Sequence record: OL615012
Source of the DNA: Shigella phage vB_SboM_Phaginator
Strand: one strand, 5' to 3'
Length of the DNA: 64,000 nucleotides
In this document: one piece after another, positions 1 to 64,000 of the stretch
Layout: the number at the start of each line of letters is the position of its first letter
Numbering within the stretch: the first letter of the stretch is position 1
Notes under the pieces: generated by a model
Database searches by the model: none
The model's input: only the letters and a program-made list of their open reading frames with translations
What the model was told of the DNA's origin: nothing
Translations under genes and position numbers: made by a program

Positions 1-1417
1 CTTGACTGAATGAAGCATAACTAAAATCTTCACGACCACGGGATTTAATTGTCTCATTAAATTCTTCATCTAATGTAAACACATAATCCGCTTCCATTAT
101 TTTAAGATAATGGTTAATCTGCTTATTAAATAATGGAATGTACTTTTTAATAATAGCACCTTTAATACCAGAATCTTTGAGCATATCAGTCAAAATTCCT
201 CGGTGGTATTTTTCCATTACTAAATTAGTTTTTGTCTTAACAATTTTATCAAGTTCTTCTTGAAGCAGTGCTATTTCATCAGCATGGTCAATAAACTCAG
301 AAGATGCTTTTTCTATAGCTGCTTTAACTTTTTTAGCTTTATCTACCGTCGTGATTAGAGATTGCTTTTTATTGCGAATATCATTTGCCAACGACTGCTG
401 AGTTTTAATATTATCTCGGTATTCATCAACAAGAACTTTTAAATTATCACGGTGCGTTGAAAGCTGTTCAAACGAATGCGTACATTCAGAAACTTTATCT
501 TTAATTTTAGAAACAACTTTATCACCGGAACTTAATTGTGACAAGCAGGTTGGACATAATCCACCTTCGTGATACATATTAATGACTTTATTATACGAGT
601 CAATTTTTGATTTAATTAAAACTGCTTCTTGACCGATTTTATTAAATGCATCAGTCGGGTCTTCATCCAAAACAATATTAACTAATCTTTCATTAGCTTC
701 TTCTATTTCCGATTTTAGCGTTCTAGCTTCTTTTGCCAAATCATCATACATATTTTGTAGACGAGTAAGGTTGTCACCCGTTAATTTTTTCTGGCGTTCA
801 ACGTTATCATTATATATTTTAATTTGTTGGATAATACTATCTTTTTTAACATCAAGCACTTGGTTTTGTGAATTTAATTCACGTATTAGTGCTTTATTAA
901 GCTTATCCATTTCAGCTAATGTTCCTACCTCAAGCAGGTCTTCCACAAGCTTTCTTCGTGCAGGGGTCGACAAACCCATGAAAGGGGTATACCCTGCTGT
1001 ACCAAGGACAACAATCTGCTTGAAACTGGCATATGACATTCCGATAAGCTGTTCAAATTCTGCTTGGAAATCTTTACTGCTGGCAGATTCATTAAGACGT
1101 GTACCGTTAACGGTGATTTCGAAAACGTTTGGTTTTTGTCCTCTTTTGATATAGTACTTTTTCTCATCATATTCCATCCACAGTTCAACTAAAAGTTCTT
1201 TCTTATTTGTGCTGTTTATTAATTGACCTTTCTTTACATCACGAAATGGCTTGCCAAAAAGCCCAAATGTGATGGCTTCTAACATAGTAGACTTACCACC
1301 GCCATTTCGTCCAGTAATAAGAGTTTTTTGAACCTTATCTAATTGAATGTCAATAGGATTTCCACCTACTGACATTATATTTTGATACCTAACTCGGTTT
1401 AGTTTAAAATTCTTCAC
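1..1417 (-). CDS. 46: Recombination endonuclease subunit gp46 (Rad50/SbcC-like ATPase); C-terminal part runs off the window
   Basis: Minus-strand frame open from pos 1 to a GTG start at 1415-1417; N-terminus MKNFKLNRV...GRNGGGKST (Walker A); missing from ORF track only because no stop lies in window; gp47 immediately upstream as in T4. Confidence 0.85.
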   Translation of the reverse strand, partial: MKNFKLNRVRYQNIMSVGGNPIDIQLDKVQKTLITGRNGGGKSTMLEAITFGLFGKPFRDVKKGQLINSTNKKELLVELWMEYDEKKYYIKRGQKPNVFEITVNGTRLNESASSKDFQAEFEQLIGMSYASFKQIVVLGTAGYTPFMGLSTPARRKLVEDLLEVGTLAEMDKLNKALIRELNSQNQVLDVKKDSIIQQIKIYNDNVERQKKLTGDNLTRLQNMYDDLAKEARTLKSEIEEANERLVNIVLDEDPTDAFNKIGQEAVLIKSKIDSYNKVINMYHEGGLCPTCLSQLSSGDKVVSKIKDKVSECTHSFEQLSTHRDNLKVLVDEYRDNIKTQQSLANDIRNKKQSLITTVDKAKKVKAAIEKASSEFIDHADEIALLQEELDKIVKTKTNLVMEKYHRGILTDMLKDSGIKGAIIKKYIPLFNKQINHYLKIMEADYVFTLDEEFNETIKSRGREDFSYASFSQ

Positions 1418-1677
1418 AAAAGATTCCTTTTAATGTATCTTTTAGACCATTCTATCATATCATCATAATCTAAAAAGTATTCATCAAATTCAGCCATGCA
1501 AACAACGCCTTGTGCTGCTTTTGATGTGATATAAATTATTCCAACATATCTAGAATCTTCTTCGGTGTAATCAATGTTTGCTATGAATTCATCATTAATG
1601 TCAAATGTCGAAAACTTCACAGTATGCATCCTTAATACAAGATACAGCCATATCTCGTAATGATTTAGGTGTGTCAT
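1414..1677 (-). CDS. Hypothetical small protein (between 47 and 46); true start may be an internal Met
   Basis: ORF track 87 aa; stop overlaps gp46 start; overlaps neighbouring ORF by 77 nt so start uncertain. Confidence 0.35.
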   Translation of the reverse strand: MTHLNHYEIWLYLVLRMHTVKFSTFDINDEFIANIDYTEEDSRYVGIIYITSKAAQGVVCMAEFDEYFLDYDDMIEWSKRYIKRNLL

Positions 1678-1864
1678 TATCTAAAATGTTGAAGTTAAAA
1701 GATACAGCCCAGTCAGTGCAGACCGTGACCTTTTTAATACAATTATCTTCAACTTCTAGTGGTTCAAACCAGTATTCAATAATTTCTTTATGCCCAATAT
1801 CATCTTTTACTTCGCATTCAAAATGCTGACTCATCATAACATTTTTAAATTCATCAAAAGTCAT
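1601..1864 (-). CDS. Hypothetical small protein (46.2-position)
   Basis: ORF track 87 aa; start overlaps gp47 stop (coupled ATGA-type junction). Confidence 0.45.
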   Translation of the reverse strand: MTFDEFKNVMMSQHFECEVKDDIGHKEIIEYWFEPLEVEDNCIKKVTVCTDWAVSFNFNILDNDTPKSLRDMAVSCIKDAYCEVFDI

Positions 1865-2880
1865 TGTGTTGCCTCTACATATAGCTGATTTGCATATTGA
1901 ATAAGTGCTTCACGGTCAGAATCAGTGATGTCTGGAATTGCATTAATATACTCTTCCATTAATGTCTGAAGCGATTGAACTTCAACTTCTTCACTGTCAT
2001 CTGACTCGACAGAGTTATCAATCTTTGACACAACTCGTAATGAATGCACAACTTTTTCTAGTTCAGATTCGAACTTCGTCAGATTTTTGTCTACTTCAGT
2101 TACTATAACACGTACTGATAGATTTGTAAAATCTTTATAGTCAATTTTTCCTTTAAATGGATAATGAATTCTACGATGCCAGGTAGTATTATTTGGAATA
2201 AATTCCATTCGTTCTGTTTCTGTATCAAACACCCAGAACCCACGAGGGTCATTCTCGTCACCTGCAGTTAGTGTCCATGGTGTCCCAATATATCTGACGT
2301 TTGCAGCCTCAGAGATAGTATGGAAGTGACCAGACCACACTTCTTTATAAGTCTTAAGGAAATCAGGTTCAAGACCATGAGATTTCATTCCTTTATAAAA
2401 ATAAAATCCGTTCAGTTCCCAGTGACCAACACAAAAAGAAGCAGATGAAGTTTTGATGTGCTCAAGAATTTCACCAGTATTTTCTTCACACATCCAAGGA
2501 ATTAAATCAATTAAACATCCGTCAAAATCTACCGTAGTAGGCTTATCATATACTTTAACATTAGGATATTTAGCCAAAAGCTCAGTAGAGGCATTTGGAT
2601 GCATTACATTTTTGTAGTGGAGATCGTGATTTCCTACAATAGTATGTAATGTGATTCCAGCGTCATCAAGCATTTGAACTATTTCGCGAGCGAACTCCAT
2701 AGTTTTATGCGTGATTGCTTTTCGCACATCAAAAATATCGCCGTATTGAATCCATGTAGTAATTCCATTTTTCTTAGAATATTCTATTGCTTGTTTAATT
2801 CCATCAATTTGAATACCGCGAATCCACTCATCATCGGCTTTAACACCTAAATGCCAATCACCTAAATTTAAAATTTTCAT
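1861..2880 (-). CDS. 47: Recombination endonuclease subunit gp47 (Mre11/SbcD-like phosphoesterase)
   Basis: 339 aa, N-terminal MKILNLGDWHLG and GNHD metallophosphatase motifs; same length as T4 gp47. Confidence 0.9.
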   Translation of the reverse strand: MKILNLGDWHLGVKADDEWIRGIQIDGIKQAIEYSKKNGITTWIQYGDIFDVRKAITHKTMEFAREIVQMLDDAGITLHTIVGNHDLHYKNVMHPNASTELLAKYPNVKVYDKPTTVDFDGCLIDLIPWMCEENTGEILEHIKTSSASFCVGHWELNGFYFYKGMKSHGLEPDFLKTYKEVWSGHFHTISEAANVRYIGTPWTLTAGDENDPRGFWVFDTETERMEFIPNNTTWHRRIHYPFKGKIDYKDFTNLSVRVIVTEVDKNLTKFESELEKVVHSLRVVSKIDNSVESDDSEEVEVQSLQTLMEEYINAIPDITDSDREALIQYANQLYVEATQ

Positions 2881-3040
2881 ATATCAAGAACCGTCATTGA
2901 AATGCAAAATAAAATTATTGAAATAAACCCATCTGGTGTGCTAAAGAACCCAATCCAACACGCTCTAGTGAATAGATAAAACGCTAGAAAAAGTATCACA
3001 TATCCAAGAAATATCATTATATCAAACTCCGTATAAAGCT

Positions 3041-3058
3041 AAAGGGCCGAAGCCCTTT
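3041..3058 (-). other. Intercistronic RNA hairpin with UUCG tetraloop (a-gt / 47 junction)
   Basis: Plus AAAGGGC-CGAA-GCCCTTT = minus GGGC-UUCG-GCCC stem-loop overlapping a-gt stop. Confidence 0.5.
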
Positions 3059-4259
3059 ATTTTGTAATAATGTCAAACTGTTCTTTAAAGCAGAAGCTTG
3101 AATCTTGGTGCTGATACAAAAATTCATATGCTTTTTCTCGCTCACGGTCATAAAGAGCTCGGTCAGATGACAGTTCTTTAATACGCTCAAATGTTGATTC
3201 CATGTCATTTTCATCAAACCAAATGATACCGCTATCATGAGAAATTAACGGAGTATTATCAACACGGAATTTTAAATTTTCGCCAGTAGATTTCCAAAAT
3301 ACCGGAATTGTTCCGCATGCACCAAGCTCGAGATGAGTATATTCTAAAGAACGTTGTAAATATTTTTTGTCCAACTTACTCAGTTGATAACCAAATCCGG
3401 ATTTACTCATGCGTTCAAGCATTTCGCTATTTACATAACGGTCAAGAATTTGCGTTGGCAAATTAGGAGCAATTTTAATTTGGTCTACTTGATGAAGACG
3501 ATAATACTCGTATGGAATTCCTTTTTCTTTAATGGGAATGAACGCTGGAGAACGTTCCAGACCTTCCATAATAGTACTTAGTCCTGCAGGTTTAAGATGT
3601 TTTTCGTGAAAATCAAACATCTGATAAAAGCCTTTCCATGTAGTAGTACGACCAATCCAACGGTTGATATTCATGTTAATTTCAGAAACATCTTTCCAGT
3701 AGGTTGATCGAACTTTCGCAATATCCATAGGAGGCTGAAAGTTATATACGGTCGGTGCTTCTTCAATATCATCAAACAGAGAAACAGTTTCTGGATACCA
3801 TTCTTTCATCAGAACTTTATTAAAATCACCATTATCAGAATGGCTAAAAATAACATCAGCTCGACGAACAGTTTCTTCTAATCCCAAATTTCGACGCAAA
3901 GAAAGAGAAGAATGGTCATGCTGATAAACTACAACACGAACAGAAGGTTTAATGTTATCAATAATTTTTTTATAGTTATTAATAGTGTCTTCTTCAACAG
4001 AAGTAGCAGGAACTGAATTGATAATTAGAATATCACAATCATTTACCAGCTTAAGTGTTTTATCGTATTCTTTTGCCAATAAAACTGGAATTGAAAATGA
4101 CTTATAATCATGCGCGCAATTACGAGTAAATGATTTATCTTTAGCATAAACCAAAGTTACTTCATGACCATTTTTAATAAACCAATCACGTTGCTCGAGT
4201 GAGAATTTTGTTACACCACAACCTTCAAGACCTCGAGCCATAAAAATACATACTTTCAT
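3057..4259 (-). CDS. a-gt: Alpha-glucosyltransferase (glucosylates hydroxymethylcytosine DNA)
   Basis: 400 aa, same length and position as T4 a-gt; recalled sequence match. Confidence 0.88.
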   Translation of the reverse strand: MKVCIFMARGLEGCGVTKFSLEQRDWFIKNGHEVTLVYAKDKSFTRNCAHDYKSFSIPVLLAKEYDKTLKLVNDCDILIINSVPATSVEEDTINNYKKIIDNIKPSVRVVVYQHDHSSLSLRRNLGLEETVRRADVIFSHSDNGDFNKVLMKEWYPETVSLFDDIEEAPTVYNFQPPMDIAKVRSTYWKDVSEINMNINRWIGRTTTWKGFYQMFDFHEKHLKPAGLSTIMEGLERSPAFIPIKEKGIPYEYYRLHQVDQIKIAPNLPTQILDRYVNSEMLERMSKSGFGYQLSKLDKKYLQRSLEYTHLELGACGTIPVFWKSTGENLKFRVDNTPLISHDSGIIWFDENDMESTFERIKELSSDRALYDREREKAYEFLYQHQDSSFCFKEQFDIITK

Positions 4260-4300
4260 TTAATATCCTCTTTGTTTTGGTTTATTTTACCAAAAATTTA

Positions 4301-4329
4301 TAAAGCAATATAGGAGCCGAAGCTCCTAT
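4301..4329 (-). promoter_or_regulatory. Putative MotA-dependent middle promoter upstream of a-gt, adjacent to UUCG-loop hairpin
   Basis: Minus-strand ATTGCTTTA (MotA-box-like) then about 11 nt then TAAAAT; hairpin GGAGC-UUCG-GCUCC at 4311-4329. Confidence 0.35.
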
Positions 4330-4502
4330 CCGCATAATACGCCATACAGAGGCTCGTTAGAACTTTTAAATTTTATGCGCTTATATTTTATAGTTCCTTC
4401 TGCTTTAGCTTTATCATGAGACTCTTTAAAGCGTCTCATCATTTCCTCTTTAGAGGAACGAATTTTATTATAATCTATTTCAGAAGTCTGGGTGTTCATC
4501 TT

Positions 4503-4709
4503 TCATAGTTGCCACCATTTTTTGACTTGATAGGAATCAACCCACACTTTCATATTAGGGTCTGCTCTTACAATAGGAGGATTAACTTCTTTAATTGAAC
4601 TATCATGGTATTCTTTTTCAGAAATTTTCACACAAAGATGACCATTCAAAGATTCAGTAAATCCTGCATTAATTTTAAGACGCTTGAATTTTACGTGTGT
4701 AAGCATCAA
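4503..4709 (-). CDS. Hypothetical protein
   Basis: ORF track 68 aa; position between 55-side ORFs and a-gt; weak support. Confidence 0.3.
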   Translation of the reverse strand: MMLTHVKFKRLKINAGFTESLNGHLCVKISEKEYHDSSIKEVNPPIVRADPNMKVWVDSYQVKKWWQL

Positions 4710-4992
4710 TCATATCCTCAATTTGCGATCTAGTAGTCTTCCAAAGAATACTGATGAGTTCATCGTTATATGGCTGTTTTAGAATATCCCGACTTTTCTT
4801 GATAGCATATTCGTATTGAGCAAAATTATTGTTTTCAGCTGCAATCTGAGCGTGCTTATAAAGACGATTCAGTTCGCGTTTGTTTTTAGACAATAACTTA
4901 TTTGCTTTTCTTTCTGCTTCAAGACGGTTCTTTTCTTCAATAGAAGAAATAAGCTTTTCCACTTCATCATTAATTTCGGGTTTATCAGTCAT
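4675..4992 (-). CDS. Hypothetical coiled-coil protein
   Basis: ORF track 105 aa; charged helical sequence; operon context. Confidence 0.45.
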   Translation of the reverse strand: MTDKPEINDEVEKLISSIEEKNRLEAERKANKLLSKNKRELNRLYKHAQIAAENNNFAQYEYAIKKSRDILKQPYNDELISILWKTTRSQIEDMIDAYTRKIQAS

Positions 4993-4993
4993 A

Positions 4994-5212
4994 TTATTTC
5001 TCTAATATAAAATAAAAATCATCATCTGTTAAATGATACCGATAGTTTAATTCTACACCATTAGATTTAAAAGCGGTATCATACGGATTTTCTGGATCAA
5101 TATCAATGTCAAGAGCTAAAACTTCCCTGAGATACATTTTAAGTAAATAGGGAATAGCTTCAACTTCAGGTATTTCTTCCAAGAATCCGGAGAGGTTAAT
5201 CGTTAGCCTCAT
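4994..5212 (-). CDS. Hypothetical protein
   Basis: ORF track 72 aa; start overlaps gp55 stop region. Confidence 0.4.
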
Positions 5213-5753
5213 ATAAAAAATCCAAACTAGGAGAATCGTCTACAACACTTTTCTTTTCAGCCCCCGGTGTTCTATAGGTTGATTCTTCGTAATGCGTCAT
5301 TTTATCGTAGATGTCTTGAATAAAAGTTTCATCTACTAACGCAACCATATCGTCGTCACGACTGTCATAGACATTGTGAACGAAGTAACTATATTTCTTT
5401 GCAACTTCCTTACGTTCTTTTTTAATACGCTGGACGAATGCATTAAAACAAGCTTGAGTTATATATGCATGTGGGTTTTTATATTTCGTTTCATCAAAAT
5501 TATGAAGCCCCTTAATAGAAGCTTCTATACCATCTGCAATCATTTCTTGTTTCCAAGACTGGGTGTATCCTGAAAAGTTGAAACGTTTAGATAAGCCTTC
5601 TGCAATAAGCATAATGGCTAATCCGATAGTATCATTCTGACGAACTACTTTATTTGGGTCTTTATTATTTGCTAATTCTGTTTTCCAATCAATAATAGCT
5701 TGTAAAAGCTCTTTATTGTTTACGTAATTATATTTAGGCTTAGTTTCTGACAT
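5196..5753 (-). CDS. 55: Late-transcription sigma factor gp55
   Basis: Track ORF 187 aa; protein from second Met ([17 protein letters not shown]...) is 185 aa as in T4 gp55. Confidence 0.85.
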
Positions 5754-5774
5754 TTTCACCTCTTAGCTCAATTC

Positions 5775-5819
5775 ATAGATCTATTATATCATAATATTTG
5801 AAGATCTATCTTAAAGCAT
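5775..5819 (-). promoter_or_regulatory. Putative MotA-dependent middle promoter upstream of gene 55
   Basis: Minus-strand TATGCTTTA box followed by AT-rich -10 candidates (AATATT / TATAAT). Confidence 0.3.
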
Positions 5820-5831
5820 AGAGGATATCAG

Positions 5832-6101
5832 TTATCTAAGTAAGCAGTATGCTTGGAACACTTTCTCCATCATCTTTTTAAATTCATGAATATCTATATA
5901 ATGACTAGTTAGATCAGCATGATATAAAAAGTCTAAAAACTTTTCATGTGTACTAGCATATTCACTTTCATTTAATTCAGAAACATGGCTTTCCCAATAT
6001 CCAACACCAGTCTTATTTGGGAAAAATGAAATTTTCATGTATTGGTCAACATAGAAAATGCCATAATTTTCAATAGTAATAGAAATATTAATAAATTTCA
6101 T
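5832..6101 (-). CDS. Hypothetical protein (55.x position)
   Basis: ORF track 89 aa; tightly packed minus-strand operon. Confidence 0.5.
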   Translation of the reverse strand: MKFINISITIENYGIFYVDQYMKISFFPNKTGVGYWESHVSELNESEYASTHEKFLDFLYHADLTSHYIDIHEFKKMMEKVFQAYCLLR

Positions 6102-6313
6102 ACATTCATCAACTTAGCCGCTTCAAGAGCTGCATCTAGTGAATCAAATTGGTCAACGTATTCAATCAATTCGCCGTAATTGGCATATAACCACCATTGG
6201 CTAAATTCATACTCAAGGATGAATCCATTTCCCTCAATTTGAGTTAAACCATTGCCGTTTGTATTTACTTCATATCCGGCAAGACGTAAATCGTTAATAA
6301 GAGCTTCGTTCAT
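6098..6313 (-). CDS. Hypothetical protein
   Basis: ORF track 71 aa; stop overlaps next start. Confidence 0.5.
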   Translation of the reverse strand: MNEALINDLRLAGYEVNTNGNGLTQIEGNGFILEYEFSQWWLYANYGELIEYVDQFDSLDAALEAAKLMNV

Positions 6314-6315
6314 AA

Positions 6316-6642
6316 TTATACCTTAGTAATTTTCAGGTCTGCAAATTTTTTCTTGCGTTGATTTTTCATGCGACGAATAGTTTTATCGGAAATTTCATGC
6401 TTTTGATAAGCTTTAGATTCTACACCAAAAGCTTTAACATCAAATTCTGACAAGATATATTGAACCAACAATTCACGGACAGTATTGCGTCCAATCTTCT
6501 GATCATTCTGTTTCATCGTCTGATGAAGCTCTTTTTCCCATTTATCCAAAATTTGAGGAGTTACAATATCGCCTTTTTCTAGCAAAGAAACTACTTTATC
6601 ATATGCGTAAGAATTGATGGCGTTTTTAATTTGAATAGTCAT
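6316..6642 (-). CDS. Hypothetical protein
   Basis: ORF track 108 aa. Confidence 0.5.
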   Translation of the reverse strand: MTIQIKNAINSYAYDKVVSLLEKGDIVTPQILDKWEKELHQTMKQNDQKIGRNTVRELLVQYILSEFDVKAFGVESKAYQKHEISDKTIRRMKNQRKKKFADLKITKV

Positions 6643-6675
6643 ACATTATCCTCAATTACGTTAAAATTTTATTAT

Positions 6676-6696
6676 CCAAAAAGGGCCGAAGCCCTT
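6676..6696 (-). terminator. Rho-independent terminator (UUCG-loop hairpin plus U-run)
   Basis: Minus strand AAGGGC-UUCG-GCCCUU followed by UUUUGG. Confidence 0.6.
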
Positions 6697-6895
6697 AGCT
6701 AAACTTTTTGGCACCCTTCCAGCCTTCATACATCATTGCGGCTGATATTAATATTGCTCCTGAGCAACTTGAATATTTGTGATTCCAAAACCAGTTTAGA
6801 AAAACTTCATCGTCAATACCTTGGGCTATCATATTTTCAAAGAACTGACGACGAGATTCGGCAATTCGTTGTGATAATTTAGATTCAGGATTCAT
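6695..6895 (-). CDS. Hypothetical protein
   Basis: ORF track 66 aa; followed by UUCG-loop terminator. Confidence 0.45.
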   Translation of the reverse strand: MNPESKLSQRIAESRRQFFENMIAQGIDDEVFLNWFWNHKYSSCSGAILISAAMMYEGWKGAKKFS

Positions 6896-7027
6896 TTAAA
6901 TTTTCCAGTTACCGTTTTCATCAATAAATTTAATCCAGTCATTTACTGACCACTTAGTTGTATCACCTTTTGGAGTAACATTTAAAGTGTATAACCCCTG
7001 CTTAAAAAGCATTCGTTTGATATTCAT
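6896..7027 (-). CDS. Hypothetical small protein (start chosen at internal Met to avoid 77-nt overlap)
   Basis: Track ORF 6896..7111; internal Met MNIKRM gives a non-overlapping 43 aa product. Confidence 0.3.
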   Translation of the reverse strand: MNIKRMLFKQGLYTLNVTPKGDTTKWSVNDWIKFIDENGNWKI

Positions 7028-7034
7028 ATTTTCC

Positions 7035-7367
7035 TCAGCTGTAACGATAACACTCGTTTGATTTACGTTTAGCAACTCGTTGAGAAGTATTATAATCAAA
7101 ATCATCGTCAATGTAAACTGATTTTTTCAACTTTCTTACTTCACCACGTAATTGGCGATTTAGCTCATCTTTAACTTCTGAATCAATGCCTTTCATTCTA
7201 CGCCATTTATCTGAGCGAAAAATGTTTTCAACCATATCTTTATGACTTACCCCATCAGGAGCTTTACGCTTTCCGAAATAGTCATAATCACGAACTTTCA
7301 AGTCTTTACGACGATACGTTTTACCCATGGAGTTTAATTTCCTTAGCAACTGAACTAAATACAGCAC
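7035..7367 (-). CDS. Hypothetical basic protein
   Basis: ORF track 110 aa, Lys/Arg-rich. Confidence 0.45.
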   Translation of the reverse strand: MLYLVQLLRKLNSMGKTYRRKDLKVRDYDYFGKRKAPDGVSHKDMVENIFRSDKWRRMKGIDSEVKDELNRQLRGEVRKLKKSVYIDDDFDYNTSQRVAKRKSNECYRYS

Positions 7368-7503
7368 GATCGCAAATCATGCGTTTATGTAACTTGAGTA
7401 TAATATAGCAAACTTCAAAACTATTTACATGAATAACACGAACAGCATTACCATTAATGAGATAATACTGTCCCTTTTTAATTTCTTTATCAACCATAAC
7501 CAT
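7321..7503 (-). CDS. Hypothetical small protein
   Basis: ORF track 60 aa; early promoter with 17-bp spacer directly upstream (7534-7563). Confidence 0.4.
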   Translation of the reverse strand: MVMVDKEIKKGQYYLINGNAVRVIHVNSFEVCYIILKLHKRMICDRAVFSSVAKEIKLHG

Positions 7504-7533
7504 ATCAATTCCTCAAAGGTAATTCATATGTTA

Positions 7534-7563
7534 ATAATACCACGGTTTGAACTTGTTGTAAAC
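7534..7563 (-). promoter_or_regulatory. Early (sigma70-type) promoter
   Basis: Minus strand GTTTACA - 17 bp - TGgTATTAT. Confidence 0.6.
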
Positions 7564-7624
7564 AACTTTGTGAAAAATATTTTAGGGAATGACAAGAAGG
7601 GAACGATAGCTTAGAATGGTAATA

Positions 7625-7657
7625 TACAGAATGTAAGAAAGAAAGGCCCAGAGGGCC
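7625..7657 (-). terminator. Rho-independent terminator after nrdH
   Basis: GGCCC-N3-GGGCC hairpin followed by U-rich tract on minus strand. Confidence 0.5.
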
Positions 7658-7661
7658 CGTC

Positions 7662-7970
7662 TTAGTCTTCTATGATATCTCTATTATATCCAAGTGAAAT
7701 GAGAGTTTCTTTGAAGTGTTTAATGTTCTTTTGTCTAGAATCATTAATGAAAATGACTGGATAACGAATGTTAAGAGATGTGAATCCAGCGCGTTTAGCA
7801 AGAGATACAATCAGCGGACGATCATACTCAATCTTACCATTATTTGTAAGAACTTTATAGAAAGTAAAAGGAGCATTAAGCTCCTTTAGAAGTTTTGTAA
7901 CTGATTGACATCCAGGACAACGACCTACTTCATCTGGAATTCCATAGACTTCAATCTTATTTTGTTTCAC
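7662..7970 (-). CDS. nrdH: Glutaredoxin-like protein NrdH
   Basis: 102 aa, CPGC redox motif, adjacent to nrdG-nrdD. Confidence 0.8.
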   Translation of the reverse strand: MKQNKIEVYGIPDEVGRCPGCQSVTKLLKELNAPFTFYKVLTNNGKIEYDRPLIVSLAKRAGFTSLNIRYPVIFINDSRQKNIKHFKETLISLGYNRDIIED

Positions 7971-7972
7971 AA

Positions 7973-8185
7973 CTATTCCTTACTAAGAGCAGCATTCAGC
8001 TTGTTAGTAATTTTATCCAGACGCTTATTGAACTCACTAGAAGATAAGCCCTTTTCTGGAGAAATTAAACTAATCACGAAAAATATAGCAATAAAAGGAA
8101 TAAGGAAAATAGCTCCAACTGCCATAAACAGAAAGAATGTTACGGTTGTAAGAAAATCAGCTAAACCTTTACGAAATTTATACAT
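7973..8185 (-). CDS. Hypothetical small membrane protein
   Basis: ORF track 70 aa with long hydrophobic segment FLTTVTFFLFMAVGAIFLIPFIAIFFVISLI. Confidence 0.5.
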   Translation of the reverse strand: MYKFRKGLADFLTTVTFFLFMAVGAIFLIPFIAIFFVISLISPEKGLSSSEFNKRLDKITNKLNAALSKE

Positions 8186-8299
8186 ATTTACCCTTAATTA
8201 ATTAACCAAGCATTGATAAGCACTAAACTATATTGTGAATAAAATTCTGGACCAAAATGAAAAATCATATCATTTATAGTATCCATAATGTAATTCAAT

Positions 8300-8770
8300 T
8301 TAATCATGTGTCCACACCCCATCGGTATTTGACCAAAGTCGCTGATTATCTGATCCTCGCCACAGCTTTTTAGTCGGAAGATTTTTCTCATACTTCCCAT
8401 CAATAATAACATCAACATATTTAAGCATTTCTAGTTGTTTAATATCTTCAAACTTATATCCTGTCCACAACCAAATGCTTTTATTGGGATAAAGATTTTT
8501 TACTGTTTGAACAATGCAATGAATAACATCTCGGTTATCAGGATAGAGAGGGTCACCTCCGGTTATAGTCAATCCTTCTATATAATCATTATTCAAACAT
8601 TCAATTAATTGTTCTAGTGTTTCACTAGTGAATGGAATACCATTTCTAGCATTCCATGTTGATTTATTATAACACCCTTCGCATTTATGCAAACAACCTG
8701 TAACGAAAAGAACGACCCTGCAACCAGGGCCATTCACAAAATCGCAAGGATAAAATCTATCATAATTCAT
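8300..8770 (-). CDS. nrdG: Anaerobic ribonucleotide reductase activating enzyme NrdG (radical SAM)
   Basis: 156 aa; Cys-rich N-terminus with CxxxCxxC-type cluster (CLHKCEGC); overlaps nrdD stop. Confidence 0.88.
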   Translation of the reverse strand: MNYDRFYPCDFVNGPGCRVVLFVTGCLHKCEGCYNKSTWNARNGIPFTSETLEQLIECLNNDYIEGLTITGGDPLYPDNRDVIHCIVQTVKNLYPNKSIWLWTGYKFEDIKQLEMLKYVDVIIDGKYEKNLPTKKLWRGSDNQRLWSNTDGVWTHD

Positions 8771-10584
8771 TGGTGTTTAACCCTATGCATGATTTCTTTA
8801 TTTTTACCGAGATTAAATCCGCGCTCGTTCGGATTTCCCAAATAACCGCATGTTCTTCTTATGGTATTCATCTTTTTAGGATCAGTTTCTCCACAAATAG
8901 AACAAACAAATCCGTTTTCAGTAGGAGTCATTTCATGGGTACTTCCACACGTAAAACATTTATCTACTGGCATGTTAACACCAAAATAATCTAAATGCTG
9001 TGCAGCATAATCCCATACGGCCTCAAGACCTTTTAGATTATTTTTCATATCAGGAAGTTCAACATAAGAAATGTGACCACCTGTCGCAATGAAATGATAT
9101 GGCGCTTCACGAGAAATCTTTTCAAACGGAGTAATATTTTCTTCTACTGAAACATGGAAACTATTAGTGTACCAGCCTTTATCAGTAACATCTTTTACGC
9201 TTCCATATTTTTCTGTATCAAGTTTACAGAAGCGATAACAAAGGTTTTCAGCAGGAGTAGAATACAAGCTAAAAGCAAATCCGGTTCTTTCAGTCCACTG
9301 TTTAAGACGAGCATTCATTTTAGTTAAAATTTCTTGTCCAATATCACGACCGACAAGAATATTCAATTCGTGAATACCAATGTATCCTAGAGACACTGAA
9401 CTTCTGCCATTTTTAAATAACTCAATTATATCGTCATCAGGTTTAAGACGAACCCCGAATGCACCTTCTTGGTAAAGAATAGGAGCAACAGTCGCTTTAA
9501 CTCCTTTTAAGGAACTAATTCTACACATCAAAGCTTCAAAACATAAATCCATTCGTTCATTGAATAATTCAACAAATTTCTGTTCATTGAATTGTGTTCC
9601 AATATAAGAATCTAATGCGATACGAGGAAGATTCAGTGTTACAACACCGAGATTATTACGTCCATCAAGAATTTCATTGCCAGTCGAATCTTTCCATACA
9701 CTCAAGAAACTGCGGCAACCCATTGGAGAAACAGGAATAGATGAACCAGTGATAGCTTTATTGTTCTTAGCTGAAATAATATCAGGATACATCCTTTTGC
9801 TTGCACACTCTAGAGCAAGCTGTTTAATATCATAGTTCGGATCGTCTTTGTAAAGATTAACACCTTCTTCAACGAACATAACAAGCTTAGGGAAAATAGG
9901 AGTTATCCCATCACGACCAAGACCTTTAATGCGATTTTTCAGAATTGCTTTCTGAATCATTCGTTCAGTCCAGTCAGTTCCCGTACCAAATGTAATTGTT
10001 ACAAAAGGCGTTTGTCCGTTTGAACTAAAGAGAGTATTTACTTCATATTCATAAGCTTGGAATGCATCGTATACGTCTTTTTCTGTTTTAGATTGAGCAT
10101 AATTCAACGCATCAGCGATTTGCCATTTTTCTGCATCCTCAATATGTTTTGCATAGGTGCGTTTAACATAAGGAGAAAGTACTTTATCTACATTCGCAAA
10201 AGTCGTTCCGCCATATTGATGGGAAGCAACTTGCGCAGTAATTTGTGCCATAATTGCAGTAGCAACGCCAATTGATTTAGGAGTTTCAATCTGCGCATTA
10301 CCAAGCTTAAATCCGTTCTCAAGCATTCCTTTTAAATCTACTAAACAGCAATTAGTAAATGGAAGAGCAGGGGAATAATCAATATCATGGAAATGAATAA
10401 TTCCGCTTTCATGCGCTTTCATAATAAAAGACGGGACCATATTTTTGGCAATGTGTTTAGACACAATACCAGCCATAAGGTCCCGTTGAGTTGGAAAAAC
10501 ACGAGAATCTTTATTAGCATTCTCGTTTAAAAGGTCTTTATTAGTTTTATGAATCAATCCTTCAATTTCTTTTTCAATTGTCAT
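8767..10584 (-). CDS. nrdD: Anaerobic (class III) ribonucleotide reductase NrdD, uninterrupted
   Basis: 605 aa; C-terminal zinc ribbon CFTCGSTH...CSICG and glycyl-radical motif RRTCGYLG; single continuous ORF. Confidence 0.92.
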   Translation of the reverse strand: MTIEKEIEGLIHKTNKDLLNENANKDSRVFPTQRDLMAGIVSKHIAKNMVPSFIMKAHESGIIHFHDIDYSPALPFTNCCLVDLKGMLENGFKLGNAQIETPKSIGVATAIMAQITAQVASHQYGGTTFANVDKVLSPYVKRTYAKHIEDAEKWQIADALNYAQSKTEKDVYDAFQAYEYEVNTLFSSNGQTPFVTITFGTGTDWTERMIQKAILKNRIKGLGRDGITPIFPKLVMFVEEGVNLYKDDPNYDIKQLALECASKRMYPDIISAKNNKAITGSSIPVSPMGCRSFLSVWKDSTGNEILDGRNNLGVVTLNLPRIALDSYIGTQFNEQKFVELFNERMDLCFEALMCRISSLKGVKATVAPILYQEGAFGVRLKPDDDIIELFKNGRSSVSLGYIGIHELNILVGRDIGQEILTKMNARLKQWTERTGFAFSLYSTPAENLCYRFCKLDTEKYGSVKDVTDKGWYTNSFHVSVEENITPFEKISREAPYHFIATGGHISYVELPDMKNNLKGLEAVWDYAAQHLDYFGVNMPVDKCFTCGSTHEMTPTENGFVCSICGETDPKKMNTIRRTCGYLGNPNERGFNLGKNKEIMHRVKHQ

Positions 10585-11054
10585 TTTAAACTCTTTCTAA
10601 GCTGCTTCTTAAATGAAGCTATTAACTGTGTTTTAGTGTCAGATTCATTATATTCAAATCCTCTTTGAAGCATCTCAGCCATCATTTCCTCTTTTCCTAA
10701 ACGAGAAAATTCCTTTGATTTATCTCCAACAAAGTTAGGGTGAATATTATTTTGGGTGTAATCGGATTTTAAATAAGTAAGTAAATTTTCTAACCATTCA
10801 AGATAATCAACACCTTGTCCCTTTAAGCCAGAACGATTAAATTTGTGCTTCATTTGACCTTCCGTAGCATTGCAGAGATTACAAAGCAATCCACGCACCT
10901 TTCCTGCTTTTGGTCCATTTAATTCATGGTCATGGTCGAGGTGATTAGCTTGAACATCAGGATTTAGTTCTCGTTGGCAAATTAAGCATTTACCGTTTTG
11001 TGCATCATAAAATTTCTGTTTTTCTTCTTTATATAATTTGCCAGTCAATAACAT
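10581..11054 (-). CDS. 49: Endonuclease VII (Holliday junction resolvase) gp49
   Basis: 157 aa, zinc-binding CLIC...CNLC, same length as T4 endo VII. Confidence 0.88.
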   Translation of the reverse strand: MLLTGKLYKEEKQKFYDAQNGKCLICQRELNPDVQANHLDHDHELNGPKAGKVRGLLCNLCNATEGQMKHKFNRSGLKGQGVDYLEWLENLLTYLKSDYTQNNIHPNFVGDKSKEFSRLGKEEMMAEMLQRGFEYNESDTKTQLIASFKKQLRKSLK

Positions 11055-11095
11055 AATAAACCCTTACCTTAAATAGATAAGGGTATTTATTATTT

Positions 11096-11581
11096 TCAAG
11101 TATTGTAAAACATTTGATTCAATCGCTTATATTGCCGAATCTTTTGGTCAGAAAAAGAAATTTGGGTTTCAAGCCATTCAATATATTCTGCCGCAGCTTG
11201 CATCAAATTTCCTTCATAGCCATCGTTATTTTCTTGTGCAGCTAATTTAGCTAATGCATATGAAATACGTTCACCTTGAAAATCAGCTTTAGGCTTCTGA
11301 ACAACTTGATTAGTTCGCTCTACAACTTCTTCAATTTCGCCATTTTCGACTGATTCAGTATTCCACAAGCACCAATACGTAATTGGCTTATCGTAGATGT
11401 TAATAATCTTTCCATCATAAAGTTCAATTTCAATAATTCCAGTGTCAGGCTCTATATCATCTTCACATTCTTTTGCAAGTTCACGAACTTTAAAGACAGT
11501 ACCTGCACTAAGTTCCGGCCAGTAATTACACAGCCCTGTATCAGCACGATTAATTCTAAACCACTTATCTACTGTAATCAT
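11096..11581 (-). CDS. pin: Hypothetical protein at the T4 pin (protease inhibitor) position
   Basis: Track ORF 167 aa; from internal Met MITVDKWF the product is 161 aa, the T4 Pin length; assignment by position and size only. Confidence 0.5.
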   Translation of the reverse strand: MITVDKWFRINRADTGLCNYWPELSAGTVFKVRELAKECEDDIEPDTGIIEIELYDGKIINIYDKPITYWCLWNTESVENGEIEEVVERTNQVVQKPKADFQGERISYALAKLAAQENNDGYEGNLMQAAAEYIEWLETQISFSDQKIRQYKRLNQMFYNT

Positions 11582-11720
11582 GTCCCATCTCCATATCAAT
11601 TAAGTCATTTATCGTTGGTTCATTATATACTGTTTCTTCATCAGTGTAAACCGGTTCTTCCGGCTCTGGCTCTACAGTTTCCCATCTAGCCGCCCACCAA
11701 GGTTTTATAGCGTAATCCAT
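11565..11720 (-). CDS. Hypothetical small acidic protein (51 aa)
   Basis: Manually read ORF MDYAIKPWWAARWETVEPEPEE...; stop overlaps pin-position start; below track length cut-off. Confidence 0.25.
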   Translation of the reverse strand: MDYAIKPWWAARWETVEPEPEEPVYTDEETVYNEPTINDLIDMEMGHDYSR

Positions 11721-12025
11721 TCTCGTACTGTCTGAGTTACTACACGTTCACGGGGCTCGACTAGTTCAACAGTCGGAACTGCATAATACCAGTCAGAATG
11801 ATAAGAACCTGACCGAGATTCATTTACAGCCACATGTACATTATGTTTTGGACTAAAGTAAACACACTGACGATATTGACATTTACCATCTTGCACCCAG
11901 TCTTCTATTTCGACAGGTTTAAGATAATCGGAAAAATCGAAATCATAGTTTTCCGAAAATGCATCATGGTCTTCAATGATTTCGCTCAGAACTGCATCAA
12001 CATCTAATTTATTTTCAATAGTCAT
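11705..12025 (-). CDS. Hypothetical protein
   Basis: ORF track 106 aa. Confidence 0.5.
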   Translation of the reverse strand: MTIENKLDVDAVLSEIIEDHDAFSENYDFDFSDYLKPVEIEDWVQDGKCQYRQCVYFSPKHNVHVAVNESRSGSYHSDWYYAVPTVELVEPRERVVTQTVREWITL

Positions 12026-12035
12026 TTTTCACCAA

Positions 12036-12206
12036 TTAATTTCGCAATTTATTAAGTTCTTCATCATCAATCCAGGATTCTAGTCCTGATGGCAGGGCAC
12101 ATTCAATTTCCCAAAGAAGTTCTTCAATTTTATGAAGACGATCTAGTTCTTCAGCAGGAATAGTAACCATTGACGGAGCTCGTGATACATTAATATCGTA
12201 AATCAT
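12036..12206 (-). CDS. Hypothetical small protein (56 aa)
   Basis: Manually read ORF MIYDINVSRAPSMVTIPAEELDRLHKIEELLWE...; fills gap between flanking ORFs. Confidence 0.3.
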   Translation of the reverse strand: MIYDINVSRAPSMVTIPAEELDRLHKIEELLWEIECALPSGLESWIDDEELNKLRN

Positions 12207-12208
12207 AT

Positions 12209-12424
12209 TTACCCCAATTTAACCATACAATCGCCGTATTTCCACTTAGAAATAGACTTTTCACCATTAGAATAATAAACTTCGAGTTTAGCACGATTAT
12301 TTTTAATTTGAATAACCTTGGCTGTCATCAAAGTTCCATACCCATAATAAACTGCAACTTCATCACCTACATATACCGCGCTTCCGCGATAATCATGAAT
12401 ATAATCAGTTCCTTCGAGCATCAT
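12209..12424 (-). CDS. Hypothetical protein
   Basis: ORF track 71 aa; stop overlaps nrdC-side gene. Confidence 0.5.
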   Translation of the reverse strand: MMLEGTDYIHDYRGSAVYVGDEVAVYYGYGTLMTAKVIQIKNNRAKLEVYYSNGEKSISKWKYGDCMVKLG

Positions 12425-12684
12425 TTAAAATATTCTCGCAGTTGGTCAAATCCACCAATATGACTTCCATCAGGAGCAAATATCTGGGGCATTGTTAAGC
12501 CGATTTGAGTATCACGACCTAGTTTAGTCAGAAGCTCAGCGATTTTCTCATCATCAAAAACACCTTTTTCCGGCATAATGTTGATAAATTCAAACGGCTG
12601 TTTCTTCACAGTCAAAAGACGTTTTGCATTATCGCAATACACGCATTTATGAATGTTGCTATCATAACCATATACTTTAAACAT
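12421..12684 (-). CDS. nrdC: Thioredoxin/glutaredoxin NrdC
   Basis: 87 aa, CVYC active site, same length as T4 thioredoxin. Confidence 0.85.
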   Translation of the reverse strand: MFKVYGYDSNIHKCVYCDNAKRLLTVKKQPFEFINIMPEKGVFDDEKIAELLTKLGRDTQIGLTMPQIFAPDGSHIGGFDQLREYFK

Positions 12685-12685
12685 A

Positions 12686-12943
12686 TTATTCCTTAATTCC
12701 TAGTACTTGTTTAAAAGTCTCATCGTAATCAAGACTTTGGCCTGTTTGTTCTTTATGTTTGTATATAATATCACTTACTTCTAATAGCATATTTTTGTAT
12801 GAACGAGTTAAAGCAGATTTAAGCACGCTGTATCTATCAGGAAATTTACCATGTTCATTATAATAAGCTATTGCTAATTCACGGACTGCCTTTTCAGCAG
12901 CCTCCATATATTCTTTACGCTTGGTCATTTTCTTCTCGGTCAA
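12686..12943 (-). CDS. Hypothetical protein
   Basis: ORF track 85 aa. Confidence 0.5.
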
Positions 12944-13211
12944 ATCGGTGTTTACAATGGCGACATTTATAACGAAGATTACTAGTCTGCCAATGAACTA
13001 ATTGTACCTGTTCAGTACCGCATTCAGGGCAATTAGGAACGTTTTTAGAAGCCCTTTCGCGACGCTTAACCATAGCCATAATGGCATCCCATGCTGGAGG
13101 TTTAAAATCTAAATCGTCAGTAACTAGCAGTCCTTTATCAAACCCAGCGCATGGAGTCCATTCAGGAAAATCTGAAGCTTCGGCAATATCTTCTAATAAA
13201 CGCTTTTTCAT
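12915..13211 (-). CDS. Hypothetical zinc-ribbon protein
   Basis: 98 aa with CPECG...CRHCKH paired Cys motifs. Confidence 0.5.
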
Positions 13212-14134
13212 TTCAGTACCTCAATAGCATCACGTAAACCATTTGCTTTGGCGGTTAAAGCCTTAAGAACTTTAGTATGCTCTTCAATCTGTTTTTCAAC
13301 TTCAATCAAACGAGCACTGAGATATTCGCGTTCTTCTTTCATAGTATCATTCCCACGATTGGGCTTTGGCGTAGGTTTAAATTTACTAGGGTCCTTTAAC
13401 TTAATAACAACTTTAGTTTCAAACAGTGAAAGACCATAATTCGTATTATCATCAAAGGATTCAACTACGTCCATTTTAGACAATAACGTACGAAGATTAT
13501 AAGTCAAAGAACGAATCGTTTTATTATGTTTATTAGCTTCACATGGTTTCATATATGGAAGATTTTTATATATTTCATGTGGAGCACAAACAATAATTGA
13601 CAATTCAAATAGTCCATTCTGTGATGATGGAATGAATTTAGCCGTAACCCAATCTTTTACATTTACATTAATAGTACGGTCATCGCCATGACAAAACAGT
13701 CTACGAGAATGCTTAAAAAGCATATTCACATTATTATTAAATTCGTGTGAAAACTCACTAGCAAATTTTTCTTTACTATTTTTAGAAAACCATTCTTCTA
13801 AATAAGTTCTTTTCACGTCATTAATAATATTAAATGTAACAACATTAGCATTTGATACATTAGTCTCAATATAGCTTGGATACATAAATTTTTTAACATT
13901 ATTAACAGCTATCACAGAAGATAGTAATCGGGAACGTTTAAACCATTCAAGCAAATTACCTAACGAATGAGAATAAGCGTTTTGAGTATCTTTACAAATA
14001 TGGTTTTCCCATCCAATATAGTCTAAAAAATCACGAAGAATATTATTGATTACTGCTCTGTGTCCGATTTGATAATTACGGTGTTTAGTAATAAGACTGT
14101 CAAAATAATCAATATAATGCTTACGAGTTTTCAT
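13208..14134 (-). CDS. Hypothetical protein, variable N-domain plus C-terminal coiled coil (array member 1)
   Basis: 308 aa; Pro/Lys linker (KFKPTPKPNRG) then heptad-repeat tail. Confidence 0.6.
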   Translation of the reverse strand: MKTRKHYIDYFDSLITKHRNYQIGHRAVINNILRDFLDYIGWENHICKDTQNAYSHSLGNLLEWFKRSRLLSSVIAVNNVKKFMYPSYIETNVSNANVVTFNIINDVKRTYLEEWFSKNSKEKFASEFSHEFNNNVNMLFKHSRRLFCHGDDRTINVNVKDWVTAKFIPSSQNGLFELSIIVCAPHEIYKNLPYMKPCEANKHNKTIRSLTYNLRTLLSKMDVVESFDDNTNYGLSLFETKVVIKLKDPSKFKPTPKPNRGNDTMKEEREYLSARLIEVEKQIEEHTKVLKALTAKANGLRDAIEVLK

Positions 14135-14186
14135 GTTCTTCTCACTTGGTTAATGATTTATACTCCGAGCCATCCTTGGCTTTAAA

Positions 14187-15188
14187 TTACTTAATTAACT
14201 GTAAAGCTTGTTCAAGACGATCCAAGCGATTGACAGATTCTTCCCAAATCTTTTTAGCCTGCTCATATTCTTTCTGCGCTTTATTAGAAATTTCTAGAAC
14301 TTCTTTATAAGCTTTTTCTAGTGCAATAACTTCTGGACGAATTTCTGCCGGTTCAGGCGAATCATCAAGATTATCCATTAGTTCCTCAAGGGTAGTTTCT
14401 TCTTTAGGAGTATTCACAATTTCATCACATTTTTGTTGGTAAATTTCTTTACTAGTAGGTGAATAAGTACATTTCACTTCACGAAGACTAATTACAATTT
14501 TATATCCTTCCCAGCCGCATATATTCTTAAAAGGATATGTATGAATATTTTCTACTGTTTCCATACAAAGTAATGCGGTCTCTAATTGACGAGTTATAGT
14601 GCTAGCAATTGAGAAAAATTTATTAATGTTCTTTTGGTTAGTTTCTGGTGTAAAAAATCCATAATTCACAAAAATAGATACTTTATTTTTATCAAGTTCA
14701 TATTCTTTTATGATAATCATATCAGAAGCCAAAGGATGAATTTGACGATAATCGCCATAACATAATTTAGAAGCTGATTTTAGAATCTGTCCTTTGAAAA
14801 GTCTGAAATTACTAATCCAACGACGAGTAAAAATATTCTCAGGGTCTTCTTTATTATTAAGATGATAAGAATTAACATCACCGAACCAATTATATCCTAC
14901 TACATCTTTGGTTCGTTTAATTTCTTTCCCAAAATTACCAAGAATATCCCGATTAACCAAATATGAAAGAAGACGAGACTCTTTAAAGGTTTTCTTGATA
15001 ACATCTTTATCTACACGGCTAGAAATTTTACGAATTTCATGAATAAATTTAGTAGAAGAAACAATACTTGCATCAACACTATTGAGCCATTGATTGATAA
15101 TAGAAAGAACGATATTTTGACCAAACATCGGTATAGCTTTATCATCAATAACGCTATTGAATGATTTGATATATTCGTTACGAGTCAT
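14187..15188 (-). CDS. Hypothetical protein, variable N-domain plus C-terminal coiled coil (array member 2)
   Basis: Track ORF 14187..15239; start moved to MTRNEY (GAGGAG RBS upstream, and early promoter at 15217-15245 would otherwise lie inside the ORF). Confidence 0.6.
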   Translation of the reverse strand: MTRNEYIKSFNSVIDDKAIPMFGQNIVLSIINQWLNSVDASIVSSTKFIHEIRKISSRVDKDVIKKTFKESRLLSYLVNRDILGNFGKEIKRTKDVVGYNWFGDVNSYHLNNKEDPENIFTRRWISNFRLFKGQILKSASKLCYGDYRQIHPLASDMIIIKEYELDKNKVSIFVNYGFFTPETNQKNINKFFSIASTITRQLETALLCMETVENIHTYPFKNICGWEGYKIVISLREVKCTYSPTSKEIYQQKCDEIVNTPKEETTLEELMDNLDDSPEPAEIRPEVIALEKAYKEVLEISNKAQKEYEQAKKIWEESVNRLDRLEQALQLIK

Positions 15189-15216
15189 AATAATCTCCTC
15201 AGTAGAAAGTAAGAAC

Positions 15217-15245
15217 ATTATACCACATCCTTGTGGCAATGTAAA
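15217..15245 (-). promoter_or_regulatory. Early promoter
   Basis: Minus strand TTTACA - 17 bp - TGgTATAAT. Confidence 0.6.
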
Positions 15246-16265
15246 CTAGTTCAGTGCATTTAGTGCATTGTTCAGTTTAGAACGTTGCTTCGTAAGATTT
15301 TTGACTTTTTCTTGAGCTTTTTCCAACATCTTTTCAGCTTCTAGCACTTCATTGGTCGCTTTAACGAGTTCATCATCTACTGCCTTAAGAGACTTCTCAA
15401 TCGCGTCAGCGTGCCATTTTTCTACAGGTTTAAAATTTGAATTTTCAGTAGGAAGAAAATTCACTTTATTAAGTTTACATGCATCTATATTGCTTGAGCT
15501 ATACATCCAAAATTTAGGATCGTTTGATAAGTAATTGGATAAATTTAAGTTATCTTGCACTTCCTGCTTTTTCTCTTGCGGGACTTCGTCCTTTCTCAAA
15601 AAATCGTATTTAAATGAAACGATCATATCAAGTTCATATGATGTTGTATCTAACTTAAATCGTTCAAAACGAGGTAAAATCTTAGATTGAACAGCAGCAA
15701 CAACATCCATATACTTAAATGCTTCTGTCAACTGTGATTTAAGACATTCACAAATTGAAAGAGAATTTTTTGTATTAGGTTTAAAGCTAATTCGTGCAGT
15801 TCTATTATTTTCTTTTAACGGTCTTACTTCCATCTGAAGAGTATAACCATCAAATTTCAGGTTCTTTAAGTTAATATCAGAGCCTTTTAATCGACTAGCA
15901 GTAGACAAAATTTGCTTTAATTGTCTACGGAACAGAGCAATAAATCTCCATTCAATACGATAATGATTCGGATTGAAAAATCCAGATGATAAATCGACCT
16001 TACTTTGACCAACGCCTTGAACAAATAGAGGATTTTTATAATCAATAGTTTTACAGAAATCGGTGAGCTGCTCACGAGCAGTCATTTGTGTAATATATCC
16101 CGCTTTACTAAAATGACGTAACCATTCACTGCTATTCATATACTTAAAGTGAATATCACGATTAACTTTATCAGGGTCTAAATTATTTTGGCACAAAAAT
16201 GTCATAACATCACGAGTATAGCTGGCATTACGAACCATATCTTCAATTTGAGAACGAGTTTTCAT
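15246..16265 (-). CDS. Hypothetical protein, variable N-domain plus C-terminal coiled coil (array member 3)
   Basis: 339 aa; C-terminal heptad-rich tail. Confidence 0.6.
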   Translation of the reverse strand: MKTRSQIEDMVRNASYTRDVMTFLCQNNLDPDKVNRDIHFKYMNSSEWLRHFSKAGYITQMTAREQLTDFCKTIDYKNPLFVQGVGQSKVDLSSGFFNPNHYRIEWRFIALFRRQLKQILSTASRLKGSDINLKNLKFDGYTLQMEVRPLKENNRTARISFKPNTKNSLSICECLKSQLTEAFKYMDVVAAVQSKILPRFERFKLDTTSYELDMIVSFKYDFLRKDEVPQEKKQEVQDNLNLSNYLSNDPKFWMYSSSNIDACKLNKVNFLPTENSNFKPVEKWHADAIEKSLKAVDDELVKATNEVLEAEKMLEKAQEKVKNLTKQRSKLNNALNALN

Positions 16266-16273
16266 GGTGTTCC

Positions 16274-17161
16274 TTAAGATTTAAGTAAATCAATAATTTT
16301 AATTAACTTTTCACGCTCAGATTTAGCTTTACTACTCAATCCAGATAGTCTGAAAATTTCATCATCATATTGTTGAATAGAAATATTCAGCTCTTCAATT
16401 TGCTTATTAAAATAATCAATTTGTTCAGAATGTTTTTCGTTACTACGAACTGGTACAGGTTTTGTAGGCAATTTAGTTGAACTGGATTCATCCGGGCGAT
16501 AAATTAAAATACAACTTGAACCAATTGGACATTTTGCACCAGATGAATATTCTAATGTTCCAGCTTCTTTTAAAACTTCAAAAGCTAAACAGAGATGATG
16601 CCCCATATTAACATAATCTGTAGAGCGAGCTCTGATGTAATAATCATCTCCGCGAATACTAAATTTAAAGCATTTAAGGTCTTCTGTATTATTGGTCTTA
16701 AAAATCATTTGTTTATCTAGACCTTTAGCTAATCGAGCGCCTAATGCTAATAATCGTCGTTGATTTTCCCACAAATCCGCAATCATTTGGTCAAATGATA
16801 ATTTCGGCATTAGTCGACCATAAAGGTCGTATCCTTTATTATAATTGCGAAGGATTTCACTCGCGTTAATACGAGACAATGCTCCAATTTTATTAAGGGC
16901 TTTCATGATGCGATTAGATAAACCCATTCCAGACCCGTTTGTTCGCTGTAAATGTTTTTCTAATCCAAATCCAATATCAACTTTAAACTTATCTAAAATT
17001 TCTGCATGAACATCTCTGTCAATAACATTCAAATCCAAAGTTGGGTTAAATCTATGAAAAAATTTATCTGGCTCTCCACGACGAAGTACAGTCCATTCAT
17101 TCAATTTTTTATTAACTAAAGATTTAATTACTGCATTGACATTATTAATTACTACTGACAT
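16274..17161 (-). CDS. Hypothetical protein, variable N-domain plus C-terminal coiled coil (array member 4)
   Basis: Track ORF 16274..17182; ATG with GAGG RBS at 17161 (MSVVINN...). Confidence 0.6.
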   Translation of the reverse strand: MSVVINNVNAVIKSLVNKKLNEWTVLRRGEPDKFFHRFNPTLDLNVIDRDVHAEILDKFKVDIGFGLEKHLQRTNGSGMGLSNRIMKALNKIGALSRINASEILRNYNKGYDLYGRLMPKLSFDQMIADLWENQRRLLALGARLAKGLDKQMIFKTNNTEDLKCFKFSIRGDDYYIRARSTDYVNMGHHLCLAFEVLKEAGTLEYSSGAKCPIGSSCILIYRPDESSSTKLPTKPVPVRSNEKHSEQIDYFNKQIEELNISIQQYDDEIFRLSGLSSKAKSEREKLIKIIDLLKS

Positions 17162-17168
17162 ATTTTCC

Positions 17169-17576
17169 TCACTCAATTTCAATTTTACTAAATACGCAGA
17201 ATATGATGGAAAAGACTATATAAGCACCGCATACAGATTGAACTAATACCATTCCAAAGAACCAAACAATATTATCAAACAATGTCTGTTTTACGTCGAA
17301 AGGACGTAAACTTACAGTAATATTATCGTCTTTTTCTATTGATGAATACATCTCTGGGGAAATATATTCGCTAAATCTATAACCGTCTTTGAGTTCATAT
17401 ACGGCAATAAACGATAAACTAGACCCCTTTCCTTGAGTTCCTGTAAGGGTATTAACTACAGTAACATCATAATCTTTATAATGCATATAATCATTAATTG
17501 CGTAATAACCATATGCAATTACTATACATAAACAACATATCAATAAATTCAATCTTTTAATTATCAACTGTTTCAT
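17169..17576 (-). CDS. Hypothetical membrane protein (two predicted TM helices)
   Basis: 135 aa; hydrophobic N- and C-terminal segments. Confidence 0.55.
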   Translation of the reverse strand: MKQLIIKRLNLLICCLCIVIAYGYYAINDYMHYKDYDVTVVNTLTGTQGKGSSLSFIAVYELKDGYRFSEYISPEMYSSIEKDDNITVSLRPFDVKQTLFDNIVWFFGMVLVQSVCGAYIVFSIIFCVFSKIEIE

Positions 17577-17604
17577 AATAATCTCAATTAAAAGGGCTTA
17601 GAAC

Positions 17605-17633
17605 CATTATACCATCCTTGGTATAAAGCGGTT
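17605..17633 (-). promoter_or_regulatory. Possible extended -10 promoter (weak -35)
   Basis: Minus strand TGgTATAAT with no good -35; overlaps palindrome ATACCATCCTTGGTAT. Confidence 0.3.
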
Positions 17634-18159
17634 ATGCGAGTACCGTCTTTAACCGTTCTTCAAACTTCCGAAGAGTATTTTGGCGTTCAGCTCTTTGCTT
17701 TTTGTAAGTTTCAATACGCTCTGAAATGAGAGTGTATCGTTCATTTACTGATTCTTTCATAAAATCAGGAATTTCACGAGAAGCTTTAATCTCGTCAAAT
17801 TTATCAATAACAGCTTGCTCTTCAGCAATTAAGTTATCATACATCAAAATATCTTTCTTGATGAACTCAATATCTTCTTGAGTTACACGAGATAATTTAG
17901 ATGCTTTATCCTTTTTGTACTGTTCGTTAGTATCACGAGACCAGTGTAATGTACGATTTTTATTCGTATTTTTGTAAATTTCTACAATACCAATCTCATC
18001 GATAATAACGATCCAATTCCAACGGGATTTGTAAATTTGTCCTCCATCAACCGTGATTTCACCTCCGATTGAGATGTCATTAAAGAACTTGCTTTGTGCT
18101 TCTGATTTAAATTTACCATCGTTGTAATTTACCAGGTTGAAAATATCTTTAGCGTTCAT
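17632..18159 (-). CDS. Hypothetical protein
   Basis: Track ORF 17632..18219; start moved to MNAKDIF (GGAGGA RBS); upstream part of track ORF is promoter read-through. Confidence 0.55.
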   Translation of the reverse strand: MNAKDIFNLVNYNDGKFKSEAQSKFFNDISIGGEITVDGGQIYKSRWNWIVIIDEIGIVEIYKNTNKNRTLHWSRDTNEQYKKDKASKLSRVTQEDIEFIKKDILMYDNLIAEEQAVIDKFDEIKASREIPDFMKESVNERYTLISERIETYKKQRAERQNTLRKFEERLKTVLA

Positions 18160-18187
18160 TTTGTGTTCCTCCGTAGTTGATAGTTGT

Positions 18188-18216
18188 ATAGTACCACAGA
18201 GGAACAGTCTTGTAAA
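18188..18216 (-). promoter_or_regulatory. Early promoter (PeSL-type consensus)
   Basis: Minus strand GTTTACA - 17 bp - TGgTACTAT - ACAACTATCAACT. Confidence 0.65.
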
Positions 18217-18219
18217 CAA

Positions 18220-18534
18220 CTAAAAGAAACTTCTTTCACAATTTTTTCCACTGAACCATGCACTGACCGCTTTCTTAGTCTCAGGAGCAGTGTTATCCAT
18301 AAACCATTCAAAGGCAGCCTTTTTATGATTCTGGAGGGCTTCTCGGGCTTTAATCTGCTCACGGTCTATTAACACTAATACGTGAGCCTTTCTTGTCACC
18401 ATGGGCTTCTTATGATTTTTTGAATACTCCCAATCATTTGTCCATCGCATCGTTGTTGCGAACTGATGAACCGCGTCTTTAATTTTAGTTTCATAAATTT
18501 CACGAGCCTTTGAGTATAACATCATTACCTCCAT
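18220..18534 (-). CDS. Hypothetical protein
   Basis: ORF track 104 aa. Confidence 0.5.
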   Translation of the reverse strand: MEVMMLYSKAREIYETKIKDAVHQFATTMRWTNDWEYSKNHKKPMVTRKAHVLVLIDREQIKAREALQNHKKAAFEWFMDNTAPETKKAVSAWFSGKNCERSFF

Positions 18535-18623
18535 TTACCAGTTTAATTCTAGTCATCTTTTTAATGGCAGTCCATATAATCTATTTCTGAACTGCCTTTT
18601 TGTCATAGAAGTCCTCTTATGAA

Positions 18624-19592
18624 TTATTTCAGAAGAGTAACCTCAGCAATTTCTTCCCAACCGTTTTTGTCGGTCATAATAAAGTCAGCAAGATAAAGTG
18701 CAGTACGCAGTGAAACATTGCGTAAACGATTAACATTAACTTTCATCCATGATAATGCTTTATAAGTTTCTTCATCAGAAAGACCGCGCTTTTGCATCAT
18801 GTCAGTTGAAAGAATAACATCTTCAACCCTGACCATAATTTCTTCATTAGTGTGAACACCCAAATCTAAATAAACTGAGCGGGACACTAATGCTTGTAAA
18901 TGTGGAGCAAGTTTAGTACCACGGTCTAATTCGCGGTCAATGTCAACGTTTGTGATAAAAACAATCGTTCCTTTAAATTCAAACTCACGCTCAATGCCTT
19001 TTTCTTCTAAGTAAGAAGATGCAGTGCTCCAGCAGACTTTACGGGTCTCTCCAGTGTCCAGAGCAGCTTTCAGAAGATTAAGAATGTCCATATCAGAGAA
19101 AACATCCACATCATCAATCAAAAGGACAGAATTCTCTTCACGATTATTCCAAAGTTGTTCATAAAGACCGATACCGGAGATTTTACCGTTAATGCTTTTA
19201 TATTCAATGTATCCAATATCATTTGCTTTATTTAAAGCTTTATCTAAAGAATACGTTTTACCAATACCCGCCGCACCAGAGATAATTAATGAACGAATGT
19301 TTCCGTTAATAATACCATTCGTCATCATTCCCATAACATTAAATCTTTTATTAATGCGGGTTTTCATATCTTCATATGATTCTTTAACTTCTTCAACTTT
19401 TACACCATCATATGAAATGTCTGATTTGTAAACCCAAACACCGCGACGCTTACCGTCAATTTCAACAAAAACTTTACCATCTCCTTGTGCATCCACCGGA
19501 GCATTATCTGGGAACCATTCGCCTAAGAGCTCAAAAGTTCCAGAGATTTCTTTACCGAAGTAGATACCCTTATTGATAGTTACAGTTTTCAT
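18624..19592 (-). CDS. P-loop NTPase (AAA-like ATPase), function unknown
   Basis: Walker A GAAGIGKT and Walker B VLLIDDVD; track ORF 18624..19760 trimmed to MKTVTINKG (GGAGAA RBS) because promoter and terminator lie in the upstream part. Confidence 0.65.
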   Translation of the reverse strand: MKTVTINKGIYFGKEISGTFELLGEWFPDNAPVDAQGDGKVFVEIDGKRRGVWVYKSDISYDGVKVEEVKESYEDMKTRINKRFNVMGMMTNGIINGNIRSLIISGAAGIGKTYSLDKALNKANDIGYIEYKSINGKISGIGLYEQLWNNREENSVLLIDDVDVFSDMDILNLLKAALDTGETRKVCWSTASSYLEEKGIEREFEFKGTIVFITNVDIDRELDRGTKLAPHLQALVSRSVYLDLGVHTNEEIMVRVEDVILSTDMMQKRGLSDEETYKALSWMKVNVNRLRNVSLRTALYLADFIMTDKNGWEEIAEVTLLK

Positions 19593-19626
19593 TTTATTCT
19601 CCAAATCCGTATCAGTTGATAGTTGT

Positions 19627-19655
19627 ATAGTACCATAAAGCTTTATGCTTGTAAA
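19627..19655 (-). promoter_or_regulatory. Early promoter (PeSL-type consensus)
   Basis: Minus strand GTTTACA - 17 bp - TGgTACTAT - ACAACTATCAACT; terminator hairpin immediately upstream. Confidence 0.65.
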
Positions 19656-19677
19656 CTGTTTTGTGAAAAATTTTTGA

Positions 19678-19705
19678 AATAAAAAAAGGGAGCCCGAAGG
19701 CTCCC
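19678..19705 (-). terminator. Rho-independent terminator after NTase gene
   Basis: Minus strand GGGAGCC-UUCG-GGCUCCC followed by UUUUUUU. Confidence 0.75.
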
Positions 19706-19707
19706 TA

Positions 19708-20721
19708 TCATTTATAATAACTTCGGTGGTTTTCAAGATAGACCTTCTCAAGGAAGTCATCCCAGAAACTCATGTCTACTTTTTGCTGCATACCGTTCTT
19801 AGAAGCTTCAGTAGATGCTGCTTCTACTTGATCGACCACATCTTCCAAAAACTCTTGAACCGTTTTAAATGGATGCTTACCCAACTTCACGTCAAGAATA
19901 AATGGAGCATCTTTGAGTGGATAAACCAAGTCACCAGTTTTGTAAATTTCCAATAGTTGGAGTCCACCACGGCAAGCATGACTCAGAGCTTTCCAGTCAA
20001 TACCTTCATTGGCTTCGGCCTTACGAGCACGTTCACCATATTCAGCATCTAATTTGTTCAGTGACTGCTTAAGCTCAATAAGAGAAAGCGTTGTCTGATA
20101 TTTACGACCCAACACAGTGTAGAACGTTTGTGGGCCTGTTTTCTCATGATTATGGAACACCCATTCACAGAATTCGTTTTCTGGAAGACGATGCTTAATA
20201 TCTTCAACTTTAGTGCGACGCTGCTTAATGGAACCGTCTTCTTGGTAATCAACCCATTGCTCGGGGATTTGATTAACTACTTTCAATACATCACGTAATG
20301 CAGCCAAACGAGAACCCTTGACACCGTATTTAGAAGCTTGCTTGCGGACATATCCTAAATAGGATTTCATGTTAGTCGTATAAAAACGAGAACGGTTGTC
20401 TTGAATAAACTTCCACACATCAGGCAAATCAGATTTAACCACTAGTTCAGGTGGAGTGTGAAGCATATCCAATGCTACAGTTTCACCATCTGCTGCTAAT
20501 TTAAAGAAATATTTAAGACTGTATAGTTCATGGTCAATATCATCTTTAGTGTTTTTAGATGATGTGTTGTTAGTGTTTTTACTCATGTGCTCTTTAACGT
20601 TTCCGATAAGAATATCACGAGCAGGAGGAACAAAGATTTCTTTAAAATCTACATCAGATTCTGGAGTAGAAGTTCCATAAAGATGACTACCAAAATAGCT
20701 TTTCATTACTGTTTTCATCAT
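19708..20721 (-). CDS. Pol-beta superfamily nucleotidyltransferase-fold protein, function unknown
   Basis: 337 aa; N-terminal GS-x9-DVD motif (FGSHLYGTSTPESDVDF) with a downstream acidic residue (DMLH). Confidence 0.65.
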   Translation of the reverse strand: MMKTVMKSYFGSHLYGTSTPESDVDFKEIFVPPARDILIGNVKEHMSKNTNNTSSKNTKDDIDHELYSLKYFFKLAADGETVALDMLHTPPELVVKSDLPDVWKFIQDNRSRFYTTNMKSYLGYVRKQASKYGVKGSRLAALRDVLKVVNQIPEQWVDYQEDGSIKQRRTKVEDIKHRLPENEFCEWVFHNHEKTGPQTFYTVLGRKYQTTLSLIELKQSLNKLDAEYGERARKAEANEGIDWKALSHACRGGLQLLEIYKTGDLVYPLKDAPFILDVKLGKHPFKTVQEFLEDVVDQVEAASTEASKNGMQQKVDMSFWDDFLEKVYLENHRSYYK

Positions 20722-21179
20722 TCAGCCTTATATTCAATAACAGGACATACTTTAGCTTTACGAGCTTTTAAAAATTCAACGATAATCGATTTCTTGGGTT
20801 GAATAGGAGGTAAACCTTTATACGCTCTATCAATATTTTCTACGTGTAAAGCATAGTCCTTTTTCCATTTATAATCTTTATATTTTTCACGCAGTTGTGC
20901 AGGAATAACAAATGAACCGATAATAAGTAAAACAACCAAAAGCGCAAGTATAAATGCTGATGGAAGAAGAGTCCATAAACTACCGAAAATAAGCCAACGT
21001 TGTAGGCTTTCTGCACAAATAATTGTTAGCCCTACGAGTATAGTACACCCAAAAATAGAAACGAAAAATGTAGGAATGGCAATAGACCAAAAATATGCGC
21101 ATAGTGTCTTAGGTCGTTGCCATTCATCGTTAAACAATTTGAATAATTTATAGTGCCAAGAGTTTTCATTAATAATCAT
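20718..21179 (-). CDS. Hypothetical multi-pass membrane protein
   Basis: 153 aa with several hydrophobic helices; stop overlaps NTase start. Confidence 0.55.
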   Translation of the reverse strand: MIINENSWHYKLFKLFNDEWQRPKTLCAYFWSIAIPTFFVSIFGCTILVGLTIICAESLQRWLIFGSLWTLLPSAFILALLVVLLIIGSFVIPAQLREKYKDYKWKKDYALHVENIDRAYKGLPPIQPKKSIIVEFLKARKAKVCPVIEYKAE

Positions 21180-21181
21180 AA

Positions 21182-21703
21182 TTATCCTTTCATTGAAGGC
21201 GTAACGGTTGTTAAATACTTAATCATCGCTTCAGCTTCTGATTTTGATAATGAAATTTCTCCATTGTTTTGACGAATAGAAATAAAATCCGGATGACGGT
21301 CACCACCAGCTTTTAAAACACACATATAAGTATCAGTTTCATCTTCAATATTTGAAATGATTGAAGCAGTTCCACATGAATGCGGTTTTTGATAAATCAA
21401 TACAGCTTTTCTTCCGCCATTTGACTGTTCATAAACTTTTAATACATCAAACAAATCACTTCTTTTATCAATAGCTAAAATGTTATTTTCATCTTCAATG
21501 TTAAATCCTTCGGATACTTCATAAAGTGTTACCCATAAATCACCGATGTCAATAACAGCATTTACTTTTCCACGGCTTTCAAGAGTATGACAAATTTTCT
21601 TGATTTCGTCATAACTCATTTTAATAATATCATCTCCTTGACTAAGAAAGATGTCATTTTTAAATTCAACACGAATTAAACCGCTTTCACTTGAAATAAA
21701 CAT
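21182..21703 (-). CDS. Hypothetical protein (tandem paralog A)
   Basis: 173 aa; shares ...GFNIE(D/S)E...(I/L)... and C-terminal ...YL(T/D)(T/S)V(T/I)P(S/T)M motifs with neighbour. Confidence 0.55.
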   Translation of the reverse strand: MFISSESGLIRVEFKNDIFLSQGDDIIKMSYDEIKKICHTLESRGKVNAVIDIGDLWVTLYEVSEGFNIEDENNILAIDKRSDLFDVLKVYEQSNGGRKAVLIYQKPHSCGTASIISNIEDETDTYMCVLKAGGDRHPDFISIRQNNGEISLSKSEAEAMIKYLTTVTPSMKG

Positions 21704-21709
21704 ATTTCC

Positions 21710-22255
21710 TCACTTTGAAATCATAGTTGGAATAACAGAATCAAGATAAGTCTTTAGTGCAATAGCTTCGTCTTTGGTAAATGTGACAATATGCGATCGA
21801 AAATCATCAATTTGACGAATAGTTAAGACATCTCCATCTTCATAACATTTTGATACGTTTAAAACAGTTTCATCATTCTGATTGCAAGCGTTAGTAATAA
21901 TAGCATTGCAATTTTTAAACCATTTTAAACTATGTTTTCTTTCATTAGAATAATAAAAATATTTAATCTTAGTTATAAAATTATCCCAATTATTAATTGA
22001 TAAGCATATTGACTCGCTTTCAATATTAAATCCTGGGCATAAAGAATAGAAATGAATTTTATGCTCATCATTAATGCTTACAATTTTATCAGTATAAGAA
22101 TTTTCAATTTGGGTTAAACGAACAATTTCGTTAGGCGTAAAATATAGCATATCGTCTTCTTGTGTCAAACGATACATATTATTTACTTTTTCTATAGCCA
22201 ATTCACCAAAAAGTGAACTAACTTCTAATACTAATCGTTTCGCCTCACTCATCAC
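21710..22255 (-). CDS. Hypothetical protein (tandem paralog B)
   Basis: 181 aa; paralogous to 21182..21703. Confidence 0.55.
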   Translation of the reverse strand: MMSEAKRLVLEVSSLFGELAIEKVNNMYRLTQEDDMLYFTPNEIVRLTQIENSYTDKIVSINDEHKIHFYSLCPGFNIESESICLSINNWDNFITKIKYFYYSNERKHSLKWFKNCNAIITNACNQNDETVLNVSKCYEDGDVLTIRQIDDFRSHIVTFTKDEAIALKTYLDSVIPTMISK

Positions 22256-22387
22256 TGTATACTCCTCTGAATCATATCAATAATGTTGTTCACCAGATTA
22301 TAAGTAAACATTGGGTAATTATATTGAATCATCACATACACAACAAACAAAATTTTCATTCTCTTCTCCTTGACAGTTGACAAGATT

Positions 22388-22416
22388 ACTATACCATAAC
22401 CTTGCCAACTTGTAAA
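22388..22416 (-). promoter_or_regulatory. Early promoter
   Basis: Minus strand GTTTACA - 17 bp - TGgTATAGT. Confidence 0.6.
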
Positions 22417-22419
22417 CCA

Positions 22420-22593
22420 TTAAATGACGTTTTCAATAAAATTCTGAAGCTTTGTGTGAGCATCAACCATGATTTTCATTTCTTCCTTTGCGAAAGCTGT
22501 ACCTCTTTCCCGAGCAGAATACTCATAGTCAGAAACTGCATTAGCATATTCTTCAATTAGTTTCATTAAAAACATCTGCTTTTCAGTTTTCAT
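22420..22593 (-). CDS. Hypothetical small protein (57 aa)
   Basis: Manually read ORF MKTEKQMFLMKLIEEYANAVSDYEY...; below track cut-off. Confidence 0.3.
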   Translation of the reverse strand: MKTEKQMFLMKLIEEYANAVSDYEYSARERGTAFAKEEMKIMVDAHTKLQNFIENVI

Positions 22594-22777
22594 TATTCCA
22601 CCTAATCATTTCAAGATATTGAACTAACTTAGCTTTAGATTTATCCAAATCCTTTTTAGCTGCTTCTATACCGTCGTATGAATATCCTTCACAATGCTCA
22701 ACTGCTAATTGATATGAATCTATTTCAATATCACGTGCTAATTTAATGATTTTTTCAAACTGTTCGCGTGTTAGCAT
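22583..22777 (-). CDS. Hypothetical small protein
   Basis: ORF track 64 aa. Confidence 0.45.
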   Translation of the reverse strand: MLTREQFEKIIKLARDIEIDSYQLAVEHCEGYSYDGIEAAKKDLDKSKAKLVQYLEMIRWNNEN

Positions 22778-22779
22778 AC

Positions 22780-23019
22780 TTAAACTCTCGTATTATGATC
22801 GATAATTTCATCAAGAAACATATCTAACGCTTCTAAAGCATTATCAACTTTAGCTTCAAGTTCATCAATACCTTTATTTGCAATGCCTGACGAAAACCAA
22901 GCAAAGTCACTAAGTTCCTCATCTGCTTTACGAATTGAAGCCACTAATTCCTTGATTTTATCTGCTTGCTCTATACTAATCATTATTCCACCACATATGA
23001 AAGAGAGAATATTGCACAC
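22780..23019 (-). CDS. Hypothetical small protein
   Basis: ORF track 79 aa. Confidence 0.45.
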
Positions 23020-23171
23020 GCCATGTGAGTTGCAACTTCATCACACATATTATAACGTTTCTTAAGAAGTTCTACAAGTTCTTCACTAGTAACTTCATCC
23101 ATGTTGACGAAAAAATCACCATTAATGATGACGTAGATATTTCCTTCTTGATTGAGTGCTTCAATTTTCAT
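22983..23171 (-). CDS. Hypothetical small protein
   Basis: Track ORF 22983..23216; start moved to MKIEALNQ (GGAG RBS), upstream part is promoter sequence. Confidence 0.45.
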
Positions 23172-23199
23172 GATGTTCTCCTCTTTATCCGATGGTTGT

Positions 23200-23228
23200 A
23201 TAGTACCACGGCTCAAACAGAAAGTAAA
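23200..23228 (-). promoter_or_regulatory. Early promoter (PeSL-type consensus)
   Basis: Minus strand GTTTACT - 17 bp - TGgTACTAT - ACAACCATC; terminator hairpin upstream. Confidence 0.6.
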
Positions 23229-23238
23229 CCGGTAAAAT

Positions 23239-23262
23239 GAAAAAAGTCTCCCGAAGGAGACT
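23239..23262 (-). terminator. Rho-independent terminator
   Basis: Minus strand AGUCUCC-UUCG-GGAGACU followed by UUUUUU. Confidence 0.7.
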
Positions 23263-23266
23263 AATG

Positions 23267-23653
23267 TTATTCGAGGGAAAGAAGATACTTACTCTGGTAA
23301 AACATCCCAGTAATATCATCTATCGTGCTTTGAATGGCTGGAGGCATTTCTTTATAAATGCTGTTAGATTGGTCTAGTATGCGATCAATCATTTTAATTG
23401 TGTCGGTAGGAAGTTTACTGGCATCTGGAATTGAAGGTGTGTATTTTCTACCAGAATACCCCAAATATTGCTCACCAAATTTATCAATCAAATCTGGCAA
23501 CTCGGAGAAAATAAAATCGTATGCTTTGTGTCTAGCATAACTTTTAGTTTCAAAATGTGCAGAATGAAAATAAGCTTGTGCAGCCATTAATAAACCTAAG
23601 TATTCATCTGCCTTTGAAGGTTTTCCACTTTGTGAAAAGTCGCTGAATTTCAT
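23267..23653 (-). CDS. Hypothetical protein
   Basis: ORF track 128 aa; followed by UUCG-loop terminator. Confidence 0.5.
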
Positions 23654-23943
23654 TCAGTCTCCAATTTAATGTTCATAATTCTAGCGTATGATTGTGCCAT
23701 CTCCGCGCCTCGTTCTATACATTCAAAATCAGAAGAGCACGGGTCATTTTTATAGGTCGTTCTCATAAAACTATAGAACTGTTCAGATGATTCTACGCTT
23801 TTATTTTCAAAAAGCATATAAACATGTCTAATACCAGATTCCATAAATTTATCAAAATGAGGATCGACATTCGCTTCAATCGATGGAGATAAAACAAATG
23901 ACAATCCTAGCATGGCAAATAGTGCCGTTGCTTTTAAGGCCAT
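23650..23943 (-). CDS. rI: Lysis inhibition regulator RI (antiholin)
   Basis: 97 aa; N-terminal signal-anchor MALKATALFAMLGLSFVLSPS; position upstream of tk as in T4. Confidence 0.75.
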   Translation of the reverse strand: MALKATALFAMLGLSFVLSPSIEANVDPHFDKFMESGIRHVYMLFENKSVESSEQFYSFMRTTYKNDPCSSDFECIERGAEMAQSYARIMNIKLETE

Positions 23944-23955
23944 AAAGGCCTCCTA

Positions 23956-24168
23956 TCATTTTTGTCCTGTATTTACTTTATGCCGATGCACGGCCTTAAC
24001 TTTATCAAGGTATTTTTCAAAATTTCGCAATCTAGTATAGTCTGCCGGAGATTGGTTGAGTGATACTTCTCGACGCAAAGCTGAAATGATATTTCCAACT
24101 TCCCTACGAATTTCATCTAATTGAAGCACAGTAAGATTGCGAAGTTGCTTTTCAGTTAATTGTAGCAT
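23956..24168 (-). CDS. Hypothetical protein (rI.1 position)
   Basis: ORF track 70 aa. Confidence 0.45.
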
Positions 24169-24210
24169 ATATACCCCTTTAGTTAGATAAACCTATTTAT
24201 AACTTTTGCA

Positions 24211-24792
24211 CTAACCGAGCTTTTTAGTTAATTCATTCCAATGTTTTCTGCACAAAGAAACATAAATTTCATCACCAATACAGATTTGATTACCTTCTTT
24301 AACTGGTGTTCCATCTTCCATTAATCGAGCTGTCATAATCGCTTTTTTGCCGCAATGACAGACTGCTTTCAGTTCAATAAGTTTATCTGCAATCGCTAAA
24401 AGTTCTTTAGAACCTTCAAACAATTTTCCAGCGAAATCAGTCCTTAATCCATAAGCCATAACAGGAACATTATATGTATCAACAATTCGGCTCAATTGAT
24501 GCACTTGTTCAGTTTTTAAAAACTGAGCTTCATCTACAAATACGCAATGAATATCTTTTTGTGCTTCGGCCCATTTATAGAATTCGAAAATGTCCATATC
24601 ATCTGTAATAATATTCGCTTCCTGCTTAATTCCAATGCGAGAAACGACTTCACAGACAGAATCGCGAGTATCAATAGCAGGCTTAAGAACTAATACACCC
24701 ATTCCACGTTCTTTATAATTATGTGCAGCAGTCAAAAGAGAAGCAGATTTTCCAGCATTCATTGCTGCATAAGTAAAAATTAAACTCGCCAT
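24211..24792 (-). CDS. tk: Thymidine kinase
   Basis: 193 aa; P-loop AAMNAGKS and C-terminal zinc-binding Cys pairs; T4 Tk length. Confidence 0.9.
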   Translation of the reverse strand: MASLIFTYAAMNAGKSASLLTAAHNYKERGMGVLVLKPAIDTRDSVCEVVSRIGIKQEANIITDDMDIFEFYKWAEAQKDIHCVFVDEAQFLKTEQVHQLSRIVDTYNVPVMAYGLRTDFAGKLFEGSKELLAIADKLIELKAVCHCGKKAIMTARLMEDGTPVKEGNQICIGDEIYVSLCRKHWNELTKKLG

Positions 24793-24801
24793 ATCACCTT
24801 C

Positions 24802-24987
24802 TTAAAGCGTATTCACATAAGCTATTAATTCGTTTTCTTTCTTATCAAACCGATCAGCAAATTCTTCCTGCTGTTCGGGAGATAGCGGGCCATATTCATC
24901 ATAAAAGGTGTTTGCTTCTGTATGCTCATCTAGAAGTTCATGGATAAGCTCAAACAATTTATCTTTTTGTTCTTTACTCAGACTCAT
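24802..24987 (-). CDS. Hypothetical small acidic protein
   Basis: ORF track 61 aa. Confidence 0.45.
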   Translation of the reverse strand: MSLSKEQKDKLFELIHELLDEHTEANTFYDEYGPLSPEQQEEFADRFDKKENELIAYVNTL

Positions 24988-25157
24988 ATATTAATTTCCA
25001 GGAGTTTTAAAATAATTCGCTTTTGCTTAAATATTTCCATAGTTAAATGACCAGTATCTTTTTGACCGATTCCAATGGCAAAACCTTTATTAACAGCGAG
25101 TTCAATTAAATTATCAAGCTCACGTAACACTTCGTATTGTAACTCAAAACTATTCAT
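24984..25157 (-). CDS. Hypothetical small protein (57 aa)
   Basis: Manually read ORF MNSFELQYEVLRELDNLIELAVNKGF...; ATGA overlaps at both ends. Confidence 0.35.
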   Translation of the reverse strand: MNSFELQYEVLRELDNLIELAVNKGFAIGIGQKDTGHLTMEIFKQKRIILKLLEINI

Positions 25158-25381
25158 TTTGGTTTACCTTCTTTAACGAAATCAGGATAAGGATAAAATC
25201 CCGAATAAAATCCTTCACCTTTATGATTGATGCATCCTTTATTAGAACAATAGCACCAATAATCGAAATCACAAGCCATTTCATCATTACATAAAGCAAA
25301 AACAACAGGCCATTTACACTTTTCGCAATGGGCATTTTTAAGAATACTAGTTTGGCTCATAACCATGTAACCTTTAAGCAA
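25154..25381 (-). CDS. Hypothetical Cys-rich (putative zinc-binding) protein
   Basis: 75 aa with nine Cys incl. CEKC and CYC pairs. Confidence 0.45.
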   Translation of the reverse strand: MLKGYMVMSQTSILKNAHCEKCKWPVVFALCNDEMACDFDYWCYCSNKGCINHKGEGFYSGFYPYPDFVKEGKPK

Positions 25382-25569
25382 TATTCTTCTACATGTTGTT
25401 TACGACCTTTCTTATCAATAAAGGTATATTCAACGAATGTTCCAATGTAGTCTTTATCTACATCATGTGGACTATTAATTGGACATTTAGTACGGCAAAT
25501 GCGTTCCCATTGACGAATAATTTCCACTTTGTTTTTAGGATCAAACGGATGTGGGTAATGTACTTTCAT
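25357..25569 (-). CDS. Hypothetical protein
   Basis: ORF track 70 aa. Confidence 0.45.
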   Translation of the reverse strand: MKVHYPHPFDPKNKVEIIRQWERICRTKCPINSPHDVDKDYIGTFVEYTFIDKKGRKQHVEEYCLKVTWL

Positions 25570-26020
25570 AATCCACCACTATTAAATCAATATCAGGAGT
25601 AAACATGTCGATTAATTTAGAAACTTTATCCCAATCGCCGCCAGCAATACCACAACCTATGCGTGGAATGTAAATTATCGGTTTAAACAAAAGGGTTTCT
25701 GCCTGTAGATTTAATTCTATCATGCAGTTTACTAAAGCACCATAATCAAGATTAGGACCTGGTTCGTATTGCGTATACAAGTTATAACATATGCCAAAAC
25801 CATTAGGTTTATGTTTAAAAACAATAGACATATCACCGAGTTTTTCACGCGAACCATATTCAGTTGTGGTCTTATCTATTTCTAAAATTTTGGGATAGGC
25901 TCTTGCTAATTGACCAGCTACACCACTGCCCATTGTATGAAAACAATTGCACCCGTGCGCAATAATATTACCTTGAAGAAATAGGGCGACAATATCGCCC
26001 TTGATATATTTTACAATCAT
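25541..26020 (-). CDS. Macro-domain protein (DarG/TARG1-like ADP-ribose processing fold)
   Basis: 159 aa; motif HGCNCFHTMGSGVAGQL resembles the N-x-C...MG-x-G-x-A signature of TARG1/DarG-type macrodomains (recalled, not searched). Confidence 0.6.
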   Translation of the reverse strand: MIVKYIKGDIVALFLQGNIIAHGCNCFHTMGSGVAGQLARAYPKILEIDKTTTEYGSREKLGDMSIVFKHKPNGFGICYNLYTQYEPGPNLDYGALVNCMIELNLQAETLLFKPIIYIPRIGCGIAGGDWDKVSKLIDMFTPDIDLIVVDYESTLPTSV

Positions 26021-26364
26021 CTAGTACTCAATCCTCGATTATAAGAATCTACCAAACGGTCAACCATTGAATGACAAGCGGCTTTATCTTTCTCCTCCGC
26101 AACTGAACATTCTAAGGTATTCCACTTTTTAGCATATCGTTTTAATAATGTATCGTTTTTGTATCTGCTTGATTTATCTCTTTCTCCGTCTTTATATGCA
26201 TATATTAATTTCTGTGCAAATTCAGCTTGGCATGCTTTATTTTTCCCACAATAATCTGCCGCAGTGCGGTTTACATATTCTCTAATTTCAGTATATGATG
26301 TATCTGCTGACGCAGAAGCAGAAAATGAAATTAATCCTATACATAAAACCAAAATTTTAGTCAT
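26017..26364 (-). CDS. Hypothetical secreted protein
   Basis: 115 aa with N-terminal signal peptide MTKILVLCIGLISFSASASA. Confidence 0.5.
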   Translation of the reverse strand: MTKILVLCIGLISFSASASADTSYTEIREYVNRTAADYCGKNKACQAEFAQKLIYAYKDGERDKSSRYKNDTLLKRYAKKWNTLECSVAEEKDKAACHSMVDRLVDSYNRGLSTR

Positions 26365-26902
26365 TTACTATTTCCAAAAGTTTATTATTTTTAAGGTAAT
26401 TAGCCTTTTCTAGGACTTCAGAAGCATATTTAGAACCAGCTTTAACATTCCATCCCGAATTATAAGAGGATATTGCTTTTCTTATATCGCCCTTATGTAT
26501 ATTTAACCAATAAGAAAGTTCAATGTACGCCCAGGAAGCTGAATTGGATCGTTTATTCAACATTCTTTTTATTTCAGCATCGGTCATATTATAACCAAGT
26601 TCCTTAACTCTTGCTCGCATAGTAGGCAAATAATTTTGGAACATTCCGTAGGCGTGATGCTTTGGTTTAGATTTTAAATTAACTCCGCCAGAGCTTTCTT
26701 GCCATAAAATAGCAGCCATTATATGACCTAATCCGCTCTTGTGGATATTTTTGTGTGTTTTATATTTTCCATCCTTAGAAAATTGTTCCCCGAATTGATA
26801 CGCGTAACGCATGTTATCGAGTTGGACATTACTGAAAGTATGCTCGGAGCTATGTGCCATCATTGAAATGGCCAATAGACCAGCGAGTAGTGCTTTTCTC
26901 AT
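26357..26902 (-). CDS. Putative lytic transglycosylase-like periplasmic protein (vs.1-like)
   Basis: 181 aa; signal peptide plus ...LWQESSGG... motif typical of SLT-domain catalytic Glu region. Confidence 0.55.
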   Translation of the reverse strand: MRKALLAGLLAISMMAHSSEHTFSNVQLDNMRYAYQFGEQFSKDGKYKTHKNIHKSGLGHIMAAILWQESSGGVNLKSKPKHHAYGMFQNYLPTMRARVKELGYNMTDAEIKRMLNKRSNSASWAYIELSYWLNIHKGDIRKAISSYNSGWNVKAGSKYASEVLEKANYLKNNKLLEIVND

Positions 26903-26909
26903 GCTTACC

Positions 26910-27371
26910 TCATTGAGTTTTAATTACTGCTTTAGAAGCCTTTCCTGGTAAACGACGACTGTTGATAATTGCCATCCTACATTGAAGTGACGGGTCTTTG
27001 AACTTCTCATTAGGCTTACAAACTGTAAATCCAAGCCAAAGATTTCCATCTGTGATTTCTAAACGTCCAGGACGATATTCAACCCCATCAATAAAATCCT
27101 CGTCAATGTCAGGACGCGGAGGCATACTCAGGAATTCATTAACTTCTAAAACATGGTCTTTTATTTTATGGAATAATTCAAAAACATATGTCTCATCAAT
27201 CTCCCGTTGAATTGCACGATCAAGAAGATGTTGAGAATATTTTAGATGAAACGATGAGACCCCTGCTGCTTTTGATGCCTCACGAATCTCATTGTTAATT
27301 TGACGAAACTCCGACTCAAAGTGACGACGAAGCTTATTTCGACGGATAAAAACTTCTGTGTTGATAGTCAT
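26910..27371 (-). CDS. regB: Endoribonuclease RegB
   Basis: 153 aa, same length as T4 RegB; recalled sequence match; early promoter directly upstream. Confidence 0.75.
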   Translation of the reverse strand: MTINTEVFIRRNKLRRHFESEFRQINNEIREASKAAGVSSFHLKYSQHLLDRAIQREIDETYVFELFHKIKDHVLEVNEFLSMPPRPDIDEDFIDGVEYRPGRLEITDGNLWLGFTVCKPNEKFKDPSLQCRMAIINSRRLPGKASKAVIKTQ

Positions 27372-27398
27372 GTTATTCTCCTCTTAACTGATAGAAAA

Positions 27399-27427
27399 AT
27401 TATACCACAGTCAAGAGGAAAAGTAAA
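27399..27427 (-). promoter_or_regulatory. Early promoter upstream of regB
   Basis: Minus strand GTTTACT - 17 bp - TGgTATAAT. Confidence 0.6.
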
Positions 27428-27430
27428 CAA

Positions 27431-27751
27431 TTATTCTTTAAATCTAATCAATTTATTCATAGACTTTGAAACTTCTGCACGAACCTCATGTAGGTTTTTA
27501 AGCTGTTCAAGACGCTGCTCATAGTAAGCAATTTCATCTTCTTCGAGACAGTCCTGCGAATCTTCTTTAAGATAACGTGCATAGTCCTGGAAAGCTTTAC
27601 GGACTACTTCCTGGAAGTCATCAAGACTTTGAATTTTCTTAGGAGCAACAGATACACGACGAGGGGCAGTATAATACTCATAACCAAACCCTGCGCTTAA
27701 TTGAGCCATTAATATTTTTCCTCTGGTTGGAACACAGCACGACAAGCCCAC
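27431..27751 (-). CDS. Hypothetical protein (vs.3-vs.5 region)
   Basis: Track ORF 106 aa; probable start at internal [10 protein letters not shown] giving 92 aa. Confidence 0.45.
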
Positions 27752-28011
27752 ATACTGGCTTCTTTGAGTTTCGTTTTAGCAATAGTTAACTGATCGAGGC
27801 TTTCAGCATAATTCTTCGCGAATTCACAGTCTTCACAATTATCTAGTGCTTCCCAGAATTCATCATATAAAGCGTCAAAGATAAGTCCTAAACGAACTTC
27901 AGCGTCTTTGATAGCATTCACTTTACCGATTTTCTCTTCAGTATGTGGCTTATAACCCTTAATATCTTCAATCATATTTGACTTCCTCACCAGTACATAA
28001 ATCATATTCAA
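27709..28011 (-). CDS. Hypothetical protein at the vs.4 position (possible Acb2-like cyclic-nucleotide sponge)
   Basis: Track ORF 100 aa; second small ORF after regB, where T4 vs.4 lies; assignment by position only. Confidence 0.4.
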
Positions 28012-28189
28012 CTAAACGAATAGGTTCATGAATGCCATATCCTTGAACAGAAATTTCTGTCGTAGGATAAATTCCATCAATATCACCCATATTCCATGCT
28101 TCATTAAATTGTTGTTCGCCTGAATTACTAAACCATTCGGCGAAAGCATTTAGCACATCTTTAGAACCTTCAATAATTATCTTTGCCAT
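27968..28189 (-). CDS. Hypothetical protein
   Basis: ORF track 73 aa. Confidence 0.4.
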   Translation of the reverse strand: MAKIIIEGSKDVLNAFAEWFSNSGEQQFNEAWNMGDIDGIYPTTEISVQGYGIHEPIRLVEYDLCTGEEVKYD

Positions 28190-28551
28190 TACAAACTCTC
28201 AGTAAAGGTACGAGCGATAACGTCGCGCTGCTGTTCCGGAGTCAGAGAGTTAAAGCGAACTGCATAACCGGATACACGGATGGTCAGCTGCGGATATTTT
28301 TCCGGATGCTTAACTGCATCTTCCAGAGTTTCGCGACGCAGAACGTTAACGTTCAGGTGTTGACCACCTTCAATTTTAACTGTAGGCTGTGGTTCAATTT
28401 CAATTTCACGGGCATGCAAACCGTAGAAAATTTCTGGGTCTACAAAAGAGTCCTCTTTAAAGGTTTTAGAGACAATAATTCGTGCTTGAATACCATCTTC
28501 AAAATAAATAGTACCTTTGTGTGTGCCTTCAAGAATTTGATATGCTTTCAT
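28189..28551 (-). CDS. Autonomous glycyl-radical cofactor (GrcA/YfiD-like)
   Basis: 120 aa; C-terminal half ...[63 protein letters not shown] matches the E. coli GrcA glycyl-radical domain incl. RVSGY. Confidence 0.85.
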
Positions 28552-28558
28552 ATAAACC

Positions 28559-28939
28559 TCAATTAGAAAATAAATTTATCCAAGATTGTTCTTTAATTAA
28601 AAATGGCTCAGAATCATATGCCATTAAACTCTGTGTGATTAGTCCTTTAAAAGGCCCATCAATAAATTCCATGGTAAAATATGGAATTTTATTCATTAAC
28701 CGTGCATTAGGAGCCGTACACAAAACTCTGCATCCTTTGAATACGCCTTTTTGTAATTTGTATTGCTTGGGATAAAATTCGCTCAAAATGTTATTATTTG
28801 CTAAAATTTCAAAATGATTCACCAATTTATTTTTAATAGTTTTTGGCGAAAAATAAAGATATTCGAAAAGCTGAGTGTCTGTCATCATTGCATTCCGATT
28901 ATGAAAAACTGTGGACGAGTAATACCACCAATGCAGCAT
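28559..28939 (-). CDS. Hypothetical protein
   Basis: ORF track 126 aa. Confidence 0.45.
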
Positions 28940-29475
28940 TTACTATTGCAACAGTGGTGCACAGTTTCAATATGAATATCGTAAATTTTATCCATATCAG
29001 GAGATTTAACAGGCTCATCGATTATATACAAAATCCGCGAAAGCGATAAACCTCTGAACTTGCTACCTCTATTACCAACAAAACTACGGACAGAAACAGT
29101 AAATAAACGGAATCGAATATCATCATTAGAATAGCGTGAAAATTCTTTTTTAATGTGGCCCGCAGAAATTTTAGCGTAAGCTGAAGTATTAGAAAGAACA
29201 ATAACTGTTCCACCGTCATACAACCAATTAGCGGCAAAATTAGTTACTGCAGTTGATTTACCGGATTGACGTCCACCATCTAGTCGAAGTGTGCAGTATT
29301 CTTTAAATAAATGTGGCGAATCAGGTACATAAAATCCACTATTACAAATTTCTTCTACTCTAGCATCAGAATGGTGTGTAAAAGCATTCATCAGGGATAG
29401 ATAAGGACCAGTTAAAAATGTTCTCATTTTATTCTCTCTAAATTTGGGCCATTCCATGGCGCGTGAATTGTCCAT
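28885..29475 (-). CDS. Small P-loop NTPase, function unknown
   Basis: 196 aa; Walker A GGRQSGKST and Walker B-like ILYIIDEP; Cys cluster CCNSKCC. Confidence 0.55.
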   Translation of the reverse strand: MDNSRAMEWPKFRENKMRTFLTGPYLSLMNAFTHHSDARVEEICNSGFYVPDSPHLFKEYCTLRLDGGRQSGKSTAVTNFAANWLYDGGTVIVLSNTSAYAKISAGHIKKEFSRYSNDDIRFRLFTVSVRSFVGNRGSKFRGLSLSRILYIIDEPVKSPDMDKIYDIHIETVHHCCNSKCCIGGITRPQFFIIGMQ

Positions 29476-29593
29476 TTCTGTATTTACCCATTACCGCACT
29501 TGGGCTCGACCTTATTACAGGTTGGCTGGAATCCCTCACAGAATCATGAGGTCCAGCTTGTTCCCATTTTATTTGAATGTAAATAGATCTGAG

Positions 29594-30172
29594 TTAGGAA
29601 TTACGGGCTGCATTAGCAACGGCGTAAGCGTACTGGACATTAGCGTCTTTAAACGTACCTTTAGAGGTATCTATTTCTGCCTTAAAGCCGCCTTTAGCCA
29701 TAACATCGGCAAATTCTTTACGGAAAGCCATTGCATCAAGACCTTTCCATGATGATTTATGCTTGGCAAATTCAAGACCAGCGTAGTTGACAGCCTTAGC
29801 TAATTTATTATCAATAACCCATTTACCGGCTTTAGGCACAAACTTCGGGCCTTTTTGTTTAGAGAACAGTTTTAAATTCCAGCGACGAAGGTCACTGTCG
29901 GCTTTAACAAAAGCTGCGTCTAAGTTACTAGCAACAACATCTTCAATATGAGCAAATTTAAGTCCGTCAACTTCAATATTTAGATCGTTACGCCAGCGAA
30001 GTCCTTCCCAAGCGAAGGCTTTAAAGTCGGAAGCCTTTGTAGCTAAGTACCGTTCAATAGGAGCTGTTTTAGGGTCAAAGCCGTTTCCCGATCGGTAGGT
30101 CCACTCATCTTTATTAATGCCTTTGGCCTTTACTATAGAAGCTTCGGCAATAAATTCTTGATAGGTTTTCAT
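29594..30172 (-). CDS. ipIII: Internal head protein with capsid targeting sequence (IPIII-like)
   Basis: 192 aa; N-terminus MKTYQEFIAEA, the T4 internal-protein capsid targeting sequence with LxE-type protease site; early promoter upstream. Confidence 0.65.
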   Translation of the reverse strand: MKTYQEFIAEASIVKAKGINKDEWTYRSGNGFDPKTAPIERYLATKASDFKAFAWEGLRWRNDLNIEVDGLKFAHIEDVVASNLDAAFVKADSDLRRWNLKLFSKQKGPKFVPKAGKWVIDNKLAKAVNYAGLEFAKHKSSWKGLDAMAFRKEFADVMAKGGFKAEIDTSKGTFKDANVQYAYAVANAARNS

Positions 30173-30200
30173 GTGTTTCCTTGTTTGTTTTGATAGAGTA

Positions 30201-30229
30201 ATTATACCATATTAATACTTAAGCGTAAA
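30201..30229 (-). promoter_or_regulatory. Early promoter upstream of ipIII-like gene
   Basis: Minus strand GTTTACG - 17 bp - TGgTATAAT. Confidence 0.6.
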
Positions 30230-30233
30230 CCGT

Positions 30234-30494
30234 TTAAGCTTTACCGCCAGAAATAATTCCGAAGTTGTTAAAATCATATCCAATATCGTCAACATCTACT
30301 TTAGGACTTGCTACAGCATAAGCAATTTCACTACGTTTTGCACAGGTGTTGATTTCTTTACCATCGCCACCTAAGAAAGAATACCCATTACGTTTTAATG
30401 AGCCAAAGTCTTCCGCATCACCAATGAAAGCTTTAACTTTAAATTTAGAACCTTTGGCATCTGCTTCAACGATAAATTCTTGATACATTTTCAT
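30234..30494 (-). CDS. Internal head protein with capsid targeting sequence (IPII-position)
   Basis: 86 aa; N-terminus MKMYQEFIVEA. Confidence 0.6.
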   Translation of the reverse strand: MKMYQEFIVEADAKGSKFKVKAFIGDAEDFGSLKRNGYSFLGGDGKEINTCAKRSEIAYAVASPKVDVDDIGYDFNNFGIISGGKA

Positions 30495-30631
30495 TTTTCC
30501 TTAGTAAATTGATTTACCAAAGTATTTGTACCAAGTCGGACGTTGATCAATTTTTTCATCTAAGCGTGCTTGATTTATCGCAATGGACGCTTCGGACGGG
30601 TCATAATTTCCTCCAAGTAGTTGATGAATGT

Positions 30632-30660
30632 ATAGTATCAAAACCCTTGGAGGAAGTAAA
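30632..30660 (-). promoter_or_regulatory. Early promoter upstream of ipII-position gene
   Basis: Minus strand GTTTACT - 17 bp - TGaTACTAT. Confidence 0.55.
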
Positions 30661-30662
30661 CA

Positions 30663-31465
<803 letters not shown>

Positions 31466-31921
31466 TTAAAAGAGGCTGTTCATTATTCGGTAAAGTGAAG
31501 GACCCATCACATATTGCCACTGAGTACGAGGAATAAGAGCAAAAGCATCCATCTCTGGAATCATAACACCATCTTTATTTTCAAAATAAGACTCGCAATG
31601 GCAATTTCTAAACATCTCATGCTCTACTGGAATCGTATAATAAAACAGCTGTAAGTCTTTATTACTAGAATATTTAAATACACCTAGGTCTTCTAGAAGG
31701 TCTGGATTATAATTGCTAAAACCGGTCTCTTCTAAGCATTCTCTTCGTGCTGCATCTAGTGCGCTCAAATCAGAATTTTCTACACGGCCTTTTGGAATAT
31801 CCCAGCGATGTGCCATCATTCCAGGCTTACGAGAACCAGTAACCCGTCCCATGAATAAATCTTTATCTTCTGTCATAAAGATAATACCAGCTGATAATGT
31901 TTTCATTTTAATTTCCTGCAT
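31466..31921 (-). CDS. nudE: Nudix hydrolase NudE
   Basis: Nudix box GRVENSDLSALDAARRECLEETGF; alternative start at 31906 (MKTLSAG) with in-codon AGGAAA RBS. Confidence 0.8.
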   Translation of the reverse strand: MQEIKMKTLSAGIIFMTEDKDLFMGRVTGSRKPGMMAHRWDIPKGRVENSDLSALDAARRECLEETGFSNYNPDLLEDLGVFKYSSNKDLQLFYYTIPVEHEMFRNCHCESYFENKDGVMIPEMDAFALIPRTQWQYVMGPSLYRIMNSLF

Positions 31922-32391
31922 TCGGTGATAAAATTATTTAAATTTTGAGTATATTTCTTTTCATCAAAAATCTTTTGCTGCCTACGTAAACGCCATGGCA
32001 TTTCAATGAACGTGTACCATATCCCAGATAATATTGCTGCTGTAAAAATATTAACAAGTATGGTTAAAATAATCCAATCTCCCGTTCTGTCTACTGGACT
32101 TTCTCCAAAGAAGCAAAATACAAATGATGTCACAGGAAAACTAATAATATACCACAGAATCATAATCTTATCTGTGAACCAATCAGTGTTCGTTAATTTA
32201 GCGCGACCATTATGAATACACACGAATTTATCATCTGTTGCAGTAGATGGCTTAACTGGTTGATATCCCATTCTAAACTCCCTAATCAGCAAATTTTTCA
32301 TATCTTCGGAACAGCCATTCCAGTCAACTCTATCAACTGGAATGCCATCATCCCCATCATCTAAATCATACCAGCGAGTTTTTAAAATCAT
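31903..32391 (-). CDS. Hypothetical membrane protein (paralog family, C-terminal ...ECRKLK)
   Basis: 162 aa; two hydrophobic helices. Confidence 0.5.
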   Translation of the reverse strand: MILKTRWYDLDDGDDGIPVDRVDWNGCSEDMKNLLIREFRMGYQPVKPSTATDDKFVCIHNGRAKLTNTDWFTDKIMILWYIISFPVTSFVFCFFGESPVDRTGDWIILTILVNIFTAAILSGIWYTFIEMPWRLRRQQKIFDEKKYTQNLNNFITECRKLK

Positions 32392-32750
32392 TTAATTTTC
32401 CTACAATCACTCACAAACTCTTCCATTGATTCTTTTTCAATATAAGACATGTAGCTATTATATTCTTTTAATTGTATTTTGTAATCTTTTTTTCTTTGCC
32501 AATTTATTTTAAAATTATCATAATGAAAATATAACATGATACCAAAGAATGAAAATAATGAAATAATTTTAGTATAGTGAAGTTCACTCCAAACTTCTAT
32601 TATATTTACTGTGCCGTCAATGTTTAAAATAAGACAGTCAATTAACAATCCAAAAAGACTACCCGCAAGAGCTGCAGCCAACGCCACAGCAAAAATTAAA
32701 AATGACTCAGAAAGCGAATATTTGACTTTATTTAGTTTTGGCTTTTGCAT
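32388..32750 (-). CDS. Hypothetical membrane protein (paralog family, C-terminal ...DCRKIK)
   Basis: 120 aa; hydrophobic helices. Confidence 0.5.
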   Translation of the reverse strand: MQKPKLNKVKYSLSESFLIFAVALAAALAGSLFGLLIDCLILNIDGTVNIIEVWSELHYTKIISLFSFFGIMLYFHYDNFKINWQRKKDYKIQLKEYNSYMSYIEKESMEEFVSDCRKIK

Positions 32751-33124
32751 CGTGATTCCTTAACAAATTTCATAATTTCATCAAATTCATACGCAGCAAG
32801 TTTAAGCTGGTGTTCCTTTTTAATCTTTTCACACTGTGCTTTCCAATCACGTACGCGTTTACGATAATGTCTTCCTTGATACCAGTATCCTACCCAATTT
32901 ACAGGTACTAATAAAAGTGGAACTATTAATGGAAGAATTAGCATTAATACCAGTATTTCGCCAGAATCAATATCAGTCATAACATCTAAAACACCTCCAA
33001 TAATCAATAGAATTACAAATGATATGAGTATAACAGGACCTATTAATACATCAGTAGAAATTATCTGACGCTTTAATTCATACTTTAAGGGTTTACTTGG
33101 AAGATACATTGATGGCTTTGACAT
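32732..33124 (-). CDS. Hypothetical membrane protein (paralog family, C-terminal ...KFVKESRCK)
   Basis: 130 aa; hydrophobic helices. Confidence 0.5.
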   Translation of the reverse strand: MSKPSMYLPSKPLKYELKRQIISTDVLIGPVILISFVILLIIGGVLDVMTDIDSGEILVLMLILPLIVPLLLVPVNWVGYWYQGRHYRKRVRDWKAQCEKIKKEHQLKLAAYEFDEIMKFVKESRCKSQN

Positions 33125-33701
33125 ATTCTCTGCATTCCTTCACAAATTTTTCTAGTAATAAATCGCTTTCAAAATTGGGATTTTCTACGAATTTATCAAA
33201 AAGATCATCAACAATAGTTAAGATATTCTTTTTACTAAGAATACGCTTATTTTCATGCTTAGTTTCAGAATCAACTATAAGAGTAAAGAAATATTTCTTG
33301 TCCCGAAATTTTACAGTAGTATCAATATAGAATAAATTTGACTTTTGTAAATTACGTTTAAACCATGCATCACTTAAACTATAAACGCCGAGATAATCAT
33401 AATCGTCGTTTAAATAACAAACCGTCCATTCAGGAGAAACAAAATCAGTAAATTCAACGTCAAAATCGCATGTTAATAAATGAATTGATTCAATGCTGTT
33501 AATAAGTATTCCAGGACGTATTAAAGACTTTTTACCTCTAGAAAATCTTCCAGAAAGACTTTCATCAGTTTCATATGAAGAACCCCAATAATAATTACGC
33601 CCTTCTGCCATACGTTTAAGAGCATTTAATAATTGGTCTGGAACATCAACTTGTCTTTGGAACTCTTCAAACATTGAATTGAAATCACTTTGCATTTTCA
33701 T
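33093..33701 (-). CDS. Hypothetical protein (shares ...KFVKECRE... motif with downstream paralogs)
   Basis: 202 aa. Confidence 0.5.
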   Translation of the reverse strand: MKMQSDFNSMFEEFQRQVDVPDQLLNALKRMAEGRNYYWGSSYETDESLSGRFSRGKKSLIRPGILINSIESIHLLTCDFDVEFTDFVSPEWTVCYLNDDYDYLGVYSLSDAWFKRNLQKSNLFYIDTTVKFRDKKYFFTLIVDSETKHENKRILSKKNILTIVDDLFDKFVENPNFESDLLLEKFVKECREYVKAINVSSK

Positions 33702-33721
33702 TCCTACTTACTCCAAGTAAT

Positions 33722-33737
33722 AGGGGCCGAAGCCCCT
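33722..33737 (-). other. Intercistronic RNA hairpin with UUCG tetraloop
   Basis: Minus strand AGGGGC-UUCG-GCCCCU just after stop of 33743..34336; no clear U-run. Confidence 0.4.
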
Positions 33738-33742
33738 TATCA

Positions 33743-34336
33743 TTATTTCAGAGAATTAATATATTCCTGAACATCGGCAGAGGTAGTTTCAACCCCAGAA
33801 ATATTGCCATTAAAGGTTTCAACTCGGGCAAGAGTATCTTCAATATCAACCTTAGTCAGTGCTGCAATTTCAACTACATCATCGGCAGTACTAATTCCAA
33901 GGGCATTTGCCGCACGAGTTTCACGAATATATTCCAATTTAACTGCAAGTTCTTGGCGAGCATCATCTAACTCAACTACTTTCTTGGCGATTTCAATTCG
34001 CATTTCAGCATAACCGTCAGCTTTAGTAGTCAACTGCTCAGCTGTTCGGCGATATAGTAAACCGAGTTTAGCATGCATTGTTACATCTTGACCTTCGGAA
34101 AGAAGTTTTCGAATTTCACGCTCTTTTGATTCGGCCTGTCGATTCTTTTCGATAACAAGTTCACGAATACGTTTTTCTTCATTAATAGATTTAATAGAAG
34201 CAGTTTTTAGATCTTTAATTTTATCAAGTAGTTTTGCTGCTGCAGCAGTATACTGTTCTTCAACAGATAGATTTTTAGCCATAGCAGAACCAAGTTTAGT
34301 GCGAATAAACTCAACAATTTTCTTCAGTGTGTTCAT
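33743..34336 (-). CDS. Hypothetical coiled-coil protein (weak PspA/IM30-like character)
   Basis: 197 aa, long helical heptad regions; resemblance to PspA family is by eye only. Confidence 0.5.
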
Positions 34337-34393
34337 AGTATTTCCTTAGATTGATACAATTAGATAATATCACGTTTTTAATAGATTGTAAAC

Positions 34394-34729
34394 TTATTCT
34401 TCGTCTATCTCATCGATAAAGACGTCAATGGCCTCGATAACGGCATCATTGATAGCCAATAAAGTAAAATCATCGTCAGTACCTTTATAAGATTCTGAAG
34501 CATTGATATATGCTTGATTGACGAGTTCCCAAGCCTTTTTAAAATAAGGAGTTTCATCATCAGGACAAATATCCCGCACACCTTCAAAGATACGATTGGC
34601 ATAATCTAACACCCATTGTACAGGCATGTTTTGAGAACGTTCGTTAAACTCTTTAAATTCCTTAGATTCAAAAAGCTCTTCAGGATAATAATTTCGATTA
34701 CAAAAAGCTTTACTAAAGTTACGTTTCAT
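34394..34729 (-). CDS. Hypothetical acidic protein
   Basis: ORF track 111 aa; early promoter upstream (34755-34783). Confidence 0.5.
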   Translation of the reverse strand: MKRNFSKAFCNRNYYPEELFESKEFKEFNERSQNMPVQWVLDYANRIFEGVRDICPDDETPYFKKAWELVNQAYINASESYKGTDDDFTLLAINDAVIEAIDVFIDEIDEE

Positions 34730-34754
34730 AATGTTCTCCTCAAGCTACAGGCTC

Positions 34755-34783
34755 ATAATATCTCAATCATGAGCCTGTGTAAA
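34755..34783 (-). promoter_or_regulatory. Early promoter overlapping a 9-bp inverted repeat
   Basis: Minus strand GTTTACA - 17 bp - TATTAT; spacer contains CAGGCTCAT...ATGAGCCTG hairpin. Confidence 0.55.
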
Positions 34784-34784
34784 C

Positions 34785-35060
34785 TTATTTCATATTATTG
34801 AAATATTCTTCTGCGATTTCGTCGTTATCATGGTAAACTTTAGAAGACAGTTTAACATAACCTTCAGCAGTGAACATGTTAATCACAACTTTTACAGTAT
34901 ACCACTGACCGTCTTCATTACCCATTACTGCGTAAGTTTCAAACATCGGATGGTCAGGACCGATAACTTTAATATCATTCACTGTACGACCGAAATCTTC
35001 TGAAACGCATTTCATAAAGAAGTTGAACAGTTCGCCGTAATTATCCATTTCATTCTCCAA
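34785..35060 (-). CDS. Hypothetical protein
   Basis: ORF track 91 aa; early promoter upstream (35092-35120). Confidence 0.5.
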   Translation of the reverse strand: MENEMDNYGELFNFFMKCVSEDFGRTVNDIKVIGPDHPMFETYAVMGNEDGQWYTVKVVINMFTAEGYVKLSSKVYHDNDEIAEEYFNNMK

Positions 35061-35091
35061 GTTGTTTTCTGTATCAGTAGTTGATAGTTGT

Positions 35092-35120
35092 ATAGTACCA
35101 TGGAAGAACAGGGATGTAAA
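35092..35120 (-). promoter_or_regulatory. Early promoter (PeSL-type consensus)
   Basis: Minus strand GTTTACA - 17 bp - TGgTACTAT - ACAACTATCAACT. Confidence 0.65.
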
Positions 35121-35251
35121 CAGTTTTGTGAAAAAATTTTTAAAAAGTTTTGGGGAATTCTAGGGCGGGAGGGGCAATTAAAAGATAGGATAATATATTA
35201 TAAAGGGTAGAAACTAAATGATGTCTAGAGAGGCCTGGAAAGGCCTAGATA

Positions 35252-35278
35252 CCAAAAAGCCCTATCATTTAGATAGGG
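35252..35278 (-). terminator. Rho-independent terminator after IP-like gene 35289..35855
   Basis: Minus strand CCCTATC-N5-GATAGGG hairpin followed by CUUUUUGG; second palindromic hairpin AGGCC...GGCCT at 35231-35246. Confidence 0.55.
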
Positions 35279-35288
35279 ATTTAAAATT

Positions 35289-35855
35289 TTATTTACCCAG
35301 TTTAGTTATTATAGCTTCGGCAGCAGCTTTTAGCTTAGATGCAGTGTTAATACGATTTTTAATTTCAGTATACGCATCGCCAAGAACATCAAGGCTATCT
35401 GAATAAACACTTACACTATTGCGTTCGCTATTTGAAATAGAACCTTTAGTTTTACGATCAAAATCGGTATACACGTCTTGAAGATCGCGTGCTGCCTTCT
35501 TTGCATCATCCAATGCATCAAGAGCTTTATTCAAAGCATTAACATATTTTTTAGTGTCAAACATATTCTTAGAAATTTTGACGGGTGCGCGTTCAGGAGT
35601 AGCTAAGGCAGATTTAGGAAGAACCTGTTTGCCAGATGCCAGTTTCTTAGAAATTTTAAAAAACGCTTTATTGAAATTATTTTCTTGACTCATCGTAAAA
35701 GAACTATTATCAATGTTATACATTTCAATAGCTTTAGCTTTCCACTTAAGAAAATCGCCACGGTCTTTTGGATCCAAGTGGAAGAATACTTTAGTAAGAT
35801 CTGCTTCAGATGGTAATTTTGCTGCTTCGGTTAAAAATTCGGCGTAGGTTTTCAT
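35289..35855 (-). CDS. Internal-protein-like protein with capsid targeting sequence
   Basis: 188 aa; N-terminus MKTYAEFLTEA; terminator hairpins downstream. Confidence 0.6.
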   Translation of the reverse strand: MKTYAEFLTEAAKLPSEADLTKVFFHLDPKDRGDFLKWKAKAIEMYNIDNSSFTMSQENNFNKAFFKISKKLASGKQVLPKSALATPERAPVKISKNMFDTKKYVNALNKALDALDDAKKAARDLQDVYTDFDRKTKGSISNSERNSVSVYSDSLDVLGDAYTEIKNRINTASKLKAAAEAIITKLGK

Positions 35856-35936
35856 TTAAAATCCTTGAAATAATTTATTGGTTATTAATTATTTATCACG
35901 TTGTTATATGTAACAGCATTCTCCGAGCGATTCAAA

Positions 35937-35966
35937 CTAAAAAGCCCCAACCTTTCTGTCGGGGCT
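35937..35966 (-). terminator. Rho-independent terminator (repeat copy A)
   Basis: Minus strand AGCCCCGAC-AGAAAGG-UUGGGGCU followed by UUUUUAG. Confidence 0.65.
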
Positions 35967-35971
35967 AAAAT
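35937..35971 (-). repeat. 31-bp direct repeat copy A (terminator-containing)
   Basis: ctaaaaagccccaacctttcTgtcggggctaa; matches copy B except one base. Confidence 0.8.
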
Positions 35972-35972
35972 G

Positions 35973-36446
35973 TTATTTAATTTGCTTAGCAGACCAAATG
36001 CGGTCTTTGATAATTTTTTGGATGTCTTCAACATATTCAAGAGAGTGAACATGTGGGTTATCTTTGAAACTATAAGCACGAGCTAGCTTTTGGCCTTCGG
36101 TTTTGATTACTAAAAGCTCTTTAAGGATAGCTTCATATTTGGAGATAATTCCTTTAACAATATTTTTCTCTTGTGCGACTTTAGGATCTGCTTTAGGAGC
36201 AGGTTTACCTGAAGCCTTTGCAAAAGCAGCTCCAGTAGCAACTAAACTTTTCCAGGCCATACTAACTGCATTCCCTGTAAATCCTTCCGCTTTCATATCG
36301 CGAGCAAATTGGAATCGTGATTCATCGGAAGCATCTTTATAGGAATATTTACCCGCGGCAATGGCAGCTTTTGCAACAGCTTGAATTTCGGTGCTAGATG
36401 CTTCATTTAACACCGCTTCATTTAAAAATTGAGCATATGATTTCAT
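35973..36446 (-). CDS. Internal-protein-like protein with capsid targeting sequence
   Basis: 157 aa; N-terminus MKSYAQFLNEAVLNEA; TATAAATA late promoter upstream; flanked by a 31-bp direct repeat. Confidence 0.6.
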   Translation of the reverse strand: MKSYAQFLNEAVLNEASSTEIQAVAKAAIAAGKYSYKDASDESRFQFARDMKAEGFTGNAVSMAWKSLVATGAAFAKASGKPAPKADPKVAQEKNIVKGIISKYEAILKELLVIKTEGQKLARAYSFKDNPHVHSLEYVEDIQKIIKDRIWSAKQIK

Positions 36447-36482
36447 CTTATTTCCTGTTTTAATTCGTGGTTTTAATATACT

Positions 36483-36490
36483 TATTTATA
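36483..36490 (-). promoter_or_regulatory. Late promoter (TATAAATA) upstream of IP-like gene 35973..36446
   Basis: Minus-strand TATAAATA immediately after terminator hairpin; RBS AGGAAA and ATG follow. Confidence 0.6.
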
Positions 36491-36520
36491 CTAAAAAGCC
36501 CCAACCTTTCGGTCGGGGCT
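36491..36520 (-). terminator. Rho-independent terminator at end of tRNA/stable RNA cluster (repeat copy B)
   Basis: Minus strand AGCCCCGAC-CGAAAGG-UUGGGGCU followed by UUUUUAG, then TATAAATA. Confidence 0.65.
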
Positions 36521-36525
36521 AAGCC
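36491..36525 (-). repeat. 31-bp direct repeat copy B (terminator-containing)
   Basis: ctaaaaagccccaacctttcGgtcggggctaa; 554 bp from copy A, bracketing IP-like gene 35973..36446. Confidence 0.8.
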
Positions 36526-36526
36526 T

Positions 36527-36836
36527 TGCGGCAACCTTGTCGGGGTTCCACCTGCTAAGGCAAGTGTTTGTACGAAACGCCGGGATTCGAACCCGGTTAT
36601 TAAGCAGTTGACGCTACTCAATATTTTTAAAAGGCCATATCTCGACCATATCCGAACGTTCCGTCAAAAACGCTACTCGGTTTACGGCAAAGATATTTCC
36701 TCGAATCGATAATTCGATGCGCCGTTTCTGCTGTGATGTAAGGGGGCATTAACCGATCGTAAAGATTTGTTAATGCCAGTCCTTACCCAGGGAACATCAG
36801 TCCGACGACTTGCCGGTAGCGACCCGGCTTCTTGTC
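36527..36836 (-). ncRNA. Small stable RNA region (T4 rnaC/rnaD-like), incl. a tRNA-like acceptor/T-arm module at about 36572-36663 without an anticodon arm
   Basis: T-arm CCGGG-TTCGAAT-CCCGG and pairing acceptor strands but no canonical D/anticodon arms; lies between tRNA-Arg and a terminator, as the species 1/2 RNAs do in T4. Confidence 0.4.
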
Positions 36837-36912
36837 TGGTCGAGGCAGTAGGGATCGAACCTACGACCTAGGACTTAGAAGGTCCTTGCTCTTCCTTCTG
36901 AGCTATGCCTCG
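36837..36912 (-). tRNA. tRNA-Arg (anticodon TCT)
   Basis: Manual cloverleaf: acceptor CGAGGCA/TGCCTCG, anticodon loop CTTCTAA, T-arm GTAGG-TTCGATC-CCTAC, encoded CCA. Confidence 0.8.
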
Positions 36913-36916
36913 TATT

Positions 36917-36991
36917 TGGCGGACGTGATAGGATTCGAACCTATAACCAATCGCTTAACAGGCGATCGCTCTGCCATTGAGCTACACATCC
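36917..36991 (-). tRNA. tRNA-Asn (anticodon GTT)
   Basis: Manual cloverleaf: acceptor GGATGTG/CACGTCC (one G-U), anticodon stem ATCGC/GCGAT, loop CTGTTAA, T-arm ATAGG-TTCGAAT-CCTAT, encoded CCA. Confidence 0.7.
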
Positions 36992-36995
36992 AAAT

Positions 36996-37082
36996 TGGTG
37001 GGGAGTGATGGAGTCGAACCACCCGAGTCGCAATGACAATGGATTTACAGTCCACACCGCTACCTCTACGGGATAACTCCCC
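36996..37082 (-). tRNA. tRNA-Tyr (anticodon GTA), long variable arm
   Basis: Manual cloverleaf: acceptor GGGGAGT/ACTCCCC, anticodon loop CTGTAAA, variable stem-loop, T-arm GGTGG-TTCGACT-CCATC, encoded CCA. Confidence 0.7.
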
Positions 37083-37094
37083 TAATTCATAATT

Positions 37095-37169
37095 TGGTGG
37101 CCCTGGGTGGAATTGAACCACCATCTGGCGATTATGAGTCGCTTGCTTGAACCTTCCAGCTACAGGGCC
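37095..37169 (-). tRNA. tRNA with CAT anticodon (Ile2-type or elongator Met)
   Basis: Manual cloverleaf: acceptor GGCCCTG/CAGGGCC, anticodon loop CTCATAA, T-arm GGTGG-TTCAATT-CCACC, encoded CCA. Confidence 0.7.
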
Positions 37170-37170
37170 T

Positions 37171-37246
37171 TGGTGCTGATTGACGGAATCGAACCGCCGA
37201 CCTTCTCATTACAAGTGAGTTGCTCTACCTACTGAGCTAAATCAGC
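37171..37246 (-). tRNA. tRNA-Thr (anticodon TGT)
   Basis: Manual cloverleaf: acceptor GCTGATT/AATCAGC, D-arm GCTC...GAGC, anticodon loop CTTGTAA, T-arm GGCGG-TTCGATT-CCGTC, encoded CCA. Confidence 0.8.
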
Positions 37247-37251
37247 AAAAC

Positions 37252-37341
37252 TGGCGGAGGCGATAGGATTTGAACCTATGAGTCGCCGGAGCGACTGCCG
37301 GTTTTCAAGACCGGTGCATTAAACCACTCTGCCACGCCTCC
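37252..37341 (-). tRNA. tRNA-Ser (anticodon TGA), long variable arm
   Basis: Manual cloverleaf: acceptor GGAGGCG/CGCCTCC, anticodon stem CCGGT/ACCGG, loop CTTGAAA, T-arm ATAGG-TTCAAAT-CCTAT, encoded CCA. Confidence 0.8.
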
Positions 37342-37345
37342 AAAT

Positions 37346-37353
37346 ATTTATAT
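37346..37353 (-). promoter_or_regulatory. Late promoter (TATAAATA) abutting tRNA-Ser
   Basis: Minus-strand TATAAATA; predicted start falls at or next to the tRNA-Ser 5-prime end (37341); overlaps segB stop. Confidence 0.5.
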
Positions 37354-37998
37354 ATTGTTAATTTGATTTAGAATTCTTTTTGCTTGAGTATGACTTACGC
37401 CAATATGCTTAGCATATTTAGACAATTCGCCACGTTTAGAAAAATCATATAATTTAGAAATTTCTATTCTTCTTTTTCTTTCATCCGCAGAAACTTTTGC
37501 TTCGTTTGCTTTTGCTATTTTACGTTTAGCTTCTTGAGAATGAGTTTTACCAGCAAAGCCATTCTTCATTAATCCATTTGAAGACCATCCTTTTAATTTT
37601 CCGTTAGAATGTGCCTTTTTAACACCCAATGAAATTAATTCGCGTTGCTGATCTGTCATAGGATAATTATTTATATGATCCCATCCACCTTCACCTCCAA
37701 GTTTTAAATTATACACATCTGGTCTATTTAAAAACTCTTCTGTGACAATATTTTTCTCGGCTTCAAGCATAGATTCTTTATCGTCAAAATACTCTAATAT
37801 TTCTTTAGAAAAATTTTCTATACCATATTTATCTTGGGCTCTTTTTAATAATTTACCAGAACCCATATATCCATCATCTAAATTTTCGGTAGAATGCACA
37901 CCAATATAAATTTTATTATTAATTTTATTTGTTATTTTATAAAGATAAAAATGCATATCAGTCCCTAATAAAGAACTGAGCGTCTCACGACGAGTCAT
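37348..37998 (-). CDS. segB: GIY-YIG homing endonuclease (SegB-like) embedded in the tRNA cluster
   Basis: 216 aa; N-terminal FYLYKITNKINNKIYIGVHS (GIY-YIG-type motif); sits between two tRNA subclusters as segB does in T4. Confidence 0.8.
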   Translation of the reverse strand: MTRRETLSSLLGTDMHFYLYKITNKINNKIYIGVHSTENLDDGYMGSGKLLKRAQDKYGIENFSKEILEYFDDKESMLEAEKNIVTEEFLNRPDVYNLKLGGEGGWDHINNYPMTDQQRELISLGVKKAHSNGKLKGWSSNGLMKNGFAGKTHSQEAKRKIAKANEAKVSADERKRRIEISKLYDFSKRGELSKYAKHIGVSHTQAKRILNQINNI

Positions 37999-38002
37999 AA
38001 AT

Positions 38003-38076
<74 letters not shown>

Positions 38077-38081
38077 AAATT

Positions 38082-38168
38082 TGGTGCGAGAAGTGGGACT
38101 CGAACCCACAAGGAAATCATTCCGCAGCATTTTAAGTGCTGTGCCTTTACCAATTTGACCATTCTCGC
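38082..38168 (-). tRNA. tRNA-Leu (anticodon TAA), long variable arm
   Basis: Manual cloverleaf: acceptor GCGAGAA/TTCTCGC, anticodon stem CAGCA/TGCTG, loop CTTAAAA, T-arm GTGGG-TTCGAGT-CCCAC, encoded CCA. Confidence 0.8.
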
Positions 38169-38169
38169 G

Positions 38170-38242
38170 CTGGGAATAAAGGACTCGAACCTTTGCATCC
38201 TGGAATCAAAATCCAGTGCCTTACCAACTTGGCTAATTCCCA
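38170..38242 (-). tRNA. tRNA-Gln (anticodon TTG), CCA not encoded
   Basis: Manual cloverleaf: acceptor TGGGAAT/ATTCCCA, anticodon stem CTGGA/TCCAG, loop TTTTGAT, T-arm AAAGG-TTCGAGT-CCTTT; 1-nt spacer to tRNA-Leu (dimeric precursor as in T4 Gln-Leu). Confidence 0.8.
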
Positions 38243-38311
38243 ATTATTAACAAAGGCTCTCAAGCAAGAACCCTTGATGATAGAGGGTATTAATCAGTGC
38301 GGTATGAGTTA

Positions 38312-38338
38312 ATAATAACAAATAATTCTTAAAGCAAA
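38312..38338 (-). promoter_or_regulatory. Putative MotA-dependent middle promoter upstream of the tRNA cluster
   Basis: Minus strand TTTGCTTTA box - 12 nt - TATTAT, about 70 nt upstream of tRNA-Gln. Confidence 0.3.
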
Positions 38339-38844
38339 TTAAACATTTTAACAGTCGGCAAAACAATTTCTTTTTCTATATAAGAGTATTTAACACTCTC
38401 AACTACACGCAAAAAATCATAATCATAATACTCAGAAGCACTGCCTAAAATATTAATAAGTCCTTCAAGCACTTTATTACCATTCACAAAGAATAAGTCA
38501 AATACACGTTCTTCGTCTTCTTCGGATTTATTACCAAGGTCAACTTCTATGTCAAAGACCTTTTTAATGAATTCTGGATAAAGTTGTTCTGAGAACAGTC
38601 CTTCAACCAAGTATTCATAAATAAAAAGCGATTGCTCGCTGAACAAGCCATTACCACAATAACGTTCAGCTTTAGTACTAGAATGTCTGCTTTTAAACTT
38701 CTTTAAAAGATATTGGAATTGTAAGATTTCATGCTCTTCTACGCCAAACAGTGTTTTAGTTTTATAGTTGTCACCATCATTTTCCCAGGTAGTGACATCA
38801 ATTACGTAACCCTGTGGAATTGTAGTACCTAAACAAATATTCAT
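38329..38844 (-). CDS. Hypothetical protein
   Basis: ORF track 171 aa. Confidence 0.5.
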   Translation of the reverse strand: MNICLGTTIPQGYVIDVTTWENDGDNYKTKTLFGVEEHEILQFQYLLKKFKSRHSSTKAERYCGNGLFSEQSLFIYEYLVEGLFSEQLYPEFIKKVFDIEVDLGNKSEEDEERVFDLFFVNGNKVLEGLINILGSASEYYDYDFLRVVESVKYSYIEKEIVLPTVKMFNLL

Positions 38845-38847
38845 TTT

Positions 38848-39138
38848 TCACCACGCTGCATTAATATACGTTTTCTGAATACATTCAAGACCCAAAGGAT
38901 TCTTGAAAATATCATATTCAAGAGGACCTTTTTCTGTTTCAATAAAGAAATCAAAATTTACTGTATTAAATTTATGGTCTTCCTTCACTAATTTAACTTG
39001 AGAAGATGAACGGTCAACATAAACCTTTTCAACTTCAAAACATGTTAAAACACCATAATCATCAATCAAGGCTTTAGCCGCGTCTTGATCATATTTATAT
39101 CCATTTTCAATTGATGATACTTTAGCATAAAGAATCAT
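38848..39138 (-). CDS. Hypothetical protein
   Basis: ORF track 96 aa. Confidence 0.5.
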   Translation of the reverse strand: MILYAKVSSIENGYKYDQDAAKALIDDYGVLTCFEVEKVYVDRSSSQVKLVKEDHKFNTVNFDFFIETEKGPLEYDIFKNPLGLECIQKTYINAAW

Positions 39139-39141
39139 TAT

Positions 39142-39531
39142 TTACCCTTCATCAACAATAGTATGAGTGTGGGCATTTACAATTTGCCACCAATCAAAGC
39201 GATTAGAACCATACATTGGTTTGTTCTCATTTTCTTTGATAAGGTCACGGAGTTCATCTTCGGTAGCGGCTTTCGCGATTAAATCAGCATATCCACCGCG
39301 AGGATAATAATTATCACCTGCAAAAAGTAAAAAGTTTGCTTTAATATTATTAAACTTTTCAAGAGTAATAACTGTTCCACCAGGTTGAACAATCTCTACA
39401 TATTTATATCCTAATTTTTGAGCAGCATCTACTGCTTCAAGCAGGGTATCATGAGCCCATCCAACTTGGCAATCTGGCTTTTCAGATGGATTAGCCTGAT
39501 AATCCGCGTACACTTTATACATTCTATTCAC
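39142..39531 (-). CDS. Hypothetical protein
   Basis: ORF track 129 aa. Confidence 0.5.
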   Translation of the reverse strand: MNRMYKVYADYQANPSEKPDCQVGWAHDTLLEAVDAAQKLGYKYVEIVQPGGTVITLEKFNNIKANFLLFAGDNYYPRGGYADLIAKAATEDELRDLIKENENKPMYGSNRFDWWQIVNAHTHTIVDEG

Positions 39532-39766
39532 CTTTAGAAATTTTATCCATAACGATAGCGATTAAACCAATTAAAAATGCTACTACAAGCGAAAACACAT
39601 TTTCTGCTGTAGTTAATAATCCGCATATAAATCCAACAAACATTGAAAAACTAAAAGCGGAAGCAGAAATTGCAATAGCAACATTTCGAATTAATTCACA
39701 GCGTTTCATTTTATTCTCCAATTTCACATTTGCTTTGATAGAACTACTATAACATAGTTCTATCAA
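39524..39766 (-). CDS. Hypothetical small membrane protein
   Basis: 80 aa with hydrophobic core segments. Confidence 0.45.
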   Translation of the reverse strand: MIELCYSSSIKANVKLENKMKRCELIRNVAIAISASAFSFSMFVGFICGLLTTAENVFSLVVAFLIGLIAIVMDKISKGE

Positions 39767-39777
39767 GTTGTAAACTA

Positions 39778-40065
39778 TTATAGAAGATTTTTTGCAATAA
39801 TTTTAAGCTGAGCTACTGAAATATGCTTGGCTTTAAACAAAGCAGTTTCTTCAGCAGGAGAGATAACGATTGTAGCACCATCCTTTTTAGCAGACCACCC
39901 ATCACCTAGGTAAACAGTACCTTTGATTTCTTCGCCATCAACCAGACTAATCATTGGTTTACCTTCTCGTCCTTTATTTGCTTTAATAACTTCAGAAGTA
40001 AGAGTAGCTTCGGTAATAGTAGAAACCGGGGTAGTTGTAGAAGTAAATTCTTTGAAAGTTTTCAT
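39778..40065 (-). CDS. ipI: Internal head protein at the ipI locus (capsid-targeted; IPI-type proteins inhibit GmrSD-like restriction)
   Basis: 95 aa; N-terminus MKTFKEFTS... with ITE/TSE sites; located just upstream of 57B as ipI is in T4; early promoter at 40096-40124. Confidence 0.6.
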   Translation of the reverse strand: MKTFKEFTSTTTPVSTITEATLTSEVIKANKGREGKPMISLVDGEEIKGTVYLGDGWSAKKDGATIVISPAEETALFKAKHISVAQLKIIAKNLL

Positions 40066-40095
40066 TTTATTTTCCTAATTAATTTTGATGAGATA

Positions 40096-40124
40096 ATAGT
40101 ATCACTACCTCATCAACGTGTAAA
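40096..40124 (-). promoter_or_regulatory. Early promoter upstream of ipI
   Basis: Minus strand GTTTACA - 17 bp - TGaTACTAT. Confidence 0.6.
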
Positions 40125-40137
40125 CAACTTTGTGAAA

Positions 40138-40834
<697 letters not shown>

Positions 40835-40835
<1 letters not shown>

Positions 40836-41548
40836 TATAGTACCTTTAGTGTATTTTTAATTTTAGAAAAAAGTTCTTCAAGAGAACCATCGTTTGTAAT
40901 TACTAAATCGCCATCACGAATTGGCAATCCAGCTTCTGTAATATGAGTATCATTGGATTTTTGACCAGGACGAACTACATGAATTACTGTAGCACCCATC
41001 GCCCTAGCCGCATCCATTTCATGATCTTGACGAGTATCAGGAACGATATAATAATCATAACCTGAGTTAAATTTATCAAGATAATCTAAAGCAAATAATT
41101 TTACCCAATACATGCGGTCGAAGTTATTAACAATCAAATCCGTACCTAGGGCTTGCATCAGACGACGGACTGACCATTGATCTTCAATATTATTTATAAC
41201 GTCAGCAATCTTGTTAAATGCTACGAAATTAACTGCGTCATCAAAAACAAACACACCTTTAATTGGGCTTTTACTATTAAGATAGCAAAATGCTTGTTCC
41301 ATAATCGTAATTACTTCTAATTTAGTCAGATTTAAATTAGTTTCACGATCATAGTCAATTCCTTCAAACTCTTTACGAGTTAAACAAGGATAGTCAGTGT
41401 TTGCTGCAAATACACCCCATGCATAAGCCAATGCATCCTTAATAGGACCAGCAAGTTGATATTTAACTGCAGAATAATTATTCATAATAAAATCTGCAGT
41501 AGTATCTTTTCCACTACGCTTTACACCACTTAAAAAGATTAGTTTCAT
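40835..41548 (-). CDS. 1: Deoxynucleoside monophosphate kinase gp1
   Basis: 237 aa; P-loop GVKRSGKDT; T4 gene 1 position. Confidence 0.9.
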
Positions 41549-41597
41549 ATGTTTCTCCTCAAATTTAGTTAAGATTATAACACATGAAACTGAAGCA

Positions 41598-42128
41598 TTA
41601 AACTTCTGCTATAATTTTTCCATCTTTTTCTACTTGAAAATACGTATAAGGAATCGTTGCTGTGCATACTAAGGCTGGGTCTGAATCTTCTGTGTAGCTA
41701 AATTCTACTTCAGACAGGTCAGAAACCCAGGGCTTATAAAAATTTATTGACATCACGATTTCAGTTTTGCTATTATCTAAGATGTAAAGCGTAATGTACT
41801 CAGGACCTGTTTTTTGGGCAGTATTTTCACCTGTAAGATAGTTACTAGTTCCTAGCATCCATTCATACATTCCTATCCATGACTTAAGTTCTTCATCAAC
41901 TATAAATCTCACGATGAGTGGGTCGTACTCAAATGTAACACCTGGACGTTGTGCTCGGCCTAGTCCAAACGGCCCAGTCACGGTATCAGTAACAGGTATC
42001 CTAATTCCCGGAATAGGAACTGACTGAGCATTTAAAGTAAAAGCAGATGTAGTATTACTATGCGGTATTGATACTACAAAGTTAGTTGTATTTGCTTGGT
42101 TAAAAATTTGTTGTAGTGCTTGCGACAT
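41598..42128 (-). CDS. 3: Tail sheath stabiliser / tail completion protein gp3
   Basis: Track ORF 203 aa; from internal Met MSQALQQIFNQ the product is 176 aa, the T4 gp3 length. Confidence 0.85.
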   Translation of the reverse strand: MSQALQQIFNQANTTNFVVSIPHSNTTSAFTLNAQSVPIPGIRIPVTDTVTGPFGLGRAQRPGVTFEYDPLIVRFIVDEELKSWIGMYEWMLGTSNYLTGENTAQKTGPEYITLYILDNSKTEIVMSINFYKPWVSDLSEVEFSYTEDSDPALVCTATIPYTYFQVEKDGKIIAEV

Positions 42129-42234
42129 ATATTCCTCATAATGCTTCATAAATGTTGGTGGTATAATGGGTCTAAGTCCCTTCCATTCAATTCCAATTAG
42201 AACAAACAATAGAAAAGAATGGAAGATAATAGAA

Positions 42235-43059
42235 TTAGATATTTGACCAGACTTTGTTTGCAGAGAAACGTTTTCCTTTTGAAACGAACTGCTGAAGTGG
42301 CATTAACACAACGTTCGCCCAGTCTTTCGGGGCGATTTCAACAAGGCTACCCATAATATTACCGGGTATATATGCCTTAATCATTTGGTCTGCACCCCTA
42401 AATCCTTTCACTTGACTCCAATCAATTTTTAATTTCGTTTTATTAGTAATAGTAGGTGTATTTGAATATTGCTTTAAAAGCTCTTCTAGAAATTGCTGAC
42501 GAGCTTTAGGTGGAATATAGTGCAAGTTCAATCCGTACATTAAATTATGTTTACCTAAACCGAGGTAAATTATCAAAGGAAATTTATCCCAATAAGGAAG
42601 AGTTTCTTTGTGTTTAGCATCGTAAGCAAAAGCATATATTCGTCCCGGCTGCGGGCGAACAACTTTATGTCCTTTTACCTGCTTAATAGTTTCAGCAAAC
42701 CACTTTCTGGTTTTATTATTAATTGCTGCACCTTCATTACGAATTTTATCACGCAATGTTTGCCTGAATGAATTTATCATAAGCAGTTGTCTTTCTTGCT
42801 TATTGAGTTTATTCATTGGTTTTGATTCAAGCTTTTGAATCTTTTCAGCCGTTTTAATTCCTGAAGCATATTTTGACATTGCCGAAGTAAACGTAGAGTA
42901 TTTGATTCCTCTTTCTTCAGCAAATTGCTTTCCTGTCATTCCTTTTGCTTTGGCCTTTCTGTATTCAAGACCTATCTGAATCCATTTCTTTTCGTTTAAT
43001 GATTGCTTAACCTTTGGAACTTGGGGAGTGCTTTCATTAATTATTTGAAAAATAGCCAT
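42235..43059 (-). CDS. 2: DNA end-protector protein gp2
   Basis: 274 aa, T4 gp2 length; start overlaps gp4 stop. Confidence 0.88.
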
Positions 43060-43511
43060 TATGCCCCCTTAAAGCCAAGAGCTCTTAATCCATCTTCTGT
43101 TAGAATTCTAAATTTTATTCCACGCTTTTCAGCTAAAGCTTGCGCTGCTTTCCATTTGTCAGTATTAACGGAATATGTATAAATTTCATTCATAAATCTT
43201 TTCTTCGCTGCAGTTGTTAGATGTGCCGGTTTAACTGGTGGTTGTGTTTCTTTTTTAGGTTTTATTTCAATAAAAAATTCTTGTCCAGAAGAATCTTTCA
43301 TCCAAATATCCATGAAGTATCTACGTTTTTTCCCTTCTGCATTACAAAAATAAGGAATTACTGCTGTTTCACTACCCCATGCAATAATTTCTGGATTTTT
43401 ATCTAACCATTCAAAAAAGAATTTTTCCCAATTTGATCTATACGTAATTTTTTTAGGGTCACCTCTATATTTTGATATATTTTTAGGAACCCATTTTCCA
43501 GAATATGCCAT
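43059..43511 (-). CDS. 4: Head completion protein gp4
   Basis: 150 aa, T4 gp4 length; minus-strand late promoter upstream. Confidence 0.88.
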
Positions 43512-43522
43512 TGGATTCTCCT

Positions 43523-43530
43523 TATAAATA
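43523..43530 (+). promoter_or_regulatory. Late promoter (TATAAATA) for gene 53 and the downstream baseplate genes
   Basis: Plus-strand TATAAATA about 30 nt upstream of gene 53 start. Confidence 0.7.
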
Positions 43531-43537
43531 GATAATA

Positions 43538-43545
43538 TATTTATA
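43538..43545 (-). promoter_or_regulatory. Late promoter (TATAAATA) for gene 4 (divergent from P-53)
   Basis: Minus-strand TATAAATA upstream of gene 4 start (43511). Confidence 0.65.
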
Positions 43546-43558
43546 AACAGGAGGGCCC

Positions 43559-44149
43559 ATGCTCTTTACATTTTTTGATCCGATTGAATATGCGGCCAAA
43601 ACGGTGAATAAAAACGCGCCGACTATTCCTATGACAGATATTTTTAGAAACTATAAAGACTATTTCAAACGTGCTCTTGCGGGATACCGCTTACGTACTT
43701 ATTATATTAAAGGTTCACCACGCCCGGAAGAATTAGCAAATGCTATATATGGAAATCCGCAGTTGTATTGGGTTTTATTGATGTGTAATGATAATTATGA
43801 TCCGTATTATGGATGGATTACTTCGCAAGAAGCTGCTTATCAAGCATCTATACAAAAATACAAAAACGTAGGTGGAGACCAAATAGTATATCATGTGAAT
43901 GAGAACGGTGAAAAATTTTATAATTTAATATCATATGATGATAATCCATATGTTTGGTATGACAAAGGCGATAAAGCTAGAAAATATCCTCAATATGAAG
44001 GAGCACTTGCTGCGGTAGATACGTATGAAGCTGCTGTTCTTGAAAATGAAAAACTTCGTCAAATAAAAATAATAGCAAAATCAGACATCAATTCATTTAT
44101 GAACGACCTTATACGTATAATGGAGAAATCTTATGGAAATGATAAGTAA
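43559..44149 (+). CDS. 53: Baseplate wedge protein gp53
   Basis: 196 aa; TATAAATA late promoter and GGAGGG RBS upstream; first gene of plus-strand late module. Confidence 0.9.
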   Translation: MLFTFFDPIEYAAKTVNKNAPTIPMTDIFRNYKDYFKRALAGYRLRTYYIKGSPRPEELANAIYGNPQLYWVLLMCNDNYDPYYGWITSQEAAYQASIQKYKNVGGDQIVYHVNENGEKFYNLISYDDNPYVWYDKGDKARKYPQYEGALAAVDTYEAAVLENEKLRQIKIIAKSDINSFMNDLIRIMEKSYGNDK

Positions 44150-45860
44150 TAACCTTAATTGGTTTGTTGGTGTTGTTGAAGATAGAATGGACCCATTAAA
44201 ATTAGGTCGTGTTCGTGTTCGTGTAGTTGGTCTGCATCCACCTCAAAGAGCCCAAGGCGATGTAATGGGTATTCCAACTGATAAATTACCATGGATGTCA
44301 GTTATTCAACCTATAACTTCTGCAGCAATGTCAGGAATTGGAGGTTCTGTTACTGGACCGGTAGAAGGAACTAGAGTTTATGGTCATTTTTTGGACAAAT
44401 GGAAAACTAACGGAATTGTCCTTGGCACGTATGGTGGAATAGTTCGCGAAAAACCGAATAGACTTGAAGGATTTTCTGACCCAACTGGGCAGTATCCTAG
44501 ACGTTTAGGAAATGATACGAACGTATTAAACCAAGGCGGAGAAGTAGGATATGATTCGTCTTCTAACGTTATCCAAGATAGTAACTTAGACACCGCAATA
44601 AATCCCGATGATAGACCGTTATCAGAAATTCCAACTGATGATAATCCAAATATGTCAATGGCTGAAATGCTTCGCCGTGATGAAGGATTAAGACTAAAAG
44701 TTTATTGGGATACTGAAGGATATCCAACAATTGGTATTGGTCATCTTATCATGAAGCAGCCAGTTCGTGATATGACCCAAATTAATAAAGTTTTATCAAA
44801 ACAAGTTGGTCGTGAAATTACCGGAAATCCAGGTTCTATTACAATGGAAGAAGCGGTAGCTTTATTTGAACGTGATTTGGCTGATATGCAACGTGACATT
44901 AAATCACATTCTAAAGTTGGCCCAGTCTGGCAAGCTGTCAACCGTTCTCGTCAAATGGCATTAGAAAATATGGCATTTCAGATGGGTGTTGGCGGTGTAG
45001 CTAAATTTAACACAATGTTAACTGCTATGTTAGCAGGAGATTGGGAAAAAGCATATAAAGCCGGTCGTGATTCATTGTGGTATCAACAAACAAAAGGCCG
45101 TGCATCCCGTGTTACCATGATTATTCTTACGGGGAATTTGGAATCATATGGTGTTGAAGTGAAAACTCCAGCTAGGTCTTTATCGGCAATGGCTGCGACT
45201 GTAGCTAAATCTTCTGACCCTGCTGACCCTCCTATTCCAAATGACTCGAGAATTTTATTCAAAGAACCAGTTTCTTCATATAAAGGCGAATATCCTTATG
45301 TTCACACAATGGAAACTGAAAGCGGTCATATTCAGGAATTTGATGATACCCCTGGGCAAGAACGATACAGATTAGTTCATCCAACTGGAACTTATGAAGA
45401 AGTATCACCGTCAGGAAGAAGAACAAGAAAAACTGTTGATAATTTATATGATATAACCAACGCTGATGGTAATTTTTTGGTAGCCGGCGATAAAAAGACT
45501 AACGTCGGTGGATCAGAAATTTATTACAACATGGATAATCGTCTTCACCAAATAGATGGAAGCAATACAATATTTGTACGTGGCGATGAAACTAAGACGG
45601 TTGAAGGTAATGGAACTATCCTAGTTAAAGGTAATGTTACTATTATAGTTGAAGGTAATGCTGACATTACAGTTAAAGGAGATGCTACCACTTTAGTTGA
45701 AGGAAATCAGACTAATACAGTAAATGGAAATCTTTCTTGGAAAGTTGCTGGGACAGTTGATTGGGATGTTGGTGGTGATTGGACAGAAAAAATGGCATCT
45801 ATGAGTTCTATTTCATCTGGTCAATACACAATTGATGGATCGAGGATTGACATTGGCTAA
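44133..45860 (+). CDS. 5: Baseplate hub / cell-puncturing protein gp5 with lysozyme domain
   Basis: 575 aa; internal lysozyme domain MAEMLRRDEGLRLKVYWDTEGYPTIGIGHL; C-terminal VEGN repeat beta-helix; near-identical to recalled T4 gp5. Confidence 0.95.
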   Translation: MEMISNNLNWFVGVVEDRMDPLKLGRVRVRVVGLHPPQRAQGDVMGIPTDKLPWMSVIQPITSAAMSGIGGSVTGPVEGTRVYGHFLDKWKTNGIVLGTYGGIVREKPNRLEGFSDPTGQYPRRLGNDTNVLNQGGEVGYDSSSNVIQDSNLDTAINPDDRPLSEIPTDDNPNMSMAEMLRRDEGLRLKVYWDTEGYPTIGIGHLIMKQPVRDMTQINKVLSKQVGREITGNPGSITMEEAVALFERDLADMQRDIKSHSKVGPVWQAVNRSRQMALENMAFQMGVGGVAKFNTMLTAMLAGDWEKAYKAGRDSLWYQQTKGRASRVTMIILTGNLESYGVEVKTPARSLSAMAATVAKSSDPADPPIPNDSRILFKEPVSSYKGEYPYVHTMETESGHIQEFDDTPGQERYRLVHPTGTYEEVSPSGRRTRKTVDNLYDITNADGNFLVAGDKKTNVGGSEIYYNMDNRLHQIDGSNTIFVRGDETKTVEGNGTILVKGNVTIIVEGNADITVKGDATTLVEGNQTNTVNGNLSWKVAGTVDWDVGGDWTEKMASMSSISSGQYTIDGSRIDIG

Positions 45861-46389
45861 TATACTTCCAATGAGCGCTGATTTAGGAGAATCCATGGAA
45901 GGTTCTTCTATCGACGTCACCTTTACCGCTCAATTAGAAACAGGTGAAACGTTAGTATCTATAAATATAACTAGTTACGAAGAAACTCCTGGGGTTTTAG
46001 TAGAAGAAAATCGTTTATATGGAACGTATGAATCTGTATTTGGATTTGGAAATGATGCGTTGAAATATCGTTTAGATAATGAATTTAAAACTGCTGCTTC
46101 ATGGGAAGACCTTCCAACTGATTCTAATACTCAGTTATATTTATGGAAAGCTCCTCAAAACCTCCAGAAGACATTCACTTACGAAGTAACATTAATATAT
46201 GACTACCAAGAACAAGGTGAATCTGGAGGTTCTGGCAGTAATTCTAGGTCATCTTCTGATACTACTGAACCGACGAATCCTCCAGCTCCAATAAGAAAAA
46301 CTCTTGTTAAAAATTATACAAAAACTATAGTTGGAAATTGGAGTCGTTGGGCTAATAAACTGAGAAGCTACGTGTATGAGAGGCCATAA
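45832..46389 (+). CDS. 5.1: Hypothetical protein gp5.1
   Basis: ORF track 185 aa between 5 and 5.4; start uncertain. Confidence 0.6.
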
Positions 46390-46683
46390 ATGTCAGGATT
46401 AAGTTATGATAAGTGTGTTACTGCTGGCCATGAAGCGTGGCCTCCAACAGTTGTGAATGCTACACAAAGTAAAGTATTCACTGGAGGAATTGCTGTTCTA
46501 GTAGCAGGCGATCCAATTACAGAACATACAGAAATTAAAAAGCCATATGAAACACATGGCGGAGTGACACAACCTAGAACTTCTAAGGTATATGTCACAG
46601 GAAAGAAAGCTGTTCAAATGGCTGATCCAATATCATGCGGTGATACTGTGGCTCAGGCATCATCTAAAGTATTCATTAAATAG
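46390..46683 (+). CDS. 5.4: PAAR-repeat spike tip protein gp5.4
   Basis: 97 aa, same size and position as T4 gp5.4. Confidence 0.85.
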
Positions 46684-46691
46684 GATTTAAA

Positions 46692-48674
46692 ATGGCAAAT
46701 ACCCCTGTAAATTATCAATTAACAAGAACAGCAAATGCTATTCCCGAGATATTCGTCGGGGGTACGTTTGCTGAAATAAAACAAAACCTCATTGAATGGC
46801 TTAATGGCCAAAATGAATTTTTGGATTATGATTTTGAAGGCTCAAGATTAAACGTTCTGTGTGACCTTTTGGCTTATAATACGTTGTACATTCAGCAGTT
46901 TGGTAATGCTGCTGTGTATGAAAGCTTTATGCGTACTGCTAACTTACGAAGTTCAGTTGTTCAAGCTGCACAAGATAACGGATATTTACCTACTTCAAAA
47001 TCCGCTGCGCAGACCGAAATTATGTTAACTTGTACAGACGCATTGAATAGGAATTACATTACTATTCCTCGCGGAACTCGCTTTTTAGCATATGCAAAAG
47101 ATACTTCTGTTAATCCATATAACTTCGTTTCTACCGAAGACGTTATTGCTATTCGTGATAAAAATAACCAATATTTTCCACGTTTAAAATTAGCTCAGGG
47201 ACGTATAGTAAGAACTGAAATCATTTATGATAAATTAACACCTATTATCATTTATGATAAAAATATTGATAGAAACCAGGTTAAATTATATGTTGATGGA
47301 GCGGAATGGATTAACTGGACGAGAAAGTCAATGGTTCATGCTGGTTCAACATCAACGATTTACTATATGCGTGAAACTATTGATGGAAACACTGAATTCT
47401 ATTTTGGCGAAGGTGAAATTTCTGTTAATGCTTCTGAAGGAGCTTTGACCGCTAATTATATCGGAGGTCTTAAACCTACCCAGAACTCTACAATTGTTAT
47501 TGAGTACATCAGTACTAACGGTGCAGATGCGAATGGTGCAGTCGGATTTTCATATGCAGATACATTAACAAATATAACTGTCATCAATATTAATGAAAAT
47601 CCAAACGACGACCCAGATTTTGTCGGAGCAGATGGCGGCGGTGATCCAGAAGATATTGAGCGTATTCGCGAATTGGGTACTATTAAACGCGAAACCCAGC
47701 AACGCTGCGTAACTGCGACTGATTATGATACATTCGTTTCAGAGAGATTTGGTTCTATTATTCAAGCTGTTCAGACTTTCACTGATTCTACTAAACCTGG
47801 TTATGCATTTATTGCTGCTAAACCTAAATCAGGATTGTATTTAACTACTGTGCAGCGTGAAGATATTAAAAATTATCTCAAAGATTATAATTTAGCTCCT
47901 ATTACGCCATCAATTATTTCTCCTAATTATCTTTTTATTAAGACTAATTTAAAAGTCACATACGCTTTAAATAAGCTGCAAGAATCCGAACAGTGGCTCG
48001 AAGGTCAAATAATTGATAAAATTGATCGTTATTATACTGAAGATGTAGAAATTTTTAACTCATCTTTCGCTAAGTCTAAGATGTTGACATATGTAGATGA
48101 TGCAGATCATTCTATCATTGGTTCATCAGCGACAATTCAAATTGTTCGTGAAGTACAAAACTTCTATAAAACGCCTGAAGCAGGTATTAAATACAATAAT
48201 CAAATAAAAGACCGTTCTATGGAATCTAATACGTTTTCATTTAATTCTGGACGAAAAGTTGTAAATCCTGATACTGGTTTAGAAGAAGATGTATTATATG
48301 ACGTTCGTATAGTATCAACAGACCGAGATTCTAAAGGAATTGGTAAAGTTATTATCGGTCCATTTGCTTCTGGCGATGTTACAGAAAATGAAAATATTCA
48401 GCCATACACAGGAAATGATTTTAACAAATTAGCAAACTCCACAGGACGTGACAAATACTATGTTATCGGTGAAATAAATTATCCAGCTGACATGATTTAT
48501 TGGAATATCGCTAAAATTAATTTAACATCTGAAAAATTTGAAGTTCAGACTATTGAATTATATTCTGACCCAACCGATGATGTTATCTTTACTCGCGATG
48601 GTTCACTGATTGTATTTGAAAATGACTTACGTCCACAATACTTAACTATCGATTTGGAGCCTATATCACAATGA
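46692..48674 (+). CDS. 6: Baseplate wedge protein gp6
   Basis: 660 aa, T4 gp6 length and order. Confidence 0.9.
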   Translation: MANTPVNYQLTRTANAIPEIFVGGTFAEIKQNLIEWLNGQNEFLDYDFEGSRLNVLCDLLAYNTLYIQQFGNAAVYESFMRTANLRSSVVQAAQDNGYLPTSKSAAQTEIMLTCTDALNRNYITIPRGTRFLAYAKDTSVNPYNFVSTEDVIAIRDKNNQYFPRLKLAQGRIVRTEIIYDKLTPIIIYDKNIDRNQVKLYVDGAEWINWTRKSMVHAGSTSTIYYMRETIDGNTEFYFGEGEISVNASEGALTANYIGGLKPTQNSTIVIEYISTNGADANGAVGFSYADTLTNITVININENPNDDPDFVGADGGGDPEDIERIRELGTIKRETQQRCVTATDYDTFVSERFGSIIQAVQTFTDSTKPGYAFIAAKPKSGLYLTTVQREDIKNYLKDYNLAPITPSIISPNYLFIKTNLKVTYALNKLQESEQWLEGQIIDKIDRYYTEDVEIFNSSFAKSKMLTYVDDADHSIIGSSATIQIVREVQNFYKTPEAGIKYNNQIKDRSMESNTFSFNSGRKVVNPDTGLEEDVLYDVRIVSTDRDSKGIGKVIIGPFASGDVTENENIQPYTGNDFNKLANSTGRDKYYVIGEINYPADMIYWNIAKINLTSEKFEVQTIELYSDPTDDVIFTRDGSLIVFENDLRPQYLTIDLEPISQ

Positions 48675-51600
48675 CAGTAAAAGCACCTTCAGTCACTAGT
48701 CTCAGAATTTCCAAGTTATCCGCAAATCAGGTGCAAGTACGCTGGGATGACGTTGGTGCTAATTTCTACTATTTTGTAGAAATCGCTGAGACAAAAACAA
48801 ACTCGGGGGAAAATCTCCCGAGTAATCAATACAGATGGATTAATTTAGGGTATACAGCAAATAATAGTTTCTTTTTTGATGATGCTGATCCACTGACATC
48901 ATATGTTATTAGAGTAGCTACGGCGGCTCAAGATTTTGAGCAGTCTGACTGGATTTATACCGAAGAGTTTGAAACTTTTGCTACGAATGCTTACACATTT
49001 CAAAATATGATTGAAATGCAATTAGCTAATAAATTCATTCAGGAAAAGTTCACTCTTAATAATTCTGATTATGTTAATTTTAATAATGACACCATAATGG
49101 CTGCATTGATGAATGAATCGTTTCAATTCAGCCCATCATATGTTGATGTTTCATCAATCAGTAATTTTATTATTGGTGAAAATGAGTATCATGAAATACA
49201 AGGTTCTATTCAGCAAGTATGTAAGGATATTAACCGAGTTTATTTGATGGAATCAGAAGGGATTCTATATCTTTTTGAGCGCTATCAACCCGTAGTTAAA
49301 GTATCCAATGATAAAGGACAAACCTGGAAAGCTGTAAAGCTCTTCAATGACCGCGTAGGATATCCTTTATCTAAGACTGTATATTACCAATCTGCGAACA
49401 CAACATACGTTCTAGGATACGACAAGATTTTCTATGGCCGCAAATCTACTGATGTTAGATGGTCAGCCGATGATGTCAGATTTAGTTCTCAGGATATAAC
49501 ATTTGCTAAACTTGGCGACCAGTTACATTTAGGATTTGATGTAGAAATTTTTGCCACTTACGCAACTTTACCAGCGAATGTATACCGTATAGCTGAGGCT
49601 ATTACTTGCACGGATGATTATATCTATGTTGTTGCCAGAGATAAAGTTAGATACATAAAAACGAGTAATGCACCTATAGATTCTGATCCATTATCTCCAA
49701 CATATTCGGAAAGACTTTTTGAACCTGATACCATGACTATAACCGGAAATCCTAAAGCAGTATGCTATAAAATGGATTCTATCGGTGATAAAGTTTTTGC
49801 TCTCATTATTGGTGAAGTTGAAACATTAAATGCTAATCCTAGAACATCAAAAATAATTGATTCCGCTGATAAAGGAATATATGTTTTAAATCATGACGAA
49901 AAAACATGGAAAAGAGTTTTTGGTAATACCGAAGAAGAAAGAAGACGTATTCAACCCGGATATGCGAATATGTCAACTGACGGTAAATTAGTTTCTCTGT
50001 CTTCGAGTAATTTTAAATTTTTAAGTGATAATGTTGTTAATGACCCTGAAACTGCAGCAAAATATCAGTTAATTGGTGCTGTCAAATATGAATTTCCTCG
50101 TGAATGGTTAGCTGATAAGCATTATCATATGATGGCATTTATAGCGGATGAAAAATCTGATTGGGAGACTTTTACTCCTCAACCAATGAAATACTACGCA
50201 GAACCGTTCTTTAACTGGTCTAAAAAATCTAACACACGTTGTTGGATAAACAACTCCGATAGGGTTGTAGTAGTTTATGCTGATTTAAAATACACTAAAG
50301 TTATAGAAAATATTCCGGAAACATCACCAGATAGATTAGTTCATGAATACTGGGATGATGGCGATTGCACTATAGTAATGCCAAATGTCAAATTCACTGG
50401 ATTTAAAAAATACGCATCAGGAATGCTTTTTTATAAAGCCTCTGGTGAAATAATTTCTTACTATGATTTTAACTATCGTGTGAGAGATACAGTAGAAATT
50501 ATTTGGAAGCCAACTGAAGTATTTTTAAAAGCATTTTTACAAAACCAAGAGCATGAAACCCCTTGGTCGCCTGAAGAAGAGCGTGGATTGGCTGACCCTG
50601 ATTTAAGACCATTGATTGGCACAATGATGCCTGATTCTTATTTGTTACAGGATTCGAATTTTGAGGCATTTTGCGAAGCATATATTCAATATCTTTCTGA
50701 TGGATATGGAACTCAGTATAACAATTTACGAAATTTAATTCGTAACAAATATCCACGAGAAGAGCATGCATGGGAATATTTGTGGTCAGAGATATATAAA
50801 AGAAACATTTATTTAAATGCTGACAAACGTGATGCTGTTGCAAGATTTTTCGAATCACGTAGCTATGATTTTTATTCTACTAAAGGAATTGAAGCATCAT
50901 ACAAATTTCTTTTTAAAGTTCTTTATAATGAAGAGGTTGAAATTGAAATTGAATCTGGGGCTGGTACTGAATATGATATAATCGTTCAATCTGATTCTTT
51001 GACTGAAGACTTAGTAGGACAAACGATTTATACGGCAACAGGAAGATGTAATGTTACTTATATAGAAAGAAGCTATTCTAATGGTAAATTGCAATGGACC
51101 GTAACTATTCATAATCTTTTAGGACGATTAATTGCTGGTCAAGAAGTTAAAGCAGAAAGACTCCCTAGTTTTGAAGGCGAAATTATTCGTGGGGTTAAAG
51201 GAAAGGATTTGCTTCAAAATAATATAGACTATATTAATAGAAGTCGATCATATTATGTAATGAAAATTAAATCCAATTTACCTTCTTCTCGTTGGAAATC
51301 TGACGTTATTCGTTTTGTTCATCCAGTAGGATTTGGATTTATAGCAATTACACTTTTAACGATGTTTATTAATGTTGGTTTAACTCTTAAACACACAGAG
51401 ACTATAATTAATAAATACAAAAACTATAAATGGGATTCTGGATTGCCTACTGAATATGCTGATAGAGTAGCTAAATTGACTCCAACTGGTGAAATTGAGC
51501 ATGATTCGGTAACAGGCGAAGCAATTTATGAGCCTGGCCCAATGGCTGGTGTAAAATATCCTCTTCCTGATGACTATAATGCTGAAAATAATAATTCAAT

Positions 51601-51769
51601 ATTTCAAGGTCAATTGCCGTCTGAACGACGTAAATTAATGAGTCCTTTATTTGATGCATCTGGAACAACATTTGCGCAATTTAGAGATTTAGTTAATAAA
51701 CGTCTAAAAGATAATATAGGAAATCCAAGAGACCCTGAAAATCCAACACAGGTTAAAATAGATGAATGA
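48671..51769 (+). CDS. 7: Baseplate wedge protein gp7
   Basis: 1032 aa, T4 gp7 length and order. Confidence 0.9.
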   Translation: MTVKAPSVTSLRISKLSANQVQVRWDDVGANFYYFVEIAETKTNSGENLPSNQYRWINLGYTANNSFFFDDADPLTSYVIRVATAAQDFEQSDWIYTEEFETFATNAYTFQNMIEMQLANKFIQEKFTLNNSDYVNFNNDTIMAALMNESFQFSPSYVDVSSISNFIIGENEYHEIQGSIQQVCKDINRVYLMESEGILYLFERYQPVVKVSNDKGQTWKAVKLFNDRVGYPLSKTVYYQSANTTYVLGYDKIFYGRKSTDVRWSADDVRFSSQDITFAKLGDQLHLGFDVEIFATYATLPANVYRIAEAITCTDDYIYVVARDKVRYIKTSNAPIDSDPLSPTYSERLFEPDTMTITGNPKAVCYKMDSIGDKVFALIIGEVETLNANPRTSKIIDSADKGIYVLNHDEKTWKRVFGNTEEERRRIQPGYANMSTDGKLVSLSSSNFKFLSDNVVNDPETAAKYQLIGAVKYEFPREWLADKHYHMMAFIADEKSDWETFTPQPMKYYAEPFFNWSKKSNTRCWINNSDRVVVVYADLKYTKVIENIPETSPDRLVHEYWDDGDCTIVMPNVKFTGFKKYASGMLFYKASGEIISYYDFNYRVRDTVEIIWKPTEVFLKAFLQNQEHETPWSPEEERGLADPDLRPLIGTMMPDSYLLQDSNFEAFCEAYIQYLSDGYGTQYNNLRNLIRNKYPREEHAWEYLWSEIYKRNIYLNADKRDAVARFFESRSYDFYSTKGIEASYKFLFKVLYNEEVEIEIESGAGTEYDIIVQSDSLTEDLVGQTIYTATGRCNVTYIERSYSNGKLQWTVTIHNLLGRLIAGQEVKAERLPSFEGEIIRGVKGKDLLQNNIDYINRSRSYYVMKIKSNLPSSRWKSDVIRFVHPVGFGFIAITLLTMFINVGLTLKHTETIINKYKNYKWDSGLPTEYADRVAKLTPTGEIEHDSVTGEAIYEPGPMAGVKYPLPDDYNAENNNSIFQGQLPSERRKLMSPLFDASGTTFAQFRDLVNKRLKDNIGNPRDPENPTQVKIDE

Positions 51770-52766
51770 TTCAAGTGTTATCTATCGTGCGATAGTTACT
51801 TCAAAATTTAGAACAGAAAAAATGTTGAATTTTTATAATTCAATTGGAAGTGGTCCGGATAAAAACACTATCTTTATCACATTTGGAAGATCAGAACCGT
51901 GGTCATCAAATGAAAATGAGGTGGGCTTTGCCCCACCTTATCCAACAGATTCTGTATTAGGCGTAACTGACATGTGGACGCATATGATGGGAACAGTAAA
52001 AGTTCTTCCATCAATGCTTGATGCAGTTATTCCTCGCAGAGATTGGGGAGATACTAGATATCCGGATCCATACACATTTAGAATTAATGATATTGTAGTG
52101 TGTAACTCAGCTCCTTACAACGCTACTGAATCAGGTGCAGGCTGGTTAGTATATCGTTGTTTAGATGTTCCTGATACCGGAATGTGTTCAATCGCATCTT
52201 TAACTGATAAGGATGAATGCCTTAAGTTAGGTGGAAAATGGACTCCTTCTGCTAGGTCAATGACTCCTCCTGAAGGTCGAGGAGATGCTGAAGGAACAAT
52301 TGAACCTGGGGACGGATATGTTTGGGAATATCTATTTGAGATTCCGCCTGATGTATCTATAAATAGATGCACGAATGAATATATCGTGGTTCCTTGGCCT
52401 GAGGAATTAAAAGAAAATCCGACTAGATGGGGATATGAAGATAATCTCACTTGGCAACAAGATGATTTTGGATTAATTTACCGTGTTAAGGCAAATACTA
52501 TCCGTTTTAAAGCATATTTAGATTCAGTTTATTTTCCTGAAGCTGCATTGCCGGGAAATAAAGGATTTAGACAAATATCAATAATCACGAATCCTCTTGA
52601 AGCTAAAGTTCATCCAAATGACCCAAATGTTAAAGCTGAAAAGGATTATTATGATCCGGAAGATTTAATGAGGCATTCGGGCGAAATGATTTATATGGAA
52701 AATAGGCCACCTATTATTATGGCAATGGATCAGACAGAAGAAATCAATATTCTGTTTACATTTTAA
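51762..52766 (+). CDS. 8: Baseplate wedge protein gp8
   Basis: 334 aa, T4 gp8 length; followed by terminator hairpin. Confidence 0.9.
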   Translation: MNDSSVIYRAIVTSKFRTEKMLNFYNSIGSGPDKNTIFITFGRSEPWSSNENEVGFAPPYPTDSVLGVTDMWTHMMGTVKVLPSMLDAVIPRRDWGDTRYPDPYTFRINDIVVCNSAPYNATESGAGWLVYRCLDVPDTGMCSIASLTDKDECLKLGGKWTPSARSMTPPEGRGDAEGTIEPGDGYVWEYLFEIPPDVSINRCTNEYIVVPWPEELKENPTRWGYEDNLTWQQDDFGLIYRVKANTIRFKAYLDSVYFPEAALPGNKGFRQISIITNPLEAKVHPNDPNVKAEKDYYDPEDLMRHSGEMIYMENRPPIIMAMDQTEEINILFTF

Positions 52767-52770
52767 ATTA

Positions 52771-52798
52771 AGGGAGCCCATGGGCTCCCTTTTTCTTT
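52771..52798 (+). terminator. Rho-independent terminator after gene 8
   Basis: AGGGAGCCC-ATG-GGCTCCCT hairpin followed by TTTTTCTTT. Confidence 0.75.
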
Positions 52799-52805
52799 AT
52801 AAATA
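52798..52805 (+). promoter_or_regulatory. Late promoter (TATAAATA) for gene 9
   Basis: Plus-strand TATAAATA between gene 8 terminator and gene 9 start. Confidence 0.7.
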
Positions 52806-52829
52806 CTATAAACTCATAAGGAAACCGCT

Positions 52830-53696
52830 ATGTTCATTCAAGAACCAAAGAAATTGATTGATACCGGCGAAATTGGTAACGCTTCTACTGGTGATATCTT
52901 ATTCGACGGTGGTAATAAAATTAATAGTGATTTTAACGCAATTTATAATGCGTTTGGCGATCAACGTAAAATGGCAGTAGCAAATGGCACCGGAGCAGAT
53001 GGTCAAATTATCCATGCTACTGGATATTATCAAAAACACTCTATTGCAGAGTATGCAACTCCAGTGAAAGTTGGCACTAGACATGATATTGATACCTCTA
53101 CTGTAGGTGTTAAAGTTATCATTGAAAGAGGCGAACTCGGCGATTGTGTTGAATTCATTAACTCTAATGGATCAATATCAGTTACTAATCCTTTGACAAT
53201 CCAAGCTATTGATTCAATTAAAGGCGTTTCAGGTAATTTAGTAGTAACTAGTCCATATAGTAAAGTTACTTTACGTTGTATTTCATCTGATAATTCAACT
53301 TCAGTTTGGAATTATTCTATTGAAAGCATGTTTGGACAAAAGGAATCACCAGCTGAAGGTACATGGAATATTTCTACATCTGGATCAGTTGATATTCCAC
53401 TATTTCATCGTACTGAATACAATATGGCTAAATTGCTAGTTACGTGCCAATCGGTAGATGGAAGAAAAATTAAAACAGCAGAAATAAATATTCTTGTGGA
53501 TACTGTTAATTCAGAAGTTATTTCTTCTGAGTATGCTGTCATGCGAGTTGGGAATGAAACCGAAGAAGACGAAATCGCTAATATTGCATTTAGTATTAAA
53601 GAAAATTATGTAACGGCGACTATAAGTTCTTCAACTGTCGGTATGAGAGCAGCAGTTAAAGTTATCGCTACGCAGAAAATCGGGGTGGCTCAATAA
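52830..53696 (+). CDS. 9: Baseplate protein gp9 (long tail fibre attachment)
   Basis: 288 aa, T4 gp9 length; late promoter at 52798-52805. Confidence 0.9.
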   Translation: MFIQEPKKLIDTGEIGNASTGDILFDGGNKINSDFNAIYNAFGDQRKMAVANGTGADGQIIHATGYYQKHSIAEYATPVKVGTRHDIDTSTVGVKVIIERGELGDCVEFINSNGSISVTNPLTIQAIDSIKGVSGNLVVTSPYSKVTLRCISSDNSTSVWNYSIESMFGQKESPAEGTWNISTSGSVDIPLFHRTEYNMAKLLVTCQSVDGRKIKTAEINILVDTVNSEVISSEYAVMRVGNETEEDEIANIAFSIKENYVTATISSSTVGMRAAVKVIATQKIGVAQ

Positions 53697-55504
53697 TGAA
53701 ACAAAATATTAATATCGGTAATGTTGTAGATGATGGTACCGGTGACTACCTGCGTAAAGGTGGTATAAAAATAAATGAAAACTTTGATGAGCTTTATTAC
53801 GAGCTCGGTGATGGAGACGTTCCATATTCAGCCGGTGCCTGGAAAACTTATGATTCTTCATCTGGGCAAACACTAAAAGCTGAATGGGGAAAATCATACG
53901 CTATTAATACCTCTTCTGGAAGAGTGACTATAAATCTTCCAAAAGGAACAGTTAATGATTACAACAAGGTAATTAGAGCTAGAGACGTATTTGCTACATG
54001 GAACGTTAATCCAGTTACACTAGTAGCTGCTTCCGGCGATACGATTAAAGGGTCTGCAGTACCAGTTGAAATTAATGTTCAATTCAGCGATTTAGAACTA
54101 GTGTATTGTGCCCCAGGACGTTGGGAATATGTCAAAAATAAACAAATTGACAAAATTACCAGTTCAGACATTAGTAATGTAGCTCGTAAAGAATTTTTAG
54201 TCGAAGTCCAAGGACAAACAGACTTTTTAGATGTTTTCCGTGGAACTAGTTATAATGTAAATAACATCAGAGTAAAACATCGTGGTAACGAATTATATTA
54301 TGGCGATGTATTTAGCGAAAACAGCGATTTTGGCTCTCCGGGCGAAAATGAAGGAGAACTAGTTCCTCTTGATGGATTTAATATTCGATTAAGACAGCCT
54401 TGTAATATTGGTGACACTGTTCAAATTGAAACATTTATGGATGGTGTATCGCAGTGGAGAAGTTCATATACAAGACGTCAAATTAGATTGTTAGATTCAA
54501 AATTAACGTCAAAAACTTCTTTAGAAGGAAGCATTTACGTTACTGATTTATCAACAATGAAATCAATTCCATTTTCTGCTTTTGGATTAATTCCAGGAGA
54601 ACCTATTAATCCTAACTCTCTTGAGGTTCGTTTTAATGGAATTTTGCAGGAATTGGCTGGAACAGTTGGAATGCCGTTATTTCATTGTGTTGGTGCCGAT
54701 TCAGATGATGAAGTAGAATGCTCTGTTTTAGGTGGAACTTGGGAACAATCTCATACCGATTATTCAATTGAAACTGATGAAAACGGCATACCGGAAATTT
54801 TACATTTTGATAGAGTATTTGAGCATGGTGACATTATCAATATCACCTGGTTTAATAATGATTTGGGTACATTATTAACAAAAGATGAGATTATTGATGA
54901 AACTGATAATCTCTATGTATCGCAAGGACCAGGAGTAGATATTTCTGGTGATGTAAATTTAACGGACTTCGATAAAATTGGTTGGCCAAATGTAGAAGCA
55001 GTTCAATCTTATCAACGTGAATTTAATGCTGTTTCAAATATTTTCGATACGATTTATCCTATCGGAACTATATATGAAAATGCTGTTAATCCAAATAACC
55101 CTGTTACATATATGGGATTCGGCTCGTGGAAATTATTTGGGCAAGGAAAAGTTTTAGTTGGATGGAATGAAGATATTTCGGACCCTAACTTTGCTTTAAA
55201 TAACAATGATTTAGATTCGGGTGGAAATCCTTCACATACTGCAGGTGGAACAGGCGGTTCTACTTCTGTTACATTGGAAAATGCTAATCTTCCTGCAACT
55301 GAGACAGATGAAGAAGTTCTAATAGTTGATGAAAATGGATCAGTCATTGTTGGTGGATGTCAATACGATCCAGATGAGTCTGGTCCGGTTTACACGAAAT
55401 ACCGTGAAGCTAAAGCATCTACTAACTCTACTCACACTCCGCCAACATCAATAACTAACATTCAACCATATATTACAGTTTATCGTTGGATAAGGATTGC
55501 ATAA
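53696..55504 (+). CDS. 10: Baseplate wedge protein gp10
   Basis: 602 aa, T4 gp10 length. Confidence 0.9.
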
Positions 55505-56163
55505 TGAGTTTACTTAATAATAAAGCGGGAGTTATTTCCCGCTTAGCCGATTTTCTTGGTTTTAGACCTAAAGCTGGTAATATAGATGTAATGAATCGTC
55601 AATCAGTTGGGTCAGTGACAATTTCTCAATTAGCGAAAGGATTCTATGAACCAAACGTAGAATCAGCTATTAATGATGTTCATAATTTTTCTATAAAAGA
55701 TGTTGGTACAATTATTACTAATAAAACCGGTGTTTCTCCTGAGGGTGTTTCTCAAACTGATTATTGGGCATTTTCGGGAACGGTAACAGACGATTCGCTT
55801 CCTCCAGGTTCTCCTGTTACTGTATTAGTATTTGGACTTCCAGTTTCAGCTACAACCGGAATGACAGCAATTGAGTTTGTTGCAAAAGTTCGTGTTGCAT
55901 TACAAGAAGCTATTGCGTCATTTACTGCTATCAATTCATATAAAGACCATCCAACAGATGGTAGTAAATTAGAAGTTACTTATTTAGATAATCAAAAACA
56001 TGTATTAAGCACATATTCTACATATGGAATAACTATTTCGCAGGAAATTATTTCTGAGTCTAAACCTGGCTACGGTACATGGAATTTATTAGGCGCACAA
56101 ACTGTAACTTTAGATAATCAGCAGACTCCTACAGTATTTTATCATTTTGAGAGAACAGCATGA
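55504..56163 (+). CDS. 11: Baseplate wedge protein gp11 (short tail fibre attachment)
   Basis: Track ORF starts 55486; ATG at 55504 overlapping gp10 stop (TAATG) gives [17 protein letters not shown]..., 219 aa as in T4. Confidence 0.9.
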
Positions 56164-57743
56164 GTAATAATACATATCAACACGTTTCTAATGAATCTCG
56201 TTATGTAAAATTTGATCCTACCGATACGAATTTTCCACCAGAGATTACTGATGTTCAGGCTGCTATAGCAGCCATTTCTCCTGCTGGCGTAAATGGAGTT
56301 CCTGATGCATCGTCAACAACAAAGGGAATTTTATTTCTTGCCACTGAACAGGAAGTTATAGATGGAACTAATAATACTAAAGCAGTTACACCAGCAACGT
56401 TGGCAACAAGATTATCTTATCCAAATGCAACTGAAACTGTTTACGGATTAACAAGATATTCAACCAATGATGAAGCCATTGCCGGAGTTAATAATGAATC
56501 TTCTATAACTCCAGCTAAATTTACTGTTGCTCTTAATAATGCGTTTGAAACTCGTGTTTCAACTGAATCCTCGAATGGTGTTATTAAAATTTCATCTCTA
56601 CCGCAAGCATTAGCTGGTGCAGATGATACTACTGCAATGACTCCGTTAAAAACTCAACAGTTAGCTATTAAACTAATTGCGCAAATTGCTCCTTCTGAAA
56701 CTGCAGCTACCGAATCGGCCCAAGGCGTTGTTCAATTAGCAACAGTAGCGCAAGTTCGTCAAGGAACTTTAAGAGAAGGCTATGCGATTTCTCCTTATAC
56801 GTTTATGAATTCTACTGCTACTGAAGAGTATAAAGGTGTAATTAAATTAGGAACACAGTCAGAAGTTAACTCGAATAATGCTTCAGTTGCAGTTACTGGC
56901 GCAACTCTTAATGGCCGTGGTTCTACAACGTCAATGAGAGGCGTAGTTAGATTAACAACAACAGCTGGGTCACAAAGCGGAGGTGATGCTTCATCAGCAT
57001 TAGCTTGGAATGCTGACGTTATCCACCAAAGAGGTGGTCAAACGATTAATGGAACACTCCGCATTAATAATACGCTCACAATAGCTTCAGGTGGAGCAAA
57101 TATTACCGGCACAGTTAATATGACTGGTGGTTATATTCAAGGTAAGCGTGTCGTAACACAAAATGAAATTGATAGAACTATTCCTGTCGGAGCTATTATG
57201 ATGTGGGCCGCTGATAGTCTTCCTAGTGATGCTTGGCGATTCTGTCATGGCGGAACTGTTTCAGCTTCAGATTGTCCATTATATGCTTCTAGAATTGGAA
57301 CAAGATACGGCGGAAGTTCATCAAATCCTGGATTGCCTGACATGCGCGGTCTTTTTGTTCGTGGCTCTGGTCGTGGCTCTCACTTAACTAATCCAAATGT
57401 TAATGGTAATGACCAATTTGGTAAGCCTAGATTAGGTGTAGGTTGTACCGGTGGATATGTTGGTGAAGTACAGAAACAACAGATGTCTTATCATAAACAT
57501 GCTGGCGGATTTGGTGAGCATGATGATTCTGGAGCATTCGGTAATACCCGTAGATCAAATTTTGTTGGTACACGTAAAGGACTTGACTGGGATAACCGTT
57601 CATACTTCACCAATGATGGATATGAAATTGACCCAGCATCACAACGAAATTCCAAATATACATTAAATCGTCCTGAATTAATTGGAAATGAAACACGTCC
57701 ATGGAACATTTCTTTAAACTACATTATTAAGGTAAAAGAATGA
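56160..57743 (+). CDS. 12: Short tail fibre protein gp12
   Basis: 527 aa, T4 gp12 length and order. Confidence 0.9.
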
Positions 57744-59203
57744 CAGATATTGTACTGAATGACTTACCATTCGTTGACGGCCCTCCTGCAGAGGGCCAGA
57801 GCCGCATTTCCTGGATTAAAAACGGCGAAGAAATATTAGGAGCTGACACACAGTATGGAAGTGAAGGTTCAATGAATAGACCTACAGTTTCCGTACTAAG
57901 AAATGTTGAAGTTCTTGATAAAAACATTGGAATACTTAAAACATCTTTAGAAACCGCAAATAGTGATATTAAAACCATCCAGGGCATCTTAGATGTATCT
58001 GGTGATATTGAAGCTTTGGCCCAAATAGGTATCAATAAAAAGGATATTTCTGACCTCAAAACGCTAACCAGTGAACACACAGAAATATTAAATGGAACTA
58101 ATAGTACTGTTGACAGCATTCTTGCTGATATTGGTCCATTTAACTCTGAGGCCAACTCTGTATACAGAACAATCAGAAATGATTTACTGTGGATAAAGCG
58201 TGAACTTGGACAATACACTGGTCAAGATATTAATGGTCTTCCTGTTGTAGGAAATCCTAGTAGCGGAATGAAGCATCGCATTATTAATAATACTGATGTC
58301 ATTACTTCACAGGGAATACGTTTAAGCGAATTAGAAACAAAATTTATTGAATCTGATGTAGGTTCTTTGACTATTGAAGTTGGTAATCTTCGCGAAGAGC
58401 TTGGACCGAAACCACCGTCTTTTTCACAGACTGTTTATAGTCGTTTAAATGAAATTGACACTAAACAGACAACAGTTGAGTCTGATATTAGTGCTATTAA
58501 GACCTCAATAGGATATCCGGGAAATAATTCGATTATTACGAGTGTTAATACAAACACTGATAATATTGCATCTATTAATTTAGAGCTAAATCAAAGTGGA
58601 GGTATTAAACAGCGTTTAACCGTTATTGAAACTTCTATTGGTTCAGATGATATTCCTTCGAGTATTAAAGGACAAATTAAAGATAATACAACTTCAATCG
58701 AAGCTCTAAACGGAATTGTAGGTGAAAACACTTCATCTGGTTTAAGAGCGAATGTTTCATGGTTAAACCAAATTGTTGGAACTGATTCTAGCGGTGGACA
58801 ACCGTCTCCTCCTGGGTCTCTTTTAAACCGAGTTTCTACAATTGAAACTTCTGTTTCAGGCTTGAATAACGATGTTCAAAACCTACAAGTAGAGATTGGT
58901 AATAACAGCACAGGAATTAAAGGGCAAGTTGTAGCGTTAAATACTTTAGTAAATGGAACTAACCCAAATGGTTCAACTGTCGAAGAACGCGGATTAACCA
59001 ATTCAATAAAAGCTAACGAAACCAACATTGCATCAGTTACACAAGAAGTGAATACCGCTAAAGGTAGTATATCTTCTCTACAAGGTGATGTTCAAGCTCT
59101 CCAAGAAGCAGGTTATATTCCTGAAGCTCCAAAAGATGGCCAAGCTTACGTTCGTAAAGACGGCGAATGGGTATTACTTTCTACCTTTTTATCACCAGCA
59201 TAA
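57740..59203 (+). CDS. wac: Fibritin (whisker antigen control) Wac
   Basis: 487 aa; repetitive coiled-coil segments; C-terminal [27 protein letters not shown] foldon-type tail. Confidence 0.9.
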
Positions 59204-59206
59204 CAT

Positions 59207-59233
59207 GGGGCCGCAAGGCCCCAAAGGATTTTT
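59207..59233 (+). terminator. Stem-loop (GNRA tetraloop) after wac; possible terminator or RNA-stability element
   Basis: GGGGCC-GCAA-GGCCCC followed by AAAGGATTTTTA. Confidence 0.45.
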
Positions 59234-59235
59234 AA

Positions 59236-60937
<1,702 letters not shown>

Positions 60938-60978
60938 TAAATATTATAAACTAATTAAAGCCCAGATTAGGAGAAATC

Positions 60979-64000
<3,022 letters not shown>

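Follow-up and report, generated by a model that had tools for sequence, protein, structure and literature searches.

The stretch of DNA analyzed here (hereafter the window; 64,000 nucleotides of Shigella phage vB_SboM_Phaginator, record OL615012) belongs to a Tequatrovirus (T4-like) genome, and its positions 1-45 kb are collinear with 33.5-79 kb of T4. All of the promoter sites described below lie in the gene 47-57B accessory region, which is collinear with T4 35-74 kb and is hyperplastic, with an abundance of small non-essential ORFs. Promoter sites, inverted repeats and hairpins are collected in Table 1.

Table 1. Early promoter sites and associated inverted repeats and hairpins in the window (strict, exact match to GTTTAC(A/T)-N17-TAYWAT; SD, Shine-Dalgarno sequence; classes A and B as described in the text).
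Feature	Position	Strand	Remarks
Early promoter within gene 47	2102..2130	-	TTTTACA-N17-TGTTATAGT; orthologue of T4 Pe35.3
Early promoter, 3' end of 55.5, upstream of 55.4	7089..7118	-	strict, without TGn; T4 Pe40.4 orthologue
Early promoter upstream of 55.6	7534..7563	-	UP-like block TTTTTCACAAAGTT; probably T4 'Pe41'
Promoter-like strict site inside 49.1	11622..11651	-	40 nt upstream of pin start codon
Early promoter of nrdC.4	15217..15246	-	strict
Early promoter of nrdC.8	18188..18217	-	strict, then ACAACTATCAACT
Early promoter of nrdC.10	19627..19656	-	strict; UP-like block and ACAACTATCAACT; insertion hot spot
Early promoter upstream of mobD.2	22388..22417	-	-10 TATAGT; orthologue of T4 'Pe57954'
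Early promoter of mobD.5	23200..23229	-	strict; probably T4 Pe57.9
regB early promoter	27399..27428	-	strict
ipIII early promoter	30201..30230	-	GTTTACG-N17-TGGTATAAT
denV early promoter	30632..30661	-	strict; denV is a pseudogene here
Early promoter of e.6	34364..34393	-	strict; left boundary of e.7 cassette swap
Early promoter of e.7	34755..34784	-	strict; right boundary of e.7 cassette swap
Early promoter of e.8	35092..35121	-	strict; UP-like block and ACAACTATCAACT; probably T4 Pe69.9
Early promoter upstream of trna.4	39746..39775	-	left boundary of variable ipI cassette
ipI early promoter	40096..40125	-	strict; UP-like block
Class B repeat, promoter 18188	18164..18206	-	spacer TGTTCCTCTGTGG pairs with leader ACGGAGGAACA including SD; -20.2 kcal/mol, 13 straddling pairs
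Class A repeat, promoter 22388	22375..22410	-	15-bp arms centered on -10; -19.0 kcal/mol
Weaker straddling repeat, promoter 23200	23178..23223	-	spacer pairs with leader including SD AAGAGGA; -13.0 kcal/mol, 15 pairs
Class B repeat, regB promoter	27376..27422	-	spacer TTTTCCTCTTGACTG pairs with leader CAGTTAAGAGGAG including SD; -21.4 kcal/mol, 18 pairs
Class B repeat, promoter 30632	30608..30655	-	spacer TTCCTCCAAGG pairs with leader CTTGGAGGAA including SD; -18.9 kcal/mol, 17 pairs
Class A repeat, promoter 34755	34747..34778	-	ACAGGCTCATGA...TCATGAGCCTGT across -10; -19.9 kcal/mol
Class A repeat, promoter 39746	39735..39766	-	TTGATAGAACTAT...TAGTTCTATCAA across -10; -16.2 kcal/mol
Class A repeat, promoter 40096	40085..40116	-	TTGATGAGGTAG...TATCTCATCAA across -10; -15.5 kcal/mol
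UUCG-tetraloop terminator	19687..19706	-	AGGGAGCC-TTCG-GGCTCCCT + T7; directly after NTase (nrdC.11) stop codon
UUCG-tetraloop terminator	23245..23262	-	AGTCTCC-TTCG-GGAGACT + T6; 16 nt upstream of promoter 23200 -35
GC-rich hairpin	7644..7658	-	GGGCCC-TCT-GGGCC then T-rich tail; -15.3 kcal/mol; after nrdH stop, ~80 nt upstream of promoter 7534
Hairpin + CTTTTT	35260..35278	-	140 nt upstream of promoter 35092
Spacer hairpin of promoter 15217	15221-15238	-	TGCCACA-AGGA-TGTGGTA

The strict motif GTTTAC(A/T)-N17-TAYWAT occurs 13 times in the 64-kb window, where 0.05 occurrences are expected by chance and none of 100 shuffled sequences reaches that count; every one of the 13 is on the minus strand, here the coding strand, with a spacer of 17 bp. 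With one mismatch permitted the count rises to 21 (2.1 expected), and full promoter context is found at three of the one-mismatch sites (22388, 30201, and 39746) and also at one site with two mismatches (2102), which brings the family to at least 17 members (13 strict and 4 near-strict), with 17-bp spacers throughout. A preliminary description of this DNA had listed twelve such minus-strand sites and named a motif search as the check; all 12 are correct and are exactly the strict set inside 7534-40124, and the search of the whole window adds strict 7089 to them together with the four near-strict sites. Site 7089 lies just outside the range covered by that description and is absent from its list. 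In 31 other T4-like loci, the strict matches all fall on the coding strand, with zero on the opposite strand. The idea that AT-rich sequence gave rise to the family by chance, with which a generic sigma-70 consensus scan would agree in finding no excess (102 promoter-like sites vs. 86 in shuffles), is refuted by the strict count, by the strand bias in the window and in the 31 loci, and by the orthologous T4 positions given below.

Ten of the 13 strict sites, and 14 of the 17 overall, have a TGn element (extended -10), the three without it being 7089, 11622, and 34755. The AT content upstream of the -35 averages 0.74 over the 17 sites against a background of 0.65 (p = 4e-4), with site 11622 (0.40) as the lone exception. 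The start codon follows 25-43 nt past the -10 box at 15 of the 17 sites and 61 nt past it at 7089; site 2102 is intragenic, as is T4 Pe35.3. Lacking both TGn and an AT-rich upstream region, 11622 is the weakest member of the family and its activity is uncertain. This site is conserved in T4, and the coding sequence of 49.1 could account for that conservation. Four of the sites (18188, 19627, 23200, and 35092) had been said to share the downstream block ACAACTATCAACT, which is an overstatement because the counterpart at 23200, ACAACCATCGGAT, matches at only 9 of 13 positions; the exact block is found at three positions only (18175, 19614, and 35079), next to promoters 18188, 19627, and 35092. 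A shorter element, YATCAA, lies at about +8 in ~10 of the 17 sites, and a UP-like block, TTTTTCACAAA, is common to four. The top dispersed repeat families are the promoter core, the UP block, the IP CTS and a terminator.

For 15 of the 17 promoter sites there is a T4 orthologue. The predicted T4 starts at 35,662, 41,225, and 57,954 agree to the base with the published map units Pe35.3, Pe40.4, and Pe57954, respectively, the T4 equivalence of the remaining sites being assigned by position only. Primer extension assays have been published for Pe35.3 and Pe40.4 (for Pe40.4 both in vivo and in vitro), and regB appears in the literature with "a typical early promoter." The succession of UP, -35, TGn, and -10 is the published description of a T4 early promoter (Liebig and Rueger, 1989; Wilkens and Rueger, 1994, 1996; reviewed in Hinton, 2010, PMC2988021), and the sites in the window share it, down to the -35 GTTTAC and the 17-bp spacer, at equal genome positions and with nothing essential that differs. 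In detail, promoter 30632 (denV) and some cassette arrangements of this phage have no T4 counterpart at that place, and the T4 promoter upstream of trna.4 has a spacer unlike the one found here. On T4 anatomy, T4 orthology, and the three base-exact published positions, then, the sites are sigma-70 early promoters (Pe), as had been proposed from the sequence; such strong promoters are well known for T4-like phages, and the motif is real and already described. Their activity in this particular phage is predicted from these likenesses. That they could instead be MotA/AsiA-dependent middle promoters, or late promoters, seems highly improbable: T4 middle promoters do also occur in the regions of several sites, but these substitute a MotA box for the -35, whereas every site here has the -35 GTTTAC 17 bp from the -10, none of the 17 has the MotA box TGCTT near -30, and three orthologues are published as Pe.

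Several of the promoters had been described as promoter-plus-hairpin units similar to the promoter-early-stem-loop (PeSL) cassettes of T4-type phages, two of them preceded by a UUCG-loop terminator. Both terminators are in place with their T-runs ahead of promoters 19627 and 23200, the former making up the upstream half of a promoter/stem-loop unit with promoter 19627. Reportedly, Tuerk et al. described C(UUCG)G tetraloop hairpins in T4 intercistronic regions in 1988; both upstream terminators here have such loops, with no known difference. Hairpins also stand upstream of promoters 7534 and 35092 and in the spacer of 15217, and terminator-like T tails are seen only at the two UUCG hairpins and at hairpin 7644-7658. 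The promoter consensus of PST/T4 PeSLs, TTTACW-N17-TAYWAT (Comeau et al., 2014, PMC4122927), matches the family, so the comparison stands, with the addition of a more frequent hairpin that the preliminary description missed. This commonest form, found at 8 of the 17 sites (the upstream UUCG terminator is found at only two), is an inverted repeat across the -10 box, which occurs in 3.9% of background windows (p = 9e-8). All types together, a stem-loop is present at ~12 of 17 promoter sites, or about two thirds, and none stands out at 2102, 7089, 11622, 30201, or 34364.

In the straddling repeats the part of the leader with which the spacer pairs often includes the Shine-Dalgarno sequence. Strong spacer-leader pairing is seen in 35% of 49 non-redundant promoters drawn from ~40 loci, compared with 4.5% of chimeras in which the spacer of one promoter is joined to the leader of another (p = 2e-11). 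At least nine unrelated arm sequences retain complementarity in an identical register, with spacer and leader co-varying across phages. Two classes can be distinguished. In class B (promoters 18188, 23200, 27399, and 30632) the 5' arm lies in the spacer and the 3' arm includes GGAGG or AAGAGGAG, a register that recurs in other phages. The repeats of class A (22388, 34755, 39746, and 40096) are centered on the -10, with nearly their whole length upstream of the predicted start; they have no U-run and do not cover the SD. Relative to T4 and IME537, the repeat at promoter 34755 has a compensatory C-G to T-A change.

The topology of class B is shared with an established form of RNA control in T4, that of genes e, soc, 49, and I-TevI (Uzan and Miller, 2010, PMC3014915), where the promoter lies inside a hairpin with the SD in its 3' arm, so that long upstream transcripts fold and are untranslated, while transcripts from the internal promoter are made without the 5' arm. 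The embedded promoter in those genes is late and the device delays expression, whereas the embedded promoter here is early, and a class B hairpin would thus separate expression of its gene from neighboring early units rather than time it. We tentatively propose that in T4-type early promoters many 17-bp spacers co-evolve with the leader of their own gene, such that a hairpin may be foldable only in read-through RNA; in class B an anti-SD directly after the -35 would mask the SD, and in class A the stem, centered on the -10, would end at about +1. The searchable literature yielded no explicit test or description of early-promoter spacers that co-vary with the SD in this way, and older T4 papers may contain one.

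It is also conceivable that the straddling repeats act in DNA, as a cruciform or hairpin that aids melting or as the target of an endonuclease VII-like nuclease that starts recombination. The position and composition of the class A repeats would suit such a role, several breakpoints (34747, 34785, and 39719) lie within or at the edge of repeats, and Arbiol et al. (2010, PMC2839356) have speculated on a stem-loop-binding recombination protein. We nevertheless consider this unlikely, as the coincidence of the class B 3' arms with the SD indicates RNA, the T4 e, soc, 49, and I-TevI hairpins set an RNA precedent, and in the repeat at promoter 22388 two positions of the 5' arm that are A in T4 are G in the window, where pairing is kept only through G-U, which RNA allows and DNA does not.

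To what extent the promoters coincide with the boundaries of exchangeable modules was assessed against ten close relatives. At promoter 19627, in the NTase/nrdC.10 junction, these genomes show at least four different alleles, each an insertion or a replacement; the inserts bring their own promoter copy, and the replacement in phage Manna starts at terminator 19687-19706. Swapped cassettes are also flanked by the e.7 promoters (34364 and 34755) and by the IP promoters (30201, 39746, and 40096). The e.7 cassette is replaced exactly from the -10 end of promoter 34364 (breakpoint 34355) to the -35 of promoter 34755, where UFV13 has a 235-bp insertion, and in the same phage an additional IP gene is inserted a short way downstream of promoter 30201 (ipIII). 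The left breakpoint of the ipI cassette, by promoter 39746, is at 39719, and its right boundary, by promoter 40096, falls within CTS codons at 40031-40044; some IP-gene crossovers are in the shared SD and CTS codons and not in the promoter. A segment of 1.2-1.5 kb that is specific to the window has its left breakpoint at hairpin 35260-35278. The claim that the units mark module boundaries is therefore only partly supported: cassettes differ at the NTase/nrdC.10 and IP loci, to which e.7 can be added, and not at regB, where none of the ten relatives has an indel touching the promoter, as is also the case at 7089, 7534, 18188, and 23200. Eight of the 17 promoter junctions have zero indels in the ten relatives, and the breakpoint next to promoter 30632 is merely an internal denV deletion.

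The strongest competing account is that the sites are ordinary early promoters only, that indels (many of them from homing endonucleases) occur at gene boundaries because they are tolerated only there, and that shuffling is not mediated by promoters, which would resemble "module boundaries" only because they are located between genes. The comparison among relatives that had been put forward as a check bears on this in both directions: cassettes are indeed found at promoters, but 9 of 17 promoter-bearing junctions have indels against 37 of 85 other gene junctions, an excess that is not significant (p = 0.33) and that reaches p = 0.07 (9/17 vs. 26/85) with the homing-endonuclease ends removed. 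Insertions of mobB, mobC, I-TevII, mobD, segB, and other endonuclease genes make up about one quarter of the breakpoint clusters, none at a promoter, and the swaps of tk.1-tk.3, 49.2/49.3, and e.2 have no promoter at either end, the g49.2/.3 exchange being attributed to non-PeSL mechanisms by Comeau et al. (2014, PMC4122927). What this account leaves unexplained is the structure of the events at promoters: the insertions there carry an extra promoter copy, as 0 of ~40 insertions elsewhere do, and are bounded by two promoter copies with 13-40-bp duplicated joints, the e.7 replacement runs precisely between two promoters, at least four independent alleles occur at promoter 19627, and mini-circles with chimeric PeSL joints have been shown experimentally in RB49/phi1, where infected cells were examined by inverse PCR. 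We give the ordinary-promoter account a real chance, below an even one. The junction-level control does weaken the shuffling claim: once it is considered that all indels fall between genes, the popular view of the units as markers or drivers of module exchange loses much of its apparent strength.

The explanation we favor, with a probability of about 0.88 for the whole, is that the sites are T4-like Pe, about two thirds of them composite PeSLs, which are sometimes used as crossover points. A unit of ~90 nt would consist of an AT-rich UP-like region, the -35 GTTTAC(A/T), a 17-bp spacer, usually TGn, the -10 TAYWAT, a ~20-nt leader, an SD, and ATG; unmodified host RNA polymerase would fire it immediately after infection, and transcription from the units would run leftward through the accessory genes that lie between genes 47 and 57B. 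In one form of PeSL, a GC-rich hairpin lying upstream, which in two cases has a UUCG loop and a U-run, would end the preceding transcription unit. In the other, spacer and leader are complementary and make up an inverted repeat across the -10 that would fold only in read-through RNA from upstream, RNA initiated at the promoter being predicted to come without the 5' arm; as the class B 3' arm is the SD, read-through copies would be untranslatable or attenuated, and expression of the gene would depend on the promoter that belongs to it. The units are dispersed direct repeats of 40-80 bp, and for this reason the T4 recombination system may sometimes cross over in them; other candidate crossover points are the repeated terminators and the IP genes at their conserved 5' ends. 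Such crossovers would lead to promoter-plus-ORF cassettes being gained, lost, or swapped.

Early promoters and PeSL cassettes are published, textbook features of T4-type phages, and finding them here is a rediscovery. The PeSL cassettes (Arbiol et al., 2010, PMC2839356; PMC4122927) likewise lie in hyperplastic regions and combine an early promoter and a stem-loop with an SD and ATG, and cassettes flanked by two units vary between close relatives there as they do here. Differences are that the PST stem-loops lie just upstream of the promoter (PMC4122927, figure legend), whereas the commonest stem-loop here spans the -10 box, where the 2010 paper had placed it for RB49/phi1 (PMC2839356), and that the excess of indels at promoter junctions is not significant in our ten genomes. 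Promoter-overlapping stem-loops are described in the PeSL papers, where they are called terminators or attenuators (PMC2839356, PMC4122927). The T-even IP-locus polymorphism (Repoila et al., 1994, as cited in PMC2839356 and PMC4122927), in which, according to the account in these two papers, an early promoter with an AT-rich stem-loop stands ahead of each variable internal-protein gene, is also displayed by ipI, ipIII, and the extra IP-like genes of the window; the crossovers in SD/CTS codons noted above set the window apart from the polymorphism as summarized there.

As these features are already known, their value is mainly for annotation: 17 predicted early transcription starts are supplied, and the records of the relatives are without promoter annotation. 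The spacer-leader complementarity, being statistically solid and co-varying, offers a concrete and testable idea of how early cassettes may be insulated from read-through. If the idea is true, promoter-ORF cassettes would owe their portability to an insulation device of general occurrence, class B cassettes would each be translated from their own promoter only, and the joint travel of promoter and leader would be accounted for.

The motif GTTTACW-N17-TAYWAT (a −35 box, a 17-bp spacer and a −10 box) is matched exactly at 13 sites in the window, all 13 on the minus strand, where 0.05 matches would be expected by chance, and allowing one mismatch raises the count to 21 (2.1 expected). The twelve sites listed between 7534 and 40124 in the preliminary description are all 12 of the strict matches in that range, with 7089 lying just outside it. 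Full promoter context at the one-mismatch sites 22388, 30201 and 39746 and at the two-mismatch site 2102 brings the family to at least 17 members (named here by left coordinate). The one-mismatch sites 22280 (inside mobD.2, with CATTAT as its −10 box), 32457, 41574, 61534 and 15779 (plus strand) were not taken as promoters, since they lack the TGn of an extended −10 box, AT-richness upstream, or a Shine-Dalgarno (SD) sequence with ATG after the site. Strict matches in 31 further T4-like loci (IMG/VR) all fall on the coding strand. With a generic sigma-70 scan of the window, promoter-like sites were not in excess; such a scan is of no use for this early-promoter family.

The proposal that these are early promoters is borne out by their anatomy, by orthology to T4 and by published start positions. 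TGn is present at 14 of the 17, AT content upstream is 0.74 compared with 0.65 (p = 4 × 10−4), a start codon with an SD ahead of it follows 25–43 nt past the −10 box at 15/17, and a MotA box is present at 0/17. This anatomy is the “UP/-35/TGn/-10” architecture described in the literature for T4 early promoters, and the motif recurs at the orthologous positions of T4. With +1 set seven bases past the −10 box, the T4 orthologues of 2102, 7089 and 22388 have predicted starts at 35,662, 41,225 and 57,954, which are exactly the published map units of the early promoters Pe35.3, Pe40.4 and Pe57954, primer extension having been used on the first two (Patterson-West et al., 2018). Promoters 7534, 23200, 34755 and 35092 are probably Pe41, Pe57.9, Pe69.4 and Pe69.9, respectively. 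The regB promoter (27399), published as “a typical early promoter,” is identical between T4 and the window in the spacer and −10 region. No promoter features are annotated in the T4 records NC_000866 and AF158101, and no Pe positions are given in the PMC6024815 supplements.

Promoter-early stem-loop (PeSL) cassettes were defined as an early promoter plus a stem-loop in hyperplastic regions, with the stem-loop lying upstream, within the spacer, or overlapping the −35 or −10 box (Arbiol et al., 2010, PMC2839356), and were extended to the PST/T4 pair with the promoter consensus TTTACW-N17-TAYWAT (Comeau et al., 2014, PMC4122927). Since this consensus is the motif first noticed here, the PeSL-like reading is a correct rediscovery; the motif family is real and represents T4-type early promoters and PeSL-like units, and it is already published, consensus included.

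Stretches of 7 kb and 25 kb of the window share 95–99% identity with hundreds of Tequatrovirus (T4-like) phage genomes, and 33.5–79 kb of T4 (NC_000866) is collinear with window positions 1–45174 in the order gene 46, 47, 55, nrdD, nrdC, rI, tk, regB, ipIII, e, tRNA cluster, ipI, 57B and genes 53/5, with the minus strand carrying the genes up to about 43.5 kb of the window. From gene 46 to genes 53/5 the window corresponds to what in T4 is the classic early, accessory (“hyperplastic”) region, and roughly 450 Tequatrovirus genomes cover it. Several T4 homing-endonuclease elements are missing from the window (Table), and two unrelated ORFs occupy the position of mobD. The tRNA cluster is unlike that of T4, comprising nine tRNAs (Arg, Asn, Tyr, Met, Thr, Ser, Gly, Leu, Gln) with Asn and Tyr gained and Pro absent, and a segB-like ORF, one 275-bp piece of which is 99% identical to T4 segB, lies between tRNA-Ser and tRNA-Gly, whereas T4 has segB after tRNA-Arg. 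An additional ORF of 89 codons between gene 55 and 55.1, missing in T4 and Pu-Krd-SF2, has neither a promoter nor a hairpin at either end.

Table. Positions of features in the window.
Feature	Position	Strand
Class B promoters	18188, 23200, 27399 (regB), 30632	−
YATCAA element (examples)	18175-18187, 30619-30631, 40083-40090	
CTS 5' ends	30141-30172, 30463-30494, 30913-30944, 35824-35855, 40034-40065	−
UUCG hairpin after a-gt	4310-4329	−
UUCG hairpin between e.6 and e.5	33722-33737	−
Repeated terminator hairpins, AGCCCCGAC(A/C)GAAAGGTTGGGGCT + TTTT	35943-35966, 36497-36520	−
ORF between the repeated hairpins	35973-36446	
Segment lacking in T4 and Manna	35278-36488	
Segment lacking in Manna	14438-16355	−
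denV pseudogene	30501-30641	−
tRNA cluster	36837-38242	−
segB-like ORF	37348-37998	
89-codon ORF (region 5826-6087)	5832-6101	−
mobB, mobC, mobD and nrdD intron with I-TevII, missing	4250-4275, 8750-8770, 10046-10049, 20722-21685	
ORFs at the mobD position	20718-21179, 21182-21703	

To compare module boundaries, the window was aligned to ten close relatives (T4, UFV13, 235Ecol030PP, Manna, IME537, Pu-Krd-SF2 and four IMG/VR genomes), which gave 68 breakpoint clusters. The preliminary description took the promoters to mark boundaries of exchangeable modules, and for the NTase junction and the internal protein (IP) loci this reading stands. Promoter 19627, at the NTase/nrdC.10 junction, has four or more distinct insertion or replacement alleles among the ten relatives, with joints within the downstream block ACAACTATCAACT or the UUCG hairpin, and every insert there supplies a second promoter, whose spacer differs. 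In IME537 and Pu-Krd-SF2 two IP genes, with a promoter each, stand in place of the ipI cassette between promoters 39746 and 40096, and UFV13 has an additional IP gene inserted past promoter 30201 (ipIII), the joint lying in the shared SD and capsid-targeting sequence (CTS) codons, not in the promoter. The reading also holds for the e.7 loci, where in Pu-Krd-SF2 the replacement of e.7 fits exactly between the two promoters 34364 and 34755, and UFV13 has a 235-bp insertion, itself carrying a promoter, at 34755. It does not extend to regB, whose promoter, like 2102, 7089, 7534, 18188, 22388 and 23200, is touched by no indel in the ten relatives. Insertions elsewhere carry a promoter in 0 of about 40 cases, the 49.2/49.3, tk.1-tk.3 and e.2 swaps have a promoter at neither end, and about one quarter of the 68 clusters coincide with an end of a homing-endonuclease or intron insertion.

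Against a uniform-position null, breakpoints near promoters seem enriched (12/68 compared with 6.6%, p = 0.0016). This is the wrong null, since coding sequence makes up 87% of the region and the indels are located at gene boundaries. With gene junctions as the proper null there is no significant enrichment (9/17 promoter junctions compared with 37/85 others, p = 0.33), and without endonuclease ends the values, again not significant, are 9/17 and 26/85 (odds ratio 2.6, p = 0.07). As module boundaries in general, the promoters thus show at best a modest tendency in the ten-relative sample. One breakpoint first counted as promoter-associated (30596-30608) is an internal denV deletion.

The denV (endonuclease V) gene is a pseudogene in the window: about 310 bp are deleted internally past codon 3, which shifts the frame (MTR|PKRPLR*) and leaves 30-odd C-terminal codons out of frame. 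The gene is intact at the same position in UFV13 and Pu-Krd-SF2, and in T4 lies elsewhere, between vs.8 and ipII. The conserved CTS 5' end (MKTYQEFIAEA-like) starts five genes, namely ipIII, two additional IP-like ORFs flanking the denV remnant, ORF 35289-35855 and ipI; its 32 nt form a dispersed repeat family at which at least one relative has crossed over. Exactly the sequence separating two near-identical terminator hairpins is absent from Pu-Krd-SF2, where the joint has a 39-bp overlap, the outcome that recombination between the hairpins would give. Manna lacks 1.9 kb, and the joint, an overlap of 21 bp, falls inside nrdC.4 and nrdC.5; this suggests recombination between these similar-sized neighbours to give a fused gene.

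Terminator-like hairpins lie upstream of four promoters (7534, 19627, 23200 and 35092), and the two UUCG-loop hairpins with T-runs noticed earlier ahead of 19627 and 23200 are present. The block ACAACTATCAACT, thought to be common to four promoters, is exact at three and matches only 9/13 at 23200. Two more UUCG-tetraloop hairpins lie in intergenic gaps with no adjoining early promoter, so such hairpins are not specific to promoter units. An Rfam search of 1-44 kb matched tRNAs only, and thus no hairpin there is a curated RNA family.

More common than these upstream hairpins is one that had gone unnoticed, in which spacer and leader are complementary and the hairpin straddles the −10 box. It is found at 8/17 promoters with −13 to −21 kcal/mol, and a hairpin as strong occurs in just 3.9% of background windows (p = 9 × 10−8). 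Among 49 non-redundant promoters from about 40 loci the proportion is 35%, compared with 4.5% in chimeras joining the spacer of one promoter to the leader of another (p = 2 × 10−11). Many unrelated arm sequences keep the complementarity; between the window and T4, promoter 34755 shows a compensatory C-G to T-A change, and two A-to-G changes at 22388 keep the pairing only as G-U. The hairpin occurs in two registers. In class A the middle of the stem lies at the upstream edge of the −10 box, each arm is about 10 bp long and the 3' arm stops around +1, often in ...ATCAA; in class B an anti-SD (CCTC) directly past the −35 box pairs with the SD. About 10 of the 17 promoters have a short, conserved YATCAA element at +8 to +13, at the predicted transcription start or just past it, which is the core of ACAACTATCAACT and the end of class A 3' arms; with +1 taken as the A seven bases past the −10 box, many early RNAs would start AUCAA.

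No specific earlier description of spacer/SD complementarity in T4 early promoters was found, in a search that did not cover the older T4 literature, and the co-variation of spacer and leader is the only part of these results that may add to published knowledge. Since an RNA begun at the promoter itself lacks the 5' arm, folding is possible only in read-through RNA. Class A hairpins could serve in attenuation, in RNA processing or stability, or at the DNA level, while class B pairing would tie translation of a gene to its own promoter.

Follow-up and report, generated by a model that had tools for sequence, protein, structure and literature searches.

The three AGGA-loop palindromes of the nrdC region are mostly ordinary: two of them lie in known T4 promoters and one in what is probably a decayed copy of such a promoter, and the small new detail is the conserved, covarying hairpin module that they carry. 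We lean towards the view that they represent PeSL/PmSL (promoter-early or promoter-middle stem-loop) cassettes, a type known from T4-type phages, with a weak role as boundaries. The window, i.e. the whole stretch of 64,000 nucleotides that was analysed, belongs to a Tequatrovirus (T4-like) genome and has an A+T content of roughly 65%, and the hairpin sites fall within minus-strand nrdC.3–nrdC.8 (Table 1). All three palindromes described in a sequence-only reading were found on the minus strand, which is the coding strand, a few bases from where they had been placed. They occupy the three intergenic gaps (about 55 nt; 52-57 nt) between the nrdC genes. Their stems had been written too short: they measure 8 bp in copy 3 and 5 bp in copies 1 and 2, with that of copy 2 reaching 7 bp if a G.U pair is counted. 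What had been called a four-gene array contains a single pair of paralogues, nrdC.3 and nrdC.4 (both PHROG 1435), whereas nrdC.5 and nrdC.6 fall into other families.

Table 1. Hairpins and promoter elements of the nrdC region (window positions).
Feature	Positions	Strand	Elements	Remark
Copy 1 hairpin	14168..14181	-	AGCCA-AGGA-TGGCT = AGCCAAGGATGGCT	nrdC.4/nrdC.3 intergenic gap
Probable decayed early-promoter frame	14157..14186	-	TTTAAA (14186-14181), 18-nt spacer, TATAAA (14162-14157)	Read from sequence
Copy 2 hairpin	15223..15236	-	CCACA-AGGA-TGTGG = CCACAAGGATGTGG	Fills spacer of nrdC.4 early promoter
nrdC.4 early promoter	15217..15246	-	GTTTAC (15246-15241), TTTACA (15245-15240), 17-nt spacer, TGG extended -10, TATAAT (15222-15217)	
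Copy 3 hairpin	17607..17626	-	TTATACCA-AGGA-TGGTATAA = TTATACCAAGGATGGTATAA	MotA box overlaps 5' arm; 3' arm is the extended -10
PnrdC.7	17599..17630	-	MotA-box-like CGCTTTA (17630-17624), 12 nt, TATAAT (17611-17606), start 17599	
Early promoter upstream of nrdC.8	18188..18216	-	TTTACA-N17-TACTAT with TG	Sigma-70 scan

Copy 2 belongs to the sigma-70 early promoter of nrdC.4. The hairpin directly adjoins TATAAT, and the promoter is the top sigma-70 match between 13 and 19 kb (11/12 with TG); GenBank U76612 labels its T4 orthologue 'early promoter 50.0'. Transcription would start near 15210. Like the T4 early ('uber' UP/-35/TGn/-10) promoters, it combines GTTTAC, a 17-nt spacer, a GT-rich TGn and TATAAT. 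Unlike them, it lacks an obvious A-rich UP element, since the sequence in front of it still belongs to nrdC.5, the preceding gene, at its 3' end; read by eye, this stretch upstream of the -35 looked no richer in A+T than the window. The consensus of T4 early promoters (Miller 2003, as reviewed by Hinton 2010, PMC2988021) includes no spacer dyad, whereas copy 2 has one, with an RNA dG of -4.4 kcal/mol for its 5 bp.

Copy 3 belongs to the middle promoter of nrdC.7, which depends on MotA/AsiA. Such a promoter has a box (a/t)(a/t)(a/t)TGCTTtA placed 11-13 nt upstream of a sigma-70 -10 and a MotA-dependent start. Here, CGCTTTA matches the MotA box at six of seven positions at a distance of 12 nt from TATAAT, and for MotA dependence we rely on published work. 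The start mapped at T4 53325 (Hinton 2010, Table 1, PMC2988021, citing Truncaite et al. 2003) corresponds to 17599 in the window, 7 nt past TATAAT. The MotA-box-like element 12 nt before an extended -10 is shared with the T4 middle promoters that work by sigma appropriation. Their definition includes no dyad, whereas the dyad of copy 3 reaches from the MotA box to the -10 and holds the first five bases of TATAAT in its 3' arm. The RNA hairpin has a dG of -6.5 kcal/mol (z = -3.6). The gene that follows encodes a membrane protein unrelated to the nrdC.3/nrdC.4 paralogues. A 31-nt block at PnrdC.7, CGCTTTATACCAAGGATGGTATAATGGTTCT, recurs without change in phages of Gaprivervirus and Dhakavirus, and DNA similarity across genera stops exactly at the PnrdC.7 start. 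The idea that the palindromic -10 in copy 3 (TGGTATAAA, plus strand) also gives rise to an antisense promoter found no support in the sigma-70 scan.

Copy 1 is probably a decayed promoter that was duplicated along with the nrdC.3/nrdC.4 pair. The sigma-70 scan rejected its frame, TTTAAA-N18-TATAAA; five bases (CGGAG) separate the hairpin from TATAAA(T), a box that lacks the key -7 T. The palindrome is fused to, or overlaps, a TATAAT box in copies 2 and 3 and not in copy 1, and two of the three proposed -10 boxes are those of promoters. The frame can be aligned with nrdC.4 promoters that are intact in VR25 and in Dhakavirus-type phages, GTTTAC(t/a)TCCAAGGATGGA(g/t)GGAGTATAAT. Stem position 4 is G:C in copy 1 and T:A in those promoters, with pairing kept. 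In all sampled T4-like loci the hairpin (RNA folding dG = -5.1 kcal/mol) is unchanged, while the adjoining CGGAG and TATAAAT vary and the -10-like box differs among relatives. The hairpin is intact, yet the -35, the spacer length and the -10 have all decayed; the copy is probably a degenerate duplicate of the ancestral nrdC.4 promoter that retained the hairpin alone. We also considered a T4 late promoter (TATAAATA) at this site and dropped it because the window reads TATAAATC, a 7/8 match, and relatives read TATAAACC or TATAAATT.

Three copies in one locus had been taken to suggest shared regulation. This is unsupported because the promoters fall in different temporal classes: copy 2 is sigma-70 early, copy 3 is MotA/AsiA middle, and copy 1 fails the sigma-70 criteria. 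Nor can the dyad be an RNA hairpin that controls initiation at its own promoter, because it lies upstream of +1 and cannot exist in that promoter's transcript. It could fold only in read-through RNA from upstream promoters, or in single-stranded DNA. For copy 3, we infer that such RNA would come from the early promoter upstream of nrdC.8, whose T4 orthologue has a -35/-10 annotation in GenBank U76612, if transcription reads through. In the palindrome, the 3' arm corresponds to the GT-rich extended -10 (TGn) that characterises T4 prereplicative promoters; in copies 2 and 3, sigma-70 region 3 reads this arm, to which the 5' arm in the spacer is complementary around the invariant AGGA. By analogy with the PeSL model, the hairpin may act as a weak boundary element between transcription units, either as an attenuator or as a mark for 3'-end formation or processing, and the conserved cassette of about 30 nt could also provide homology for the exchange of promoters between loci.

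Folding energies suggest that any terminator or attenuator activity would be weak. They range from -4.4 to -6.5 kcal/mol, with z of only -1.0 to -1.7 in a 61-nt context. Rho-independent terminators have a GC-rich stem and a U-run; all copies lack the U-run and have a weak dG, and efficient intrinsic termination is doubtful because of the missing U-run. In a lenient scan of the minus strand for terminators, only copy 2 passed, marginally, with the tail TAATGTTCTT; copies 1 and 3 were not called. The weak dG and the scan led us to reject a strong intrinsic terminator.

The raw frequency of the motif within the window is not, by itself, significant. The core CAAGGATG occurs 4 times against 1.76 expected, a count reached by 6 of 100 shuffles, and at least three hairpins with a common 8-nt core were found in 19 of 200 dinucleotide shuffles of the window. 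Because neither the 8-mer count nor the shared-core statistic is significant, the case rests on position, conservation and covariation. The whole T4 genome has only four perfect AGGA-loop hairpins with a stem of at least 5 bp, all intergenic and beside a -10. The fourth, near-identical copy lies 48 kb off, at the T4 rIIA.1 promoter, which matches the nrdC.4 promoter at 31 of 32 nt. The clustering of three copies in one locus partly reflects paralogy and the spread of cassettes. Paralogy of the four genes does not explain the whole: nrdC.3 and nrdC.4 are the sole clear paralogues, the gene of copy 3 is unrelated, and the fourth copy is at rIIA.1. In IMG/VR, the 14-mer CCACAAGGATGTGG is found in at least 12 other, different early-promoter gene contexts, and the module also occurs outside a promoter frame (L043, L068, L022). 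Inverted repeats of at least 7 bp are present in 10 of 35 T4 early promoters versus 9% of random genomic windows; GTGG or TGG before the -10 is common among these promoters, and the motif itself is found in about 4-5 of about 35-40. From its context (intergenic copies, conservation across genera, stem covariation and recurrence in at least 12 unrelated early promoters), the dyad is non-random.

The base-pairing potential of the hairpins appears, from the alignments, to be maintained. The elements are kept in genera whose NrdC.4 proteins share just 44-50% identity, and the core with its loop is invariant across subfamilies. Stems pair in 87.5% of the cells of the family alignment versus 66.5% in shuffles (0/500 reach 87.5%) and 28-48% in slid controls, values that are inflated because the sequences are related and were picked for the core motif. 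Across the family, stem position 4 takes four different Watson-Crick pairs. The nrdC.4 promoters of VR25 and Dhakavirus-type phages differ between -36 and -7 only at two bases, which pair with each other, and in the IMG/VR occurrences of the module CCACA is without exception preceded by A or G, facing T. We also made a degenerate scan of IMG/VR for other stems at the same promoter position (GTTTAC-N9-AGGA-N5-TANNAT). Because the invariant CCACA/TGTGG was the sole stem-forming spacer among the matches listed, this promoter subfamily looks as if its sequence had been copied, not as if the structure had covaried. Genera differ in whether they have nrdC.7 directly downstream of copy 3, and also in whether they have nrdC.3 together with copy 1. 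PeSL-mediated breakpoints at the motifs were not seen in close T4-like relatives, where recombination breakpoints fall inside nrdC.3.

The hairpin could be a by-product, a reading that we consider unlikely without dismissing it. The core would then stem from common descent and cassette copying (by nrdC.3/nrdC.4 gene duplication or gene conversion between promoters), complementarity would arise by template-switch mutation of quasi-palindromes, and promoter elements alone would be selected. Templated correction of quasi-palindromes is reportedly established in T4 by Ripley's rII work. The paralogy of nrdC.3 and nrdC.4, the alignment of copy 1 with the ancestral-type nrdC.4 promoter, the 14-mer that is invariant over many promoters with no other stems among the matches listed, the thermodynamic weakness of the hairpins and the non-significant motif frequency all fit this reading. 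It accounts poorly for the intact hairpin of copy 1 where the promoter has decayed, for pairing kept across genera with about 45-50% protein identity, and for an excess of inverted repeats specific to early promoters relative to the rest of the genome. A further reading, which we find improbable, is that the invariant C-A-AGGA-U-G hairpin is independently selected, through a Shine-Dalgarno-like loop read at cistron junctions or as duplex DNA read by a T4 early shut-off factor. Candidate readers of the RNA loop could include 30S/S1, RegB or another RNA-binding factor. The hairpin would then have been kept even where the promoter of copy 1 decayed, and would have moved as a module from one T4-type promoter to another.

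The dyad had also been proposed as an operator, here understood as a duplex-DNA site where a dimeric phage or host regulator, e.g. a T4 early shut-off factor, blocks RNA polymerase. It does overlap the spacer and the -10, its core and loop are invariant across subfamilies, as is the 31-nt block at PnrdC.7 across genera, and the mechanism of early-promoter shut-off is unknown according to a review (Hinton 2010, PMC2988021). We regard an operator as very improbable because changes in one arm are compensated in the other: outer positions differ yet stay complementary, including G.U-type pairs (G.T in DNA), and arms change in sequence and length (CCA, CCACA, TATACCA). Repressor operators have symmetric conserved half-sites, fixed spacing and a cognate protein; here half-sites and spacing are not conserved, the AGGA centre is asymmetric, one of the two arms is the GT-rich extended -10 that most T4 early promoters share, there is no known binding protein, and the full-text search for the motif strings gave no relevant match. 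The carriers, moreover, span different temporal classes and include only a small minority of T4 early promoters. It is similarly improbable, in our judgement, that the spacer with AGGA and the 5' arm is purely an element of promoter strength, contacting RNA polymerase or shaping the DNA of 'uber' promoters, with an incidental palindrome. T4 early promoters do have conserved positions besides the -35, TGn and -10, the consensus GT-rich extended -10 makes up the 3' arm, and the module recurs in many strong-looking promoters. This would leave unexplained the compensatory changes, the retained hairpin of copy 1, the occurrences outside a promoter frame and the unrelated spacers of most T4 early promoters.

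Our results mainly explain the initial observation away, since they reduce it to two known promoters, one probably decayed copy and a dyad of which one half is the extended -10. Should the hairpin prove to have an independent function, it would offer an easily mutated handle on the role of promoter stem-loops (insulation, RNA processing, recombination) and on the movement of promoter cassettes between loci.

Among known systems, Rfam covariance models gave no match at E <= 1 in window positions 13000-19000, and a full-text literature search for the exact motif strings returned only unrelated primer matches. Like the C(UUCG)G intercistronic hairpins of T4 mRNAs, the elements have short tetraloops and are intergenic on the coding strand. 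UUCG loops are unusually stable and GC-clamped, whereas the AGGA-loop hairpins are weak and embedded in promoters. Four GC-TTCG-GC hairpins are also present on the minus strand of the window. The closest likeness is to PeSLs and PmSLs (Arbiol et al. 2010, PMC2839356; Comeau et al. 2014, PMC4122927), whose stem-loops mostly lie between the -35 and -10 or over the -10; for PeSLs, activity as terminators and recombination of cassettes were shown. In our copies, short AT-rich stems flank an invariant AGGA loop, whereas the stems of RB49/phi1 PeSLs are G/C-rich and those of PST/T4 are described as AGNA-loop-TCNT. Comeau et al. 2014 (PMC4122927) draw the PST/T4 stem-loops immediately before the promoter; ours are in the spacer. 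The same work treats the 43-53 kb stretch of T4 as a PeSL-bearing hyperplastic region, in which PST and T4 carry PeSLs, including degraded ones with intact stem-loops. All three copies are intergenic in such a region of a T4-type genome. Copies 2 and 3 have the promoter (TTTACW-N17-TAYWAT or a Mot box) and copy 1 a degraded frame; the stem-loops, perfect over 5, 5 and 8 bp, are in or beside it and fold as predicted. As in PeSLs and PmSLs, an early or Mot-box promoter is fused to a short stem-loop, a Shine-Dalgarno and ATG follow downstream, the cassette recurs at unlinked loci (rIIA.1 and the IMG/VR contexts), and degraded copies keep their stem-loop, so that the TTTAAA-18-TATAAA frame of copy 1 fits the published 'degraded PeSL' category.

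The three AGGA-loop palindromes that the sequence-only reading had described are all present on the minus strand; they lie in the nrdC.4/nrdC.3, nrdC.4-upstream and nrdC.7-upstream gaps (copies 1, 2 and 3). Their placement at TATAAT boxes holds for copy 2, which abuts the box, and for copy 3, in which the first five bases of the box (17611–17606) lie inside the 3′ arm. It does not hold for copy 1, where CGGAG separates the hairpin from TATAAA(T), a non-consensus −10. The copies fill three intergenic gaps of ~55 nt, on the coding strand. The surrounding 4.5 kb align with 586 phage records (80–97% identity), almost all of them from T4-like (Tequatrovirus) coliphages, and correspond to nrdC.3–nrdC.8 of T4 (about 48.9–53.9 kb), with every gene on the minus strand. 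The four larger proteins of the locus share only about 20% identity, and only nrdC.3 and nrdC.4 belong to the same PHROG.

Coordinates of the hairpins, genes and upstream promoter in the window
Feature	Position	Strand	Remarks
Copy 1 hairpin	14181–14168	minus	AGCCA-AGGA-TGGCT
Copy 2 hairpin	15236–15223	minus	CCACA-AGGA-TGTGG; adjoins TATAAT 15222–15217
Copy 3 hairpin	17626–17607	minus	TTATACCA-AGGA-TGGTATAA
nrdC.8 early promoter	18216–18188	minus	
nrdC.3	13208–14134	minus	
nrdC.4	14187–15188	minus	
nrdC.5	15246–16265	minus	Pfam DUF7235
nrdC.6	16274–17161	minus	
nrdC.7	17169–17576	minus	
nrdC.8	17632–18159	minus	

In the T4 reference, nrdC.6 has lost 1 nt (GAGCTGATATTT vs GAGCTGAATATTT in the window and PST; window 16274–16400 vs T4 locus L001 8030–8130, T4 about 52.0–52.1 kb), a deletion that truncates the product to 275 aa and leaves a pseudo-intergenic gap of 70 nt; nrdC.6 of the window and PST encodes 295 aa and ends 8 nt short of nrdC.5. 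Salmonella phage Manna (L017 2715–3752) has one 345-aa hybrid gene in place of nrdC.6, nrdC.5 and nrdC.4, with 83 NrdC.4-like C-terminal residues. This arrangement would imply a deletion that took out nrdC.5, and other records, covering 43–67% of the query, suggest that similar deletions may have occurred elsewhere.

The raw frequency of the AGGA motif is unremarkable. We found 4 occurrences of CAAGGATG against 1.76 expected, a count reached in 6/100 shuffles, and an 8-nt hairpin core common to three hairpins arose in 19/200 shuffles; judged by frequency alone, this outcome thus comes close to refuting the sequence-only reading on its own terms. What makes the three elements non-random is their context: their intergenic placement, a conservation extending well beyond that of the surrounding sequence, and the distribution in the whole T4 genome, where all four perfect AGGA-loop hairpins (stem of at least 5 bp) are intergenic and next to a −10. 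None of the elements matched an Rfam family. Perfect hairpins of any kind (stem of at least 5 bp, 4-nt loop) number 298 in the window, vs 201 ± 18 in dinucleotide-preserving shuffles. The most recurrent core is the TTCG hairpin, the classic T4 intercistronic hairpin, with four GC-clamped C(UUCG)G tetraloops of the GGGC-TTCG-GCCC type on the coding strand (3046–3053, 4316–4323, 6685–6692 and 33726–33733, minus).

Copies 2 and 3 represent distinct temporal classes of promoter. Copy 2 consists of TTTACA, 17 nt and TATAAT, with a TG, and is the top σ70 match in the region; GenBank U76612 annotates −35/−10 signals at its T4 orthologue under the label "early promoter 50.0". Copy 3 has a MotA-box-like CGCTTTA, then 12 nt and an extended −10, which is the middle-promoter architecture (a/t)3TGCTTtA-N11–13-TAtaAT. 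Table 1 of Hinton 2010 (PMC2988021), citing Truncaite et al. 2003, gives a mapped start at 53325 for the T4 middle promoter PnrdC.7. This start is 7 nt past the T4 TATAAT and equivalent to 17599 in the window. Copy 1 has the frame TTTAAA-N18-TATAAA, at which the σ70 scan accepted no promoter. We rejected a late promoter at copy 1, as TATAAATC in the window is TATAAACC or TATAAATT in relatives and is not conserved. The copies are therefore early (copy 2), middle (copy 3) and decayed (copy 1), which argues against the shared regulation proposed from their recurrence. On the plus strand, the palindromic copy 3 reads as an extended −10-like sequence (TGGTATAAA, 17607–17630) facing the 3′ end of nrdC.8; the promoter scan called no antisense start there.

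A GTGG or TGG directly 5′ of the −10 is general among the T4 early-promoter-like sites listed, and is known in the literature as the TGn or "GT-rich" extension. The 3′ arms TGTGG and TGGTATAA are such extended −10 elements, and the unexplained part of the dyad is only the AGGA centre and the complementary 5′ arm. A design altering this arm would replace CCACA by GGTGT in copy 2 and, as far as the Mot box permits, TTATACCA by AATATGGT in copy 3.

All three copies are unchanged in PST, ESh36, Manna and IMG/VR T4-like loci, and the breakpoints among close relatives fall inside nrdC.3, away from the motifs. Gaprivervirus VR25 and Dhakavirus Bp7-type phages lack nrdC.3 and nrdC.7, and their NrdC.4 is only 44–50% identical. 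Upstream of nrdC.6 they keep the copy 3 promoter, identical over a block of 31 nt (CGCTTTATACCAAGGATGGTATAATGGTTCT). Megablast of these genera against the 4.5-kb query gave similarity only at query 1–102 (window 17700–17599), which stops at the transcription start. In VR25 and Bp7 the PnrdC.7-type promoter directly drives nrdC.6 (locus L015 1364–1440). Short ATTGAG repeats flank nrdC.7 of the window in both ribosome-binding regions (17577–17600, 17162–17185), suggesting a possible insertion or deletion just 3′ of the promoter cassette.

The nrdC.4 promoter is GTTTAC-tTCCA-AGGA-TGGAg-GGAG-TATAAT in VR25 and GTTTAC-aTCCA-AGGA-TGGAt-GGAG-TATAAT in Dhakavirus-type phages; from −36 to −7, the sole differences are two mutually pairing bases (T·G vs A:T). 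When aligned to this ancestral-type promoter, copy 1 departs from it by C→A in the −35, one more nucleotide in the spacer and T→A in the −10, with the hairpin intact. Stem position 4 is G:C in copy 1 vs T:A in the VR25/Dhakavirus promoters, and pairing is kept. Given the paralogy of nrdC.3 and nrdC.4, copy 1 is probably a promoter that was duplicated along with the gene and has decayed since, hairpin excepted.

The module extends beyond this locus. A fourth T4 copy, in the rIIA.1 promoter (GTTTACTTTACCACAAGGATGTGGTATAAT), is identical to the nrdC.4 promoter at 31/32 positions with unrelated flanks, and T4 has a fifth relative at 167057. In IMG/VR, the 16-mer CCACAAGGATGTGGTA is present in 64 stretches (about 50 contexts). 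Its position in the early-promoter spacer is the same in 12 or more distinct gene contexts, whose −10 hexamers vary. A few contexts have it out of the promoter frame, 5′ of a Shine-Dalgarno (locus L043), a T-run (L068) or GTTTAC (L022). Other matches, in unrelated viral contigs (L024, L034, L038, L018, L042 and others), lie within conserved coding sequence, so exact matches are not all promoter modules. Wherever the context is intergenic, CCACA is invariably preceded by A or G, opposite T, as A-U or G·U pairing in the sense RNA would allow. Among the matches listed by a degenerate scan, no alternative stems occupied the corresponding place in the promoter; the pattern of the CCACA/TGTGG subfamily is thus copying, not covariation.

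Among 14 distinct family members, stem cells pair in 87.5% of cases vs 66.5% in column shuffles (0/500 reached 87.5%) and 28–48% with slid partners, and five pairs have changes on both sides, figures inflated by the relatedness of the sequences and their choice through the core motif. The informative covariation is that of outer stem positions of independent subfamilies. Many early promoters of T4-type phages have perfect inverted repeats of 6–10 bp bracketing the −10, with a 5′ arm right after the −35 and a 3′ arm around −6 to +3. Of 35 promoters, 10 have repeats of at least 7 bp, compared with 9% among 57-mers drawn at random from the genome (p ~ 1e-3). Examples are T4 (loci L004–L007) 73910, 129890, 133302, 73543, 70330, 7186 and 146114 and, on the minus strand of the window, promoters with −10 ends at 34755 and 40096; that at 34755 shows a compensatory T:A→C:G change relative to the orthologous T4 70330. 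As the arms differ from promoter to promoter, it seems to be the pairing that is kept, not the sequence.

Being upstream of +1, the hairpin could not form in the promoter's own transcript, from which it would be absent. It would form only in read-through RNA from upstream promoters, possibly that of nrdC.8, or in single-stranded DNA. By analogy with PeSLs, the promoter-early stem-loop cassettes of T4-type phages, it would most likely act between transcription units as a weak boundary, attenuator or processing mark, and the cassette most likely also as a homology patch for cassette exchange. We consider this PeSL-type reading probable overall, the uncertainty being mostly over hairpin function. 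An unlikely alternative is that the hairpin has no function and arose through paralogy, the copying of cassettes and templated mutation of quasi-palindromes. That the sequence is a promoter-strength spacer of incidental symmetry strikes us as improbable. Slightly more doubtful still is the duplex operator of the sequence-only reading: the arms are variable, the centre is asymmetric, G·T pairs are tolerated and temporal classes are mixed. What that reading observed was real, but its interpretation is mostly unsupported. The elements are promoters already known, and their type of cassette has been published.

PeSLs were described in RB49/phi1 by Arbiol et al. 2010 (PMC2839356), who showed that one stem-loop acts as a terminator/attenuator and that cassettes recombine with each other. 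Comeau et al. 2014 (PMC4122927) added PST/T4 (TTTACW-N17-TAYWAT) and Mot-box versions (PmSL) to the class, and reported PeSLs that are degraded but keep their stem-loops intact at about 43–51 kb in PST, homologous to the present region. Our elements resemble these cassettes in position, composition, recurrence and decay pattern. Unlike the published ones, they have short, AT-rich stems with an invariant AGGA loop, are weak by prediction (−4.4 to −6.5 kcal/mol; context z-scores −1.0 to −1.7), and none is followed by a U-run. What they add to the class is modest: one particular module with an AGGA loop, which covaries and has survived within a decayed promoter.

Follow-up and report, generated by a model that had tools for sequence, protein, structure and literature searches.

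A divergent tk.4/adfM allele in a Shigella phage encodes a macrodomain protein of predicted glutamine type that probably reverses DarT2 DNA ADP-ribosylation

Loss of adfA and adfN (gene 30.3, whose NADAR enzyme product acts specifically on guanine adducts) does not make phage T4 sensitive to DarTG2 (PMC11825919), from which a further factor was to be expected; that gap was filled by tk.4, now adfM (anti-DarT factor, macrodomain). In the accessible part of a preprint of November 2025, transposon sequencing on a DarTG2 host yields T4 tk.4 as its only significant hit, T4 with a clean tk.4 knockout is sensitised to DarTG2, and the gene receives its new name (bioRxiv 10.1101/2025.11.20.689424). The same part likens T4 AdfM to the macrodomain of M. 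tuberculosis DarG and states that enzymatic removal of ADP-ribose "seems likely", with no assay described there. The anti-DarT role of tk.4 is thus already published, and its macrodomain nature has long stood in the T4 annotation, where the gene is labelled "phosphatase; contains A1pp phosphatase motif".

The name AdfM was coined independently by two groups, for T4 Tk.4 and for gp104 of PhiKZ. The latter, a chimallivirus protein imported into the phage nucleus, strips DarT2-made ADP-ribose from DNA in vitro, and its N23A substitution lowers de-ADP-ribosylation of DarT2-modified DNA (Cell Rep 2026, PMC13309987). SCO6735, a cellular macrodomain protein of Streptomyces coelicolor, hydrolyses thymidine-linked ADP-ribose on DNA; Q85A abolishes this activity, and a water-mediated mechanism without a lysine nucleophile was proposed by its authors (PMC9411070).

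The locus and its T4 counterpart

The DNA analysed here (the window) is a stretch of 64,000 nucleotides from Shigella phage vB_SboM_Phaginator (OL615012), a Tequatrovirus (T4-like) genome. A 1.2-kb region around tk.4 found matches in 693 phage records, with a highest identity of 98.8% (Shigella phage ESh24). The original prediction had placed a 159-aa ORF at 25541-26020, within the block of small ORFs between tk and regB; exactly this ORF is present, on the minus strand and with an ATG start, and the expected genes surround it:

24211-24792, minus strand: tk
24802-24987, minus strand: tk.2 homologue (Pfam DUF7438; 54% identity to T4)
24984-25157: 57-aa ORF without a Pfam match and without a counterpart among the T4 proteins compared
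25154-25381: 75-aa Cys-rich ORF, extra relative to T4 (Pfam Phage_zn_bind, E=3e-29)
25357-25569, minus strand: tk.3
25541-26020, minus strand: tk.4/adfM, encoding a single-domain macrodomain protein
26017-26364, minus strand: vs
26357-26902, minus strand: vs.1
26910-27371, minus strand: regB

Sequence searches mark 25541-26020 as a genuine gene and rule out a chance ORF: besides the Pfam match given below, its product matched PHROG 335 (E=4e-71) and 795 homologues at E<=1e-3 in a large protein collection, and tblastn with the same protein reached 2862 phage records in many lineages. The window protein is 57% identical to T4 Tk.4 (155 aa) over 155 aa, across the full length (E=2e-69). Given this identity, the shared slot between tk.3 and vs, and flanking genes that are 97-100% identical, the window gene is the positional orthologue of T4 tk.4. 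The two proteins are of one length class (155 and 159 aa) and one fold family, their first 14 residues and loop 1 motif are identical, and both have Gln at the catalytic position; they differ in loop 2, which reads GAGIGKGNW in T4 and the family consensus GCGIAGGDW in the window. The same slot is occupied by tk.4 in T4-like phages of Erwinia, Edwardsiella and Klebsiella. Reversal of DarT-type DNA ADP-ribosylation, which the original prediction had put forward as a possible function, draws support from the genetics of this 57%-identical orthologue in the accessible part of the T4 preprint (bioRxiv 10.1101/2025.11.20.689424).

Several other parts of the window depart from T4. The interval from tk to tk.3 (24793-25381) is unlike T4, and no tk.1 homologue was found in it. 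The UV-repair gene denV survives as a C-terminal remnant at 30504-30629 on the minus strand (aa 96-137 of 138, 74% identity), with no full-length denV anywhere in the 64-kb window, in which ipII and mobD likewise had no match. A vs.8 homologue at 28888-29539 (minus strand) aligns to T4 Vs.8 as two segments that lie in different reading frames, with 29444-29539 covering aa 1-32 and 28888-29475 covering aa 26-219; a frameshift, an error in the sequence or another start codon could explain the split.

Macrodomain class and the catalytic position

For assignment of the fold, the profile search and structure prediction named in the original prediction were both carried out, and both returned a macrodomain. 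Pfam Macro (PF01661) matched the window protein at 34.2 bits against a gathering score of 22 (E=2.6e-8; profile positions 2-117 of 118). An AF2 model built from a 66-sequence alignment, from which the T4 sequence was left out, reached pLDDT 94.2 and pTM 0.88; a single-sequence AlphaFold model (pLDDT 37.7) was discarded. The modelled protein is predicted to adopt the three-layer alpha/beta/alpha fold with a mixed central sheet, and in a Foldseek search of the PDB the top hit was TARG1 (E=2.6e-10, target-normalised TM 0.81), ahead of BT1257, Poa1p and DarG macrodomains. The fold/class comparison values were as follows:

BT1257: 18.3
M. tuberculosis DarG: 17.7
Poa1p: 17.3
T. africanus DarTG: 17.0
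TARG1: 16.8
next in line, coronavirus and MacroD types: 13.8

All 15 of the 15 PDB sequence-profile matches fell in the ALC1-like macrodomain class. The window protein is a member of this class (TARG1, DarG, Poa1p, SCO6735) and not of the MacroD, PARG or viral type. Scores against PDB sequences were obtained with one profile built from the phage side and one from bacterial relatives:

BT1257: phage-side profile 74.8 bits; bacterial-relative profile 61.6 bits
TARG1: phage-side profile 66 bits (full-length alignment); bacterial-relative profile 38.6 bits
SCO6735: phage-side profile 61.8 bits; bacterial-relative profile 54.2 bits
Poa1p: phage-side profile 59 bits; bacterial-relative profile 37.0 bits
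M. tuberculosis DarG: phage-side profile 49.6 bits; bacterial-relative profile 46.2 bits
T. aquaticus DarG: phage-side profile 43.9 bits; bacterial-relative profile 42.0 bits

BT1257 and SCO6735 are the best-scoring bacterial PDB proteins with the phage-side profile, and with the bacterial-relative profile they rank first and second overall.

Three segments of the protein could be matched to functional elements of characterized macrodomains:

25907-25957, minus strand: loop 1 motif HGCNCFHTMGSGVAGQL, aa 22-38, with invariant H22, N25 and G33
25769-25783, minus strand: strand end NLYTQ, aa 80-84, with the Gln84 codon at 25769-25771, located by profile alignments
25631-25666, minus strand: loop 2 PRIGCGIAGGDW, aa 119-130, the glycine-rich diphosphate-binding loop

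As had been claimed from the sequence, HGCNCFHTMGSGVAGQL resembles the TARG1 and DarG signature, aligning with the first ADP-ribose-binding loop of TARG1 (AHCISEDCRMGAGIAVLF) and with that of DarG. Loop 2 is near-identical to the corresponding loops of SCO6735 (PRIGCGLAGGTW) and BT1257 (PRIGCGLAGGKW). Across 66 phage-side and 80 bacterial homologues, H22, N25, G33, N80, Q84, G122, G124 and W130 are invariant. With both glycine-rich ligand loops conserved, the window protein is predicted to bind ADP-ribose. In comparison of residues 60-159 with the PDB, loop 2 alone was aligned; the full alignment to SCO6735 came from the bacterial-relative profile.

In the profile alignments, Gln84 shares its column with the catalytic lysine of DarG (K80) and TARG1 (K84) and with Gln85 of SCO6735, which is essential in that enzyme:

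Window protein: NLYTQ, Gln84
TARG1: Y-L-I-T-K, Lys84
DarG: N-F-P-T-K, Lys80 (T. aquaticus)
SCO6735: N-M-I-G-Q, Gln85 (residue 105 of the PDB chain, native 85 assuming a 20-residue tag)

Ala126, in loop 2, sits at the position of TARG1 Asp125, so that the Lys84/Asp125 dyad of human TARG1/OARD1 (PDB 4j5r/4j5s) is replaced by Gln84/Ala126. Mapping of catalytic residues, also proposed at the outset, therefore gave a divided answer: the ligand loops are kept, and the DarG/TARG1 lysine is absent, with Gln84 in its place. The description of the protein as DarG/TARG1-like holds for the macrodomain and fails for the catalytic residues (Gln84/Ala126 against Lys84/Asp125 and Lys80), where the resemblance is closer to SCO6735 and BT1257.

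Comparison with DarG points the same way. The DarG proteins of M. tuberculosis (5m3i), T. aquaticus (5m31) and T. africanus (7omu) have the FPTK lysine, whereas the window protein has the Gln of YTQ. DarG is about 330-340 aa long with a C-terminal DarT-binding domain and is encoded beside darT; the window protein has 159 aa and lacks that domain, and its gene lies beside tk.3 and vs. The NCBIfam DarG model scored 28.2 bits against an equivalog cut-off of 250, with the window protein covering positions 2-142 of 338, and the PADLOC DarG model scored 28.1 bits (positions 3-144 of 329). An origin as a captured DarG antitoxin was rejected, since the protein lacks both the catalytic Lys and the C-terminal domain and its gene has no DarT linkage. 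The window protein would be DarG-like in outcome yet lacks the features that define DarG.

SCO6735 (PDB 5e3b) and BT1257 of Bacteroides (PDB 2afc/2fg1), in turn, share with the window protein the Gln-type position, a PRIGCG[IL]AGGxW loop, the single-domain architecture and the lack of an adjacent DarT. Identity to the window protein is about 26-29%, and these two are cellular proteins, not phage counter-defence factors; Val25 of SCO6735, described as catalytic, corresponds to Gly23. On this alignment, T4-type AdfM is placed in the lysine-free, Gln-type SCO6735/BT1257 group. His22 of the window protein aligns with Poa1p H23 in a shared H-x-C-N-C motif; the C-terminal half aligns poorly with Poa1p.

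PhiKZ gp104 matched the window protein by blastp with E=0.001 in two short segments. The two have in common the loop 1 Asn (N23 in gp104, N25 in the window protein), the superfamily and the proposed anti-DarTG2 task; they differ in that gp104 has the DarG-type FPTK lysine and the window protein Gln84. In an hmmalign alignment of gp104 to the family profile, this lysine lies two columns off Gln84, which was read as an alignment slip because the identical FPTK of DarG aligns its K to Q84; the FPTK lysine of PhiKZ would then occupy the Gln84 position. The two proteins named AdfM are accordingly assigned, by their motifs, to different macrodomain subfamilies, T4 Tk.4 to the Gln type and PhiKZ gp104 to the Lys-type, DarG-like one.

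Bacterial relatives, allele divergence and expression signals

Scanning bacterial genomes, one for each species, gave at least 503 relatives. The best 80 of these are 34-44% identical to the window protein, and all are stand-alone ORFs of 146-244 aa. Every one of the 80 has Gln84 and the same invariant residues; position 84 lay outside the pattern used to search for relatives, and its Gln is thus an independent observation. No DarT2 homologue was detected within 4 kb of any of the 80 by tblastn with one DarT2 query, the P. aeruginosa sequence printed in PMC13309987, a search that very divergent toxins could escape. Apart from spurious high-GC antisense ORFs, the only recurrent neighbours were lspA and ileS, at 18 loci. 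In Hyphomicrobiaceae and Rhodobacterales, the Gln-type macrodomain gene lies between ileS, upstream of it, and lspA (signal peptidase II), which follows directly; this is a housekeeping neighbourhood and not a defence island. That the bacterial relatives are stand-alone, bear Gln84 and showed no DarT2 neighbour in this search argues for a housekeeping-type macrodomain family, and against a DarTG2 operon, as the source of phage tk.4.

Among phages, Tk.4 homologues were also seen in other settings. Among the records OZ038337.1 (16847-17302), NC_048075.1 (86217-86672) and OZ196335.1 (83746-84183), the homologue adjoins a nicotinamide phosphoribosyltransferase gene in Acinetobacter phages and a ribose-phosphate pyrophosphokinase gene in Vibrio phage K412. 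These neighbours are NAD+ reconstitution genes, which hints at a link to NAD/ADP-ribose metabolism in those phages.

Sliding-window identity to T4 dropped over a sharply bounded segment:

about 25500-25950, no strand assigned: divergent allele cassette relative to T4 (60.9-61.4 kb)

Nucleotide identity to T4 is 43-77% in the body of tk.4, as against 97-100% in vs, vs.1 and regB and 95-100% in tk.3; the first 38 nt of tk.4 are identical in the two phages. Amino-acid differences fall mainly in aa 131-155 and in aa 53-79, where a hairpin runs into the catalytic strand. Since they cluster beside the catalytic strand, specificity could differ from that of the T4 protein. The window-type allele was found at 90% identity or more in 318 phage records; T4, T2 and the other sampled Tequatrovirus records have the type that is 55-57% identical to it, and this T4 type is present in a much larger set of records. 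A neighbour-joining tree gave the T4 type a long branch and put the window type closer to the alleles of other T4-like genera and Straboviridae. The long branch, together with a loop 2 that departs from the family consensus, makes the genetically tested T4 allele the atypical one. Within the conserved first 38 nt, a stretch 100% identical to T4, lies a perfect 8-bp G+C-rich hairpin, AGGGCGATATTGTCGCCCT (25983-26001, both strands), which may form an RNA structure or mark a recombination boundary.

Candidate expression signals were sought on the minus strand:

26017-26036, minus strand: translation start region, with a GAGGA Shine-Dalgarno-like sequence at 26032-26036 and the tk.4 ATG at 26018-26020
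27399-27427, minus strand: sigma-70-like promoter TTTACT-17-TATAAT with extended TG, just upstream of regB, from a consensus scan only
25714-25739, minus strand: MotA-box-like motif TGCTTTA-N12-TAGAAT inside the tk.4 coding sequence, facing tk.3 and tk

The GAGGA is 11 nt 5' of the tk.4 ATG, and this ATG overlaps the vs stop codon TGA (26017-19) as ATGA, an arrangement that suggests translational coupling of tk.4 to vs. Between the promoter at 27399-27427 and tk.4, the minus strand holds at most weak matches to promoter-like sites or MotA boxes. Early co-transcription of regB, vs.1, vs and tk.4 from that promoter, the likely early promoter of this unit, would fit these consensus matches. A middle promoter with a MotA box directly upstream of tk.4 was considered and rejected, the sole nearby match being the one inside tk.4; MotA-box-like patterns number 19 across the whole window against 5.1 expected. 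For T2, a RIL-seq preprint of 2026 reports an interaction of the tk.4 transcript with the host small RNA ArcZ (bioRxiv 10.64898/2026.06.19.733364); that preprint mislabels tk.4 "putative thymidine kinase", and the level of Tk.4 protein is unchanged in a delta-arcZ host.

Proposed mechanism and alternatives

Taken together, the product of tk.4/adfM is probably (at a rough probability of 0.7) an early, free-standing macrodomain ADP-ribosyl glycohydrolase that reverses thymidine ADP-ribosylation by DarT2 with chemistry of the SCO6735 type. The DarT2 toxin places ADP-ribose on thymidines of single-stranded phage DNA and so blocks replication. AdfM, probably made early from the regB-vs.1-vs-tk.4 unit, would grip the ADP-ribose by means of the glycine-rich loops at aa 22-38 and aa 119-130 and cleave the bond between ribose and thymine by hydrolysis, whereby normal DNA would be restored. 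Gln84 may orient the distal ribose for attack by an activated water, with no lysine nucleophile, probably as in SCO6735 and not as in DarG or TARG1. By analogy with the T4 orthologue, the window allele is presumed to have the same target and activity. Counted against this reading are the identity of only 57% to the T4 protein of the genetic work, the missing DarG/TARG1 Lys, the weak scores with the DarG models and the lack of detected DarT2 linkage in the 80 nearest bacterial relatives.

Protection is also presumed to be catalytic in nature: the residues that bind ADP-ribose and occupy the catalytic position are invariant in phage and bacterial proteins, a pattern that points to selection on catalysis. 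SCO6735 and the DarG macrodomain do, however, inhibit DarT by binding (PMC9411070), so protection need not be purely catalytic. A protein that mainly binds and blocks the DarT2 toxin, as a stoichiometric inhibitor that leaves modified DNA unhydrolysed, would fit the behaviour of catalytically dead SCO6735 (Q85A), DarG (K80A) and TARG1 (K84A), all of which inhibit DarT in vitro, SCO6735 most strongly (PMC9411070). Rapid divergence of alleles in a conserved backbone is likewise the pattern expected of a surface co-evolving with a variable toxin. We consider such an inhibitor quite unlikely, given the invariance just described, a length of 159 aa with no DarT-binding C-terminal domain (against about 330-340 aa in the DarG models) and bacterial relatives around which tblastn with one query detected no DarT2 within 4 kb. 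Another activity is implied by the database labels "phosphatase" and "Appr-1-p processing protein", that of a Poa1p-like ADP-ribose-1''-phosphate phosphatase or of a hydrolase of small molecules such as O-acetyl-ADP-ribose or ADP-ribose-based immune signals. This is very unlikely: the label is a transfer of the Poa1p motif and not the outcome of an assay, and the profile match to Poa1p is below those to BT1257 and SCO6735. Degradation of ADP-ribose-derived immune signals, the other function raised in the original prediction, drew no support from this analysis. To our knowledge, T4 RNA repair by polynucleotide kinase and RNA ligase 1 generates no ADP-ribose-1''-phosphate, which also counts against a phosphatase. 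Moreover, the sole known phenotype of the orthologue, as given in the accessible part of the preprint, is specific to DarTG2 (bioRxiv 10.1101/2025.11.20.689424).

The main substrates might instead be ADP-ribosylated proteins or RNA, modified by host defence such as the mRNA ADP-ribosyltransferase CmdT or by the phage enzymes Alt, ModA and ModB. The presence of three ADP-ribosyltransferase genes in T-even phages themselves speaks for such substrates. For TARG1 and SCO6735, protein-linked as well as DNA-linked ADP-ribose is a substrate (PMC9411070), and CmdTAC targets T-even phages, according to the accessible part of PMC11618068. Set against this, DarTG2 was the one defence system in the T4 screen under which the gene was flagged, going by the accessible part of the preprint (bioRxiv 10.1101/2025.11.20.689424), and we regard protein or RNA as the main target as decidedly improbable.

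Within one phage genus, tk.4/adfM comprises at least two deeply diverged alleles, swapped as cassettes in a near-identical backbone. A further proposal is that the two differ in specificity, be it for different DarT2 variants or for different ADP-ribosylated bases or nucleic acids. We hold this difference in specificity to be unlikely. If it were true, the locus would be a polymorphic counter-defence gene matched to the diversity of host DarT, Gln-type and lysine-free, and drawn from stand-alone bacterial enzymes and not from the DarG antitoxin. Two very different alleles in T4-like phages, of which the T4 one alone has been tested, would amount to a natural experiment on specificity. For mutagenesis of AdfM, the residues indicated by the probable SCO6735-type glycohydrolase reading are Gln84 and Asn25, and not a lysine.

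Elsewhere in the window, a Nudix hydrolase gene at 31466-31921 on the minus strand (Pfam NUDIX, E=1e-13) adjoins the lysozyme gene e, the position of nudE/e.1 in T4. In T4, NudE hydrolyses ADP-ribose, and a macrodomain enzyme would release this same product.

Follow-up and report, generated by a model that had tools for sequence, protein, structure and literature searches.

The product of phage T4 vs.4, Acb2 (anti-CBASS 2), is the closest described relative of one of the proteins studied here. As set out in PMC10449767, which summarises Jenson et al., it is a cyclic-nucleotide sponge that forms a hexamer with three cGAMP molecules and antagonises type II CBASS. The affinity of T4-Acb2 for 3',3'-cGAMP corresponds to a KD of about 84 nM, and cA3 and cAAG are not bound, since Y37, A57, L60, D61 and T64 narrow its second pocket; a D61R mutant still fails to bind cA3 (PMC10312549). 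Mutants of PaMx33 Acb2, including those at Y11 and K26, are listed in the same report. [quoted passage not shown] T4 likewise carries Acb1, which degrades cyclic nucleotide signals rather than sequestering them (PMC10312549).

The T4 vs.3 product was described as TadIV-1, an N7-cADPR sponge (KD about 216 nM) directed against type IV Thoeris (Chen et al., Nat Commun 2026, PMC13243611). According to that report, deletion of vs.3 sensitises T4 to type IV Thoeris, and residues R17, R18 and K24 of the T4 protein matter. Activity was found in long homologues only (>80 aa; about 90 aa or more), for which a flexible N-terminal extension is needed, and T4 Vs.3 and all long-form homologues tested there bound N7-cADPR and inhibited type IV Thoeris (PMC13243611). 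[quoted passage not shown]

Here we analysed positions 27431-28189 of a 64,000-nucleotide stretch of Shigella phage vB_SboM_Phaginator (sequence record OL615012), referred to below as the window. We are nearly certain that this interval consists of three translationally coupled Tequatrovirus genes running toward regB, which encode Acb2, TadIV-1 and the conserved small protein Vs.5. The analysis established orthology, sequence identity, the retention of published functional residues, gene order and gene overlaps.

Organization of the locus

A megablast search with positions 26300-28600 of the window matched 821 phage records and placed the region in Tequatrovirus, with nucleotide identities of 99.3% to Kha5h, 98.7% to AR1 and 98.4% to T4. 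In the ORF list of the window, 27431-28189 is exactly filled by three minus-strand ORFs, confirming an earlier note, made from the sequence alone, that three small ORFs lie beside regB. The same note had placed them at the position of T4 vs.3-vs.5, and this also holds, since the ORFs are collinear with T4 vs.5, vs.4 and vs.3 in length, order and overlaps. Thus, vs.5 occupies 27968-28189 (minus strand; 222 nt, 73 aa), vs.4 (acb2) 27709-27975 (minus strand; 267 nt, 88 aa) and vs.3 (tadIV-1) 27431-27709 (minus strand; 279 nt, 92 aa), each with the length of its T4 counterpart.

The ORF caller began two of these genes further upstream, giving 27709-28011 for vs.4 (100 aa from a TTG) and 27431-27751 for vs.3 (106 aa from a GTG, the ATG lying at 27709). 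For vs.4, GGTGAGGAAG stands immediately before the ATG at 27975. This ATG is the start used in the construct of PDB 7UQ2 and coincides with the start of 'ORF 62.5 (AA 1-88)' in GenBank X04567.1, which has an annotated ribosome-binding site. Because these three sources agree on the ATG, we take 88 aa as the true Vs.4 product, and the 100-aa version was rejected as an artefact of stretching the ORF to the upstream TTG. Consequently, of the sizes given in the earlier note (92, 100 and 73 aa), the first and last stand for Vs.3 and Vs.5, whereas the second is replaced by 88 aa.

Directly upstream of vs.5 lies vs.6 (28189-28551, minus strand), which encodes a GrcA/YfiD-like autonomous glycyl-radical cofactor (PF01228 Gly_radical, E 2.8e-18; 100% amino acid identity to T4 Vs.6). 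Directly downstream of vs.3 in the direction of transcription lies regB (26910-27371, minus strand), which encodes the site-specific endoribonuclease (Pfam PF10715 REGB_T4, E 8.1e-69; 100% amino acid identity to T4 RegB) and has AAGAGGAG as its Shine-Dalgarno sequence. An SLT-domain gene (vs.1) and then vs follow regB on the same strand, giving the transcription order vs.6 > vs.5 > vs.4 > vs.3 > regB > vs.1 > vs. Being on the minus strand, vs.3-vs.5 are transcribed before regB, and the description of these ORFs as lying after regB is true of the coordinates only. The annotation of T4T lists tk.4, vs, vs.1, regB, vs.3, vs.4, vs.5, vs.6, vs.7 and vs.8, and the window equals T4T in gene lengths, overlaps and the 59-nt spacer between vs.3 and regB.

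The genes of this block overlap at each junction, by 1 nt between vs.6 and vs.5 (TAATG), by 8 nt between vs.5 and vs.4 (ATGATTGA) and by 1 nt between vs.4 and vs.3 (TAATG), and Shine-Dalgarno motifs are located 5' of vs.4 and vs.3. The overlaps from vs.6 to vs.3 are consistent with one translationally coupled transcript. By analogy with T4, vs.3-vs.5 were taken as early genes, and the expression, timing and promoter usage of the vs.6-vs.3 block were assumed to be those of T4. A consensus scan detected a sigma-70-type promoter-like site at 27399-27427 (minus strand; TTTACT-17-TATAAT, with TG before the -10 element) in the vs.3-regB spacer, while the total of promoter-like matches across the region was not above that of shuffled sequences. 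Judging from its pattern and position, the site is the likely early promoter of regB itself, and with it the dense run of genes from vs.6 to vs.3 comes to an end. Upstream of vs.8, the window gave no convincing promoter for the vs.8-vs.3 block.

Divergence from T4

Compared with T4, vs.3 differs at 6 nt and 2 aa (N38K and T64E; 97.8% amino acid identity), vs.4 at 8 nt, all synonymous, with no amino acid change, and vs.5 at 7 nt and 1 aa (E10K; 98.6% amino acid identity). The proteins encoded by regB, vs, vs.1 and vs.6 are identical to those of T4, and all three of Vs.3, Vs.4 and Vs.5 are identical between the window and Kha5h. This excess of synonymous change shows that vs.3-vs.5 are functional coding genes and not chance ORFs.

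The opposite view, that the three are accidental reading frames or degraded pseudogenes without function in this phage, could appeal to their shortness (73-92 aa) and to the non-ATG starts to which the ORF caller stretches two of the three. However, the ORF lengths equal those of T4 without any frameshift or stop, and the 21 nt differences over the three genes change only 3 aa, none of them in vs.4. Homologues were also found by tblastn in about 600-1200 phage records (606 for Vs.3, for which the UPEC07 protein served as the query, 1231 for Vs.4 and 987 for Vs.5), and vs.4 and vs.3 carry the Shine-Dalgarno motifs mentioned above. We therefore give this view practically no chance and treat vs.3-vs.5 as functional genes.

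Vs.4 and Acb2

Over its 88 aa, Vs.4 of the window shows 100% identity with T4 Vs.4 as deposited in PDB 7UQ2 (E 1.6e-57). It also matched Pfam PF24729 Acb2_Tad1_hairpin with 71.4 bits (E 7.1e-20; gathering cut-off 27), and PaMx33 Acb2 (8H2J/8IXZ 'p26') in a weak, end-to-end collinear alignment (E 0.012). The middle ORF is accordingly assigned by sequence as the orthologue of T4 vs.4 (Acb2), in line with the proposal of the earlier note that one of the ORFs sits at the vs.4 position. That note had not settled which ORF, if any, is the orthologue, and had named as the adverse outcome that none of the three would align to Acb2; in the comparison of each ORF with Vs.4 and Acb2, the middle one matched and the other two did not. 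Its statement that T4 vs.4 had been reported as Acb2, a cyclic-dinucleotide sponge, agrees with PMC10312549 and with PMC10449767.

Assigning the Acb2 orthologue to the 92-aa ORF, to the 73-aa ORF or to none of the three is a reading with a probability close to nil, and it was already ruled out by protein, PDB and Pfam comparisons of all three. Only the middle ORF matched 7UQ2, 8H2J and PF24729; the 92-aa protein matched 9WIW (TadIV-1) and not Acb2, and the 73-aa protein gave no Acb2, Pfam or PDB match.

The ligand-contact residues Y8, K23 and F82 are all present in the Vs.4 of the window, with Y8 aligned to Y11 and K23 to K26 of PaMx33 Acb2. The T4-type residues Y37, A57, L60, D61, T64 and T68 are all identical as well. 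The subtype with a cyclic-trinucleotide pocket (PaMx33/JBD67 type) was defined by equivalents of R67 and T74 and by a helix whose kink widens the cA3 pocket; Vs.4 falls outside this subtype, with D61 in place of R67 and T68 in place of T74. At 88 aa, Vs.4 fits the small (about 90 aa) helical Acb2 class, and the interlocked hexamer with three cyclic dinucleotides is crystallographic for the identical sequence (7UQ2).

For both Vs.4 and Vs.3, our statements on how they bind ligands, assemble and counter defence are inferred from published experiments with T4 proteins that are identical or 98% identical to them. Since Vs.4 is identical in sequence to T4 Acb2, the mechanism should be transferable with very high confidence. 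In this mechanism, the Vs.4 hexamer would sequester 3',3'-cGAMP and related cyclic dinucleotides from host CD-NTases, and the CBASS effector would thereby stay under the threshold for activation. By the same identity, Vs.4 should bind cyclic dinucleotides and not cyclic trinucleotides. It should also expose the phage to Panoptes-type decoy-nucleotide systems.

The window contains a homologue of acb1 (T4 57B-type) at 40138-40593 (minus strand), which matched PDB 7T26/7T27 'Acb1' with an E value of 4.1e-62 and whose translation shows two H-x-T/S motifs (HSTICY and HITLSY). The phage thus carries both anti-CBASS genes, acb2 and the acb1 homologue, 12 kb apart. As for the T4 Sequestin gene (Y16Q; PMC12265669), its 5' primer sequence is absent from the window.

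Vs.3 and TadIV-1

Vs.3 matched PDB 9WIW_A with an E value of 4.9e-38, and this was the sole solved structure matched. The 9WIW sequence is 100% identical to the product of the gene adjoining regB in UPEC07 (tblastn; GenBank MW250787.1, 1501-1806 of the extracted locus). Vs.3 of the window keeps R17, R18 and K24 and, with 92 aa, is a long form, and at both positions where it differs from T4 it carries the family-majority residue (N38K and T64E). By its sequence and by the published account of 9WIW, it is identified as the TadIV-1 orthologue in its long, active form. The role of vs.3 as a published immune-signal sponge, TadIV-1, as described in PMC13243611, was absent from the earlier note.

In an AF2 model of the Vs.3 monomer (mean pLDDT 65), residues 1-21 were disordered (pLDDT <50) and two helices spanned residues 29-53 and 57-91, a predicted topology that agrees with the published TadIV-1 architecture. 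A Foldseek search of the model against the PDB did not return 9WIW, either because the model is weak (pLDDT 65) or because the entry is newer than the library. In the proposed mechanism, the flexible N-terminal loop of a Vs.3 dimer would sequester N7-cADPR and thereby block type IV Thoeris (TIR-Caspase).

The PDB entry 9WIW bears the name 'Endoribonuclease', which was apparently inherited from the GenBank annotation of the UPEC07 vs.3 homologue. The label is therefore taken to reflect annotation (in MW250787.1 the gene is listed as 'endoribonuclease') and not function, and the available portion of PMC13243611 describes no nuclease activity of TadIV-1.

Conservation across Straboviridae

The locus was compared among T4T, Kha5h, the window, UPEC07, JS98, Roth79, COW86c and RB16. 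The three Tequatrovirus loci (T4T, Kha5h and the window) share the arrangement vs.7-vs.6-vs.5-vs.4-vs.3-regB. UPEC07 (Gaprivervirus) has vs.7-vs.5-vs.4-vs.3-regB, JS98 (Dhakavirus) vs.7-vs.5-vs.4-regB, the Klebsiella phage Roth79 vs.7-vs.5(fused)-vs.6-vs.4-regB, the Erwinia phage COW86c vs.7-vs.5-ORF-vs.4-ORF-regB, and RB16 (Pseudotevenvirus) vs.6-vs.4 only. Among these sampled Straboviridae of other groups, UPEC07, JS98, Roth79 and COW86c retain the vs.4-regB neighbourhood, and RB16 does not. Every sampled locus contains acb2, and the genes around it, vs.3, vs.5 and vs.6, are present in some loci and missing from others.

Two features of the Roth79 locus (L004) were seen alongside: a Vs.5-like domain forms the N-terminal part of a 163-aa ORF (2501-2992), and regB (3702-4159) is annotated as two ORFs, being split or frameshifted.

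Vs.5

Vs.5 belongs to PHROG 1986 (E 1.3e-43), a family without a defined function in PHROG. It is conserved and restricted to Straboviridae. A search of 1.84 billion representative proteins gave no more than 6 clusters, and the motif W19-F-S-x-S-G-E-Q26 (with N at x in the window) is strongly conserved. Searches of Pfam, NCBIfam and the PDB returned no meaningful domain or fold match, and our search of the literature on vs.5 of phage T4 found no record.

One of the 6 clusters, an 895-aa protein of FG-GAP/VCBS-type repeats (P0050), was considered as a Vs.5 homologue and rejected, its HMMER E value of 2e-12 over 7 repeats being inflated by repetition. Its repeat 'WFENNGSQSFTE' resembles 'WFSNSGEQQFNE' of Vs.5, with WF-x-N-x-G-x-Q as the common motif, and the resemblance is probably convergent or at the level of the motif rather than homologous. 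In the UPEC07 record (MW250787.1), the vs.5 homologue is labelled 'pyrimidine dimer DNA glycosylase', apparently a mislabel.

With two published sponge genes on one side of vs.5 and a variable accessory region on the other, Vs.5 could be the third anti-defence factor encoded by the cassette, acting as a signal sponge or as a modulator of Acb2, for instance by counteracting the liability towards Panoptes. Its small size (73 aa), the 8-nt overlap of its 3' end with the acb2 start and the strong conservation of its W19-Q26 motif would suit such a role. So would its position directly upstream of vs.4 in T4T, Kha5h, UPEC07 and JS98, the last two with only 47% identity. However, this adjacency is not universal, as vs.6 intervenes in Roth79 and another ORF in COW86c, and vs.5 was not found at the RB16 locus. 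Moreover, Vs.5 shows no homology or fold match to known anti-defence proteins, and when Vs.3-Vs.8 were each expressed alone, suppression of type IV Thoeris was reported for vs.3 only (PMC13243611). We regard an anti-defence role as speculative and rather unlikely, with about one chance in five, and describe Vs.5 as a conserved small Straboviridae protein. If the role were real, vs.5-vs.4-vs.3 would make up a three-gene counter-signalling module.

Other features of the window

The vs.8 region (28885-29539, minus strand) matches T4 Vs.8 in two frames, residues 1-36 in one (29539-29432) and residues 34-216 in another (29442-28888). With the match divided in this way, the intact vs.8 ORF of the window encodes 196 aa from the ATG at 29475, compared with 216 aa in T4 and 189 aa in Kha5h as annotated. 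The stretch that separates vs.8 from the lysozyme gene e (30941-31429) contains three internal-protein-like ORFs (29594-30172, 30234-30494 and 30663-30959) with N-termini of the MK(T/M)YQEF type. The same arrangement, 99% identical, occurs in 235Ecol030PP, vB_Eco-B1.1 and G8, indicating that this form of the variable IP region occurs naturally. Of denV (endonuclease V), only a remnant is left, at 30504-30629 (minus strand), corresponding to T4 residues 96-137 at 74% identity, and no intact denV ORF was found in the window.

GGAG, the RegB recognition motif, is absent from the minus strand for 3233 nt (27378-30611), the longest such gap on that strand, which ends at the GGAG-containing Shine-Dalgarno sequence of regB itself. 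Depletion of RegB sites was nevertheless rejected as not significant, as the plus strand has a gap of 3877 nt and total GGAG counts equal those of shuffled sequences.

At 37348-37998 (minus strand) lies an ORF of 216 aa whose N-terminus (YLYKITNKINNKIYIGVH...) is GIY-YIG-like, in an area (about 36450-38250) otherwise without long ORFs. We take this area to correspond roughly to the position of the T4 tRNA cluster and segB.

Comparison with known systems

The identification of vs.4 as Acb2 and of vs.3 as TadIV-1 is correct and already known, the locus showing no departure from T4. No new biology follows: the T4 Acb2 that has been crystallised and studied biochemically has the same protein sequence, and the TadIV-1 of the window shares 98% identity with the published protein. 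The adjacent Acb2 and TadIV-1, together with Acb1 at a distance of 12 kb, represent the standard T4 set against nucleotide-signalling immunity, and this T4-type set of counter-measures predicts the host range of the phage on hosts with CBASS, type IV Thoeris and Panoptes.

With T4 TadIV-1, Vs.3 of the window shares 97.8% identity, the long form, and R17, R18 and K24, and in the AF2 model also a flexible N-terminus ahead of two predicted helices; it differs by N38K and T64E. Compared with UPEC07 TadIV-1 (9WIW), it is without a 9-residue insertion of the N-terminal loop. Acb1 (T4 57B; 7T26) acts on the same CBASS pathway in the same phage as acb2, but its sequence and mechanism are unrelated to those of Acb2, and its gene lies 12 kb from vs.3-vs.5. 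PaMx33 Acb2 (8H2J and 8IXZ) shares with Vs.4 the family, the length class and the alignment of Y11 and K26 to Y8 and K23, but is distant, matching Vs.4 of the window with an E value of 0.012, and T4-Acb2 is 24.2% identical to it (PMC10312549). PaMx33 Acb2 binds cyclic trinucleotides in its second pocket, whereas T4-type Acb2 does not (PMC10312549), and nor, by its sequence, should Vs.4 of the window. With T4 Vs.4/Acb2 (7UQ2; PF24729), in contrast, the likeness extends to the sequence, the vs.5-vs.3 position upstream of regB, the overlaps and the ligand contacts, and the only difference consists of 8 synonymous nucleotides, leaving the two proteins the same.

Follow-up and report, generated by a model that had tools for sequence, protein, structure and literature searches.

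In the 64,000-nucleotide stretch of Shigella phage vB_SboM_Phaginator (sequence record OL615012) that was analyzed here, hereafter called the window, we find a gene that is very probably an orthologue of vs.6 of phage T4, encodes a spare part for pyruvate formate-lyase (PFL) and has had its 3' half overwritten by host grcA. The sequence comparisons show vs.6 to be an old phage gene with a conserved N-terminal region of its own, whose 3' half was replaced in Tequatrovirus through homologous recombination with the grcA gene of Escherichia coli. The features on which the analysis rests are listed in Table 1.

Table 1. Positions in the window of vs.6, its parts, its neighbors and the anaerobic ribonucleotide reductase genes
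Feature	Position	Strand	Evidence
vs.6 (Y06I) CDS, 120 aa, GrcA-type autonomous glycyl-radical cofactor	28189..28551	-	ORF list, T4 Vs.6 identity, Pfam, phrog_1209
vs.6 start codon ATG	28551..28549	-	ORF list and sequence
vs.6 stop codon TAA	28191..28189	-	ORF list and sequence
GAGG, predicted Shine-Dalgarno, 5 nt upstream of vs.6 ATG, overlapping the vs.7 TGA stop	28557..28560	-	read from sequence
Phage-type AT-rich 5' part, codons 1-59 and first base of codon 60	28374..28551	-	no BLASTN host match, GC3 0.22
Host-derived tract, 175-nt run identical to E. coli grcA, codon 60 base 2 to codon 118 base 2	28199..28373	-	longest exact run
Last 10 nt of vs.6, with all three differences from E. coli grcA, overlapping the vs.5 translation-initiation region	28189..28198	-	
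RVSGYAV glycyl-radical motif	28258..28278	-	sequence, GrcA and PflB alignments
G95 codon, predicted radical site, counterpart of GrcA G102 and PflB G734	28267..28269	-	alignments; G734 equivalence from PMC8683613
vs.5 homologue, 73 aa, adjoining vs.6 downstream, start overlapping the vs.6 stop	27968..28189	-	
ORF holding the vs.7 homologue, adjoining vs.6 upstream	28559..28939	-	
nrdD, anaerobic ribonucleotide reductase, the phage's other glycyl-radical protein	8767..10584	-	Pfam NRDD E=1.2e-171, Gly_radical E=1.2e-25
nrdG, radical-SAM activase of NrdD	8300..8770	-	Pfam Fer4_12 E=8.3e-49 and Radical_SAM

The encoded protein shares 99% amino acid identity with T4 Vs.6 (NP_049730, to which RefSeq gives the name autonomous glycyl radical cofactor GrcA), the sole difference being R73 here and H73 in T4, and the phrog_1209 profile matches it over positions 1-121 of 121 (E=1.2e-62). 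The order vs.7-vs.6-vs.5-vs.4-vs.3-regB is common to the window and T4, and the wider gene order (tk, tk.1-4, vs, vs.1, regB, vs.3-vs.8, ipIII, e, nudE) equals that of the T4 reference record. By these measures the gene is identified as vs.6 of a T4-type phage (Tequatrovirus). A sequence-only reading of the same DNA had named a T4 homologue, Y06I, which turns out to be a direct orthologue by amino acid identity, synteny and phrog_1209 match. We take Y06I to be the UniProt-style name of T4 vs.6; a tblastn search for vs.6 gave 1600 places in 1591 phage records, and such a frequency of about one copy per record is consistent with Y06I being vs.6. Among phage records, that of Kha5h comes nearest to the gene (99.7% nucleotide identity). 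The gene is already known, having been recognized in the T4 genome, characterized biochemically in 2001 and routinely annotated since, and in itself it adds nothing new. Nolan et al. (2006) counted vs.6 as one of a small number of ORFs without known function that were conserved in all T4-like genomes compared.

A TAATG stop/start overlap joins vs.6 to vs.5, whose ATG occupies 28189..28187, and the T4-equivalent start of vs.7 is found at 28888 (109 aa, 99% identity). In a scan for promoters and terminators, the signal did not exceed the shuffled expectation. Several neighbors of vs.6 deserve a brief description. The vs.5 homologue matches phrog_1986 over its full length at 73 aa, and the annotated T4 Vs.5 (58 aa) aligns to the window in two frames, which suggests that the shortened variant is the T4 form. 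The vs.4 homologue, two genes downstream of vs.6 (27709..28011, minus strand), is 100% identical to T4 Vs.4 and carries a Pfam Acb2/Tad1 hairpin domain (E=1.1e-19), Acb2/Tad1 being a known family of anti-CBASS/Thoeris sponges. The vs.8 homologue (28888..29539, minus strand) aligns to T4 Vs.8 in two frames, covering residues 1-32 and 26-219, so that, compared with T4, it carries a frameshift or a restart; a weak P-loop/terminase-like PHROG match (E=3.9e-6) was seen as well. Further upstream, denV is reduced to a C-terminal remnant (30504..30629, minus strand) corresponding to residues 96-137 of T4 DenV at 74% identity, and three ORFs with internal-protein leaders of the MKTYQEFI type lie near it (29594..30172, 30234..30494 and 30663..30959).

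Vs.6 is a stand-alone glycyl-radical domain protein of about 14 kDa, in which Gly_radical is the only Pfam domain (residues 61-101, E=2.8e-18). The GrcA structure 6OWR matches residues 22-120 (E=8.6e-42), and comparison with residues 697-759 of PflB gives E=5e-26 and approximately 78% amino acid identity. In a three-way alignment, residues 61-120 correspond to residues 68-127 of E. coli GrcA and are identical at 60 of 60 positions; the peptide [29 protein letters not shown], which the sequence-only reading had quoted, comprises residues 92-120. The domain, structure and identity results support the description of the product in that reading as a GrcA/YfiD-type autonomous glycyl-radical protein whose C-terminal half matches GrcA almost residue for residue. 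The similarity is also not limited to a short motif, given the extent of the 60/60 identity and of the 6OWR match.

The same reading had noted that the N-terminal part diverges from GrcA, and indeed this part aligns poorly. It is 7 residues shorter than its E. coli GrcA counterpart. A profile comparison of the N-termini of 11 phage and 14 host proteins by hhalign resulted in a probability of 95.4%, E=1.7e-8 and 27% identity over 60 columns, so that homology between the two N-termini appears remote but real. The phage homologues have in common the N-terminal pattern [14 protein letters not shown]...R..VSKT. We also considered a fusion of host DNA to a phage ORF of unrelated origin, and rejected it on account of the remote homology of the N-termini; because of that homology, the phage gene is better described as an anciently diverged relative of full-length grcA. 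On the NCBIfam GrcA equivalog model (TIGR04365; IPR011140), Vs.6 scores 153.3 bits over profile positions 25-126, compared with 234 bits for E. coli GrcA and a cut-off of 170 bits. It falls below the cut-off because its N-terminal half is divergent, and the most fitting place for it is a phage Vs.6 subfamily among the GrcA-like proteins.

Andorfer et al. (2021; PMC8683613) describe E. coli YfiD and T4 Y06I as the only two validated spare-part proteins. As reported there with reference to Wagner et al. (2001), the PFL activating enzyme PFL-AE (PflA) installs a glycyl radical on YfiD or Y06I, and the complex with O2-cleaved PFL regains activity. The same paper states that residues 61-127 of YfiD adopt the fold of PFL residues 693-759, and that residues 1-60 are disordered yet important for activation and for binding to cleaved PFL (cPFL). 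Mapped from YfiD and PFL onto Vs.6, the radical is predicted to sit on G95 and the docking domain to span residues 61-120; the structured domain that docks into PFL is encoded by the 175-nt tract. The mechanism is reported as established for T4 Y06I, which is only one residue away from the protein in the window, and by analogy would apply here. Oxygen would cleave host PflB at the radical glycine G734, Vs.6 would bind the cleaved enzyme, host PflA would put a new radical on G95, and the complex would regain PFL activity as with GrcA/YfiD. T4-type infection stops host gene expression, which may be why the phage brings its own spare part. The gain to the phage might be that pyruvate-to-acetyl-CoA/formate fermentation and ATP supply are maintained under fluctuating oxygen. 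A literature search found no report of an in-vivo phenotype of a vs.6 mutant.

An improbable alternative is that Vs.6 acts as a modulator or decoy that, by competing with host GrcA or PflB for either PflA or the cleaved enzyme, redirects or dampens host fermentation. Such a role could be accommodated by the N-terminal 60 residues, which are conserved among phages and only 27% identical to host GrcA, and whose YfiD counterpart governs cPFL binding and activation according to PMC8683613. However, T4 Y06I is reported in that paper to restore PFL activity, and the C-terminal domain is under extreme purifying selection toward the functional host sequence, which suits a catalytic part better than an inhibitor. 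As a PFL spare part, phage Vs.6 may still differ from GrcA in recognition or regulation, because its divergent half is the one that is important for cPFL binding and activation in YfiD.

The sequence-only reading had also placed the gene alongside the anaerobic ribonucleotide reductase (RNR) genes. Both nrdD and nrdG are indeed present in the window according to Pfam, but they are located about 18 kb from vs.6 in a different gene cluster. A role in repairing NrdD, at which that reading had hinted, is without sequence support: BLASTP of Vs.6 against the NrdD of the window detected no significant similarity, the best alignment (E=2.6) being weak and away from the radical glycine. It is thus very unlikely that Vs.6 serves as a spare part or radical reservoir for phage NrdD under activation by phage NrdG, even though the phage encodes both proteins, Nolan et al. 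(2006) supposed that vs.6 might act in nucleotide metabolism, and Aeromonas phage AsFcp_4 (L092:1-3453) has a vs.6 homologue within the order nrdD-nrdG-vs.6-nrdC-nrdH, its start overlapping the nrdG stop. Besides the BLASTP result and the distance, the docking domain argues against this role by its 60/60 identity to host GrcA and its similarity of about 78% identity to the PflB C-terminus. A link of the vs.6 homologue to anaerobic RNR is plausible in the AsFcp_4 lineage and is not supported for this window. By its alignments, Vs.6 belongs with PFL-type rather than RNR-type spare parts.

At the DNA level, vs.6 is a mosaic. A megablast search with the gene matched grcA in 5426 of 5426 complete E. 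coli genomes, only over gene nucleotides 179-363 and at up to 98.4% identity, and in the alignment the 5' boundary of the match is sharp, at codons 60-61. In the last 183 nt, the differences from E. coli grcA are found at positions 173, 176 and 177, and the GAGAGT at the 3' end of vs.6 resembles the GAGAGT in unconverted phage copies. GC content rises to 0.50 in this stretch, compared with a window mean of 0.35. GC3 also increases, from 0.22 in the 5' half, which is within the 0.18-0.33 of the neighboring phage genes, to 0.45 in the 3' half, the same value as in E. coli grcA. The 5' half had no BLASTN match among 81 host grcA genes, and its aligned nucleotide identity to E. coli grcA is 54%. 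Host capture, which the sequence-only reading had proposed to detect by GC and codon usage, is therefore indicated by these measures for the 3' half but not for the 5' half. Of these hosts, E. coli has the grcA gene most similar to the 3' half (98.4%), ahead of an Escherichia sp. (96.7%) and Citrobacter amalonaticus (90.7%). E. coli pflB was rejected as the donor of the tract, its nucleotide identity being 78.7% versus 98.4% for grcA. Within positions 20001..45000 of the window, no sequence other than the tract has a match in every E. coli chromosome. The only other E. coli matches in this interval are a tRNA region (36993..37085) that matches tRNA-Tyr on an E. coli plasmid record at 91.5%, and matches at 80-90% somewhere in the interval in 258 further records; 264 of all matching places are on plasmids.

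The tract is not peculiar to this phage. It is present at 95-99% identity to E. coli in 632 phage records, T4 and T2 included, and Tequatroviruses of the JK45 type show 94.5% identity to the E. coli grcA tract, for which an earlier replacement, a drift in the direction of AT or another Escherichia donor may be the reason. This number of independent records speaks against an assembly artefact. Convergent constraint at the nucleotide level could be considered in view of the extreme constraint on the amino acid sequence of the tract (61 of 61 positions identical when the stop is counted, even in phages without the tract). In Slopekvirus and Pseudotevenvirus, however, homologues with the identical 60 C-terminal residues have only 82.5% nucleotide identity to E. 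coli; over the 61 C-terminal codons, Slopekvirus differs from E. coli by 30 synonymous and no non-synonymous changes, with a longest exact run of 17 nt. Thus, protein constraint does not force nucleotide identity. Transfer from phage to host is countered by the presence of grcA in all 5426 E. coli genomes, its host-like codon composition and its host-like species divergence, and the direction is therefore from host to phage. Taken together, an origin of the tract by convergent constraint, artefact or phage-to-host transfer has very little chance of being correct, and replacement by host grcA remains the preferred explanation.

A second case is found in phages of Klebsiella. In Jiaodavirus (Klebsiella phage Mexia and others), the 5' halves of vs.6 are 72-74% identical to that of the window, and the 3' halves are 96.4% identical to Klebsiella pneumoniae grcA versus 87% to E. 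coli grcA by megablast. The match to K. pneumoniae includes an exact run of 101-140 nt and the Klebsiella-type residues L77 and E81, the E. coli-type residues at these two sites being E77 and K81. Over the last 183 nt, 20 sites distinguish E. coli grcA from K. pneumoniae grcA; the gene in the window has the E. coli base at all 20, whereas Mexia, Nispero and KPV15 agree with K. pneumoniae at 17-18 of them. In total, identity to the K. pneumoniae tract reaches 95-99% in 106 phage records. Moreover, the tracts of the E. coli and K. pneumoniae types share their starting codon and end 10-15 nt before the stop codon, as would be given by recombination confined to the sole stretch of adequate phage-host similarity. 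The phage-type end that is kept carries GAG(A/G)G upstream of vs.5, which is an annotated ribosome-binding site in Mexia. We therefore consider it very likely, from these sequence comparisons, that the PFL-docking half has been replaced from host to phage at least twice independently, once in Tequatrovirus and once in Jiaodavirus. In Klebsiella phage KPV15 (L099), the phage-type 5' half of vs.6 contains a frameshift and is annotated as two short CDSs, and the host-type 3' half is intact, with 98.2% identity to K. pneumoniae grcA.

Tequatroviruses from Yersinia, Serratia, Hafnia or Proteus keep the E. coli-type tract, and a Salmonella Jiaodavirus keeps the Klebsiella-type tract. Replacement thus appears to be rare and inherited by lineage instead of being continuously adjusted to each host. 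A third replacement in phages of K. oxytoca and Raoultella (PKO111 and Ra_O-2) was not supported: the closest gene is K. pneumoniae grcA at 87-91%, and in the host panel these phages are no closer to grcA of Klebsiella sp. or Raoultella. The vs.6 family itself is old and widespread, as tblastn detected it in several genera of Straboviridae, T5-like phages, Asteriusvirus and Aeromonas phages. In a survey that compared about 50 loci from IMG/VR with 83 host grcA genes, no further lineage exceeded 95% identity. Within that survey, a 19-kb contig (L129) shows 91% identity to Yersinia grcA and is perhaps no more than host DNA, and loci L169-L179 were rejected as spare parts because of their pflB/tdcE-like C-termini. 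Among Slopekvirus-like contigs of IMG/VR, L117 and L118 differ from L112-L114 at two host-specific residues, L..E (Klebsiella type) versus E..K (E. coli type), and all of these contigs have only about 83% nucleotide identity to any host; the residue split may be a trace of older host matching.

T4-like phages otherwise share almost no DNA with their hosts. One possible explanation, which we advance tentatively and hold to be somewhat less than an even bet, is that the docking half is now and then overwritten by grcA of the principal host of each lineage (E. coli for Tequatrovirus, K. pneumoniae for Jiaodavirus) and that the replacements have been retained as a match to host PFL and PflA, which would amount to host-tracking by gene conversion in T4-like phages. 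That the replacements are adaptive and not neutral, and that they are previously undescribed, is much less certain than the replacements themselves; a full-text literature search, which did not extend to key older papers, found no description of the host-identical tract or its Klebsiella counterpart. More generally, the presence of vs.6 together with nrdD and nrdG indicates that T4-type phages invest in the upkeep of host fermentation as well as in anaerobic dNTP synthesis. The mosaic offers a small and clean natural case of host-to-phage gene conversion limited to one functional module. The tract also serves as a dated sign that a given phage genus and host species have been in contact, and could be used to measure recombination between T4-type phages and host chromosomes.

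Compared with known systems, the gene in the window is closest to T4 vs.6, which likewise encodes 120 aa, lies between vs.7 and vs.5 and has a host-identical 3' tract; T4 vs.6 differs by a few nucleotides, with two differences from E. coli grcA within the tract as against none here. E. coli GrcA (YfiD, 6OWR) resembles Vs.6 in size class, in its structured C-terminal domain and in the reported PflA-dependent rescue of O2-cleaved PFL. Its gene is located between ung and eamB in E. coli strain ER1709, whereas vs.6 belongs to a phage early-region cluster, and their N-terminal halves are about 27% identical. The C-terminal glycyl-radical domain of PflB (residues 693-759) is the piece that the spare part replaces, and Vs.6 has the same fold unit with the same [13 protein letters not shown] motif. 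The psbA/psbD mosaics of cyanophages are phage copies of host metabolic genes that carry host-derived patches acquired by intragenic recombination. The vs.6 mosaic involves another host, another phage group and another gene, and differs from these in that only the half fitting the host enzyme has been replaced and that its tract hardly differs from the host allele of today.
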